Of a stretch of DNA of 64,000 nt, positions 1 to 64,000 are shown piece after piece. This DNA comes from Piromyces finnis finn (Eukaryota > Fungi > Neocallimastigomycota). Each line of letters starts with the position of its first letter. The first letter of the stretch is position 1. The notes under the pieces are model-generated. The model saw only the letters and a list, made by a program, of their open reading frames with translations. It did no database searches and was not told the DNA's origin. The DNA is taken from positions 336,664 to 400,663 of the forward strand of contig MCFH01000052.1 of assembly GCA_002104945.1 (NCBI GenBank), in the 5' to 3' direction. Position numbers and translations under genes: made by a program.

Positions 1-75
1 TTAATTATAATTATTATGTTTAATTAATTATAGATATTATCTGAATTTGTTTTAAATCCAGTTAATATCTTCACA
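1..75 (-). repeat. Truncated terminus of LTR family I (chromovirus-type), runs off window edge
   Basis: Reverse complement of the 5' end of the LTR at 47357 (TGTGAAGATATTAACTGGATTTAAAAC...); same end seen at 52981-53041. Confidence 0.85.
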
Positions 76-763
76 TTATTAATTTTTTTTTTAATTTATT
101 AAAATTTTATTTTTAAAAATTTTATTTTAAATTTATTAACTATTTACAATAATTATATTAATTATTAATTATAAAAATTAAATATTTTATAATTAAACAA
201 TAATTAATTAAAATTAAAAAATGTAATAATTAAAATTGTTCATGTATAAAAAGAACAAAAATTGACAAAAATTACGAAGCTTTAGCGTTAGTAATTTTTT
301 AACTTAAAGTTAATAAAATTTATAAACTCCTATAAAACCTAAAACTTTAAAAATTTTAATATTTTTAATAACTTAATATATGCTGATATTAAGTTATTAC
401 TAAAATAAAAATATTATTTAATTTTCTTTATATAAATATTATTAGCTTTACGCCTTCAATAGGAAAGCGTATTATATTTGTTAATTAATATTGTAAAGTG
501 GGCTAGGGTTGATATGTAACTTGGTCAGAATGTTTTATATAATATAACTTAATTTACCAATAAAATATTAAACTTTTTTATTATTAAATCTTTTCTTTAA
601 GACTTATTAAAGAATTTTAAATAATACTAATTTAAAAATTAAATAGGTTTTTATATTTAAAATAAAAATTTTAATATAATTTAATTATGAAATTTATTTA
701 TTAATTATTTATTTATGAAAATAATATTTAATAAGTTATATTATAGATTATAGTTAATAATTA

Positions 764-795
764 TGATAAATAATTAAATTTATAAATTATGAATT

Positions 796-844
<49 letters not shown>

Positions 845-2197
845 TTAAAACACAGATAGTTGAAAATTAAGATAATTAACATGTATAAAATTATTAAATT
901 AAAAACTATAAATGTAAACTTTTTGTCTATTTAATTGTTTATTTAGTTTTAAATTAAATAGTTTATATTTGTTTATAATTATACTTTAAAATAATAATTT
1001 TGTATAAATAGTGATAGAATTATTTTATTTTAAAAAGATGTTCCTAATAATCCAGTAAAATTAGATAATAATATTAAATTTTATTAAAATAATAGTTGTG
1101 ATTATATTTACATACATTCAAGATGTATTAAACCATAACATATATATATTTAATAATACAAGAGTTATTAAATATTAAAACTTTATAATTAAATAAAATA
1201 ATTTTATATTTTAAACTAACAAAGACTTGCAAATGAACAAGTATAAAAATCATTTATTCTATTTTTATTTTCTTATTTATTTTTATTTATTAAATTTTAG
1301 ATACAAATATTATCACTTTCTATATTCATTTATAGAATTAAGATAATATCCTCTTCGTATCAAATGGTGGAGAATCCAAAAATCTACTGCGTAGCTAGTC
1401 TTAAGGCCGGAGGGAATTACGCGAACCTCTCTGTTCCCCATAGGAAACTACTGCTACTTCAAATTTAATTAATTTCAAAATTAATTAAAATCGGAATTAA
1501 CAATACTTCAACAATATATATTAATATATTCCAATATATTATTAATATATATAAAAAAAAAAATTTCACAAATATTTAATTCCAATAATTAAATAAACAA
1601 CATTAATATCAAAATTTTAAATATTCAAATTATTTAAAATAAAATCAATATTATAATACAAAAACATTATAATATAATTCAATTATAAATCCATAATCAA
1701 TTATAATATATACCAATTATATATTATAAAATAATAAAATTATAATGTATATTTCACCTGAATGAAAAACATTATATCCCTACTGCTCCGCTCTTCTAAA
1801 AACTTATATGAATTTCAAAATAATATGTGGATAATGGAATAAAAGTATCGGAAAATAAACTTTAAATAATAATAAACCATAAGTAAGCTTTATTTGATGT
1901 GGATATAAATGAAGAATAAATTTATTTGAAAAAGACACTGCAGCTACTATAAAAAAAAATATCCGGAAAATTATATATTAAAAATAAATTAAAGGAGGAC
2001 ATTAGAAATTAAACATGCATATAAAGAAAGAAAGAAGAAAATCCTAAGAAGAAGAAGAAGTAATAAAATGAAGATCTTTAATTATTTATAAAATTTAATT
2101 CTTTATCTATTATTTTTCTTTTCATAACTTCAAGGGACGAAGTTATATCTTAAGGGCGAAGATATTGATAAATAATTAAATTTATAAATTATGAATT

Positions 2198-2249
<52 letters not shown>

Positions 2250-2767
2250 TTAAAACACAGATAGTTGAAAATTAAGATAATTAACATGTATAAAATTATT
2301 AAATTAAAAACTATAAATGTAAACTTTTTGTCTATTTAATTGTTTATTTAGTTTTAAATTAAATAGTTTATATTTGTTTATAATTATACTTTAAAATAAT
2401 AATTTTGTATAAATAGTGATAGAATTATTTTATTTTAAAAGATGTTCCTAATAATCCAGTAAAATTAGATAATAATATTAAATTTTATTAAAATAATAGT
2501 TGTGATTATATTTACATACATTCAAGATGTATTAAACCATAACATATATATATTTAATAATACAAGAGTTATTAAATATTAAAACTTTATAATTAAATAA
2601 AATAATTTTATATTTTAAACTAACAAAGACTTGCAAATGAACAAGTATAAAAATCATTTATTCTATTTTTATTTTCTTATTTATTTTTATTTATTAAATT
2701 TTAGATACAAATATTATCACTTTCTATATTCATTTATAGAATTAAGATAATATTTCTCTTCGTATCA
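764..2767 (+). mobile_element. Non-autonomous short LTR element (TRIM-like, family G)
   Basis: LTRs 764-1362 and 2166-2767 (TGAT...ATCA, differ mainly in (TAA)n length); PBS TGGTGGAGAATCC at 1365; purine tract 2152-2165; 4-bp TSD ATTA (760-763 / 2768-2771); ~800-bp interior with no ORF. Confidence 0.9.
1365..1377 (+). promoter_or_regulatory. Primer-binding site, tRNA-Ala-type (family G)
   Basis: TGGTGGAGAATCC 2 nt after the LTR end; complement of a ...TCTCCACCA tRNA 3' end; same as element B PBS. Confidence 0.75.
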
Positions 2768-2775
2768 ATTAATAA

Positions 2776-3317
2776 GTCGTTCCAGTTTTTATCCTGGTTG
2801 TTAAGGCGTTGCCTTAGTATACATAAGGCTTCTGGTTCGACCCCGCAGATGTCAGTGCCTGTGGATTTTCCCACTGGGTTTGCCATGGGTTGGGTTATGA
2901 TATTCAGGTAAGTATAAAAGAACTTTCTAATTTAGTACTATGATAATAACACTCGTCTAGCCGGCCTGAGAGGGTCTAGTGTACATGGTACATTCCAAAT
3001 TAGAACTTAATAAGTGGTGACTTAGGCTATGCCAAAAACACACAATATTCCTTAATCAATTTAAGTGTAAACATTAGGGGGCGGTTGACACGTGATCAAA
3101 TTGACTATAAGAGGCTTAGCATTGTAGTTGTGAAATATCGTACAACGACATGCATCTAATGTACATGGATTAAGTGAGAGTCGAAGCTGAAGAAACAGTA
3201 TGACAGACCAGGAGGGTCACAACCACCTAGCAATAGGAATGTGCCAACGTTTCTCTAAGAACCACCATTGGAGCTAACTCCGATCGATGGGAGAAATGCA
3301 CTCGGAAGTTAAAAAAA
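2776..3317 (+). mobile_element. tRNA-derived SINE
   Basis: A-box-like CCTGGTTGTTAAGG, GCCTTA/TAAGGC stem, B-box GGTTCGACCC, ~540-bp body, A-tail, 12-bp TSD AATAATTAATAA (left copy split by element G); empty site visible in the J LTR near 49310-49335; second partial copy at 32735-32884. Confidence 0.85.
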
Positions 3318-4272
3318 AATAATTAATAATTAATAATCTTACAAAGAATTTCAAAATTGATTTTAATTCTTTGTTTAAATACTTTTTCTTACATATAATA
3401 AATTTACATTGATATTAATATTGATATTAATAAAGATAAAAATAAAATAATTTTAAATTAAAATATTAATAATTGATATTGATATTAATAATATGAATTC
3501 ATATGATAGATCTTAAGATTAATCTTTTAAATTACTTTTAAAATAAAAGTATTGTTTTAACCATTTTAAATAGTAAATATTTAATATTATAAATTGAGAA
3601 TAACAATTACTGATACTAATTATATATTCTCATGATTAATTAATTAATAATTATAACTAATGATTTTTGATCCAAAGGTTTTTTGGTTTGAATATGATTG
3701 AGGTTATTAATCAAAAATTATTTGAAAAATTATTAATTAATTTTTATAATTGATTAGATTTGAAATCAAGAATACTTATTATCTAACTTTATTTAATAAT
3801 AATGGAGAATTTTTAAATTGAATTATTTATAGAAAGTTGGATGACTTGAATAATGACTTTAATTATATAAATTAATATTGATCATTTTAATATATATTTA
3901 TTAGAACTAATCAATTCTTTAAATAGCTATATCTCAAGAACTAGTGGTCTAAATTAGCTGAAAATTTGTGAATATAGATCTCGACTAGTACTTTCTAATA
4001 AATTGATTTGAAGTCTCTAGAAAAGGAAAATAGGATACAAGATTCAGAAGTTATCACTAGTTTCGTATAGTGCATTTTCTTCTCAAGGGTTAATTTATTG
4101 AAAATTAAATTTTTGTGATCCCTAACCCTTTTCAATATTAAATTTTTTCAAGTGATCTTTTAATTATTTTTTAAAAGTGTTTTATAATTTTTGAAATATA
4201 AATTTGATTTTTAAATTGCTTATTTGAATATTTAATTTATTTTTTAATCGTCTTCTATCCTTGACAAATATA

Positions 4273-4889
4273 TGTTACGGATTTCACTTCAGTTAGGTCG
4301 GAATATACATATTTACCCTAACTTTATTAATTTAATAAATGAATAAATAAATATTTTAAATAAATAACATTTTATTAATTAACTTTATTTATTAATAAAT
4401 TTTTATTTAAAGAAAAATTTTTATTTATTAAATATTATTATGATTAGAGTAAATATTAAATGTAATGAACTCTCGAAATTTCTAATGATAGGAATTTTCT
4501 CGAGTATTTATACTATCTTTAATATTAAGGAATACATTTTAAATTTAATACATGACTAATTATTTATATTAATTAACTATTCTATAAATTAATTACATAT
4601 TAATTATATATGACTTTTCACTCGTGTTAAATTTAATAATTATAAAAGTCATATTATCAATCATTTGTAGAAGGAATGATTATTTTATAATTTAGTTTTA
4701 ATTTCCTTCTTAATCAAATGAATAAAGAGATATTAATTCAAACTTTAATAAATATAAAATCTTAATAATTATAATTAATTAATATCTCTTAAGATATTAT
4801 TTAATTATGTTTTATAATAAAATATTTCTAATTAATTAAACGAATAAAACACTAATTAAATAAATAATCATGAATCCACTAATATGACA
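4273..4889. mobile_element. Probable solo LTR (family L, 617 bp)
   Basis: TGTTAC...ATGACA ends; flanked by TATA/TATA; a diverged relative of its distal half lies at ~61540-61690. Confidence 0.6.
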
Positions 4890-4893
4890 TATA

Positions 4894-5534
4894 TGTCAAA
4901 ATCACAATTCATGAAATTTGACATTTCATGAAATTTCATAATTTTGAATTATTAGTTAAATTAATTAAAATATTAATTTAATAATATTTTACTAATAATA
5001 GTTTATTTAATATAAATATTAATTGGAAAGCTATTTATTATCCGGAGATAAATAGTGTAACAATTAATTAATATTAAACAAACCAATTAGTAAAATAAGA
5101 TTCATTTAAATAATTATTAATATTATTTTTAACAACTTATTAATATCGATATTTAAAGAAAATTATATTATTATTATTATTATATTTTATTAATATTTAT
5201 ATTTATATTATTATACATGTATAACTTAAATTATATTATTATTATACTTTATTAATATCAACATTATATTAAAAATGAAAGTATAAATAAGTTGAACAAA
5301 GAACAACTTTAAGAAGTTCTTTGTGAGATTATTAATACTCATTTTTTTATATAGTAAATTCAATATTTAAAAATTAATAATTATTATTTATATATTAATA
5401 AAAAGCTGAATAAAATAATTCTTTAAAAATTATATTTATTATTCCTTATCTTAACACTTACTTTACTATATAATTAAGCCTATCCTAACCTAGTAGACTT
5501 AATTATAGTTCTAAATCCACTCTAACTCTTGACA
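4894..5534 (+). repeat. Element A 5' LTR
   Basis: TGTCAAAATC...CTCTTGACA; no difference from 10474-11114 seen by eye. Confidence 0.95.
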
Positions 5535-5568
5535 ATAATCTCACCTTAACTTTGGTTACTACCTTAGG

Positions 5569-6669
5569 ATGGCAGAACAAAACTTTGCTAGCTCTTGGCA
5601 AACTATGGATGAAGTTAATCAACTCCGCGAAGATGCTAAAACTACTGCTGTAGACATTATGAACAGCGTTCAAGAAAACTTTGCTACTATTAGTCAAGTT
5701 AAAGACTTTGAAAAACATATTGAATCTCAGTTCCAAGAAATTAAAAGAAATACTGCTAATTTCGCACAAGTTTTGGAATCGGTCTCTAACAATATCAACA
5801 CCATTCAAGAGTATTTAAATAAGAATGGAAAACCAAGTGGTGGTCAGCCAGACCTTACCCCTTCAGTTGCCCCTTCTACATCTACAAAATATGATTTGGA
5901 TTTTGATGTAATAATGAGATCAAAATATTCCACTCCAATAAATCAAGTTCCAGATCCAGGTCTTTTTTCTGGTGATTCTCATGAAACAGAACTATTCTGT
6001 CAAATTTGTGAAGATATTTTTAGCACTTATCCTAATAAGCATATGATGGAAGAAGCCAAAATTAATTTTGTTAAAACAAGATTAAGAGGAATTGCTAGAA
6101 CTTGGTATTTAACAAGATACAGTGGAAATACTCATCCCTCTACTATGTTTGAATTATTAGTAGAATTAAAAAATGCTTTTCCAAATGTTTCAAGCCGCAA
6201 ATTAGCCAAGATTAAGCTAAGTAAATTGAAACAAACATATGGAAAAATTAATGAATATATGGAAGAATTTAGATCATATATTCAATATTTTAACTGGGAT
6301 CAAGAAGCTGTTACTCTTATGTTTTATACTGGTCTTCATCCTAAGTATCAAGAAGATATTGAAAGATTAGATGACTTTCCTACTACTCTCGAAGCTATTT
6401 TCACAAGATGTATTTTATTTGAACAAAACAATGTCTCAAATAAAAAGTTAAACCAAATTAATAATAAAAGCCATGGAAGAAAAAATTCTTTTTATAATAA
6501 CAATAACAATAATTATAATAATAATAGAAACAATTATCAAAAATATCACAATAATAATAATAACAATAATAATTTAAAATCTAATTATTCAACTAATAAT
6601 TATGGTGGTAATAATAATAATAATTATTCCACTACAAAAACCCAAAAAATTTCTTCAAAAAGTTTTTAA
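5569..6669 (+). CDS. gag: Gag (element A)
   Basis: 366-aa ORF after the LTR; retrotransposon capsid-like motifs (LRGIARTWY, LKQTYGKINEY, FYTGL). Confidence 0.9.
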   Translation: MAEQNFASSWQTMDEVNQLREDAKTTAVDIMNSVQENFATISQVKDFEKHIESQFQEIKRNTANFAQVLESVSNNINTIQEYLNKNGKPSGGQPDLTPSVAPSTSTKYDLDFDVIMRSKYSTPINQVPDPGLFSGDSHETELFCQICEDIFSTYPNKHMMEEAKINFVKTRLRGIARTWYLTRYSGNTHPSTMFELLVELKNAFPNVSSRKLAKIKLSKLKQTYGKINEYMEEFRSYIQYFNWDQEAVTLMFYTGLHPKYQEDIERLDDFPTTLEAIFTRCILFEQNNVSNKKLNQINNKSHGRKNSFYNNNNNNYNNNRNNYQKYHNNNNNNNNLKSNYSTNNYGGNNNNNYSTTKTQKISSKSF

Positions 6670-9600
6670 ACAATGAACACCATAAGACGTCAATGGATGT
6701 TCATAATACACCAAAAATTATTTATTATAATTTCCCATCTCTAGAGAACAAAGAAAATCCCAATTTAAATTCATTTTTAACCTTTAACTCATATATTCCT
6801 AAAGAATTTCTAAATAACAACTCTAATTTTATTACCAATTCTCCAATAACCTGTAATTCAATACTTGATTCAGGTTCCTCATGCAACTTTATTTCTACCA
6901 TATTTGTAGAAAAATATAATTTAATTAAAAGAAAATTAAAAAACAAATTGATTATAAAAGGTATTAGTGGGTTTACTACTGATATCAATGATTATGTTTA
7001 TTTAAAATTTCAATTAAAAATTTTTATCAAAAACAAATTTTATTTTATATCTTTTAAAGAAAAATTCTTAGTTTCAGAACATATTCCTATGGATTTATTA
7101 TTTGGAAATAAATTCATGAAGAAATTTAAGATTCATTTTAATTATAAAAATAATCATTTATATTGTAATAATTTTAAACACTTCAATAATAAGAATTTAA
7201 AAAATTTTTCAAAAAATTTAAAAATTTCTCATTCTAAAAAAGATTTTAATTATTCATTTTCCGATAATACTAATAATAATTCTACTAATTTCTCTCATAA
7301 ATCTAATCGTCAAGTTAAAGATAATAGTTCTATGTCTTCTAATAAGAGTGATATCAATTATTTTATCCATTCATTTTTATCTGAAAATGTCGAAAATTTT
7401 GATGATGATGAAGGAAATGACCTAACCCTTATCATGGATGAAATCCCTAATGAATATAAAGATCTTGCTGTTGTTTTCAGCAAATCAAAAGCTGATAAGT
7501 TACCTCCACACCGTTTAACTGATTGTAAAATAGTCCTAGAAAATGATGCCACTTTACATTATGGACCTATTTATCCTTTGTCAAGACAAGAGGAAGAAGC
7601 CTTACAAGAATATATTAATGAAAATCTTAAAAAAGGTTTTATTAGACCCTCTAAATCTCCTGCAGGTTATCCTGTTGTTTTCCAGAAGAAAAAAGATGGC
7701 TCACTAAGGGTTTGTATTGATTACAAAAAGTTAAACTCTGTAACAGTAAGGAATTCGTATCCTTTACCTTTAATATCAGATATCATTGAAAGGGTTAGGG
7801 GTTAAAAATTTCACTAAATTAGATTTGAGATCAGCTTATAATTTGATAAGAATAAAAGAAGGTGATGAATATAAGACGCTTTTAGAACAAAGTTTGGCCA
7901 TTACGAATATTTAGTAATGCCATATGGATTAAAAAATGCTCCAGCAACATTCCAATCATTCATAAATTCAATATTACGCGAATATTTGGATAAATTTGTT
8001 ATTTTATACATGGATGATATTTTAATTTTCTCAGAAAATCTCAACGATCATATCAACCATGTAAGATCTGTTTTAGATAAATTAATACAAAACAACTTAT
8101 ATGCAAAATTTGAAAAATGTGAATTTCATAAAAATGAAGTTGAATTCTTAGGTTTCACTATATCAAGTAATGGTATCTCTACTGATCCAAAGAAGATCGA
8201 AGCTATTAAAGAATGGCCTAGACCAAAATGTGTTAAAGATGTTCAACGCTTTTTTGGTCTTTGTAATTATTATAGAAGGTTTGTTAATAATTTTGCAAAA
8301 ATTGCCAAACCTTTACATAATTTAACTAGGAAAAATGTTAAATTTCATTGGGATAAGACGTGTGATGATGCTTTTGTAAAATTACAAAATAAATTAATTA
8401 CTTCTCCCGTTTTAGTTTTTCCTGATACTAATAGGCCGTTCATAGTAGAATGTGATGCCAGTAATTTCGCAATAGGTTCCGTTTTATCTCAATATGATGA
8501 TGATAAAAAACTACATCCTGTTGCTTATTTTTCCAGAAGTTTAAATGATACAGAAAGGAACTATTCCATTACGGATAAAGAACTTCTTTCTATTAAATCT
8601 GCTTTCTCAGCTTGGCGACATCTACTTTTAGGTGCCAAATTTAAAGCAAAAGTTTATACAGACCACCGTAATTTACTTTATACTTTAGGTGGAAAAATTC
8701 AAAATCAACGTCAACATCGTTGGCATCTCTTCTTCCAGGAATATGGTTTTGAATTAATTTATCGCCAAGGAAGAAAAAATGGTAAGCCTGATAGTCTTTC
8801 TAGAAGACCTGATTATAATTCTGGTAATGAACAAATTAAACCTTTAGAAACTCCTGATAGACCATGGCGTTCTGTTGAAATTGACTTTTTATGTGGTTTA
8901 CCTGATTCTAAAGGATATACTGTTCTAATGGTTACTGTAGATAGATTTTCAAAAATGATTCACTTAGTTCCTTTTAAGAAAATACCCGATGCTAAACAAA
9001 CAGCTACAGCTTTTATTAAAAATATATTTAAACTTCATGGATTGCCTTCTGATATTTATACTGATCGTGGTTCACAATTTACTAGTGATCTTTGGAATAG
9101 TTTAATGGAAGAACTTAAAGTTAAAACTAAAATTGCTACCACTGATCATCATGAAACAGTCGGTCAAGTTGAAAGATGTAATTCTTTTATTGAGCAATAT
9201 CTCCGCTGTTATTCAAAGTCCTATTATCATGATGACTGGGTTGAATGGATTCACTTAGCTGAATTTGTTTATAACAATTCTATTAATGAGTCTACCAAAC
9301 AAAGTCCTTTCTTTATTAACTATGGATTCCACCCTCCTGTTGATGATGTTTTTCTTTATGACAAATCCTATACTAATAATAATTTTATTAGAAATGTTTG
9401 TGATAATTTTAATTATGTTAAAGAAGTTTTATTTAGAGCCAAGGATTTATATAAAAAACATGCCGATAAGAAAAGGATGTCACCTCCTATATTTAAAGTT
9501 GGCGATAAAGTTTGGATTCAAGCTCCTCCATCCTTTTCTACGGAAGAAACTCCAAAACTTTCTCCTTGTAAATACGGACCTTATAAAGTTTTAGAAGTTT

Positions 9601-9935
9601 TGGAAAATAATAATTATAAAATAGATATACATAACTCCCCTTTCCCAAAACATCATCCAATATTCCATATTTCTGAACTTGAACCTTTTATTCCTACTCC
9701 TTCAAGATTCTTATCAAGATCAAAGGACCCCGAATCAATTAAAGATATCATTGAAATTGCAGGATTTAGAACTAACTATAAACTTAATAGGTATGAATAC
9801 AAAATTAGATATAAATACCGCTCTCAATATAATTGGGTTCCTTCTAGTGAAGTTGAAGATAATCCAAGGAATCAAAATATATTCTTATTATATTTAAAAA
9901 ATAACAGGAAGCCTATTGATATCGCTTATAACTGA
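6660..9935 (+). pseudogene. pol: Pol (PR-RT-RH-IN-chromodomain) of element A, frameshifted and internally deleted
   Basis: ILDSGSS protease, YMDD RT, CDAS RNase H, IN core, C-terminal chromodomain-like tail; frame breaks at ~7803 and ~7878; about 147 aa including the integrase HHCC zinc finger missing relative to element E. Confidence 0.85.
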
Positions 9936-10473
9936 AAAATAAAGAAATGAAGAGAGAGAGAGAAAGAATGAATAACAATGAAAAAACAAAATTATTACAA
10001 TGTAATTTTTTTTTCAATTAAATTCATCACAAATTTAAAAATTGAAATTTCAAAAATTTTTATATTCATTATTTTCCAACTATAAATTTTATTTTTTAAT
10101 TTATTATTATTAATATTTTCAATATTAAATTTTAAAATTTTCAAAAAACATAAAAAACCTTTTAAAATTGAAATTTAAAATTTCAAAAAAATCAAAATTT
10201 CAATTATAACAGTTGTACAACACAAAAAATTACAAAAACATGTTTTTCATACAATACATATATGTATTTCATAACAAAATTTCATTTTTACCAATTTTTG
10301 ACAACTTTTGAAATTTCGCGAAATGGCCATTTAAAATTCATTCCTCCATCCTCATGTGACCATTTCGAAATTTCAAAAATTTTGAAAATATTAAAATTTC
10401 AATATTTTAAATTCAATATAAGATATTCCACTATCAAAAAATTGTCTAGTATCCAATTTTAGTGGAAGGGCGT

Positions 10474-11114
10474 TGTCAAAATCACAATTCATGAAATTTG
10501 ACATTTCATGAAATTTCATAATTTTGAATTATTAGTTAAATTAATTAAAATATTAATTTAATAATATTTTACTAATAATAGTTTATTTAATATAAATATT
10601 AATTGGAAAGCTATTTATTATCCGGAGATAAATAGTGTAACAATTAATTAATATTAAACAAACCAATTAGTAAAATAAGATTCATTTAAATAATTATTAA
10701 TATTATTTTTAACAACTTATTAATATCGATATTTAAAGAAAATTATATTATTATTATTATTATATTTTATTAATATTTATATTTATATTATTATACATGT
10801 ATAACTTAAATTATATTATTATTATACTTTATTAATATCAACATTATATTAAAAATGAAAGTATAAATAAGTTGAACAAAGAACAACTTTAAGAAGTTCT
10901 TTGTGAGATTATTAATACTCATTTTTTTATATAGTAAATTCAATATTTAAAAATTAATAATTATTATTTATATATTAATAAAAAGCTGAATAAAATAATT
11001 CTTTAAAAATTATATTTATTATTCCTTATCTTAACACTTACTTTACTATATAATTAAGCCTATCCTAACCTAGTAGACTTAATTATAGTTCTAAATCCAC
11101 TCTAACTCTTGACA
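10474..11114 (+). repeat. Element A 3' LTR
   Basis: Direct repeat of 4894-5534, preceded by PPT. Confidence 0.95.
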
Positions 11115-11170
11115 ATATAACTAGTGTGTTTACCACACTTTTCTTTAATAAAAAATCGCTTTTTTCCAAA

Positions 11171-11971
11171 TGATATAATATGATAATAATCTAAATTTTG
11201 AATTTTACTTCAAAAAGTGATTATTATATTATATCTTTTGTTATAACTATATAAGTTATATTGATTAAGATTTAAGATCGTTTTTATAAAAATTAATAAA
11301 ATTGTTTTGTTAAAACACTAAATTGTTTTATTAGAAACACTTGTTTTTCTAATATTTAAATATTTAAAATTTTATTTATTTAAGAATAAAAGTGATTATT
11401 AAAATTATAAAATATTAATCTAACTATATAATATTTCTTTATTAATAATAATAATAATAATTAAAATAAGAATATTTACATGTATTTATATTTTCTTTTA
11501 GATTTAAACTATTTACATTAAATTAATAACTATTTACAATAAAAGTAATAAAAGTAATTAGAAATAACAATAAAAGAAATAATTAAAAGTTAAAGAATAT
11601 AAAAAGTTGTTTATTTTACAATTAATTAAAGTAATAATTATTTTTAATGTTTTAATAAAGGTGTTTAATTATATTATTTTATAACATGAATTATTATATT
11701 TGTTTACTTTTAAAGTGTAATTTACTAACGAAGTTATTAAATATTTAATTTAACAATTAATTTAAAAGAGTTATATATTTTGATCTCGATTAATTAAAGT
11801 TTATTATTTTCTTTCAATAATCAAAATATATGCAGTATTTAGGATTAATTTTATTTAAGAATTTTGGTAAAGTACTTAATTAAACTATAACTTGTTTTAA
11901 GTTGCTTTTAGGGTTAACTTAAAAATCAGGTTTAATAATAATTTTATATTTATTAATTTCATTATTCATCA
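11171..11971 (-). mobile_element. Solo LTR family F (801 bp)
   Basis: Reverse complement of 41393-42194; TGAT...ATCA ends; TSD not cleanly preserved. Confidence 0.85.
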
Positions 11972-11973
11972 AC

Positions 11974-12914
11974 TGTAAGAAATATTAATTATTCATAATT
12001 GAATAATTATTATTTCTTATTATTTAATACAAATTTATTTAAATTATTATTTTCTATACATTCAACTATTACTAATAATTTATTAAATTATTTAATATTT
12101 CATTCATTTAGTTAATACTTATGATTTACTTAAAATATTAATTTTATATACACTTATATAAAATATAAAATTTATTTACTTGCTATATTCTTATATATTT
12201 AATTAACTTTATAAATTTATTTAATTATTAATTTTTATGTACATTTAATTAATATAAATAATTTACTTACTTATTATTTATCTTATACATTTAATTTTGA
12301 CTAACTATATTCATTACACTTATTGTTTTAAATTATGTATTAATTATATTTTATGTATTGTATTAAGCACGGATAAAATAGGAATCGGAATTTTAAGGTT
12401 TTCCCGATTTCGCTTTAAAGAAGCATTCGGTTTTACTTAAAATTACACGAAGATCAATATGACTAGAATATTGATCGAAAATCATGTTTAGGTTTTTCTT
12501 CTAGTCTTTTCCTAAACATTTTATTTGTTAAGATTAGAACCCGTTTATTTAACCTTATTTTTTAATAAAATTATAAATAAAACACTCTTGAAATTCCTTA
12601 GAAATTCAAGAGTTATTATTATAAAGGAATACGTTATAATAAATAACATAAATACATTTTTCTTTTTAATTAAATAAAATATCCTTCTAATAAATCAGTA
12701 ATTTAAATAAAAAAACTTACGACCCATTTGACTCTTTGTGTTTGGTTGTTTATTATAAATCTTTATAATAAACTCGATAAGTTTTATTTTTACTTTCTAT
12801 TTTCTATTCTAATTTGTTCAATACTTCTTATTTCCGCATAATAATACTACAATATTATTCGTTAATATTATTGTAGATAGTAATTTCTGTAAACAATAAT
12901 AAGAAATTACTACA
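11974..12914. mobile_element. Probable solo LTR (family M, ~940 bp)
   Basis: TGTAAG...CTACA ends flanked by direct repeat ATCAAC (11968-11973 / 12915-12920); no second copy in the window. Confidence 0.5.
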
Positions 12915-12920
12915 ATCAAC

Positions 12921-13996
12921 TGATGCGTTGACCGATATATTTTTGAATAATATAATATTTTTAATAAATAATAAATTCTAATATTTATGATGAAACAATA
13001 AATTTAAAATAAAATAAAATATGTTTTATAATTAACAAATAAATCACTCAAAAACTCGAAAATAAACTCTTTTTATTATGTTTAAATTATCTCTTTATTA
13101 TATTTATAATTTATTTATTGTCTATTTATTGTCCCCCCTTTATAAAGAAGAATTTTATCTTCCTTTTATACATTTTCATTTATTACATGTATTATTATTT
13201 TTAACTATTAAATGTTATTATTACTATTGTTATTATTTATTAAAATTAAAAGAATAAATTAAAATTATGTCTTAGTATTATAAAATATTATAGAATATTA
13301 CTTATTTGATTTTCTTATTACTTCAAAATGTTTAAATTTAGAAAAATTATTATAAATTATCATTGACTATCATTAAATGTATAATACCTTGAATAAAATA
13401 ATTAAAATTTAAAATTAAAATAATATTAAAATAAAATTAAAATGAAATTAAAATATTAAAAGTATCAATTATTATAAACACTCATTTTATACAGAAACAT
13501 AAAAGAGTTCTGTATTTTATCTTTGAAATTGTTATTATTGTTCTATTTCCAGGCTTTAAATTAATCACTTTTAGTAATAATTACTCAGTTATTTATTTGT
13601 TAATTTATATATATAAGTTTGAAAGAATTTCTAAAGAACACTTGGATAAAACACTAGAATTAATAATTTAATGTATATCATTTTATTTTTTTAGTTTATT
13701 TATTCATTTTTATTTACTTATTATTATTTTATTATTTTAATACATTTTTGGATTGAGTTGTTTTATTTTATTTAATAATTTATTTTATTATTATCTCTAT
13801 TAAGTCGTTTTTATTCATAATTTATTATTTAATAAAGAGAATACTATTTATTTAAAAGAAAGGGTTATATTTCCATAAAATTATTATTTATTCATTTTTA
13901 AGGGTTATTATCTTTTATTTTTATTATAAGTCGCTATGGGTTAAGTCGTGTTTATTCGGCTAGTTTTTATTACGTTTTTATGTGAGTAGCGTATCA
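12921..13996 (-). repeat. Element B 3' LTR
   Basis: Direct repeat of 21613-22688. Confidence 0.95.
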
Positions 13997-14008
13997 AGAT
14001 CCCCCCAC

Positions 14009-17000
14009 TTAAGTTTGGACTTCGTCCCTGGAAGTCTCATTGTGCCAAGTATGATAATGAACTAAATTCTTTTGATGAACATTTCTTTCAGCTATTGCAC
14101 CACTAATAGGGTCACATAATGTAGCAGTATTAAATTCCATTTTAATAATACGGAAAGGTCCCATGAAAAATGGATCTAACTTTCTTCTTGAAAAATTTCT
14201 AACAAGTACTAAATCACCAGCTGAGAATGCAGTATTCATTGAAGCTTTTTGTTTTCTTCTATTTTCCCATAATTTATTAGCATTCTGAATATTTTTGGTA
14301 ACTTCAATAATCCATTCCCAATGTGTAGTAAATTTATTTATTAAATATTCTTCTGGAGTTTCGTATTCATTTTTATTATTATATTCTATCATAAGTTCAA
14401 ATGGTTGAAGGTCAGTACGACCATATAATAATTCAAAACTAGAAAATTTTGTTACTTCATTTTTACAAGTACGTAGAGCCCATAGAGCAGATGGTAGAAC
14501 TTCGTCCCATTCTTTATTTGAGTTTCCTAGTAGTCGAATATTTTTAACAATTTCTCTATTACGATTTTCTACTTGCCCATTTGTTTCTGGATGATAAGTG
14601 CTAGAATATTGAACATATATACCATATAAATCAAGGAAGCCTTTAGTAGCATCAGAAGTAAATTGTGGACCATTATCAGTAATTAATATTTCCGGAGTAC
14701 CATGTCTAGAAAATACATTTGTAAGAAATTTTATAACATCCGTAGATTCAATTGACTTTAGTGGTTCAGCTTCAACCCATTTGGTAAAATAGTCTACAAG
14801 TACTATTATATATTTATTATTATTTTTAGTTATTGGTAGTGGTCCAATAATATCTAAACCAACTCTAGTGAATGGTAGACCTGGTTTTGTAGCAAATGAT
14901 TCAGTACCACTATTAATAGGTTGAGGTCTCTTTAATTGACAATCATGGCAAGTTTTTACAAGTAGTTCTACATCTTTAGACATATTTTTCCAATAATAAT
15001 TTTTCTTTAATCGGTTATAAGTTTTATAAAATCCTTCATGACCTATTGAATGTGCAGCTAATAGTAATTCTATTTTCTCTTCTTTATCTTCGACAACTTT
15101 TCTGATATTGTCACCATCTTTATAGTACTTTATTCCATTTATTAAGATAATTTTCTTTTTAAGAAAGTCTTTAATTTTATTACTTCCTGGATATTCATTA
15201 GAATTATTTTCACTGGTGGTACCAATAGATGTATCAGTTACTTCAGTTACAAGTACAGCTTCTAAGTCAGTATCATTATCTAATACTTCTTCTTTTTCAT
15301 TTTCAAATGAAACGGAGGATATTTTTATTTTATTTTCTATATTAAAATAATTATTTTTATCAATATTAAAAATATTAGATGGTTCAAATGAATGAATTTT
15401 ATTAAGATTATTATTATTGTGGATGTTAGAATTATAATAGTTAGTTGTAGTATTTTCATTTAATTTAGGAAAATCATTTTTATTTATATCTATTTTATTA
15501 TTTAAGTAGCAAGTGTTATTTAAGTCATTGATATCACTATTCATTACTTCATTATAAACAATATCATTATTATATTCAGATAATTCATTTATTTCATTAT
15601 TTTTAAAATAATTATTATTCTTGCTTTTATCAATATCATTTTTAAAATTTATATTTATATTTTTACTCCCATGTGAATTATTATTAGTAGAGATATAATT
15701 ATTTAAATCAACATTATTAAGTTTAGAATATTTAATTGAATTTACACTTTCATTAACACAAGAATTTTTATTAAGGTCAATATTTTTATCAATATAAGGA
15801 TTAATATTGTTATTTTTATTTATTTCATTATCATTAATACATGAATTATTAAAATTACAAGAATAAACTATATTTTCATTATTTTTAGAGTAAAAATCTT
15901 TATTTGAATTTAAAATATTATTTTTAGTAGTTTCACCATCATTATTATTAAAGGTAGCTAGTGAAATTTTTATATCATTTTTATTGTCTGGTATTAGTCT
16001 AGATAATGCATCAGCGACTACATTTTTCTTTCCTTGTTCATATTTGACTTTTACCTTGAGCATACTAAGTGTAGTAACCCAGCGTGTTTGACGAGCATTA
16101 TTTGGTTCTTTATTATTAAATAAGCCAACTAAAGGTTTATGGTCAGTATATAATATCGTTTCTTCTTTATTCCCACTTATATAAGATTTAAATTTCTTAC
16201 AACAATAAAAAGCTGCGGTTCCTTCTAAGTCAGTTATACTATAATTAATTTCACTATCATTTAAAGACCTACTAACATAATGAATTGGATGTTCAACATT
16301 ATTTTCATCTTTTTGAAGTAATACACCACCAATACCATTAAGTGATGCATCAGTTCTTATAATAAAATATTTATCATAGTCAGGATATTTTAAAATAGGA
16401 GACTTAATCAGTCTTTCTTTTAGTATTTGGAAACTTTGTTCAGTTTCAGATGTCCATTCAAATTTCATACCCTTTTTTAATAATTTAAATAATGGATGAG
16501 CAATTTGGGCAAAATCTTTTATAAACTTCCTGTAATATCCTATAGCTCCTAAAAATGATCTTAGCTGTGTAAGGTTTGTTGGTGACTTCCAATTTTTAAT
16601 AGTTTCAATTTTCTTTTCAACTGGTTTGACACCTTCTACTGATAGAATATGACCAAGGACCTCTACTTCTTGTTTTAAGAAATGACATTTAGAAAGATTT
16701 GCTTTTATACCATTTTCTTTTATTATATTAAAAACCTTTTGAAGATCTAATGTATGTTGTTCAAGACTTGGAGAAAATATTAAAAGGTCATCCATATAAA
16801 CAAATAAACATTTTCCAATAAGTGGTAGAAATATACGGTTCATTTCTCTTTGAAAGGTTGCTGGAGCATTACATAAACCAAAAGGCATTACTTTGTAATT
16901 ATAATTTCCAAATATTGTTGTAAAACATGTTTTATCAATATCTTCTTTCTTCATTGGTATTTGATGAAAACCAGAGAATAAATCCAATGTAGATAAATAT

Positions 17001-18721
17001 TTTACATTATTACCAATAGAAAATAATATTTCTTCAATATATGGAAGTGGATATGAATCTTTTATTGTTATAGAATTTAATTTTCTATAATCTACACACA
17101 TCCTCCATTTTCCATTCTTTTTTGGTACTAATAAAACTGGAGAAGACCAAGATGATTGTGATGGTTCTATTAAATCATTCTTTAAAAGCTTTCCTATTTC
17201 TTCTTTTAGAATTTCCATATGTTCTTTATTAGAAATACGATACATTTTCTGTTTAATAGGATCATCTTGATTTAATTTAATTTCATGAGCTAATAATTTT
17301 GATTTACCCAAATCATCAGTATCATTAGCTAGAACATCTATATTAGTTATTAAAAGATTCTTCAGTTGGTCTTTTGCTTCTTTTTGTGTTTCATCAACTA
17401 TTTTATTAATAAGTTGTAATTTAGAATCACTAGTAGTTTTAATTTCTAAATCTTGATATTTATCATTCTGACTAGTTAAGTAATATATTAATGCATCTTG
17501 ATTAATTTCTTCATCAAATTCTTCTATTAAGTTAGTTTGATTCATTTCATTAATACTTTCAAAAGATCCAATTTTGTGAATATCATCAGTTTTCTGATAT
17601 AAAGTATGATCAGAAAAGTCCATAATTAATTTCATATTAGCTAAAGTTTCTACACCAATTAAGACCTGGAATATATCTTCTTTTTCAATAAGTCTAAATA
17701 TTTCTTTAGATGTTATATTACCAATAGTAATTTCAATTTCATATAGATGCGACTCAATAGTAGTATTGGAATAAGCTTGATATAAAGTTTCTCTAATTTT
17801 TGAAACTGGTTTTAATGGAATATTATTTTCTAATAAGAATTTTCTAGTAATCATATTTATAGATGAACAGGAATCCAAATATACAGTAGTTTCTATTCCT
17901 TCTATTTTGCATTTTGATTTCACAACTTTATCTTTTCTTATGGTGGAAAGAATTGTAGATTCATCCTCAATAATTTTAGTAAATTTTAATGCTTTTGAAA
18001 GTTCTGTTTTTAATTTAGGACTAATTTCAAGTAGTTGACCTATTGTTATATTTGCAAATTTTTCTCCTATATCTTTAGTTATATTATATTTTTCTTGATC
18101 TGCTGATATAACTAATCTTTTTGTACCTTTTTCATTTGGTACATCTTTTTCTTTTTGACTTGGAAGTTCAATCTCTTTTGCTAATTCTATTATTTCCTTT
18201 TCTCGTTCTTTTTTATTATTTCGTTTAGCTTTATCTATAGTGGGTTGATTAATGAATGAAGGATCTAATTGTTTTAATGCTTCTGTTGAATTAGTGTTAT
18301 TATTAATATTATTATCATTAATGTTATTATCTATTTTATTACTTTCATTATTATTTATATTAGTGTCATTATTCATACTCATATTATTATTAATATTATT
18401 ATTATAATTATTATTAAGATTATTATTATTATTATTATTTTCATTTTCAATTACAGTCTCCATTTCTACTTCATTATTTGGAACTTCAATTATATCTTCA
18501 TAAGTATTATTTAATGGTTCTCTAGTCTCATTACTTGGAACTCTAATTGGTTGTGGATTGTCACTTAATTTTTCTTTGGTAGTTCTTTTATATGGTTTAA
18601 TATCAGTATTCTTTTTAGCTTTTCTTATTACTGGAATAGTAATTTCTTCATTTACTGGTACTGATATTGTAGCAAAAGTAGTATTGGTTTGATTTATGGG
18701 AGTATTCCTTCTCCCACTCAT
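14009..18721 (-). CDS. pol: Pol (PR-RT-RH-IN) of element B
   Basis: YLDSCSS protease, YMDD RT, RTDAS RNase H, HHCC zinc finger, DDE core, GPF motif; long Asn-rich insert between RH and IN. Confidence 0.95.
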   Translation of the reverse strand: MSGRRNTPINQTNTTFATISVPVNEEITIPVIRKAKKNTDIKPYKRTTKEKLSDNPQPIRVPSNETREPLNNTYEDIIEVPNNEVEMETVIENENNNNNNNLNNNYNNNINNNMSMNNDTNINNNESNKIDNNINDNNINNNTNSTEALKQLDPSFINQPTIDKAKRNNKKEREKEIIELAKEIELPSQKEKDVPNEKGTKRLVISADQEKYNITKDIGEKFANITIGQLLEISPKLKTELSKALKFTKIIEDESTILSTIRKDKVVKSKCKIEGIETTVYLDSCSSINMITRKFLLENNIPLKPVSKIRETLYQAYSNTTIESHLYEIEITIGNITSKEIFRLIEKEDIFQVLIGVETLANMKLIMDFSDHTLYQKTDDIHKIGSFESINEMNQTNLIEEFDEEINQDALIYYLTSQNDKYQDLEIKTTSDSKLQLINKIVDETQKEAKDQLKNLLITNIDVLANDTDDLGKSKLLAHEIKLNQDDPIKQKMYRISNKEHMEILKEEIGKLLKNDLIEPSQSSWSSPVLLVPKKNGKWRMCVDYRKLNSITIKDSYPLPYIEEILFSIGNNVKYLSTLDLFSGFHQIPMKKEDIDKTCFTTIFGNYNYKVMPFGLCNAPATFQREMNRIFLPLIGKCLFVYMDDLLIFSPSLEQHTLDLQKVFNIIKENGIKANLSKCHFLKQEVEVLGHILSVEGVKPVEKKIETIKNWKSPTNLTQLRSFLGAIGYYRKFIKDFAQIAHPLFKLLKKGMKFEWTSETEQSFQILKERLIKSPILKYPDYDKYFIIRTDASLNGIGGVLLQKDENNVEHPIHYVSRSLNDSEINYSITDLEGTAAFYCCKKFKSYISGNKEETILYTDHKPLVGLFNNKEPNNARQTRWVTTLSMLKVKVKYEQGKKNVVADALSRLIPDNKNDIKISLATFNNNDGETTKNNILNSNKDFYSKNNENIVYSCNFNNSCINDNEINKNNNINPYIDKNIDLNKNSCVNESVNSIKYSKLNNVDLNNYISTNNNSHGSKNININFKNDIDKSKNNNYFKNNEINELSEYNNDIVYNEVMNSDINDLNNTCYLNNKIDINKNDFPKLNENTTTNYYNSNIHNNNNLNKIHSFEPSNIFNIDKNNYFNIENKIKISSVSFENEKEEVLDNDTDLEAVLVTEVTDTSIGTTSENNSNEYPGSNKIKDFLKKKIILINGIKYYKDGDNIRKVVEDKEEKIELLLAAHSIGHEGFYKTYNRLKKNYYWKNMSKDVELLVKTCHDCQLKRPQPINSGTESFATKPGLPFTRVGLDIIGPLPITKNNNKYIIVLVDYFTKWVEAEPLKSIESTDVIKFLTNVFSRHGTPEILITDNGPQFTSDATKGFLDLYGIYVQYSSTYHPETNGQVENRNREIVKNIRLLGNSNKEWDEVLPSALWALRTCKNEVTKFSSFELLYGRTDLQPFELMIEYNNKNEYETPEEYLINKFTTHWEWIIEVTKNIQNANKLWENRRKQKASMNTAFSAGDLVLVRNFSRRKLDPFFMGPFRIIKMEFNTATLCDPISGAIAERNVHQKNLVHYHTWHNETSRDEVQT

Positions 18722-19941
18722 AAGTTTAAATGATTTTGATTAGAGTTTATAAGGCCTTGTTTTTCCATTTCTGCAAGTTCTTGGAATGTATATTTGCAAT
18801 CTTGCATTTTGTGGCCTACTTGTTGACATCTAAAACATTTATTTCTTTGAGACTGGTTAAACATATTCACTTGACTTTGAGATGTAGTTTGATTAACTTT
18901 ATTAGTAGTAGTATTCATTTTATTAGCATTAACATTATTAGAATAATTAGTGGAATTTTGATATGATTTATTTTCTTCCATATTGGAATAATTATTGTTA
19001 TTAAATGTACTAGAATTATAAGGGTATTTACTATAACCATTATTATATGCATTTTGATCACCTTGATAGTTGTTATAATTATTGTTATAATTATTATTAT
19101 AATTGTTACTATAACTATTATTTTTAGTATTGAAATTATTTGGGTAATTATTTCTGTAATTATTTCTCTTATTAAAACGTTGATTTCTCATATTATAGTT
19201 TCCATTGAATCGCATATTATAATTATTATAATTATTATTATTATCATAATTATTATTATAGTTATTATTGTAGTATCCATTATAAGTATATGGACTATCA
19301 TTATTATTAAAATAATTATAATTAGTTCCACCACTATGTTGAGTAAATAGATTATAATTTTGGTTTTGATATGGATCAAAGTAAGGTTGGTTATCAGTAA
19401 ACATATTTACATTATGATACTGAGGAACTTCAGTTGCTGATTCAGCTAATTCGGCAACCTTAAAAGCGGCTTCTATATCTTTAGGTTGGGCAGTGATTAC
19501 TTGAGTTCTGATAAAAGGACGAGAAATAATGGAATTAGTATAATCCTTAACAGTAACGAATAGTTGGGATCCAACATTAAGATTTTTATATAAGTTTCCG
19601 TATCTCCAGTTGAAATCCTTAATACTTTCTCCTCTTCTAATTTTTAGAGACTTAACATTGAAGCATTTTTCTTGAGGCGTGATTTCTAAGTATTCTTCAA
19701 TAGCCTCTTTAATATCTTCGATACTAGGATAATTTGTTCCAGTATCACTTTCTGTTTTTAAGTCATCAATGATTCCTTTTAATCTACCTTGGACACATTC
19801 CTTTGCCCAAGCGAATATCTTTTTGGGATCATTGATGTCAGATAGGTCCATAACTCTGCTGAATTCTTCAGCCCAGCTTTCGATATCCCTATCTTGACTA
19901 CCAATTCTAGGTAGCATTTTAGTGATTTCACTGATCTTCAT
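18718..19941 (-). CDS. gag: Gag with CCHC zinc knuckle (element B)
   Basis: CFRCQQVGHKMQDC knuckle near the C-terminus; upstream of pol. Confidence 0.92.
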   Translation of the reverse strand: MKISEITKMLPRIGSQDRDIESWAEEFSRVMDLSDINDPKKIFAWAKECVQGRLKGIIDDLKTESDTGTNYPSIEDIKEAIEEYLEITPQEKCFNVKSLKIRRGESIKDFNWRYGNLYKNLNVGSQLFVTVKDYTNSIISRPFIRTQVITAQPKDIEAAFKVAELAESATEVPQYHNVNMFTDNQPYFDPYQNQNYNLFTQHSGGTNYNYFNNNDSPYTYNGYYNNNYNNNYDNNNNYNNYNMRFNGNYNMRNQRFNKRNNYRNNYPNNFNTKNNSYSNNYNNNYNNNYNNYQGDQNAYNNGYSKYPYNSSTFNNNNYSNMEENKSYQNSTNYSNNVNANKMNTTTNKVNQTTSQSQVNMFNQSQRNKCFRCQQVGHKMQDCKYTFQELAEMEKQGLINSNQNHLNL

Positions 19942-20175
19942 TTTTGTATATATAAATTTCTTATAAGGTAAAATAATTAAAATAAAAGAATAATTTAATT
20001 TGAAATAAATGATAATAAAGAAAATAATTGGAATTTATATATTATATATATATATATGTGTTTTGAACTTTAATAATATAATAATATTAATAATATTTAT
20101 AAAATTAAAAATGAAAAGAATTGAATATATAAATAATTGATAAATTGATAAAGTATAAAATAATATAAAATTTAT

Positions 20176-20212
<37 letters not shown>

Positions 20213-21420
20213 AAAAAAAATTAAAGAAAATTATTTAGAAATTGAGAAGTATATTAAAGAAAAATAAAAGAATAAAAAATAAGTAATACAACAGAAATCT
20301 ATATATATATTGTATAAATTATATATATTATATGGATTATATAAATTATAAAAATTATATAAATAATGAAATTTAATATTGAATGAGATCAGATCGGAGA
20401 AGTATTTTATAGAAAGTATATTATATTATTATTATTAGTCAGGAATAATAGAAGCTTTACGGAATAATATCTAATTATAAATTTAAATGCAATTTATTAA
20501 CTCTCAATTTTAAATGATCAAGGAAGAATGAAAGAATAATTTTTTTTTTTTTTTTTTTTTTTTTGCAATTAGGAATTTATAAGAATATGTATATTTTTTT
20601 TTTATTTAATTTAATTATAATAGTTTATATATATTGTTACAATTATTTATTTATTTTTAGGCACCCGAGGCACAGTGACTATAAAGACTTTCGGATCCCT
20701 ACTAAACCCCCACCTTTAAATGATAAATTTTCACTTCCAAAGTTCTGCTCCTTACTCAGGATTTTCAGCCGAACTTGCTACTCTCTTACTTGAGAATCAA
20801 ATAAAGGCTGTCTAGTATACCTACTCCCTCTTGCTGAGTGTGTACCCGCCTTACTCTCTAAATAATAATTGCTTTAATTATTGCTATATTTCGAACTCAG
20901 TCTATTATATAACAACAACCAATATATACTTACTATTTTTTTTTTGTTATAATTTAAATTAAAAAATTTTTAGTCAATAATTAAGAATATTGAAATAAAT
21001 TATTCGCTTAATATGTAGGTAGCCTTAAGCTAAGAAGTTTTTCATTCAACAGCCGCCTCTACGAATAAGCACTGGTGAATTAATTTATTCTCTTAATTAA
21101 GAAATAAAAATTGTATATTTAATTCAAATTATGATCTTATTATTAACTGCTGAGAAGGATTAACTTTTTTCCTAGTTTTTACTATCACACTGATCCCCTG
21201 GATAGATCAGAAATATAACAAACTAACTGAATGGATTAAGTTATCCTTATTAATAATAAGAACGGTAACGATTATAGGAATTATAGAAATTTTCTTCCTT
21301 GTGTAACGTATATGACTAACTATTAATCACTTAATCTTTAATTTCTTAAATACCCTTTTTAGAAATATTAAAATTTTTATAATTTTAAAATTATATATAT
21401 TTCCTTTTATATATATAATT

Positions 21421-21472
<52 letters not shown>

Positions 21473-21587
21473 AGAAGAATATATAATAAAATTAAATTAA
21501 GTGTAAACTGTTTTTTTATAAACGCTTAATATCTTAGAATTTATTAGTATTATTATTAATATTATTCTTTTTCATATCTTTGGTCAC

Positions 21588-21604
21588 GCCCGGATTCTCC
21601 ACCA
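21588..21604 (-). promoter_or_regulatory. Primer-binding site, tRNA-Ala-type (element B)
   Basis: TGGTGGAGAATCCGGGC on the minus strand, 8 nt from the LTR end. Confidence 0.75.
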
Positions 21605-21612
21605 AAATTTTA

Positions 21613-22688
21613 TGATGCGTTGACCGATATATTTTTGAATAATATAATATTTTTAATAAATAATAAATTCTAATATTTATGATGAAACAATAAATTTAAA
21701 ATAAAATAAAATATGTTTTATAATTAACAAATAAATCACTCAAAAACTCGAAAATAAACTCTTTTTATTATGTTTAAATTATCTCTTTATTATATTTATA
21801 ATTTATTTATTGTCTATTTATTGTCCGCCCTTTATAAAGAAGAATTTTATCTTCCTTTTATACATTTTCATTTATTACATGTATTATTATTTTTAACTAT
21901 TAAATGTTATTATTACTATTGTTATTATTTATTAAAATTAAAAGAATAAATTAAAATTATGTCTTAGTATTATAAAATATTATAGAATATTACTTATTTG
22001 ATTTTCTTATTACTTCAAAATGTTTAAATTTAGAAAAATTATTATAAATTATCATTGACTATCATTAAATGTATAATACCTTGAATAAAATAATTAAAAT
22101 TTAAAATTAAAATAATATTAAAATAAAATTAAAATGAAATTAAAATATTAAAAGTATCAATTATTATAAACACTCATTTTATACAGAAACATAAAAGAGT
22201 TCTGTATTTTATCTTTGAAATTGTTATTATTGTTCTATTTCCAGGCTTTAAATTAATCACTTTTAGTAATAATTACTCAGTTATTTATTTGTTAATTTAT
22301 ATATATAAGTTTGAAAGAATTTCTAAAGAACACTTGGATAAAACACTAGAATTAATAATTTAATGTATATCATTTTATTTTTTTAGTTTATTTATTCATT
22401 TTTATTTACTTATTATTATTTTATTATTTTAATACATTTTTGGATTGAGTTGTTTTATTTTATTTAATAATTTATTTTATTATTATCTCTATTAAGTCGT
22501 TTTTATTCATAATTTATTATTTAATAAAGAGAATACTATTTATTTAAAAGAAAGGGTTATATTTCCATAAAATTATTATTTATTCATTTTTAAGGGTTAT
22601 TATCTTTTATTTTTATTATAAGTCGCTATGGGTTAAGTCGTGTTTATTCGGCTAGTTTTTATTACGTTTTTATGTGAGTAGCGTATCA
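21613..22688 (-). repeat. Element B 5' LTR
   Basis: TGATACG...CGCATCA on the minus strand. Confidence 0.95.
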
Positions 22689-22704
22689 CAACGAATATGA
22701 AGAA

Positions 22705-22776
22705 AGCAGCGTAGCGCAGTGGAAGCGTGGTGGGCTCATAACCCACAGGTCGTATGATCGAAACATACCGCTGCTA
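22705..22776 (+). tRNA. tRNA-Met initiator (CAT)
   Basis: 72-nt cloverleaf, A1:U72, GGG/CCC anticodon stem around CTCATAA, initiator-type T-loop GATCGAAA. Confidence 0.95.
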
Positions 22777-23342
22777 AAATGAACTTTTAAAATTAGTTTT
22801 GTTTTTTTACTTTTGGGAAAAGTTAATAAAAAGAACGTATTTATCTCTCCATGACTATAACTAATTATAAAATTATATATTTCTTAATTTTCATAATTTC
22901 CTTATTTTATATATCATTTGAAATTGTTTCTAACAAAGGGTTATCTATATACTATAATAAAAAATAATTTCAAAATTTTATTTACTTTTTGGTTATAAAC
23001 AGTACATTTCTTTACAACAATATGTATACATTATTTACTTTTCTTCATAAAATACATTTTAATTTTTTTTAATTTTTTTTTCATATCAACAAAATTGCTT
23101 TATTTAGTGGATTTATCAAACAAATTTTTTCTAATTAAAAAAAAAATTAATAAAATATTTTATAAATATAAAAAAAAAAGAATATAATAAATGGTTTCAA
23201 TTTATAATAAAGATTGAAAAAAAAGGTTGAAAGAATAATAAAAATTATTATTCAGTAATAAAAATCAATTAAATATTTAATTATTTTTTTATAATAATAA
23301 ATATAATAATAACAAATAGTTAATAATTAGAGTAGTAGTAAC

Positions 23343-23373
<31 letters not shown>

Positions 23374-24275
23374 TATTTTTAGAAATTAAGTAGATATATA
23401 AATTTATTTCTTTTTTATACAAGTTTATTCCTTTTTCCTTTTTTTAATAATTATCTTATTATTAAATTTATTAATACTACTTTTATTCTATTTAAAAGTT
23501 ATTAATAATTATTCATACAACTTTTGATTTAAATCTCTTAATGGAATTGTATATTTAATAAATACTAAAAGATAAAAAAACTAATTAATTTTTCTTAATG
23601 AAGGTTCTTGTCCCCCTACGTATTATCAATTTATCACAAAAAAAAGTGTTAAATTAATGACTATTTCATTTATTGTGATTATGATTCATCAATGAAGTAT
23701 TAAGATAAATTACAATAGTAGATTACATCGTTTTAGTATAATAAATTGTATCGTACTTTTTATTAATTGTATACTTAATACTAGATATAGTCATGTGACA
23801 CTATATAATATATATCAAAAAAAAAACATTCATTTCTATAATGTTTTAATTATGATAAAGAAAGGTTTTCTTTTTTTTTTTCTAAAAAAGATAACATTAT
23901 GAGAATAATAATAAAAATAATAGAAGTCATATCTTGATAATGTTAAATATAAAGTGAAATATTTAATTTTTAATATTATTTTTATCATTACCACTCTAAT
24001 AATGTATATATAAATTTTATAATTATACATTATTATAAATAGCAGATTTCAATACAATAAGTTGAATAAAATTGTATAGAATAGCAAATAAAATTAATCT
24101 GGACTCAATAAAAACACTATTTTTATTGCTAATCTTTCCCCAAGACGAACAATTCATCATTTATTGATGAAAACCCTAATATATTTACATATCAAGAGTT
24201 ATTTTTTTCTTTTTTTTTTTTAATTTTTATTATTGTGTTATTTATTTTTTCGTTAAAATATACTCTTCTTTAAAG

Positions 24276-24645
24276 AAAATATATGGATAATTAAAATATT
24301 AATATTTTATTATTGTGTTGTTATTATATCATTCTTATTGAATTTCCATAATAAAACTTTTTTTGTTTTAATTCAATATACATCACCATCACACGAATAA
24401 TATTTCATGTGATTAACATGACTGGGTTTCATTCTATAAAGTTTAGCTTTTAAGTATAATAAAATATATGGATAATTAAAATATTAATATTTTATTATTG
24501 TGTTGTTATTATATCATTCTTATTAAATTTCCATAATAAAACTTTTTTTGTTTTAATTCAATATACATCACCATCACACGAATAATATTTCATGTGATTA
24601 ACATGACTGGGTTTCATTCTATAAAGTTTAGCTTTTAAGTATAAT
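24276..24645. repeat. Tandem duplication, 2 x 185 bp
   Basis: 24276-24460 repeated at 24461-24645 with about one mismatch. Confidence 0.9.
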
Positions 24646-27600
24646 CATACATCATACCATCACTTTTTTTAGTAATTTTGATGTTGCACTTTCAAATTAG
24701 ATAAATTAATATATAACCATAAATAACCAACGAAATTTTAAATTGGATATAAGTTAAGAGTATCAATTATCTTACAATATATTATTAATATATATTTTCA
24801 TATAAAAACAATTGATTATTAATTAAGAAAAAATAAATTTATTAATTAATAAAGTTTATATTTTTGATTAAATTTTTTTATGGAAAAAAATAATTTTAAT
24901 TTAATTTTAATTTATATAAAAGAATGAAAGAAAAATATTCCATAAAATTGTGATATTATAGAGAGTAATGGAATATGATAATAATAAATATGTGATAATA
25001 ACTTTTCTTTTATTAGAAATTAGTGAAATATATTATATATTAATATTATACTATAATTATAAAATATATTCAAATAGAATTAACTAATACAAATATATTG
25101 CTTAAAAGCACCTCATTTTCTTTTTAGCCTTTTTTTATTAATTATATTATTTTAATAATTTTATTTTTTTTAAAAAAAAGAATAATTATATTATTGGAGT
25201 TTTTTATATTTAAACAAACTTTATTTTTATTTATTTAAATTAATTTTTTTTAAAAAAAAAACAAAATTTTAATTTAATTAATAAAATATTAAACAGTTTA
25301 ATTAATCTTTAAAACTACTTTTAATTAAAAATAAATTAAAGACTTAAAAAATATTTTTAAAGAAATTATTCATATTGATAATGATGAAAAAAATTACTAA
25401 AAATCTATTTTTTTTTTTATTTTTTTTTACTTCATAAAAATAATAAAAAAAAAGGAAAACTATAGTATTATAAATGTAGATGAAAGAACATAGAATGTTA
25501 TTTTTAAATTAAAAAAAATTAAGTGATTTCTTTTTTCTTTTTCTTTTAAAAAATATATATTGTTTCTATATTGTTTCATATAGTTCTTTTATATATATCT
25601 CTATTAAATAAATATAAATAGAATTTAAATTAACATTAATATAATATAAAACTATTTAATAAATGAAATATTAATTCCAAACCGTTAATTAAAAGTTTTA
25701 AAAAAAGATGGAATGCTTAAAAAAAAAAGAACAAATGAAATTCTTCATATAAAAGTATTTATATATATCATCATTTTAGAATGCACCTCAGAAAGAATGA
25801 AAATAAATGCACTCAATTCAATATATTATCTATAATATAATAATTATATTTTAATATATAATGACATTCACTATAATATATAGAACCTTTTGATTTATTA
25901 AAATGAATGGTATTATTTTTTAGAAAATACGATTTATTTATAAAGGAAAGTTAATTTTTTAGAGTAAAAAAAAAATTGTTTAATCTTTAATTCTAACATT
26001 TATATAATGTAACTATTATAATTATCAATCCAAGTATTATAAATATTTATTATTTATTTTATTTATTAATGTTTACCGTGATAATTTTAAAAGTAAAATG
26101 AGATTATAATAATAAGAAGAAGAATAATAATTATGATTTTTTTAGTTTTTCTTTTTAATTAAAAAATTTTTTTTGATACAAAACTTTATTTATTATAAAA
26201 TTCGATAATTAGATTTAATAATTAAATCTGTATAATATATTTGAATAAATAAATAATAAATGTGAATATTTGTATTGATGTATTTATACCAAAAATAGTT
26301 ATTATTTATAATAATAATATTTTTAAATAATAAATAAGTAAAACAAAAAAAAACTTATTATTTAAGCATATATTTTCTCATAACTATTATTATTCAATTT
26401 ATTCCCTTATGCTTTTAAAAATCATGACCTAAAATTGTATGAATTATTGTTATAATATTATTTTTTTCTAAATGATGGATTTATCATTCATCCTTAGTGT
26501 AGTATTTTCCATATCATTTATTTAATTAAAATTATTAATGAATTAATATTTATTAATAAAAATTTAATATATTTATATTAAAGTTTCATAATAATTTAAA
26601 TTATATCAAGAAATATAAAAATGAATTCAATACCCCTTAATTTTTATTATTAAAAATAAAGTTTTCTATTCTGAAAAAATAGATTAAAAAAGATAAATGA
26701 AATGAATTACAATATACAAATTAATATATATTTTACGAAGCAGAATCACAAAATTTATATCTGTGAATAATATAAAAAATGGAATTTTCACTTAAACAAA
26801 AAAACAAACAAAAAAAAAGTTTTCATAATAATAATTTGATAAGTTTAATATTGTTTTTACCTTTAAATAATTAAAAGAAAAGAAAAAAAAAAAGTAAAAA
26901 GATAGAAAAATAAATAAATTACAAGAAAAAAAAAAGAAGGAAATAACAAAAAAAAATATTTTATAGTAATATTTTTTTATAGTAAAAATATATAATTCAA
27001 TAAAACAAAAGAAAATAAAACATAAAATTTTATTATATTTATTTTTAAAGTAAAGAATATTGAATATTTCTGAATGTTTTGAAATTATATATTTCATTTT
27101 TACTTGTATATGTGTATATATAACTATAATAAAAACAATATTTATTTTTTTTAAAAAAATAAAAAATTATCAAATTAATAGTAAATTTTAATATAATATT
27201 ACTGTTTTTAAACTAGTTATATTTTATTACATTCAATAAAATATAATAATAGTAATATGCAAAGAAAAACTGAAAACTAATATTTTGAAAATTTATAAAG
27301 TATACTTATTTCTATATTATATAATTTATTTTTATTTTTTTATTAATTATTATAATACTTGATAAAAAAATAAAAAAGCGTTTTAATATTTAATAATAGT
27401 TAAACAAGATATATATATAATTTAGAATATATTGTTTTGGTAAAAACTTTTGTTAATTTATATTTATAAAGGTTTTTAGAAATTAATATTTAAAATATAA
27501 TAATATAGTATTTTATAAAGTGTTAAAGAAAACAATAATAACAGTAATAACAGTAATAATAATTAATTAATAATATTTATTAATCTTTTGTATATAATAA

Positions 27601-27917
27601 AACAATAAAACAAAATAAAAAAATTTAATTTAATGATATATTAATTCATTAAAGTAAAATATTATTTTGTACCAAAATTTAAAAATTTTAAAAAAATCAA
27701 ATAAATAATAGATAGTTGATAAATTTGTATCTATTAGATATAAATCATTCAAATAAAAATAATATAATTAATTTATTTAATTAACAACAATTATTATTCA
27801 ATACTAAAAAAACGTTTAAACAAGCTAAAAGGTATATTATTTAATATATATTATTAAATTAATGGAAATAAATATATTTTTTACTAAAATAATCACTTAT
27901 AGATATAAGATATTAAA

Positions 27918-30166
27918 ATGAAAAATTCAATCCGTGAAACTCAACTTCAAGAAAAAAGGACATTTTTAAAGTCAGTCTTACAAGCTGTCTTATTTGTTTT
28001 TATAATTACTTCTATTATTATTGGCGTTATTGTTGGATTATGCTTGTAAGTTAAGAATTATTATTTTTTTTAAAAAAAAAAATATCCTATTTTTTTATTA
28101 ATTTTTTTTATTATCCTAATAGCTTTACCCATTCAAAACCACAATTTTCCGTTGATTACTTTAAAACCCATCCAAATGAGAATTTTAAGCAAATTGACAA
28201 AGCATATGCTCTTATAATATCATTTTCTCTCTTAATTTTTTACATTATGATATTAACAAGTTTTTATAAAAAAAGAAATCACTACTTGATTAATTATAGA
28301 CCTTTAGTGTTGTGTGCATTGACTGGAATTTGTGGAGGTGTTTATAATGTAATATTACCGATTCTTATAACTTTTCAAACGGGTGGTAATAATAGTAATA
28401 AATGGATAATTACATTGATATTTACAATTATATTCGCAACAATGAATATGATGGCAAATATTTCAAGATATTTCAAACTTTATCTTTTAAGTAAAAGAGA
28501 TATCGGAAAAATGAAATTATATAATGATAACTATGATTTAGCATTTCCAGGAAATGAAGAAAATGCAAATAATTTTGAACCTAATACCTATCTAAAACGT
28601 TTAAATAAATTAGTTAGTAAGAGAATTACTATAATATTCTTTGTCATACCATATACATTATTAATTTCCTTAGGTTTAGCTATTTCAATTTTCAGTGTGA
28701 AGAAACAAAGTATTGATGGTATCAGAGAAAATGCTCTCTATTTTTATTCACCAATTATATTATTAACAACAGTTACATTATTTATAATACCATTTTTTTA
28801 TATTGAACTTTCTAAATCCAAGTCTATTAATTGGGTCAATAAATTAGATATGATTTCAAATTATACCTTTTTATTTTTGGGTACATTTTTATTTATTGGT
28901 TCATTATTTGCATTTTATGATAAAAGAATATCTATTGGTGTAGATGATAAGGGCAAGGAGCAATATATCTATCACTATTCATTTGAATATTTAATCAAGT
29001 TAAAAAGTACTTCACTATTCTTTATTATACCAAGTTTTGGTTCTTCTGCCTGTGCTATTGTTATTCCATTAATTGAAGCCTATATGGCTGATAGAAAATT
29101 GAAATCAAAGAAATTCCTAGGAAAAAGAGAATTTACTCATCTTTTAGTAGGAAGTAGCTATATTGACTCTTTAAAATCAGTTGCAGTTAAATCTTATTGT
29201 GTTGAAACTGTTATATTTTGGGAAATGCATGTCAAGTTAATGAAATTAGTAAGCGATAGTTTAGTATCAAAACATAGATTAAGTATAGATCAACATAGTA
29301 GTCAAACAAAGGATTTTTCTAAATTAAATAATAGAACATCTTATACACCATCAAATTATGACTTGTTATTAGGGTTAAATAAAAATATTTTTGGTAGTGG
29401 TAATAATGAAATTTTATATACTGGCAGTTTTGGAGAAGATAAAATAGATTCTAAACTTGTCAATGCTATCAGTCATGGAATTTCTAGTAAAAACAAAGGG
29501 GATTCCTTCTTTTCAAGCAATAACAGAAATAGATCTATTAGTGATAGTCGAATTAATAGTTCTGATTATATGAATAATAATCTATCAAGCAGTTTTAATT
29601 CTAATAGAAGCTATCCAAACTGTCACACTACTAATAATAACTATTTCTTTAATGAAAATCGTCAAAGAAACAATAGTGTACTTTCTCAATTTACTATCAA
29701 TTCAATTAATCAAAATTATAATAATTATTATATAGATGTATCAAATAATGATAAAGTTGAACTTCTTAAAAATCATGATATATTGTATCCTTCAAGAGAA
29801 ATTGGAAATAACACTAATTCTTATAGTAATAGCCGTAACAATTTAGTTAATAATGCTTCACGTCATCGTAGAAATACTATTAAGAACAGAGAAACTGAAA
29901 TATTTTATGAAATATTTAATGTTGATTCAGTGAATAATGAAGTTCCACAAAAATACTGGAAAGACTTTGATAATTTATATAATTCATTTATATCAGATCA
30001 AAGTTTAGCCACTGTTAATCTTGATACAAATACAATAATTAAGTTAAGAAGAGCAATTACAAGTAAAGATTACACCATGGATATGTTCTTCCCAGCTTTA
30101 GCTGAAACTGTTGAATTAATATATCAAAATCTATATCCAAAACTTTTGGCTGAAAAAACAAAATAA
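27918..30166 (+). CDS. Multi-pass membrane protein with C-terminal split RGS domain (GprK/AtRGS1-like architecture), 2 exons, ~723 aa
   Basis: Exon 1 27918-28045, GTAAGT...CTAATAG intron 28046-28122, exon 2 28123-30166 in frame with the 639-aa ORF; several hydrophobic helices; RGS-like motifs YCVETVIFW and LYNSFISDQSLATVNLD...LIYQNLYPKL. Confidence 0.8.
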
Positions 30167-31189
30167 AAATTTATTGTTAAATGAAAATTACGATTTTTAT
30201 CATTATTTGAAATTATACAATAAATATAATGTAGTATTTAGTCTATTTAGAAATATTAATAGAAAATGAATATTTATATTTGTTAATAAAAATAATAACC
30301 CCCTATATCCCATAAAAGAAAATAGAAATAAAACAAAATAAACAAGTAGAAAGTATGATAAAATAAAACATTAAAAAAAAAATTTTATTCTATTCAAAAA
30401 ATTAAAATTATTATTTAAAAAAAAAAAAAAAAAAAAATTATTTAATATATAGAATGATATTAATTTATTATATTTTAAACTTTTTTTTTTTTTTTTTAAT
30501 TCTTTTTTTTTAAAAAAAAAAAAAAAAACGTAGAAAAATAAAGCTAAATAAAAATTTCAATAATCTTAATATAAACAATGTAAAATAATTATAATATAAG
30601 AAATAATGCAATAATTATTATCAGTTCTTAGTGTTGATTCTTTTATATAAAATATGTGTAAGATATATTAAATTCTTACTTTATAAAGGATGAAGTTTTG
30701 AAACGTGCCTTCATTTATTTAATAAATGAAGTTTTTCAAGGGGTTCTACTCATACTCATGGTACTGAGCTTGTAGAAATAAATTCAAGTATTGGGCAATG
30801 GATATTTGGTTAGTCTTTATAGAAGAAAATATAAGGACTAAGCTCATGATACTGAGCGATTAAAAAACATTTATTCATCGAATTTAAGTATTAGATAGAT
30901 AAGTTGAATGTTTGATATTCAGGTAAGTTTGTATAGTATTTAATTAGAAGAGTAATACATTTTGTTGCTGTATTTTTTCTTTTATTCATGTAGTACTGTT
31001 CTTCTCTTGTAAGAATCTAATGTAGTCAACTTTAGCATTTGCATTGTATTTTTCTACAGATAAACATTCCAAATAGTTTACTTCAACTGCTTTTTCAATT
31101 GCAGACGAGCTCAGTATTACTTCAGTAAATAATGTTATAAAATCTTCATTTCATATTTCACAACAAATTTTTAATCTCTAAAAAATCAA

Positions 31190-32390
31190 AATGAAGCTGT
31201 ATAGGAGATTTAAAAAAGAAAAAATTTATGATTTAGATGAATTTATTAAAAGGATTAAAATCTACCGTTAGTTAATTCCATCAAGTAATAATTCTAATAA
31301 TGTTCAACGATGGTGATTCGTCTTGAATCAGTAGAAAATCAGAACAATAAAGATCCAATATTTTACTTAACAGGAAAACCCATCTACTGATTGCTACACT
31401 TACCTTGGTGTTCCATTTGATAAGAATTTGTCCTTTAAACCAATTATTAAAGCTCTTAATAACAAGGTTTTGAAAGGACTTTTTTCAGTTAGTAAATTCT
31501 TAAGAAATCCTAATATTCCTATTCCTTTTAAAAAGCTAGTACTTATCTCACAATTGATCAGCAGAATTTCATACTTTTCAACAAAGCTAGGTCTAGGATT
31601 GCTCAGAAATATGTTAACAAAGGAATATGATGAGTTGCAAGAGTTTATAAAGCTGTATCGTTTGTTTCTCTATACTCTATTTCAAAAGATTTGAATATTC
31701 CTCCATTGTCAACCAAATGCGCATTAGCTCAGGTTAGATGTTTTAACAAGTGGATACAAGTTGGATACTAGAGTTGCAAAAGCTGCCAAATTTGTTGACC
31801 CGTATTAAACATTACGATTACATAGTCCAATTATTAAATTTTTTTCAGTCAAAGTAATTCCAACAGTCCTATCAATAATAATGAAAATGTTAATATCAGT
31901 AGAGATAGCAATAACAAAAATAACATTAGTAACATTAGTAATAATAATTGTAATAGTAGTAATAATAGAAGTAATAGCAATAGTGAAGATAATAATTCTA
32001 ATTTAGATAGCTATTTAGTTAATAATAGTAATAGTTCTAATAATTGGGTGAATATTAATGTATATGATTATTCTAGTGTATACAATAAAATATTTAAATT
32101 CCTTCTTGGGGGAAGAAGTTTTAACAATATCAATTTCAATTCAAGGGAATGGAAAGAACAATATTCTTGACGGTAACAGCGGAACTTCTAACCAAAATTA
32201 TGCTTTTTGTTGTTGGCCAGAAATGGTCAATGTTCAAAAAGTTTGAAGCAATAACTAAGAGCGTGAATGCTGAGGAAACAGTAAGACAAGCCAGGAGGGC
32301 CAATGCAACCAATAGAGATCATAATTTTGACCCATGACAAAGTTTTGATCTTTTACTTGGTATCCCATTGGAAGTCAAATAAAATTATTA
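31190..32390 (+). pseudogene. Decayed non-LTR retrotransposon (LINE) 3' fragment
   Basis: Frameshifted RT C-terminal motif DPIFYLTGKPI..CYTYLGVPFDKNLSF and downstream LNIPPL...CFNKW; 3' end resembles the SINE tail. Confidence 0.7.
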
Positions 32391-32734
32391 TACTTTAGTA
32401 TAATAGTGGCTTTCTTATTGTAATTACTAGAATATATCATACTCAATTTTTATTCATTTATGCTTATTTAAACATATTTTTTTAATTTTTATTTTTTTAT
32501 TTTTATTTTTTATAACATGTATTATAATTTTAATTAAATTAATAATTAAAATGATGCTATTAAAAAAATTATATATAGGATGAAATTTCTTTATATTATT
32601 CTGTTATAATTTTCACCATAGAATCTAAATAATAATGACTTTTAAAAAAAATAATAACTTTTATTTACTAGTCAATCTATATTCTTTCACTAAAGATTTA
32701 AAAAAATAAAATTCTTAAATATTATGATAATTTA

Positions 32735-32884
32735 TTTTTTTAACTTCCAAATGCATTTCACCCATCAATCAGAATAAGCCCCAATGGTAGTTCTTAGGGA
32801 AACGTTGTCACCTTCCTATTGCTAGGCGGTTGTGACCCTCCTGATCTTCAGCTTCGACGTTCACTTAGTCCATGTACATTAGAT
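32735..32884 (-). mobile_element. 5'-truncated copy of the SINE (3' tail)
   Basis: Diverged reverse complement of ~3155-3317, including the A-tail. Confidence 0.8.
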
Positions 32885-33376
32885 AATGGGGTTACAAACT
32901 TCAATGAAATTTTTATGATTTACTTGACTTGCCCGCTGTATTTATTGTATTTACTGCAATTATTAGCATACTACCAAAATTTGCTATTACTTTATAATAG
33001 AGATACTCCTAACACCAAACTGAACTGGCTTCAATATTCATCTATATTATAAATAATAAAACAATTCTTTCAGTATTAGATTTAAAAATATTTTTTATTT
33101 ATTTACTCAATACAAAACTTTTTTCATTCTACTTTCTTGAAAATATTATTTTTTTTTTTCATTTTATTTCATAATTTAATTTATTAAGTTGTTATACAGT
33201 TACAATTTTTTTTTTTAATTAATATTTTTATTTTATATATAAATATATTATTATTTTTATTTTTATTATTCTTTATTTTATTATTTTATTAATAGATATT
33301 TTCATTAAAGGTAAAAAGTTAATAAATAAATATAAAAATATTTTATTAATTTCATCTCAGGTCCAAAAAATTATTA

Positions 33377-33448
33377 AGGGGCGTTCCGGATTTGAACCGA
33401 AGACCTATTGATCTGCAGTCAATTGCTCTACCGCTGAGCTAACACCCC
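33377..33448 (-). tRNA. tRNA-Cys (GCA)
   Basis: GGGGTGTTAGCTCAGCGGTAGAGC...CTGCAGA...GGTTCAAATCCGGAACGCCCCT, 72-nt cloverleaf. Confidence 0.95.
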
Positions 33449-33463
33449 TTTTTCATTTTTTTT

Positions 33464-34174
33464 TGTTAAGGAACCAACAAATAATGTTATTCTTGTCATA
33501 ATTAATGATTATGACCTAATCCATTCATTATTGTTCCTAAATGTATGAAAACTTTACAATATTCTTATTTGTAAATTAATGTATACACTTAAATTATATT
33601 TAAAATTATTAATAATTATTTTTTATTGAACTTAAATTTTATTTTATTAAACTTAAAAATTAATTTAGTAATAATAATATATTGAAAATTATAGTTTATT
33701 GAACTTTTAGTTTAATTTATCAAGTTAATGAATTTTTATTAATTAAAATTATGAATAATATTTCTGTAAAATAGTAAAATTTTTTTAGTTAAATATATTT
33801 AAAGTAAACTTTTAATGTATGTTAATCAATTTAATAATATGTATAAATATTTATTATAATAGTAATGTAATTTTATTATTCATTTAAAAGTAATTTAAAT
33901 ACTAAAATTATGTAAATAATTAAAGACTAATTCTTTTAATTAACACTACTTAATTTTTTACAAAAAGTATAAAAAGGTGTATATTATAAGAATTAGAGAA
34001 TATACAGATATTTTTATTTTTATTTTTATTTTATTTTATAATTTTATATTAATATCTTAATAAAACAATTTTATTAATAAAACAATTTTTCTTATTTCAT
34101 TTTAATATTATTTTTGAGTATTAATAAATTTATTAATATTTTATAAATAAAAGTAAATTCCTCGAACCGTAACA
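33464..34174 (+). repeat. Element C 5' LTR
   Basis: TGTTAAGG...CCGTAACA; matches 40679-41389. Confidence 0.95.
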
Positions 34175-34181
34175 TAAAAAT

Positions 34182-34201
34182 TGGTGGAGATATCGGGGAA
34201 T
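34182..34201 (+). promoter_or_regulatory. Primer-binding site, tRNA-Ala-type (element C)
   Basis: TGGTGGAGATATCGGGGAAT, 7 nt after the LTR end. Confidence 0.75.
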
Positions 34202-35054
34202 AATATTAATAAAAATTATTAATACATAGGATAAAGTAATATTAAAATATTACTAAAATATTATATAAATTTCTTAAAAATTTATTACCCTTCAAAGTTA
34301 TAGGTAATATTTATATTACTGTTGAAGCTTTAAGGTATAATATTTTAGTAGAACTGAATTAGTACGCTTTAGAAGCAGTACTTATTTAGGAATTAGTGGT
34401 TAAGTTTTTAGGTCTAGTTTATCTTTCACAGTAGGATACTGGAAAGCGCTGAACCTTTCTATTTTGCTAGAGAAATAGAAGTGCCTCGCATAATTGCTAC
34501 ATGACACTGGTAATACGGTAAGCTGGGCAATTGTGAACTACTTAAGCACCCTAAATAAGTATTGGAAAATTGCTGTGAAATGCTGTTCTACTATACTTAT
34601 TATTGTAATTCAAATTTTTAATAAATTAAATATTATTTTAGTATTTATAATTTTTTTAAAAAAAAAAAAAAAAATATTTTTTTTTTTTAATTGAACGATT
34701 TTTAAAAATTATTCTTTTTAAAATATAAATAAATAATTCGAAAGTGACCCTTAGCGTGGCAAGTTAAACTGCTGTACGTAATACTTTGGTGTTCAATTAT
34801 ATCTGATAATTGGGGAAGATAATCAATTATTTTCTTTCCGCTAATTAAGTTAGTGATAATAAAGAAATTAATTACGTTACTTCCTTTTATTAAATTATAT
34901 TTAATATTAACCATCGGGTATATTTGTGGCTTATCATCAAAGAGCTACGAGGGATTTTCACTTAGAATTACACAACCTATAATACTTGATGGTTTAACAT
35001 TATATAGGTTGGCCTATATTTTTATAAAAAGAAATAAGTTTTTAAATAATAATT

Positions 35055-35099
<45 letters not shown>

Positions 35100-35730
35100 G
35101 ATATATATATCTATTCTTTTTGTTGATTCTCTTCGAGTAATTTAATATTGCTAATTGAAATATTCTTTTCTTACTGTTTTAAGTTAAACAAGTTATATCA
35201 GCATAGACAAGCCTTATTAACTAATCAACAGAGGTATACTAGGGGTGGTAGAAAGATCCTGAAGCACGTGACGGAACTTAGATCGTGTGAATAAGGTGAC
35301 GGCAACATTTACCATTGGACGAAAGACTCTTAGTTAATAGTCTATTATATATAATTTGGTCGGTAACTTGAATCAGTAATAACAATATTAAATTAAAATT
35401 CTTGCTAGTAAATTGAAAACAAATAATAATTAACTATAAGAAAAACAGAAAACAAAAGTAATAATTTCATCTTTTCTGACTGAACTAAGATAGTAAGGAG
35501 TGATACTAAAAATTTAAATAAATAATTGGTAGTACGTGCTGTGCTAGATTATTTGTATCTCATTCTGTCAAGTGGTCGATAAAGGAATTTCGAGCTTGGT
35601 TACAACTAATAAGTGGTCGATAAAGGAATTTCGAACTTATAATTTTTTTTTTAGACTATCAAAGGTATTTTTGAGTCTATACTGTGTCATCTTGTACTGC
35701 AATAAATTCGGTCAAGGAAAATACAAGAAA

Positions 35731-36612
35731 ATGAGCAATTCTACTACAAGGATAGATTTCAAGGAGTTGAAGAAGGAACTCAAGGATATAGAAAAACTTT
35801 CCAAAGATAATTTGGACATAAGATCCTGGGCTTCTGAAATAAGTTTATGGATTGAACTTCAAGATATCACTAGTGCCAAGAAAATTTACATGGCATGTGT
35901 GCTTACTTCTAAGGGTGAACCAAGAAAGGTAATCCAAGAGTTGGAAGATAAAGACAGTGATAGTGAAGATGAATATGAAAGTGAAAATGAAGAAGAGAAT
36001 CAGAAAAATGAATCTAATGAAGAAGATTATCCCTCACTTGGGAAAATTATCAATGCCCTTGAAACATTTTATGGGTTAAAAGAAGATCAAAGTATGTTAT
36101 TACGGGAACTAAGAAGACTACGTATAAGAAGAAATGAATCAGTTAAAGATTTCAATAGAAGATATAGATCTTTATATTTAAAGTTGGATAAGAAAAAGAA
36201 GAAGCAGATTAGTGTGTTAGATTATGCAGATTCTTTACAAAATAATAAAGAAGCATGGAGAAAAGTATCTTTAAAAGATGATATCACTCTAGAAAAGGCC
36301 TTTAAGATAGCTGAGAAGGTAGATAGGTTATCTACTAGAATAGATAATGATGGTAATCTACCAACGACTACTGCAATAACCAAAAGTTATAATAATTTTC
36401 AACCATACAAGAGAAAAGTTTCTTTTACTGAAGCCAAAAAGCCTAATAAAGATGATGAAATGAATAACCTAGTCAAGAAAATGAAGAATTTAACTATTAA
36501 AGCTTGTTTCTTCTGTAGTGAACCTGGTCATTATCAACAAAATTGCCCAAAACTTCAAGCCATTATTGAAGGAAACAAGAAGCGTTATTATGATAATCAT
36601 TTAAATCATTAA
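35731..36612 (+). CDS. gag: Gag with CCHC knuckle (element C); first ATG at 35731 preferred to the GTG at 35572
   Basis: CFFCSEPGHYQQNC knuckle; similar to element B Gag (LRIRRNESVKDFNRRY vs LKIRRGESIKDFNWRY). Confidence 0.9.
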   Translation: MSNSTTRIDFKELKKELKDIEKLSKDNLDIRSWASEISLWIELQDITSAKKIYMACVLTSKGEPRKVIQELEDKDSDSEDEYESENEEENQKNESNEEDYPSLGKIINALETFYGLKEDQSMLLRELRRLRIRRNESVKDFNRRYRSLYLKLDKKKKKQISVLDYADSLQNNKEAWRKVSLKDDITLEKAFKIAEKVDRLSTRIDNDGNLPTTTAITKSYNNFQPYKRKVSFTEAKKPNKDDEMNNLVKKMKNLTIKACFFCSEPGHYQQNCPKLQAIIEGNKKRYYDNHLNH

Positions 36613-36668
36613 GTGGGAGAAGAAGCACTCCCATCGTCAATAAAATAGCTTCAGCTCAGTATCAGTCA

Positions 36669-39600
36669 ATGCCAAGTGAAGAAACAACAAGCCAGAGTGA
36701 TTGGTCGAAAGAAGAATATGATGAAGAAATCGAAAGTGACTTTGAAGATACTGATATTAATGAACAGTTCTTTGTATGTGCTAATAAAAGGAAGTTGGAT
36801 AAAATAAGCAAAGAACAAGATGATAATAAAGAAAAACGACTTCACAAAAACTTGAAAAATGATCCTAGACCTATTCTTACACCTGCTCTTAGGAAACGTA
36901 AAGCACAAGAATTAGAAAATATACCAATAGATGTTTCTCCTAAGCAACTGCATCCTTCTATTATTGCTCAACCGAATATCAGAGAACAAAAACTAAAAGA
37001 AAGAAAACTTCGGGATAAAGAGCGTGCTAGTAGTAGTGAACAAAAGGAAGAAGAAAAGAATGAATTGGCAAGTTCTAATGAAGATCCTATTATTATCGAC
37101 TATGATGAAGAAGAAATGTTATCTGCAATTACAGATAAGAAAGGTGCTAAGGTGGTAGAGAAAGATAACACAAGTGAATCAACCAAATCTACTTCTAATT
37201 CAACTCTAAATAAATTAATGAAAGAGCAAAAGAAAGAAAAACCTGCAGAATCGAAGGTTAAGAAAACTGCTAGAAATATTCAAATGATAGCAGATACGGA
37301 AGAATATAATGTAGTTAAAGATCTTAACGAAACAAAATGCAATATTACTTTTGGTCAATTACTTAACTCGGCTCCAAAGTTACGAACGCAAGTGTCACAA
37401 GGTCTTAAACTGGAAAAGAACAACACAAAAATTGTGGGAGCTCTGGAGAATTTTAATGCTACTTCGGTATTAGTAAATAATGTAGATCATTCGTATGTAA
37501 GCAAAAGTAAAGAAGTATCAGAAGAAGATATCGCTATGGTAGATGCAACGGTTGATGGGGTACCAGGTAAATTATTAGTTGATTCCTGTAGCAACTTAAG
37601 TATTATAACAAAAAAATATTTAGATAAACTTCCCCATCAATATGAATCTATTGGATTGAGTTGTGGAAGAATACGTTTAGCTACTAAAAATGATGACTAT
37701 TCGGAAGGCATAATTATTAGAGTACCGGTCCAGATAAATGATCTTACAATCACTGCTGATTTTAGAGTGGTGGATAAAGAAGACCCCTTTTATGATATGT
37801 TAATTAATTTGAAAACCCAAATGGATAACAACTTATTTATCCACCCACTTCGCTATAGTCTTTGCAGATTTAATTCAAATGGATTTATTGAAGATATTGC
37901 GCCAATTAATAACAAATATGATGATGAAGAAAAGATTATGTGTATGATACGTAGAGTCGGTGATGAAGATTGTAAAAGTGATTTGAAAAATATTGAAGGT
38001 TTACCACCTTCAGAATATATTCACAATAAAAATTTTACTGAGACTCTTAATGAAAAGTATCGAGAACAAATTGTTCGGATATTGGAAGAGAATATTGAAA
38101 TTATTGCTACTTCTTCTGAAGAACTAACACCTTCGAATTTAACTCCCCATAAGATTAATTTAAAGCCAGGAGCAAAGCCAATTAAACAAAGATCATATAG
38201 GTTAGCCAAGTTCAAATCTGATATACTTAAGGAAGAATTGTCTAAATTGATTAATAAAAAGCTAATTGAGCCATCGTACTCGGAATGGTCTTCTCCGGTG
38301 GTTTTGGTCCCGAAGCATAATGGGAAATGGAGAATGTGCGTGGACTATCGAAGAGTTAATGATTTGTCTGAAAAGGATGCCTATTCAATTCCTTTTATAG
38401 ATGAGATATTTGATAGTTTACATGGTGCAACTATATTCACTACTATGGACTTATATTCCGGCTATCATCAAATCCTTATGGATGAAGAAAGCGTTGAATT
38501 GACAAGTTTTACAACTAAGTTTGGAAATTACCAATTCAAGGTTATGCCTTTTGGTCTCACTGGAGCACCCGCTACATTTCAGAGGGAGATGAATCGGATT
38601 CTGTTTCCGTTAATTGGAAAGTGTGTTTATAACTTCATTGATGATATTCTGATCTATTCAAAGAGTATTGAAGAACATATTGAACATATAAATCAAGTTT
38701 TAGCAATTTTCCGGGAAAACAAACTAAAAATCAATATTGAAAAATGTCATTTTATGCAAACTGAAGTTGACGTGTTAGGCCATCGTTTAACTACAGAAGG
38801 TCTTAAACCATTAGATAACAAAATCCAAGCTATAAAAAATTGGAAACCTCCTTCGAATATCCATGAATTAAGATCATTCCTAGGTTCAATTGGATATTAT
38901 AGAGATTTTATTCCTAATTATGCTAAACTTACTGCTCCCTTGTGTAAGCTGCTTAGAAAAGGTGTTCCTTTCAAATGGTGTAATGAACAACAAGAGAGTT
39001 TTATTATATTGAAAGAAAAGTTAATTAATGCGCCTATTCTGAAATTCCCTGATTTTGAGAAAGAATTTATAATCCGAACAGATGCATCGTATGAAGGAAT
39101 CGGAGGAGTATTATTACAAAAGGAAGGCACAGATATTGAACATCCAATTCATTATATTAGCCGAAGTCTGACGAAAGCAGAAAAAAATTATGGAATTACT
39201 GACTTGGAAGGGACTGCCTTATTTTACTGCATTACTAAATTAAAGCCTTATATAATGGGAAGTCCATTCAAGACTATCGTCTATACTGATCATAAACCAT
39301 TAATTGGATTATTTAAAAATAAGGAGCCAAACAATGCAAGACAAACAAGATGGTGTTTAACAGCTAGTATGCTAGGAGTTGATATTCGTTATGAACAAGG
39401 TAAAAAGAATGTTGTAGCAGATGCACTGTCTCGAATGAGAAATGACAAAGATAAGGAAGTGTTAGCTACTAAAATTAATAAAGGTATAGAAGAAACCATG
39501 CTATCTAAGGTAATTAAAGAATTTGTTGAAGAAAAGTTCACCAAAATAGATGGGGTGGATTACTTTATTGATGGAAGGAATTATCGAAAACTGATCACGG

Positions 39601-40655
39601 AAACCAATGAAAAGCTGAAATTGATTTTGGAAGCTCATAACATTGGACATGAAGGATATTATAAAACTTATCAACGTCTGAGAAAAAGCTATTATTGGAA
39701 CGACATGGTTAATGATATTCGAAGAGTTGTAGCCAAATGTGAAAAATGCCAACTTAATCGCCCTCAACCATATCCAGAACCTACGGAAAATCTTCCAACT
39801 GAGGTTGAAGCTCCTTTCACTCATCTGGGTTTAGATATCATTGGTCCATTGGTAAAAACTCGTAACAATAACCAATATATTATAGTTGCAGTGGATCATT
39901 TCACAAAATGGGTCGAAGCAGAACCCACCGAAAATATCACTTCAAAGGATGTCATAAAATTTTTAATCAATGTTTTCTCTCGGCATGGAGTACCACAAGT
40001 CATTACAACCGATAACGGTGTCCAATTTACCTCAGATATGACCAAAGTTTTCCTGGACTTATATGATGTCTATGTCAAGTTTGTCTCAACTTATCATCCT
40101 GAAAGTAATGGTTTGACTGAAAATAGAAACAGAGAAATTGGAAAGCTTCTAAGACTGCTTGGAAAAGAAAACAAGGATTGGGATGAAATTTTGCCTTCTG
40201 CTCTTTGGGCGCTCAGAACTACTAAAAATACTGTCACAAACCATTCTAGTTTTGAATTGGTTTATGGAAGAGAAGATCAGCAACCCTTTGATATTGCCGC
40301 CAGACCTACTAAGGGTATTAATCAGTCTTCGGATGAAATCTTACTTGAGAAGTTTATTAATCATTACAGGTGGACGTTGGAAGCTTGTGAAAATATTAAA
40401 AATGCGAATAAATACTGGGCTACTAGAAGGGAAGAAAAACAAAGTATGACTAAGGGCAAAAATATCCATATCGGTGATCTAGTATTAGTTAGAAATTTTA
40501 ATCGAACGAAGTTAGAGCCTTATTTCGTTGGACCACTCAAAGTTGTCAAGAAACAATTCAATACTGTTACTTTAGCTGATATATCCACTGGAATTCAGAT
40601 GAACCGAAATGTTCATCTTAAGAATATTGTAAAGTTTAACTCTGCTTTTGCGTAA
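36669..40655 (+). CDS. pol: Pol (PR-RT-RH-IN) of element C; -1 frame is open back to 36600
   Basis: LVDSCSN protease, FIDD RT, RTDAS RNase H, HHCC, DDE; no chromodomain. Confidence 0.95.
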   Translation: MPSEETTSQSDWSKEEYDEEIESDFEDTDINEQFFVCANKRKLDKISKEQDDNKEKRLHKNLKNDPRPILTPALRKRKAQELENIPIDVSPKQLHPSIIAQPNIREQKLKERKLRDKERASSSEQKEEEKNELASSNEDPIIIDYDEEEMLSAITDKKGAKVVEKDNTSESTKSTSNSTLNKLMKEQKKEKPAESKVKKTARNIQMIADTEEYNVVKDLNETKCNITFGQLLNSAPKLRTQVSQGLKLEKNNTKIVGALENFNATSVLVNNVDHSYVSKSKEVSEEDIAMVDATVDGVPGKLLVDSCSNLSIITKKYLDKLPHQYESIGLSCGRIRLATKNDDYSEGIIIRVPVQINDLTITADFRVVDKEDPFYDMLINLKTQMDNNLFIHPLRYSLCRFNSNGFIEDIAPINNKYDDEEKIMCMIRRVGDEDCKSDLKNIEGLPPSEYIHNKNFTETLNEKYREQIVRILEENIEIIATSSEELTPSNLTPHKINLKPGAKPIKQRSYRLAKFKSDILKEELSKLINKKLIEPSYSEWSSPVVLVPKHNGKWRMCVDYRRVNDLSEKDAYSIPFIDEIFDSLHGATIFTTMDLYSGYHQILMDEESVELTSFTTKFGNYQFKVMPFGLTGAPATFQREMNRILFPLIGKCVYNFIDDILIYSKSIEEHIEHINQVLAIFRENKLKINIEKCHFMQTEVDVLGHRLTTEGLKPLDNKIQAIKNWKPPSNIHELRSFLGSIGYYRDFIPNYAKLTAPLCKLLRKGVPFKWCNEQQESFIILKEKLINAPILKFPDFEKEFIIRTDASYEGIGGVLLQKEGTDIEHPIHYISRSLTKAEKNYGITDLEGTALFYCITKLKPYIMGSPFKTIVYTDHKPLIGLFKNKEPNNARQTRWCLTASMLGVDIRYEQGKKNVVADALSRMRNDKDKEVLATKINKGIEETMLSKVIKEFVEEKFTKIDGVDYFIDGRNYRKLITETNEKLKLILEAHNIGHEGYYKTYQRLRKSYYWNDMVNDIRRVVAKCEKCQLNRPQPYPEPTENLPTEVEAPFTHLGLDIIGPLVKTRNNNQYIIVAVDHFTKWVEAEPTENITSKDVIKFLINVFSRHGVPQVITTDNGVQFTSDMTKVFLDLYDVYVKFVSTYHPESNGLTENRNREIGKLLRLLGKENKDWDEILPSALWALRTTKNTVTNHSSFELVYGREDQQPFDIAARPTKGINQSSDEILLEKFINHYRWTLEACENIKNANKYWATRREEKQSMTKGKNIHIGDLVLVRNFNRTKLEPYFVGPLKVVKKQFNTVTLADISTGIQMNRNVHLKNIVKFNSAFA

Positions 40656-40678
40656 GCAAGAGTCTTCGTGGGGGCACT

Positions 40679-41389
40679 TGTTAAGGAACCAACAAATAAT
40701 GTTATTCTTGTCATAATTAATGATTATGACCTAATCCATTCATTATTGTTCCTAAATGTATGAAAACTTTACAATATTCTTATTTGTAAATTAATGTATA
40801 CACTTAAATTATATTTAAAATTATTAATAATTATTTTTTATTGAACTTAAATTTTATTTTATTAAACTTAAAAATTAATTTAGTAATAATAATATATTGA
40901 AAATTATAGTTTATTGAACTTTTAGTTTAATTTATCAAGTTAATGAATTTTTATTAATTAAAATTATGAATAATATTTCTGTAAAATAGTAAAATTTTTT
41001 TAGTTAAATATATTTAAAGTAAACTTTTAATGTATGTTAATCAATTTAATAATATGTATAAATATTTATTATAATAGTAATGTAATTTTATTATTCATTT
41101 AAAAGTAATTTAAATACTAAAATTATGTAAATAATTAAAGACTAATTCTTTTAATTAACACTACTTAATTTTTTACAAAAAGTATAAAAAGGTGTATATT
41201 ATAAGAATTAGAGAATATACAGATATTTTTATTTTTATTTTTATTTTATTTTATAATTTTATATTAATATCTTAATAAAACAATTTTATTAATAAAACAA
41301 TTTTTCTTATTTCATTTTAATATTATTTTTGAGTATTAATAAATTTATTAATATTTTATAAATAAAAGTAAATTCCTCGAACCGTAACA
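40679..41389 (+). repeat. Element C 3' LTR
   Basis: Direct repeat of the 5' LTR. Confidence 0.95.
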
Positions 41390-41392
41390 TTT

Positions 41393-42194
41393 TGATAAAT
41401 AATGAAATTAATAAATATAAAATTATTATTATACCTGATTTTTAAGTTAACCCTAAAAGTAACTTAAAACAAGTTATAGTTTAATTAAGTACTTTACCAA
41501 AATTCTTAAATAAAATTAATCCTAAACACTGCATATATTTTGATTATTGAAAGAAAATAATAAACTTTAATTAATCGAGATCAAAATATATAACTCTTGT
41601 TAAATTAATTGTTAAATTAAATATTTAATAACTTCGTTAGTAAATTACACTTTAAAAGTAAACAAATATAATAATTCATGTTATAAAATAATATAATTAA
41701 ACACCTTTATTAAAACATTAAAAATGATTATTACTTTAATTAATTGTAAAATAAACAACTTTTTATATTCTTTAACTTTTAATTATTTCTTTTATTGTTA
41801 TTTCTAATTACTTTTATTGTAAATAGTTATTAATTTTATTGTTTTAATGTAAATAGTTTAAATCTAAAAGAAAATATAAATACATGTAAATATTCTTATT
41901 TTAATCATTATTATTATTATTAATAAAGAAATATTATATAGTTAGATTAATATTTTATAATTTTAATAATCACTTTTATACTTAAATAAATAAAATTTTA
42001 AATATTTAAATATTAGAAAAACAAGTGTTTCTAATAAAACAATTTAGTGTTTTAACAAAACAATTTTATTAATTTTTATAAAAACGATTTTAAATCTTAA
42101 TCAATATAACTTATATAGTTATAACAAAAGATATAATATAATAATCACTTTTTGAAGTAAAATTCAAAATTAAGATTATTATCAAATTATATCA
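41393..42194 (+). mobile_element. Solo LTR family F (copy 1)
   Basis: TGAT...ATCA; matches 11171-11971 (inverted) and 42778-44226. Confidence 0.88.
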
Positions 42195-42197
42195 TTT

Positions 42198-42328
42198 TGA
42201 TAAATAATTAAATTTATAAATTATGAATTTATAATAATAATAATAATAATAATATTAAAACACAGATAGTTAAAAATTAAAATAATTAACTTGTATAAAA
42301 TTATTAAATTAAAAATTATAAATGTAAA

Positions 42329-42359
<31 letters not shown>

Positions 42360-42773
42360 TAAATTAAATAGTTTATATTTGTTTATAATTATACTTTAAA
42401 ATAATAATTTTGTATAAATAGTGATAGGATTATTTTATTTTAAAAAGATGTTCCTAATAATCCAGTAAAATTAGATAATAATATTAAATTTTATTAAAAT
42501 AATAATTGTGATTATATTTACATACATTCAAGATGTATTAAACCATAACATATATATATTTAATAATACAAGAGTTATTAAATATTAAAACTTTATAATT
42601 AAATAAAATAATTTTATATTTTAAACTAACAAAGACTTGCAAATGAACAAGTATAAAAATCATTTATTCTATTTTTATTTTCTTATTTATTTTTATTTAT
42701 TAAATTTTAGATACAAATATTATCACTTTCTATATTCCTTTATAGAATTAAGATAATATTTTTCTTCGTATCA
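42198..42773 (+). mobile_element. Solo LTR family G
   Basis: Matches 764-1362 with a shorter (TAA)n; T-run flanks. Confidence 0.9.
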
Positions 42774-42777
42774 TTTT

Positions 42778-44226
42778 TTATAAATAATGAAATTAATAAA
42801 TATAAAATTATTATTAAACCTGATTTTTATGTCAAAATCACAATTCATGAAATTTGACATTTCATGAAATTTCATAATTTTGAATTATTAGTTAAATTAA
42901 TTAAAATATTAATTTAATAATATTTTACTAATAATAGTTTATTTAATATAAATATTAATTGGAAAGCTATTTATTATCCGGAGATAAATAGTGTAACAAT
43001 TAATTAATATTAAACAAACCAATTAGTAAAATAAGATTCATTTAAATAATTATTAATATTATTTTTAACAACTTTTTAATATCGATATTTAAAGAAAATT
43101 ATATTATTATTATTATATTTATTAATATTTATATTTATATTATTATACATGTATAACTTAAATTATATTATTATTATTATACTTTATTAATATCAACATT
43201 ATATTAAAAATGAAAGTATAAATAAGTTGAACAAAGAACAACTTTAAGAAGTTCTTTGTGAGATTATTAATACTCATTTTTATATAGTAAATTCAATATT
43301 TAAAATTAATAATTATCATTTACTTATATTATAAAAATTAAATAAAATATTTCTTAAAAAACTATATTTATTACTCTTTTATTTATAAAAATTTATTATT
43401 TACTATATAATTAAGCCTATCCTAACCTAGTAGACTTAATTATAGTTCTAAATCCACTCTAACTCTTGACATTTTAAGTTAACCCTAAAAGTAACTTAAA
43501 ACAAGTTATAGTTTAATTAAGTACTTTACCAAAATTCTTAAATAAAATTAATCCTAAACACTGCATATATTTTGATTATTGAAAGAAAATAATAAACTTT
43601 AATTAATCGAGATCAAAATATATAACTTTTGTTAAATTAATTGTTAAATTAAATATTTAATAACTTCGTTAGTAAATTACACTTTAAAAGTAAACAAATA
43701 TAATAATTCATGTTATAAAATAATATAATTAAACACCTTTATTAAAACATTAAAAATGATTATTACTTTAATTAATTGTAAAATAAACAACTTTTTATAT
43801 TCTTTAACTTTTAATTATTTCTTTTATTGTTATTTCTAATTACTTTTATTGTAAATAGTTATTAATTTTATTGTTTTAATGTAAATAGTTTAAATCTAAA
43901 AGAAAATATAAATACATGTAAATATTCTTATTTTAATCATTATTATTATTATTAATAAAGAAATATTATATAGTTAGATTAATATTTTATAATTTTAATA
44001 ATCACTTTTATACTTAAATAAATAAAATTTTAAATATTTAAATATTAGAAAAACAAGTGTTTCTAATAAAACAATTTAGTGTTTTAACAAAACAATTTTA
44101 TTAATTTTTATAAAAACAATTTTAAATTTTAATTCATATAACTTATATAGTTATAACAAAAGATATAATATAATAATCACTTTTTGAAGTAAAATTCAAA
44201 ATTAAGATTATTATCAAATTATATCA
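42778..44226 (+). mobile_element. LTR family F (copy 2), interrupted by solo LTR A, followed by a PBS
   Basis: 42778-42829 plus 43477-44226 reconstitute family F; terminal TG mutated to TT. Confidence 0.85.
42830..43471 (+). mobile_element. Solo LTR of family A nested in family F LTR
   Basis: Similar to 4894-5534; 5-bp TSD TTTTA (42825-42829 / 43472-43476). Confidence 0.92.
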
Positions 44227-44227
44227 A

Positions 44228-44243
44228 TGGTCCTTCGAACCGG
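44228..44243 (+). promoter_or_regulatory. Primer-binding site, tRNA-Tyr-type (family F)
   Basis: TGGTCCTTCGAACCGG 1 nt after the LTR end; complement of the ...CCGG(C/T)TCGAAGGACCA tRNA-Tyr 3' end. Confidence 0.75.
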
Positions 44244-44761
44244 AGAATCAAAATAAGGTAAATATATAAATTTTCTTTATATAAAATTTCATATAGAATA
44301 GTAAAATATTCTATGAAATTAATTAAATAATCAAGTTATAATAGTATAGAATAGATATTTAATAGAATAGTTAGCTAGATATTCTCAATATTTTATCTAT
44401 TTAGAAATTATAACTTATTAAATAATAAAATAATATTAAATAAAATAAATAAATTATAATACTTAATAGTATAGTATTAATATAGTAAATTGATATATAA
44501 ACATTATATATTATATAAAATATATAGATATTTTAAATAAGAAAAGAATTTAAAAAAAAATAGTATAGAAGAATTATTAGATAACTAGATTGATAATATT
44601 ATAAATAAGATAGTTGAAAGAATTAATTATAATAATAAAATAGGTATATATATATTAGGTATATATACATAAAGATAAATATATAATAAAAATAAATCAA
44701 AATAATAATAAATAAAGATTTAAGTATATATATATAAAAAATATATATACACCAAACAAAC

Positions 44762-44805
<44 letters not shown>

Positions 44806-45617
44806 ATAAAACTTTATAAATAAAAATACTTGTAAAAATATACTAGGAGCGTATAGAGCTCATATACAGAGTTTCAGTGTATAATTAACTAGTTTCAGTT
44901 GGTTAGAAACTATAGCTGTTAATCACTGAAGTATTTGTAAAAGTAGGACGAGTGTGAATAGCACGCTTACTTGGGGGAAGGGATTGTTAGTGTGATAAAG
45001 AGCACGCAATACAGGACTCTCAAGTTGAATACTTTTGTGAACTCTGGCGAATAAGGAACTTTAGTCACCGAAGGCTAAAGGTTTGTCGTGAAGGTAAAGC
45101 GACATAAAAATATATAGTTTAAATTTATTTTGAGATCTAGTATATCACCTCTAGTTAGTAGCTTTTGCCAGTTAATTAAATTGTTGTAAGGCACTAAAAA
45201 GCGAAAAATAAATCCTGTAAATAAAGTTTTATATTTAATTATTTTTTTTAAAAAAAGAAAAAGAAATACATAAATTATAATTATAAATTAATAATTATAA
45301 TTTATAAATTAAAGATAAAAATTATTTAATTATAAAATATAATCATCGGTCAAGTAAAATTAAAAGTATTGTTATAAATTTTAAATAATAAAAGCAATAA
45401 TATTGAGTTGTCTTTTTAGTTAATTTTCAGCGAAAAATAACTTTTGTTTATCTTTTCGGTTAATTAATTACTAAGATAATTAAAGTGTTTTATAGTAAGT
45501 TAGTAAGAGTGCAGTTTTATCACATATCGTGGGGAATAGAGTGCTAACTAATAAGTAAATATTACATCACTTAATATTTATGATGGTTAGTTAGTGGAGG
45601 TCGAAAGACACGGTGAC
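44244..45617 (+). mobile_element. Non-coding internal remnant (leader) of a family F element
   Basis: Follows the PBS; poly(A) tract at ~44763-44797 then a GC-richer block, like the B and C leaders; no ORF. Confidence 0.55.
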
Positions 45618-45918
45618 TGATAAAGAATGAAATTTATAAATAATGAATTAATAGAATAGCTGATTCTAAAATTATATAAACTTAATATAAATTAAAATAA
45701 TAGTAAATAATCAAATTAATATAAAATATAAATATTTAATTAAACTTTAAAAATGTAAAATATAAACAACTTTTGTTTATAAACAAACTTAAATGTAATT
45801 TTTATTATAAATAGAAATAGAAAATATTATTTTTTAAGATTGTTACTAATTAGCCAGGAAAATTAGAATATTTTAATAATAAAATAATAAATTTATATAT
45901 TTTTTTATAATATATAGC
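45618..45918 (+). mobile_element. Truncated LTR family H
   Basis: TGATAAAGAATGAAATTTATAAATAATGAATTAATAGAATAGCTGATT also present at 47306-47356; purine-rich tract just upstream. Confidence 0.55.
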
Positions 45919-46058
45919 TGATATAAATTAAGTAATAAATATAATACACTTTCTCATTGAAAGTTTAAAAACAATATTATTTATATAAAGAAAATTAATA
46001 TTCTTAATTTTAGAAACGCTTTATTAATTAGGTTTTTAGAAAAAAAAATTAAAATTAA

Positions 46059-46130
46059 TGCCTATTGACGGAATCGAACCACCGACCTTCGCTTTACAAG
46101 AGCGACGCTCTACCACTAAGCCAAACAGGC
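46059..46130 (-). tRNA. tRNA-Thr (TGT)
   Basis: 72-nt cloverleaf, anticodon loop CTTGTAA. Confidence 0.95.
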
Positions 46131-46137
46131 ATTAAAT

Positions 46138-46208
46138 TGCGTTAACCGGGAATCGAACCCGGGCCATTTGCTTGGAAGGCAAATATTCTACCTCTATACT
46201 ATTAACGC
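46138..46208 (-). tRNA. tRNA-Gly (TCC)
   Basis: 71-nt cloverleaf, anticodon loop CTTCCAA. Confidence 0.95.
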
Positions 46209-46224
46209 CTTACTTTCATTTATT

Positions 46225-47301
46225 TGATACGCTACTCACATAAAAACGTAATAAAAACTAGCCGAATAAACACGACTTAACCCATAACGACTTATAATAA
46301 AAATAAAAGATAATAACCCTTAAAAATGAATAAATAATAATTTTATGGAAATATAACCCTTTCTTTTAAATAAATAATATTCTCTTTATTAAATAATAAA
46401 TTATGAATAAAAACGACCTAATAGTGATAATAATAAAATAAATTATTAAATAAAATAAAACGACTCAATCCAAAAATGTATTAAAATAATAAAATAATAA
46501 TAAGTAAATAAAAATGAATAAATAAACTAAAAAATAAAATGATATACATTAAATTATTAATTCTAGTGTTTTATCCAAGTGTTCTTTAGAAATTCTTTCA
46601 AACTTATATATATAAATTAACAAATAAATAACTGAGTAATTATTACTAAAAGTGATTAATTTAAAGCCTGGAAATAGAACAATAATAACAATTCCAAAGA
46701 TAAAATACAGAACTCTTTTATGTTTCTGTATAAAATGAGTGTTTATAATAATTGATACTTTTAATATTTTAATTTCATTTTAATTTTATTTTAATATTAT
46801 TTTAATTTTAAATTTTAATTATTTTATTCAAGGTATTATACATTTAATGATAGTCAATGATAATTTATAATAATTTTTCTAAATTTAAACATTTTGAAGT
46901 AATAAGAAAATCAAATAAGTAATATTCTATAATATTTTATAATACTAAGACATAATTTTAATTTATTCTTTTAATTTTAATAAATAATAACAATAGTAAT
47001 AATAACATTTAATAGTTAAAAATAATAATACATGTAATAAATGAAAATGTATAAAAGGAAGATAAAATTCTTCTTTATAAAGGGCGGACAATAAATAGAC
47101 AATAAATAAAATTATAAATATAATAAAGAGATAATTTAAACATAATAAAAAGAGTTTATTTTCGAGTTTTTGAGTGATTTATTTGTTAATTATAAAACAT
47201 ATTTTATTTTATTTTAAATTTATTGTTTCATCATTATAATATAGAATTTATTATTTATTAAAAACATTATATTATTCACAAATATATCGGTCAACGCATC
47301 A
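46225..47301 (+). mobile_element. Solo LTR family B, 16 bp upstream of tRNA-Gly
   Basis: Reverse complement of 21613-22688; 4-bp TSD TATT (46221-46224 / 47302-47305). Confidence 0.93.
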
Positions 47302-47305
47302 TATT

Positions 47306-47356
47306 TATAAAGAATGAAAATTATAAATAATGAATTAATAGAATAGCTGATTTTAA
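47306..47356 (+). mobile_element. 51-bp 5' stub of LTR family H
   Basis: Matches 45618-45668; cut by the I/J/D stack. Confidence 0.7.
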
Positions 47357-48355
47357 TGTGAAGATATTAACTGGATTTAAAACAAATTCAGATAATATCT
47401 ATAATTAATTAAACATAATAATTAGAATTAAATAATCCCAATAATAATTTTAAAATACCTTTAAAAGTCACCTTTTAAATTTTGGTTCAGTGAAAGGGTT
47501 ATGATTTCAAAAAATTTAATATCAATACACTATAACCCTTAGCCAAAAATAAACAAATACGAAACTACGCATAACTCGTCAAAAACGAGCGTTACGGCTG
47601 TAAGTGCTACGGCTGTGAAACCAGGTTTATTAGAAAGCTTAAGGGAAAAGCTATATTTTGGTACAATCGCGGTCCTTCTAACTGGTCATTAAGGAAGATA
47701 TGGTCATTTAAAGATTTTAATAAGTAAATTAAAATTAATATGATATCAAGTATGGATCATAGACATTTCTTATGACTTGACGAAAAATTAAAAAGATATC
47801 AATACAGAAATTTTAATTATATTAATTTAATTAATGATAGTGACTGTTACTAAAAATAGAACTAAACCATTTAGGTGTAACAGTTAACATTTATAAATTA
47901 AATAATTTTAATTATTATAAAATAGGTTAATGGATCAAGTGTTTAAATGATTAATCATATGTTTATTTTATTTTATGTCATGACAAAACAAACAAACAAA
48001 CAAACAAACAATCTTATTATATTATTAACATATTACATGTAATACTTTATTTTTATCAATTTAATAATCTGAACAAAGAATATAAAATAGAATGAATTGA
48101 ATTCGATTTTAATTCTTTGTAAAGATTATAGTTATAATCTTAATTATATAGTTATTAAATATATTATCATTTATATTATTATTAATAAATAAATAAAATT
48201 TTATAAAAAAAATTATTCTAAAGAATAAATATTAATTTTTCATTTGGAAGTTTAAAGGGTTATTTTATATTTAAATTTAATTTCTTAAAAACATATTTAC
48301 TATATAATTGATAACATTCTGACCTGGCCGCATAACCAAATCCAAAAACTTAACA
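47357..48355 (+). mobile_element. Solo LTR family I (999 bp)
   Basis: TGTGAAG...CTTAACA; 5-bp TSD TTTAA; homologs at 1-75 and 51910-53041. Confidence 0.9.
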
Positions 48356-48360
48356 TTTAA

Positions 48361-49582
48361 TGTCAAGAATAGAAGACGATTAAAAAATAAACTAAATGTT
48401 CAAATAAACAACTTAAAAATCAAATTTATATTTCAAAAAGTATAAAACACTTTTAAAAATAATTAAAAAGATCACTTGGAAAAATTTAATATTGAAAAGG
48501 GTTAAGGATCACAAAAATTTAATTTTCAATAAATTAACCCTTGAGAAGAAAATGCACTATACGAAACTAGTGATAACTTCCGAATCTCGTGTCCTATTTT
48601 CCTTTTCTAGAGACTTCAAATTAATTTTATTAGGAAGTACTAGTCGAGATCTATATTCTCACAAATTTTCAGCTAATTTAGACCACTAGTTCTTGAGATA
48701 TAGCTATTTAAAGAATTAATTAGTTCCAATAAATATATAATAATATATATTAAAATGATTAATATTAATTTATATAATTAAAGTCATTATTCAAGTCATC
48801 CAACTTTCTATAAATAATTCAATTTAAAAATTCTCCATTATTATTAAATAAGGTTAGATAATAAATATTCTTGATTATAAACCTAATCAATTATAAAAAT
48901 TAATTAATAATTTTTCAAATAATTTTGATTAATAACCTCAATCATAATCAAACCAAAAAAGCCTTTGGATCAAAAATCATTAGTTATAATTATTAATTAA
49001 TTAATCATGAGAATATATAATTAGTATCAGTAATTGTTATTCTCAATTTATAATATTAAATATTTACAATTTAAAATGGTTAAAACAATACTTTTATTTT
49101 AAAAGTAATTTAAAAGATTAATCTTAAGATCTATCATATGAATTCATATTATTAATATCAATATCAATTATTAATATTTTAATTTAAAATTATTTTATTT
49201 TTATCTTTATTATTAATATCAATATTAATATCAATGTAATTTTATTATATGTAAGAAAAAAAATATTTAAACAAAGAATTGAAATCAATCTTGAAATTCT
49301 TTGTAAGATTATTAATTATTAATTATTAACTATAATATAACTTAATAAATATTATCTTAATAAATAAATAATTAATAAACAAATTTCATAATTAAATTAT
49401 ATTAAAATTTTTATTTTAAATATAAAAACCTATTTAATTTTAAATTAGTATTAATTAAATTCTTTAATAAGTTTTGAAGAAAAGATTTAATAATAAATAA
49501 GTTTAATATTTTATTAGTAAATTAAGTTATATTATATAAAATATTCTGACCAAGTTACATATCAATCCTAGCTCACTCAACA
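48361..49582 (+). mobile_element. Solo LTR family J (1222 bp)
   Basis: TGTCAAG...CTCAACA; TTTAA on both sides; homolog at 492-4266. Confidence 0.9.
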
Positions 49583-49587
49583 TTTAA

Positions 49588-51909
49588 TGTCACGAATACT
49601 AGTGGAATCTGCAATTTCAAGATCACTTGAAATTGTGAAATTACTTATAAAATTTCAAAATCAATAATATTTTATTTTCAAATAAATTATAAAATTATAT
49701 TAAGAAATATTTAAAAAAATTTAGAAAAGGTTAAGATATGACCTTAACCCTTAATATTTTAATAATAAGTAACTTTAACCCTTATCGTCAAAATTAAATA
49801 AGGAAAAACATGTGTATCTCCTTAACGAATGGCGATTTTGGATAATTGTGTTTTGGGAGATTGTGGGTTCGTTAGAAATCCACGCTTGAGATAAACATCA
49901 TATCTTAAAATCAGGTCGATATCTCTGCTGGTTCACGAGATATTCCAATTTAAAGATATTTTGTTAGTAATGATTAATTGTTTATTCAGAGAATGATCAC
50001 CCCTGATGTATTGAACATAAATCATTCACCCAAAAGGATATAAATTATTGTTTTAATTAAATTAAGATTATTTTCCGGAATTAATTAACTTTATTTTATA
50101 ATAATTATTTCAATAACATAACTTATAATCTTTGAATTAAAAGATTATAAATTATTAATATTATATTCAATGAATTATATTATAATTAAGAAATAATTAA
50201 TATTATAAATATATAAACAATAGTTATTTTTAACAATTAGTAGTAAGTCTTAAGTTTAGCCTTAGTATTATAAAATATATTATGAATATAATCATGTACT
50301 AAAAAGTTATTTTAGTATTAAATGTAAAATTACAAATAGTATAAATAGTTTAGAATAGTTTTATGAATTAAATCTTTGTAAAGATTATTACCTTATTAAT
50401 ACTTAACAAGTAATACTATTAAATAATCTTATTATTATATATACTCTTCAAATAAAATAAAAAGAAATTATTTTAACTATAATACATAATTTAATTATTA
50501 TTATTCATTTAAAAAACAATTAAGATTATTTTAATAAAACATTTTTTCTAACCTAGTTATCTTTAATCTTTTATTTAATTTAATATTTTAATATTAAATT
50601 ATAAGTTTAGTAAAACTTTTACAATAATCTTTACCGCGTTTTTACCATAACTACCTTAGGAAAAAACTTAATTTAAAAAATTCCAAAATGACTCAACCAA
50701 CACCTAAACCAGTTCAACAATTTCTAAAGCCTCAAGATTTAGAAGAATTTAAGAAAAATCTTTGTGGTGAACTGGATAAGTACATTACTCAACAATTGGA
50801 CAAAAATACCACCTCCTTATTAGAACGTATGGATGCTATGTTAAAGGAACTCAAGAGCCGTGCTACTTATACTGAAACTGAAGAATCTTCTACTAGTTAT
50901 GATGAAGATCATGATGTTATAATGCGCAATAGAACCTATCCTATAAAACAAGTACCCGATCCAGGATTCTTTACTGGTGATACTACTCAGACTGAATTAT
51001 TCTGCGAACTCTGCCAAACTACCTTTAAAACTCCACCTAACAACCAGCTCTCTGAAGAAGTAAAAATTAACTTTGTTGTTGTTAGATTACGTGATTCTGC
51101 CAGAACTTGGTACCATATTAAATACAAAGATGGAATTGCTCCTATGATCATGAGCGAACTATTAAGTGAGTTAAACCAAGCCTTTTCAAATGTTACCAGT
51201 ACTAAATTAGCCATGATTCAATTAATAGAATTAAGACAAGCTTATGGAAAAGTGAATGATTATATTAACAAATTTAGAGATTTAAGTCGTTGCTTAGAAA
51301 TAGATGACACTAGTCTTTCACTATTATTTTTAAATGGATTACATCCAAAATATAAGAATGAAATTAAGAAAACTGATATTTTACCAAACACTTTAAGTGA
51401 AATGGTTACAAAGTGCATAATTTTTGAAAATTCTCTTGCAACCAATAACAAATTAAATATCAATATCAATAATAATAATATAATAATAATAATAATAAAA
51501 ACCAACATTACAACAAGAGAAAAAATAGAAAATTCAATAAGAATAAAAACCAATATCAAAATTCAAACAACAATAATAATTATGTCAATAAAGTTCAAAA
51601 AATTAACCCAAAAAACTAGGAAATGAACTCTCAAGAGAGTCTAAGAGGGTTCATAATACAAAAATAATACATTACAACTTTCCTACATATGACTCTAAAA
51701 TAAATATAAAATTGCCTACTACATTTTTTAATTTAAAATTTTATATTCCAATTAAATTAAACAAATTTTACGATTTAAAAGATTCAATTAATAAAAATCA
51801 ATACAATTTAATTTTAGATAGTGGCTCATATTGCAATTTTATTTCAATCAACTTAGTCAATAAATTAAAACTAAAACCACACAAATTATTACATTCAATC
51901 GAAATAAAT
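49588..51909 (+). mobile_element. 3'-truncated chromovirus, element D (same family as E)
   Basis: LTR 49588-50623 (family K), leader, gag and first part of protease; cut at 51909. Confidence 0.9.
50688..51626 (+). pseudogene. gag: Gag of element D, frameshifted in its Asn-rich tail
   Basis: Near-identical to E Gag up to the (AAT)n tract, then out of frame. Confidence 0.85.
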
Positions 51910-53041
51910 TGTTAAGTTTTTGGGTTTGGTTATGCGGCCAGGTCAGAATGTTATTAATTATATAGTAAAAATGTTTTTTAAGAAATTAAATTTAATTATA
52001 AAATAACACCTTAAACTCCCAAATGAAAATTGAAAAATTTATATTTACTTTAAAATAACTTTTTATAAATTTTTTATTTATTTAATAATAATAATATAAA
52101 TGATATTATAAGTAACTATATAATTAAGATTATAACTATAATCTTTACAAAGAATTAAAATCGAATTCAATTCATTCTCTTTTATATTCTTTGTTCAGAT
52201 TATTAAATTGATATTAATAAGAATAAAGTATTACATGTAATATATTAGTAATATAATTAAATAAGTAATAAGATTGTTTGTTTGTTTGTTTGTTTGTCAT
52301 GACATAAAATAAAATAAACATATGATTAATCATTTAAACAGTTGATCCTAATTAGTAATTATAAAAACTATTCAATTAATAATTCATCATTATTAATTGA
52401 TATTACCATAACATATTTGTTATAATTAAATAATTATTATTTTCAAAATTATTTCTAATAAAACTTGCCGTTAACCTATTTTATAATAATTAAGATTATT
52501 TAATTTATAGGTGTTAACTGTTACACCTAAATGGGTCTAGTTCTATTTTTAGTAACAATCGTTATCATTAATTAAATTAATATAACTAAAATTTCTATTG
52601 ATATATTTTTAATTTCATCAAGTCATAAGAAATATTTATGATCCATACTTGATATCATATTGATTTTAATTTACCTAATAAAATCTTTAAATGATCATAA
52701 CTTCCTTAAATGATCAGTTAGAAGGACCGCGATTGTACCAAATTGTAGCTTTCTTCCTAAGCTTTCCAATAAACCTAGTTTCATCACCGTAGTACTTATA
52801 GCCGTAGCGATCGTTTTTGGCGAGTTACACCTTATTTCGTACTTGCTTATTTTTGGTTAAGGGTTATAGTGTATTGATATTAAATTTTTGAAATCATAAC
52901 CCTTTCACTGAATCAAAATTTAAAAGGTGACTTTTAAAAGTGTTTTAAAATAATTATTGAAATTATTTAATTATAATTATTATGTTTAATTAATTATAGA
53001 TATTATCTGAATTTGTTTTAAATCCAGTTAATATCTCCACA
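51910..53041 (-). mobile_element. Solo LTR family I (1132 bp) with non-matching flanks
   Basis: Inverted homolog of 47357-48355; flanks TAAAT vs ATTAT. Confidence 0.85.
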
Positions 53042-54999
53042 ATTATTGTAAAAGTTTTACTAAACTTATAATTTAATATTAAAATATTAAATTAAATAAA
53101 AGGTTAAAAGATAACTAGGTTAGAAAAAAAAATGTTTTATTAAAATAATCTTAATTGATTTATAAATGAATAATTATATTATGTATTATAGTTAAAATAA
53201 TTCCTTTTTATTTTATTTAAAGAATATATATAATAATAAGATTATTTAATAGTAATACTTATTAAGTATTAATAAGATAATAATCTTTACAAAGATTTAA
53301 TTCATAAAACTATTCTAAACTATTTATACTATTTGTAATTTTACATTTAATAATAAAATAACTTTTCAATACATGATTATATTCATAATATATTTTATAA
53401 TACTTAAACTAAACTTAAGACTTATTCCTAATTATTAAAAAATAACTATTGTTTATAATATTCATAATATTAATTATTTCTTAATTATAATATAATTCAT
53501 TGAATATAATATTAATAATTATAATCCTCTAGTTCAAAGATTATAAATTATGTTATTGAAATAATTATTATAAAATAAAGTTAATTAGTTCCGGAAAATA
53601 ATTTTAATTTAATTAAACAATAATTTTTTATACTTTGAGTGAATGATTTATGTTTGATATATCAGGGGTGATCATTCTCTGAATAAACAATTAATCATTG
53701 CTAACAAAATATCTTTAAATTGGAATATCTCGTGAACCAGCAGAGATATTGACCTGATTTTAAGATATGTTGTTTGTCTCGAGCGTGGCTTTCTAACGAA
53801 CGTAATTATAACCAAAATATTATTATTCAAAAATCGTCATTCGTTGAGGAGATACGCGTGTTTTTTCTTATTCCATTTTAACGATAAGGGTTAAAGTTAT
53901 TTATTATAAAAATTATTAAGGGTTAAGGTCATATTTTAACCTTTTCTAAATTTTTAAATATTTCTTAATAAAATTTTATAATTTATTTGAAAATAAAATA
54001 TTTGTTGATTTTGAATTTTCATAAGTGATTTCACAATTCCAAGTGATCTTGAAATTGTAATTTCACTAGTATTCGTGACATCGCTCCGCCAAAAAAAATC
54101 GAATACCAGGCGATTGAAATAATATAAAATAAAGTTGTATAATAAAGTATAATTGAAATAAATTGAAGTAGTATATATTAAATATAAACCAATATATAGT
54201 TGTATGTGTAACATGAAATAAAATGGTAACTAAATAAAGAATATATTTAATATAATATGTTGAATATATTGCAATATATGAAATAAAATTAAAAAACATT
54301 TTCTTGTGTAACATTCAGTCAAATTCATAAAATTTTTGAAAGAAATGTTGAAATTTAAATTGATCATTGAGTGAAAAAATTGAAATTCGTACGAAAAATT
54401 AAAATTTGAATAAGAAATATTATTCCTAGGATATTGAAACACTTTTTATTTTTGAAAAATGTTAACATTTGCTAAAATAATTGAAATTTCAAAAATTGAT
54501 CAAATAAACTTTAATTAATATGATTTTGAAAAAAAAAATTTTTTGAAATTTTTGAAAAATTTTTAATAATAAAAAATTTTTTCATTAAATACAAAAAAAA
54601 TTTTGAACTAAACTTTTGAAAAAATGTCACTGAAAGAATATTGATTTTAATGATCGATCGAGATAGTGACAATATTGAAATTGATACTATTGAATAGAGA
54701 ATAAAATAAGCATTAACAACATATAAATATTTGTAATTGTACTGCTAAAATAAATTGAAAATTATTCTCTTTAAATATTTAATTTTCATTATAAAAATTT
54801 TGTGTTTTAAATTAAATAAATTGATAAAATTGTTGGATCAAAAATTATTGAATTGAAATTTAACATTCATAGAAAAAATTTTTGAAATTTGTGTTGAAAT
54901 GTATTAGATGAGTAATACAAATTATAATAAAACATAATGTTAGTGAAAGATATTAACAAATTTTTAAAAAATAAAATTGTTGAAATGCAATTTAAAGAA

Positions 55000-57900
55000 T
55001 TAGATTTTGTGTTTTCTAATACTTTTATTGAATTGAATTAATAATTCTTGATATCTTGGGTCACTTTCTATTACTGTAGCAGGAACCCAGTGCCAACTTA
55101 GGCGGTGATTATAACGAATTTTATATTCGTAGCGTTTTTCTTTATAATTTGTCCTAAAGTCACCAATTTCTATAATTTCTGCATTAGTTTCTTTATATTT
55201 AAATCTATTTTTAAATTTATCTGGCGTAGATACATAAGGTTCAAGTTCCGATATGTGAAATACAGGGTGGTGTTTTGGAAAAGGTGATTTTGAAATATCT
55301 ATTTTATAATTACCATTGTTTAAAACTTCTAAAACCTTGTAAGGACCATACTTACGAGGCGCTAGTTTGGCATTTTCAGTAGTAGCAAAAGCAGGAGGTG
55401 CATGAATCCAAACTTTTTGTCCTTCATTCAATTCAGGAGCAATAATTCTTTTCTTATCGGCAGCTCTTTTGTATAAATCTTGAGATCTAAGCAAAACATC
55501 TTTAACTAAAAGGAAATTTTTACTAACATCTTTAATGTATTTAAAGTTTGAATCAGAACCTTGAAACAAAAAGACATCATCCATAGGTGGGTGGAATCCA
55601 TAATTAATGAAAAATGGAGTTTGTTTTGTCGATTCATGAACTGTATTATTATAAACAAATTCAGCTAGATGTAACCATTCAATCCAGTCATCGTGGAAAA
55701 ATGTTCTTGAATAGCAACGTAAATATTGTTCAATGAAAGAGTTACAACGTTCTACTTGACCAACGGTCTCATGGTGATCTGTGGTAGCTATTTTTGGCTT
55801 AACACGCAATTTTTCCATAATTTCTATCCATAAAGCACTAGTAAATTGTGTTCCTCTGTCCGTATAAATATCTGTAGGTAGTCCATGGAGTTTAAAAATA
55901 TTTTTTAGGAAAGCTTTGGCAGTTTCTTCAGCTGTAGGTATTTCTTTGAACGGAATAAGGTGAATCATTTTTGAAAAGCGATCTACAACAACCATTATAA
56001 CGGAAAACTTTTTTGATTCAGGGAGACCACAAAGAAAATCGATTTCAATAGATTTCCAAGGGCGATCAGGAATTTCTAAAGGTCTTAAAAGATCATATCT
56101 TTTATGTCTATTAACTTTATTTCTGGAACATTGTTCGCAAGAATTGACAAAATTTACGATATCTTGATGCATTTTGGGCCACCAAAAATTACGGTTAATT
56201 AGTTCTTCAGTTCTTCGAATACCTAAATGGCCAGCAGTAGCGTTATCATGGTACCTGGTTAAAATATCTACATGAAGTTTTTCTGGTACATAAATTAAAT
56301 TATTATATAAAATTAAATTATTTTTTATTTTAAATTTTTCCATTTTTCTGAAAGGTCTGTAAAAGTAACCTTGATTAGCATTATTAGGACTAAAGTAAAG
56401 ATAAATATTATTCGCATTTTCATCATCCTTATAATTTTCTATTATTTGATCAATGAGAGAACCAACAATACCAACAAAACATGGAGTATCGGGAACGTTT
56501 TTATAATCTAATATATGTTCTGGTTTAGGTTCAACATTATTTTTCTCGTAATCAGGTCTTCTTGACAAACTATCAGGTTTACCATTTTTTCTTCCTTGGC
56601 GGTATATTAATTGAAAATTATATTCTTGGAAAAATAAATGCCAACGATGTTGACGTTGGTTTCCGACTTTACCACCTAAGGTGTATAGAAGGTTTTTATG
56701 GTCAGTAAAAACGGTTACTTGGTATTTAGCACCTAGTAATAAATGTCTCCAGGTAGAAAATGCACATTTTATAGCTAAAAGTTCCTTTTCAGTAATTGAA
56801 TAATTTAATTCAGCATTGTTTAAACATCTTGAATAATATGCTACAGGATGTAATTTGTTATCTTCATCCTTTTGAGAAAGTATACAACCAATGGCAAAAT
56901 TACTAGCATCGCATTCGACAATAAATGGTTTGGTTGGATCTGGATGTAATAAAATAGGTGAAGAGATTAGTCTCTTTTTTAATTCTAAAAATGAGTTATT
57001 ACATTTATCATTCCAATTAAAACTAGTATTTTTCTTTGTTAAATTGTGAAGCGGTTTAGCAATAGTAGCAAAATCTTTTATAAATCTTCTATAATAGTTG
57101 CATAATCCAACAAAGCGTTGAACATCTTTTACACAATTAGGTGTAGGCCATTCTTGGACAGATTTAATTTTCTTTGGATCAGTAGATATACCATTGCCTG
57201 ATATAACGTGTCCTAAAAATTCAACTTCTGGCTTGTGAAATTCACATTTCTTTAATTTAGCAAATAAATTATTTTTGAGCAGTGTTTGGAGAACAGTACG
57301 AACATGTTGTATATGTTCATCTAATGTTTCCGAGTAAATCAGAATATCATCTAAATATAAAATAACAAATTTTTCTAAATAAGGGCGTAATACTGAATTA
57401 ATAAATGATTGAAATGTAGCAGGGGCATTTCTTAGACCAAAAGGCATTACTAAATATTCATAGTGACCATATTTAGTTCTAAAAGCTGTCTTATATTCGT
57501 CTCCTTCACGAATACGCACTAAATTGTAAGCAGAACGAAGATCTAATTTTGAAAAAAATTTAGCACCTTTCACTCTTTCGATAATATCAGTAATTAGAGG
57601 AAGTGGGTAAGAATTGCGAATTGTAACTGCATTTAATTTTTTGTAATCAATACAAAGACGTAACGATCCATCCTTCTTTTTCTGAAATAAAACAGGATAA
57701 CCAGCTGGAGATTCAGATGGTCTAATGAATCCTTTCTTGAGATTTTCATCTATGTATTCTTTAAGAACTTGGGATTCATCTTCAGATAGAGGATATATAG
57801 GACCATAATGTAAAGAAGCATCTTTTTGTAAAACGATTTTACAATCCGTTAGCCTATGTGGTGGTAGTTTATCAGCCTTAACCTTGCTGAAAACTTCCGC

Positions 57901-58605
57901 TAAATCACGATATGGTTCTGGTACTTCTTCTAATTTGAAGTCTTCTTCATTATCATCTTCATCATCAGTATTATAATCTTTTTCACTATTAGCTAAAAAT
58001 GAGTGAATAAAGTAATTATAGCTGAAATTTTGATATTTTGGTTTAGAGTAATTTTTCAAATTATTAAAAGATGTATTGGAAGTTAATTTATTATGATTAA
58101 TGGTTTTAATTTTTAAATTTTTGGATTTATTCAATCGGTTTTTATTAATTTTATATATAATTTTATTAGAATTTAATTTTTTAAAATTGTTAAAATTTAA
58201 ACTTGAATATACAAAATTTTTATTATAATTAAAATGTAGTTGATATTTGTGTAAAAATTTATTGCCTAATAACAAATCTGTTGGAAGATTTTTAATAATT
58301 AGAAATTTTTCTTTAAAAGTAATTAAAAATTTTGAATGATTAATATAGATAGTAGTCTTAAAATATAAGAAGGTGTATGTATCAATAAATATTGAACCAC
58401 TAATTCCATTTATTTCAATTGAGTGTAATAATTTGTGTGGTTTTAGTTTTAATTTATTGACCAAGTTGATTGAAATAAAGTTGCAATATGAGCCACTATC
58501 TAAAATTAAATTGTATTGATTTTTATTAATTGAATTTTTTAAATCATAAAGTTTGTTTAATTTAATTGGGATAAAAAATTTTAAGTTGAAAAATGTTGTA
58601 GGCAA
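55000..58605 (-). CDS. pol: Pol (PR-RT-RH-IN-chromodomain) of element E; frame is open upstream to ~58707
   Basis: ILDSGSY protease, YLDD RT, CDAS RNase H, HHCC, DDE, GPY, chromodomain-like tail (EIIEIGDFRTNYKEKRYEYKIRY...WVP). Confidence 0.95.
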   Translation of the reverse strand: MPTTFFNLKFFIPIKLNKLYDLKNSINKNQYNLILDSGSYCNFISINLVNKLKLKPHKLLHSIEINGISGSIFIDTYTFLYFKTTIYINHSKFLITFKEKFLIIKNLPTDLLLGNKFLHKYQLHFNYNKNFVYSSLNFNNFKKLNSNKIIYKINKNRLNKSKNLKIKTINHNKLTSNTSFNNLKNYSKPKYQNFSYNYFIHSFLANSEKDYNTDDEDDNEEDFKLEEVPEPYRDLAEVFSKVKADKLPPHRLTDCKIVLQKDASLHYGPIYPLSEDESQVLKEYIDENLKKGFIRPSESPAGYPVLFQKKKDGSLRLCIDYKKLNAVTIRNSYPLPLITDIIERVKGAKFFSKLDLRSAYNLVRIREGDEYKTAFRTKYGHYEYLVMPFGLRNAPATFQSFINSVLRPYLEKFVILYLDDILIYSETLDEHIQHVRTVLQTLLKNNLFAKLKKCEFHKPEVEFLGHVISGNGISTDPKKIKSVQEWPTPNCVKDVQRFVGLCNYYRRFIKDFATIAKPLHNLTKKNTSFNWNDKCNNSFLELKKRLISSPILLHPDPTKPFIVECDASNFAIGCILSQKDEDNKLHPVAYYSRCLNNAELNYSITEKELLAIKCAFSTWRHLLLGAKYQVTVFTDHKNLLYTLGGKVGNQRQHRWHLFFQEYNFQLIYRQGRKNGKPDSLSRRPDYEKNNVEPKPEHILDYKNVPDTPCFVGIVGSLIDQIIENYKDDENANNIYLYFSPNNANQGYFYRPFRKMEKFKIKNNLILYNNLIYVPEKLHVDILTRYHDNATAGHLGIRRTEELINRNFWWPKMHQDIVNFVNSCEQCSRNKVNRHKRYDLLRPLEIPDRPWKSIEIDFLCGLPESKKFSVIMVVVDRFSKMIHLIPFKEIPTAEETAKAFLKNIFKLHGLPTDIYTDRGTQFTSALWIEIMEKLRVKPKIATTDHHETVGQVERCNSFIEQYLRCYSRTFFHDDWIEWLHLAEFVYNNTVHESTKQTPFFINYGFHPPMDDVFLFQGSDSNFKYIKDVSKNFLLVKDVLLRSQDLYKRAADKKRIIAPELNEGQKVWIHAPPAFATTENAKLAPRKYGPYKVLEVLNNGNYKIDISKSPFPKHHPVFHISELEPYVSTPDKFKNRFKYKETNAEIIEIGDFRTNYKEKRYEYKIRYNHRLSWHWVPATVIESDPRYQELLIQFNKSIRKHKI

Positions 58606-58697
58606 TTTTTTATTTATTTTAGAGTCATATGTAGGAAAGTTGTAATGTATTATTTTTGTATTATGAACTCTCTTAGACTCTCTTGAGAGTTCATTTC

Positions 58698-59608
58698 TTA
58701 GTTTTTTGAGTTCATTTTTTGAACTTTATTGACATAATTATTATTATTGTTTGAATTTTGATAATGGGTTTTATTCTTATTGAATTTCCTATTGTTTCTC
58801 TTATTGTAATGTTGATTTTTATTATTATTATTATTGATATTTAATTTATTATTAGTAGCAAGAGAATTTTCAAAAATTATACACTTTGTAACCATTTCAC
58901 TTAAAGTGTTAGGTAAAATATCAGCTTTCTTAATTTCATTCTTATATTTTGGATGTAATCCATTTAAAAATATTAGTGAAAGACTAATGTCATCTATCTC
59001 TAAACAACGACTTAAATCTCTAAATTTGTTAATATAATCGTTCACTTTTCCATAAGCTTGTCTTAATTCTATTAATTGAATCATGGCTAATTTGGTACTG
59101 GTAACATTTGAAAAAGCTTTGTTTAATTCACTTAATAGTTCGTTCATAGTCATAGGAGTAATACCATCTTTATATTTAATATGATACCAAGTTCTGGCAG
59201 AATCACGTAATCTAACAACAACAAAGTTAATTTTTACTTCTTCAGATAGTTGATTGTTAGGTGGAGTTTTAAAGGTAGCTTGGCAGAGTTCGCAGAATAA
59301 CTCAGTCTGAGTAGTATCACCAGTAAAGAATCCTGGATCTGGTACTTGTTTGATAGGATAGGTTCTATTACGCATTATAACATCATGATCTTCATCATAA
59401 TCAGTAGAAGATTCCTCGGTTTCAGTATAATTAGCACGACTCTTAAGTTCCTTTAACATAGCATCCATACGTTCTAACAAGGAGGTGGTATTTTTATCCA
59501 ATTGTTGAGTGATATACTTGTCTAATTCACCACAAAGATTTTTCTTAAATTCTTCTAAATCTTGAGGCTTTAGGAATTGTTGAACTGGTTTAGGTGTTGG
59601 TTGAGTCA

Positions 59609-59609
<1 letters not shown>
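58698..59609 (-). CDS. gag: Gag (element E)
   Basis: 303 aa, homologous to A and D Gag. Confidence 0.92.
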
Positions 59610-59639
<30 letters not shown>

Positions 59640-60730
59640 AAATTAAGTTTTTTCCTAAGGTAGTTATGGTAAAAAACGCGGTAAAGATTATTGTAAAAGT
59701 TTTACTAAACTTATAATTTAATATTAAAATATTAAATTAAATAAAAGGTTAAAAGATAACTAGGTTAGAAAAAAAAATGTTTTATTAAAATAATCTTAAT
59801 TGATTTATAAATGAATAATTATATTATGTATTATAGTTAAAATAATTCCTTTTTATTTTATTTAAAGAATATATATAATAATAAGATTATTTAATAGTAA
59901 TACTTATTAAGTATTAATAAGATAATAATCTTTACAAAGATTTAATTCATAAAACTATTCTAAACTATTTATACTATTTGTAATTTTACATTTAATAATA
60001 AAATAACTTTTCAATACATGATTATATTCATAATATATTTTATAATACTTAAACTAAACTTAAGACTTATTCCTAATTATTAAAAAATAACTATTGTTTA
60101 TAATATTCATAATATTAATCATTTCTTAATTATAATATAATTCATTGAATATAATATTAATAATTATAATCCTCTAGTTCAAAGATTATAAATTATGTTA
60201 TTGAAATAATTATTATAAAATAAAGTTAATTAGTTCCGGAAAATAATTTTAATTTAATTAAACAATAATTTTTTATACTTTGAGTGAATGATTTATGTTT
60301 GATATATCAGGGGTGATCATTCTCTGAATAAACAATTAATCATTGCTAACAAAATATCTTTAAATTGGAATATCTCGTGAACCAGCAGAGATATTGACCT
60401 GATTTTAAGATATGTTGTTTGTCTCGAGCGTGGCTTTCTAACGAACGTAATTATAACCAAAATATTATTATTCAAAAATCGTCATTCGTTGAGGAGATAC
60501 GCGTGTTTTTTCTTATTCCATTTTAACGATAAGGGTTAAAGTTATTTATTATAAAAATTATTAAGGGTTAAGGTCATATTTTAACCTTTTCTAAATTTTT
60601 AAATATTTCTTAATAAAATTTTATAATTTATTTGAAAATAAAATATTTGTTGATTTTGAATTTTCATAAGTGATTTCACAATTCCAAGTGATCTTGAAAT
60701 TGTAATTTCACTAGTATTCGTGACAATTAT

Positions 60731-60776
60731 TCATGAAATACTTAAAATATTATATTTTTCTATGCATCTTGTATCA
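60731..60776. mobile_element. Probable LTR terminal stub ending GTATCA, 16 bp upstream of tRNA-Gly
   Basis: Same terminal hexamer as families B and G and the same spacing to the tRNA; the rest is not identifiable. Confidence 0.5.
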
Positions 60777-60792
60777 AATATATTAAAGTAAA

Positions 60793-60863
60793 GCGTTAAT
60801 AGTATAGAGGTAGAATATTTGCCTTCCAAGCAAATGGCCCGGGTTCGATTCCCGGTTAACGCA
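60793..60863 (+). tRNA. tRNA-Gly (TCC)
   Basis: Same sequence as 46138-46208, inverted. Confidence 0.95.
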
Positions 60864-60871
60864 TTTATAAT

Positions 60872-60943
60872 GCCTGTTTGGCTTAGTGGTAGAGCGTCGC
60901 TCTTGTAAAGCGAAGGTCGGTGGTTCAATTCCGTCAATAGGCA
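60872..60943 (+). tRNA. tRNA-Thr (TGT)
   Basis: Copy of 46059-46130 with a one-base T-loop change. Confidence 0.95.
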
Positions 60944-61729
60944 TTAATTTAAATTTTTTTCTAAAAACCCTAATTAATAAATCTTTTCTAAAATTAAGAA
61001 TATTAATTTTCTTTATATAAATAATATTGTTTTTAAACTTTCAATGAGAAAGCGTATTATATTTATTACTTAATTTATATCATTAATAAAGTTTGATTAA
61101 AAATGGATTTAAAAATATAAAATATTATAAAACGCTTCTAAAATATTTAAAAAGTTATTAAAAATTTTAATAATATAGATATTAAAAAATAAAGAAAATT
61201 AATATTCAATAAATTAACCCTTAAGAGGAATTGTTATTATGCAGAAAAAAGTTTTGCTTTCCGAATATTACATACCATTTTCACTTATTAGAGAACTATA
61301 GAAGGTGTTAGATCAGCTTTGATGGAAAATTCCAGAATAAATTAAATAAAAGTTATTTACTAAATTCATTATAACCAAGTTTATTTCTAAATTGAACACA
61401 TTAATTAGGTAAGTTAGGTCAGAAGGTTCTAACCTTTTTACTATATAGTTAAAATAAATAAATTAAAATATAATAAATATTTATATAATGACTTTAAGCC
61501 TATGACTTATTTTTATTTAATTGGCTTAAGTCATTTTAATTATTTGAGAGAGGAATGACTATTTCATTTATTTAAATTTCCATCCGCATCAAATGAACAA
61601 AGAGATATTATTTAACTTTAATAAACATAAAATCTTAATAATTATAATTAATAAATACCTCTAAAATTATTATTTAATAATATTTTAATAAAATGTTACT
61701 CTTTATTAAATGAATAAAAAATTATTTCA

Positions 61730-62337
61730 AAAAGTGATTATTATGTTATATTTTTAATTATAACTATATAAGTTACATGAATTAAAAATTGAAATTGTTT
61801 TTATAAAAATTAATATAATTGTTTTGTTAAAACACAAAATTGTTTTATTAGGAACACTTGTTTTTCTAATATTTAAATATTTAAAATTTTATTTATTAAG
61901 TTATTAAATTGATTATTAAAATTATAAAAATATTAACAAAACTATATAATATTTTCCTTGTTAATAATAATAATAATAATGATTAAAATAAGAATATTTA
62001 CATTTATATTTTCTTTTAAATTTAAACTTTTTACATTAAAATAATAAAATTAATAACTATTTACAATAAAAGTAATAAAAGTAATTAAAAATAGCAATAA
62101 AAGAAATAATAAAAATTTAAAGAATATAAAAAGTTTTTTATTTTACAATTAATTAAAGTAATAAATATTTAAAATATTTTAATAAAAGTGTTTAATTTTA
62201 TTATTTTATAACATGAATTATTATATTTGTTTACTTTTAAAGTGTAATTTACTAAAGAAGTTATTAAATATTTAATTTAACAATTAATTTAACAGAAGTC
62301 ATATATTTTGATCTCGATTAATTTTTATTTATTACAT

Positions 62338-62409
<72 letters not shown>

Positions 62410-62418
62410 GTATTAGTA

Positions 62419-62473
<55 letters not shown>

Positions 62474-62488
62474 GTATTAGTATTAGTA

Positions 62489-62560
<72 letters not shown>

Positions 62561-62597
62561 TTATAATTTATAAATTTAATTATTTAATTATTTATCA
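61730..62597 (-). mobile_element. Diverged family F/G-like LTR with expanded microsatellite
   Basis: 61730-62330 resembles 11215-11800; ends TATTTATCA like the family G 5' end. Confidence 0.65.
62340..62558. repeat. (TTA)n microsatellite
   Basis: Long TTA array with TTAG interruptions. Confidence 0.95.
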
Positions 62598-62602
62598 TTT
62601 TG

Positions 62603-62959
62603 TGATACGTGACAAACAGAAAATACTACTTTTAGCATAAACTCCAGATCAATTTACATAAGGGTTAAGATGATGATTGATTAATAATAATTTTAATTAA
62701 TGTTAAGTTTAATTAATATAAACTAATATAATTTTAAAAAAAGGTTCTTGATTTTATAATTAAGTTCCGATAATAAAATATAATAATAATTTAGTAATAT
62801 TAATAAGTGAATAAATGGTATATTTGTATAAGAAAGATTATTGTTTAAATATGTATTATTAATAAATAAATGTACAAATACTAAGTATAATATCTTATAA
62901 TAAATAAAGATAAATATTTAATAATAATAAAATGATTCTTTTGTTTATATAATAATGTG

Positions 62960-62994
<35 letters not shown>

Positions 62995-63489
62995 TAAAAC
63001 ACAGATAAAAATTAAAATATTTAACATGTATAAAATTATTAAATTAAAAATTATAAATGTAAACTTTTGTCTATTTAATTGTTTATTTATTTTTAAATTA
63101 AATAGTTTATTTATTTATAATTATATTTTAAAATAATATTTTGTATAAATAGTAATAGAAAATGTTCTTTTTAAAAATTGTTCCTAATAATCCAGTAAAA
63201 TTAGATATATAATTTATATAAAATAATATTTGTAATTATAGTTATATACATACGAGATGTATTGAATAATAATAGCATATATATATTTAATAATACAAGA
63301 GTTATTAAATATTAAAACTTTATAATTAAACAAAATAATTTTATATTTTAAACTAACAAAGACTTGCAAATGAACAAGTATCAAAATCATTTATTTTATT
63401 TTCTTTATTTCTATTTATTAAATTTTAGATACAGATATTATCACTTTCTATATTCATATATAGAATTAAGATAATATCTTACTGTATCA
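62603..63489 (+). mobile_element. Diverged, longer family G-like solo LTR
   Basis: TGATAC...GTATCA; 62960-63489 resembles the family G body. Confidence 0.7.
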
Positions 63490-63493
63490 AAAA

Positions 63494-64000
63494 TGATGCA
63501 ATATATTACAAAAACACCATAAATAAAATATAATTATGAACGTTAGCAATAAAGAATGATATTTGAATAATATAATATTGTATTTATTTCTATTTTATAA
63601 TATTAAAAATAAATAATAAAAATAATAAATTTTATAATAATATAATTAAATAGATTTTGGTTTAAAGTTTCTTTATTTAATTATTATTATTATTATTATA
63701 ACATTAATAACGTTCAATACTAATAGAATCGAAAGTTATTATTTAATAAATATAAATAGTTAAATATAAAATGTAAATATAAAAATATATTGATAAAATT
63801 ATTATTAATAATAAAATATAACTTTTCTGAAATAATAAAAATAAACAATAAATATTATTTTCTTTTATAATTAATATTTAAACTGAGTTACATATAATAA
63901 ATACTAAATACGTAATTATTAACCTAAAACTAAACTAAAACTAAAATAAAATAAAACTAATATTTAAAGCTAAAATATCAAATATTATTTATAAATGAAA
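63494..64000. mobile_element. Possible further LTR running off the window
   Basis: Starts TGATGC 4 bp (AAAA) after the previous LTR, as in the other stacks. Confidence 0.35.

Follow-up and report, generated by a model that had tools for sequence, protein, structure and literature searches.

In the 64,000-nucleotide stretch of the Piromyces finnis genome analyzed here (the window), LTR retrotransposons are stacked upstream of tRNA genes, which raises the question whether their position is fixed and what sets it. A sequence-only reading had proposed two tiers, with chromoviruses inserting 67-68 bp and other Ty3 elements 14-16 bp upstream of tRNA genes. We consider it probable that two Ty3/gypsy lineages, a distal and a proximal one, insert at fixed positions from Pol III-transcribed tRNA genes, with a tether between the distal integrase and the Pol III pre-initiation complex on TFIIIB's upstream side. 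The evidence base is this one window with three loci and one clear external locus.

Table 1. Features of the window (positions in the window; TSD, target site duplication; distances refer to the tRNA gene named).
Feature	Position	Strand	Remarks
X'' end (X-family LTR)	1-75	+	window begins inside X''
Decayed tRNA-Gly/tRNA-Thr locus copy	76-491		directly after X''
Y1, distal-family solo LTR	492-4266	-	TSD AATAT; G element and putative SINE nested inside
G element, short non-autonomous LTR element	764-2767	+	LTRs ~600 bp; PBS TGGTGGAGAATCC; TSD ATTA
Putative tRNA-derived SINE	2776-3317	+	A-tail; TSD ~13-15 bp; 42% GC
Element A, distal-family full-length copy	4894-11114	+	TSD ATATA; gag intact; no tRNA adjoining
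A pol (PR-RT-RH-IN-SH3-chromo-like)	6693-9935	+	broken gene
F-rev, proximal-family LTR	11171-11971	-	5' end ~14 bp from iMet, discounting L and B
L candidate, solo LTR (TG..CA)	11974-12914	.	flanked by ATCAAC; abuts B target site at -16/-17 of iMet
Element B	12921-22688	-	full-length; TSD CAAC; 16 bp from iMet; 5' LTR towards tRNA
tRNA-iMet (CAU)	22705-22776	+	
tRNA-Cys (GCA)	33377-33448	-	bounds per Rfam
Element C	33464-41389	+	full-length; TSD TTTT; 15 bp from tRNA-Cys
F#1 solo LTR	41393-42194	+	proximal stack at tRNA-Cys
G solo LTR	42198-42773	+	proximal stack at tRNA-Cys
F#2, 5' LTR of truncated F element	42778-44226	+	interrupted by solo A after its base 52
Solo A (distal family)	42830-43471	+	TSD TTTTA; 5' end towards tRNA-Cys
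tRNA-Thr (46059-46130) and tRNA-Gly (46138-46208), copy 1	46059-46208	-	
Solo B LTR	46225-47301	+	TSD TATT; 16 bp from tRNA-Gly 46208
F-like LTR start, first 52 bp	47305-47356	+	-16 to -67 of tRNA-Gly 46208; landing pad of stack
X solo LTR	47357-48355	+	TSD TTTAA; at -67
Y solo LTR	48361-49582	+	TSD TTTAA; site shared with X
E2 (E-like 5' LTR and gag region)	49588-51909	+	91.5% identical to E; TTTAA precedes
X' (X-family LTR)	51910-53041	-	89.6% identical to X; far end without TSD
Element E	53047-60725	-	full-length; TSD ATTAT; 67 bp from tRNA-Gly 60793; 5' LTR towards tRNA
E integrase C-terminal module	55003-55272	-	90 residues; chromodomain-like fold
67-bp spacer, tRNA-Gly copy 2	60726-60792	+	unrelated to F-like spacer of copy 1
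tRNA-Gly (60793-60863) and tRNA-Thr (60872-60943), copy 2	60793-60943	+	

The window has eight independent insertions of the distal family, six of them at position -67. The three distances of 67 bp that the sequence-only reading had given for E, for the stack at tRNA-Gly 46208 and for solo A were all recovered. Element E, whose LTRs are nearly identical (1033/1034) and whose gag and pol ORFs are uninterrupted, directly adjoins the spacer of tRNA-Gly 60793, and once E is discounted the 5' end of X' lies at the same distance. At tRNA-Gly 46208 the order outward is 16 bp, solo B, 51 bp, X, Y and E2 (16+51 = 67), with TTTAA at each junction; the far end of E2 has been removed by rearrangement. Solo A lies 52 bp inside the F#2 LTR. 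Another 15 bp separate the start of that LTR from tRNA-Cys, which gives 67 bp in sum (15+52); owing to a T-run that may have been altered by each insertion, the distance has a range of 64-67 bp. The TSDs of the lineage are 5 bp long, span -67 to -63 and repeat at successive junctions, TTTAA three times at tRNA-Gly 46208 and ATTAT twice at tRNA-Gly 60793. All six insertions are oriented alike, with the 5' LTR end towards the tRNA gene, and with LTR identity as an age gauge the younger copies sit closer to the tRNA. Since three loci with different flanks agree on the distance to the base, chance was ruled out.

The target sequences had been described as different at each locus, which is correct for tRNA-Gly 60793 only. 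There the segment from -17 to -67 resembles neither the corresponding segment at tRNA-Gly 46208 (z = -0.4) nor F (z <= 1.2), and the spacer has a weakly B-like TGATAC start at -17. The segment at tRNA-Gly 46208 is F-like (z = 6), and both here and at tRNA-Cys the insertion point is base 52 of homologous F-type LTRs; the targets TTTTA and TTTAA are therefore not independent sequences. At two loci the “spacer” of 51-52 bp is the beginning of an LTR that belongs to the proximal tier and is older; at the third there is unrelated sequence at the same distance. On a metagenome contig outside the window (L084) an A-like element lies at a distance of 65 bp, compared to 67 bp in the window, from a bona fide tRNA-Val; its orientation is the same, and its 65-bp flank is not LTR-like and contains no LTR start. 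Relatives at two further loci (L097 and L082) lie ~65 bp from tRNA-like sequences that have A-box and B-box motifs and a T-run and were rejected by ARAGORN and Rfam; in one of the four external 5' flanks (L087) there is no recognisable Pol III gene nearby. Because the target at tRNA-Gly 60793 is unrelated to the other two and the external element lies 65 bp from tRNA-Val, the earlier proposal of a site set by distance and not by local sequence is supported.

A tRNA-type primer binding site and TSDs of 4 bp characterise the proximal lineage (B, C, F and G), whose members lie upstream of tRNA genes at 13-16 bp from the mature 5' end. The TSDs and distances previously given for B, solo B and C were confirmed, and with them a second Ty3/gypsy lineage at ~15-16 bp. 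Calling this tier “other Ty3 elements” proved misleading: against Ty3, the pol of E reaches a higher score than the pol of B (460 versus 364 bits), and Ty3 integrase is the best PDB sequence match to E pol. The LTR pairs of elements B (1075/1076) and C (711/711) are nearly or fully identical, and directly 3' of the F#2 LTR there is a sequence resembling a primer binding site and beginning with TGG.

Off target in the window are two of the eight distal-family insertions, A and Y1. Element A had been reconstructed at 56+12 = 68 bp from tRNA-iMet. We rejected this distance, because the F-rev LTR, which has no TSD, was already present between A and iMet: F-rev is common to a second locus copy at 61722-62334 (~89% identity) and hence old, while the LTRs of A are identical (641/641), so that A must have inserted ~870 bp or more from iMet. 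The pol gene of A is broken by a single interrupted stretch in its RT part, with six in-frame stops. A solo LTR L, also placed 67 bp from iMet, was not confirmed at that position either; its best candidate, the single TG..CA unit with a flanking TSD that lies between B and F-rev, is located at -16/-17 instead.

With TG..CA LTR pairs, TSDs and the order gag-PR-RT-RNase H-IN, E and A belong to the Ty3/gypsy group. Pfam detected Retrotrans_gag, RVT_1, RT_RNaseH, Integrase_H2C2 and rve in this order, and the D-S-G motif of the protease was seen in the clade alignment. The integrase core is followed by a Tf1-type SH3 (GPY/F) domain, PF24626 (E = 2.5e-14 in element E, 2.6e-13 in element A). No TGG-type primer binding site was found after the 5' LTR of E or A; the bases there are complementary to the LTR over 11 nt in E (LTR position 791) and 10 nt in A (position 430), both matches starting at the first base past the LTR. 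These sequences suggest a self-priming mode as in Tf1 for the distal lineage.

For the C-terminal module of the E integrase we obtained no Chromo match in Pfam, even at E <= 10, and no BLASTP match to a canonical relative; PF00385 is present in relatives at 41-50% identity, and the module is conserved across the clade. An AF2 model of the integrase C-terminus (pLDDT 78) matches chromodomains (TM 0.7-0.83, rmsd 1.4-2.6 Å), and among known structures it is matched best by Ty3 integrase from the TFIIIB-tDNA complex 7q5b (E = 8e-4, 157 columns). The aromatic-cage positions are mostly non-aromatic in a manual sequence comparison. The chromodomain-like module of E thus shows as a fold alone and looks vestigial, as in Ty3. 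The idea of a chromovirus lineage at a fixed upstream distance holds in part: the lineage is Tf1/chromovirus-like and lies ~65-67 bp upstream, but sequence searches reveal no chromodomain in it.

Pol III start sites and the position of TFIIIB are assumed here from yeast, where TBP within TFIIIB sits about -30 from the start site. Proximal insertion would then occur roughly at the start site, as in Ty3, and a distal element, with its 5' LTR facing the tRNA gene, would be transcribed away from it. Tethering of the distal integrase to the pre-initiation complex is suggested by the geometry and by the structural likeness to Ty3 integrase. The TSD centres of the two lineages (~-14.5 and ~-65) would be symmetric about -40 from the mature end, or ~-30 from the start site. 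Based on this symmetry about the assumed TBP position we propose that the distal integrase may dock on the upstream face of TFIIIB (Bdp1, Brf1 C-terminal, TBP N-lobe side), as a mirror of Ty3 on the downstream face. The ruler could be the CTD together with the vestigial chromodomain, which in Ty3 serves as TFIIIB and DNA ruler (bioRxiv 10.1101/2021.07.27.453949). New copies would enter between the tRNA and the preceding copy, building up the stacks. More tentatively, the pre-initiation complex could possess two mirror-image docking faces for integrases, with a Tf1-like vestigial-chromodomain ruler upstream of TFIIIB (-67) and the second lineage on the Ty3-type downstream face (-15). If so, each tRNA gene would be shared by two families, and the LTR of the proximal family would become the landing pad of the distal one.

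The distal lineage might instead read a position or motif within proximal F-type LTRs (around base 52, ..CTGAT/TTTWA), 67 bp being merely the sum of 15 and 52 bp. Insertion at the identical base 52 of F-type LTR starts at tRNA-Cys and tRNA-Gly 46208, beside the shared motif CTGATTTT, would agree with this. We nevertheless regard it as unlikely: the spacer at tRNA-Gly 60793 is not F-like and starts at -17 rather than -16, yet gives 67 bp, the flank on L084 lacks an LTR start, and base 52 is empty in other F and G copies (F#1, F-rev, G). The -67 site also lies outside the usual TFIIIB footprint, and chromodomain folds usually read histone tails. Both points would fit an integrase that reads a positioned nucleosome or the boundary of a nucleosome-free region and not a Pol III factor, similar to Ty1, which targets via upstream nucleosomes (PMC5006619, PMC5911963). 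Such chromatin-guided targeting seems improbable, however, given that different loci agree in position to the single base and reuse the same five bases, a precision sharper than that of normal nucleosome positioning, and given a chromo-like module with a largely non-aromatic cage, no Pfam Chromo match and the histone-independent Ty3 module as top structural match.

The pattern could also have arisen after insertion, either by broader insertion near tRNAs and selective survival or by segmental duplication of one ancestral locus. The region does contain three diverged copies of the Gly-Thr locus, and duplication of a single insertion probably gave rise to both X'' and X'. We still consider an origin after insertion very improbable, as the two intact Gly loci differ in their TSDs (TTTAA versus ATTAT) and spacers, tRNA-Cys and the external tRNA-Val are unrelated loci, and selection is unable to produce identical TSDs at successive junctions.

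Insertion at a distance measured from the Pol III machinery, as we favour for the distal lineage, can be compared with several known systems. Ty3 of Saccharomyces cerevisiae uses a tRNA primer; its insertions, which occur in both orientations, are 1-4 bp away from the start site (~-15 relative to the mature end). The E lineage shares with it the 5-bp TSD, near single-base precision and an SH3-like CTD with an apparently vestigial chromodomain behind it, but is located ~50 bp further upstream, in a single orientation, and is apparently self-primed; the Ty3-type position is occupied by B, solo B and C and not by the E, A, X and Y families. The Ty3/gypsy element DGLT-A of Dictyostelium, ~15 bp (13-33 bp) upstream of tRNA genes in either orientation, corresponds in position to the proximal tier; we know of no description of another LTR lineage in the same host that has a sharp upstream site of its own. 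Tf1 of Schizosaccharomyces pombe, which targets Pol II promoters, resembles E and A in its SH3 domain and the apparent self-priming site. Tj1 of S. japonicus has tRNA genes as its targets and a single fixed orientation there (PMC4600332). In dictyostelids, TRE5-A (40-54 bp) and NLTR-B (39-64 bp) likewise insert tens of bp upstream of tRNA genes, TRE5 being transcribed opposite to the tRNA and TRE5-A ORF1 binding TFIIIB (PMC5911963), but these are non-LTR elements with target-primed reverse transcription, no integrase and broader and closer windows. Skipper-2 is a tRNA-associated chromovirus with a diverged chromodomain (PMC5006619), which E and A appear to resemble in these respects; the literature on Skipper includes a discussion of non-canonical priming (PMC5006619). 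Skipper-2 inserts downstream of tRNA genes, at 8-23 bp (PMC5911963) or ~100-140 bp (PMC5006619; PMC5911963 for other dictyostelids), in contrast to the distal lineage, of which only Y1 is located downstream. No description of such tRNA targeting was found in the literature on Neocallimastigomycota. Ty3 (bioRxiv 10.1101/2021.07.27.453949) and Skipper-2 (PMC5006619) are precedents for chromodomain lineages at tRNA genes.

At the left end of the window, Y1 lies ~140 bp downstream of the decayed tRNA-Thr, with no recognisable tRNA at 67 bp. Within Y1, the G element ends 8 bp ahead of the putative SINE, which has a perfect B box (2834-2844).

The six tRNA genes of the window (iMet, Cys and two Gly-Thr pairs) have LTR retrotransposons crowded on the upstream side of every gene or pair, and integration occurred repeatedly at two distances from the tRNA, base-precise, fixed in orientation and independent of sequence. 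By its sequence the window is that of an anaerobic gut fungus (Neocallimastigomycota): the G+C content is about 20%, a host ORF shows 100% identity with a Piromyces finnis protein, and relatives of the gag and pol of element E are found in Orpinomyces as well as in many metagenome and Logan assemblies. Coordinates are collected in the table; negative positions count bp upstream from the 5' end of the mature tRNA.

Coordinates of the features discussed (window positions unless a metagenome contig is named; TSD, target-site duplication)
Feature	Position	Strand	Description
Element E	53047-60725	minus	LTRs 1033/1034 identical; TSD ATTAT; gag and pol ORFs uninterrupted
Element A, full-length	4894-11114		LTRs 641/641; TSD ATATA
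Element B, part with the extra pol residues and the repeats	14009-19941
L candidate	11974-12914		flanked by ATCAAC; adjoins the -16/-17 site
Solo LTR Y1	492-4266		TSD AATAT
G element	764-2767		TSD ATTA
Putative tRNA-derived SINE	2776-3317		inside solo LTR Y1
B box of putative SINE	2834-2844		perfect, GGTTCGACCCC
Self-complementary bases, E	59681-59691		with LTR position 791
Self-complementary bases, A	5535-5544		with LTR position 430
tRNA-Gly/tRNA-Thr locus, three copies	1-491; 45919-46230; 60771-61082		genes 7 bp apart
Decayed part of third copy	76-491
TGATAC at spacer start, Gly 60793	60771-60776
Second copy of F-rev region	61722-62334
Host ORF	28247-30166
Rearrangement joint	51905-51915
Tandem unit	24273-24645
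tRNA-sized sequences, mutually related	L082:370-446; L097:1270-1342		A-box-like motif; GGTTCGAnTC (B-box-like); T-run

The distal tier comprises the families E, A, X and Y. At the tRNA-Gly gene beginning at 60793 (Gly 60793) the terminus of E lies 67 bp upstream. Behind E lies X', a second LTR of the X family, whose end abuts the TSD of E, so that this ATTAT site was used twice. Upstream of the other intact tRNA-Gly (Gly 46208) the order is 16 bp, solo B, 51 bp ending in TTTAA, X, TTTAA, Y, TTTAA and E2, a truncated copy consisting of the 5' portion of an E-like element. The TTTAA at each junction indicates that the same five bases were used by three successive insertions, at 16+51 = 67 bp. 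Finally, a solo A with the TSD TTTTA interrupts an F LTR after its base 52; since this F LTR begins 15 bp from tRNA-Cys, the distance is once more 67 bp, with a range of 64 to 67 because the site contains a T-run, possibly lengthened by each proximal insertion. The 67 bp put forward in an earlier, sequence-only reading was thus recovered at these three loci. In all six insertions at -67 the 5' end of the LTR (TGTCA.../TGTGA...) faces the tRNA, and these six are among the 8 independent distal-family insertions in the window. X'', in the third copy of the Gly-Thr locus, was left out of this count since it and X' are probably one insertion, duplicated. Two copies of this locus are about 96% alike; in the third both tRNA genes are decayed, apparently mostly through G/C-to-A/T changes, and the downstream 100 bp are still recognisable. 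Y1 lies about 140 bp downstream of the decayed tRNA-Thr. A simple inverted duplication of the Gly loci including their insertions was rejected, as spacers and TSDs differ.

The proximal tier (B, C, F and G) is located at -15/-16, in agreement with the distances read earlier: B is 16 bp from iMet (TSD CAAC), solo B 16 bp from Gly 46208 (TSD TATT) and C 15 bp from tRNA-Cys (TSD TTTT). The stack at tRNA-Cys consists of C, F#1, G and F#2 with T-runs alone between its members, and B, L and F-rev are arranged in the same way at iMet. Copies closer to the tRNA are the younger ones on the evidence of LTR identity, which is 711/711 in C, 1075/1076 in B and 1033/1034 in E. The spacer at Gly 60793 starts with TGATAC exactly at -17, like solo B at the other Gly. 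A weak likeness to B extends over the following 25 bases (33 of 500 shuffles reach as high a score), and the spacer may be a remnant of an old B-type LTR.

Two distances at iMet had to be revised. A had been placed at 56+12 = 68 bp from iMet; F-rev lies between the two. F-rev has no TSD and, together with its flank, is about 89% identical to a second copy of the region. Being common to both copies, and given the identical LTRs of A, F-rev is much older than A, and the insertion of A therefore took place at a distance of about 870 bp or more. Similarly, solo LTR L had been assigned to 67 bp; the sole TSD-flanked candidate adjoins -16/-17, although its match to that label is uncertain, and LTR similarity gave neither its family nor its orientation.

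We considered whether distance or sequence is the cue. At two loci the spacer of 51-52 bp does not consist of native DNA: at tRNA-Cys it is the beginning of F#2, and at Gly 46208 that of an F-like LTR (z = 6 against shuffles). Both insertions occurred at base 52 of these homologous LTRs, beside CTGATTTT, as expected if the distal lineage targets a motif in F-type LTRs rather than a distance from the tRNA. The spacer at Gly 60793, however, shows no relationship either to F (z ≤ 1.2) or to the spacer of the other Gly (z = -0.4), and starts at -17 instead of -16, yet it is exactly 67 bp long. Furthermore, metagenome contig L084 (JGI 3300021285) carries an A-like element that begins at a distance of 65 bp from a bona fide tRNA-Val, shares the divergent orientation and has no LTR start in its flank. 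Motif targeting, nucleosome guidance of the distal insertions and sorting after insertion are rival, less probable explanations.

Metagenomes were searched for relatives of E pol, and eight homologous proteins were looked up. True 5' flanks were present only in L084, L082, L097 and L087, the other contigs being wrap-around or LTR-bounded short-read assemblies. In L097 and L082 about 65 bp separate the start of the LTR from tRNA-like sequences, which align along the tRNA-Val of L084 and whose acceptor ends, by eye, seem unpaired. Relaxed ARAGORN and permissive Rfam scans accepted neither of them, nor anything in the flanks of A and Y1. These sequences may represent pseudo-tRNAs or a different family of Pol III genes, and as further cases of targeting they are only suggestive. 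In the 5' flank of L087 neither a tRNA nor a tRNA-like neighbour was found.

Both E and A code for gag, PR, RT, RNase H and IN with a Tf1-type SH3 domain; in A, pol is disrupted by a single interrupted stretch in RT that contains six in-frame stops. Directly after the 5' LTR, 11 bases in E and 10 in A are complementary to an LTR-internal site, E2 has the same post-LTR bases as E, and no TGG-type primer binding site follows the 5' LTR of E or A. In these bases E and A carry the signature of Tf1-type self-priming. The first five post-LTR bases of E happen to match its TSD. In B, C and G the primer binding site is instead of the TGGTGGAGA type. The sequence-only reading had set chromoviruses against other Ty3 elements: there are two lineages, but these names do not fit, as E pol scores above B pol against Ty3. 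Between its RNase H and the zinc finger of the integrase, B pol is longer by about 325 residues; low-complexity repeats with a period of 9–15 bp make up some of this segment and parts of gag.

The last 90 residues of E gave no Pfam chromodomain match even at an E-value of ≤10, and BLASTP of the C-terminal module against a canonical chromodomain relative gave no match. PF00385 is absent in the closest 30 relatives and present in relatives at 41–50% identity, and the module is conserved throughout the clade. An AlphaFold2 model of the last 159 residues (mean pLDDT 78) has as its top match the Ty3 integrase in 7q5b, the TFIIIB-tRNA-gene complex (E-value 8e-4, 157 columns), and also matches many chromodomains (rmsd 1.4–2.6 Å). 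By manual sequence comparison one of three aromatic-cage positions is still aromatic, suggesting that the chromo-like domain of E is vestigial, as in Ty3, where it is a ruler binding Brf1 and DNA (bioRxiv 10.1101/2021.07.27.453949).

We propose that the intasome is tethered to the Pol III pre-initiation complex. TSD centres lie at about -14.5 (proximal) and -65 (distal), with their point of symmetry at -40 relative to the mature end. Taking the Pol III start as about 10 bp upstream of that end (PMC5911963) puts the symmetry point at about -30 from the start, the position of TBP in yeast TFIIIB. Because the tiers centre there, the distal lineage may dock on the upstream face of TFIIIB, as a mirror image of Ty3.

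Targeting of tRNA genes is known and arose many times among retrotransposons. The LTR elements Ty3, Tj1, DGLT-A, Tyl and Tca8 insert at the Pol III start site, Ty1 uses broad windows, Skipper-2 inserts downstream, and the non-LTR elements TRE5 and NLTR-B insert 40–64 bp upstream (PMC5911963, PMC5006619, PMC4600332). Among the known cases compiled in these sources, a sharp site near -65 is described for none of the LTR elements, and a two-tier arrangement is absent; the table in PMC5911963 has no genome where two LTR lineages each occupy a base-precise position of their own upstream of shared tRNA genes. Our literature search found nothing on such targeting in Neocallimastigomycota. The sharp site near -65 and the two-tier arrangement appear to be new, and are known so far from a single window plus one clear external locus. 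If general, they would provide another natural ruler acting on the Pol III machinery, for comparison with the solved Ty3-TFIIIB complex, widen the idea of vestigial chromodomains reading transcription factors instead of histones, and extend the known hosts to early-diverging anaerobic fungi. For annotation, tRNA genes in such AT-rich genomes flag nests of stacked LTRs.

The putative SINE has an A-tail, a TSD of roughly 13–15 bp and 42% G+C, against about 20% in its surroundings. The G element terminates 8 bp short of it, which resembles an insertion of the proximal tier at a promoter of Pol III type, with the 3' LTR towards the target, contrary to the other proximal cases. At the rearrangement joint, which connects the two facing tRNA-Gly nests and has no TSD, E2 is cut inside its gag region and fused to the far end of the inverted X'. 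Between tRNA-iMet and an RGS-domain host gene, a 185-bp unit is present in two tandem copies that are 99% identical.
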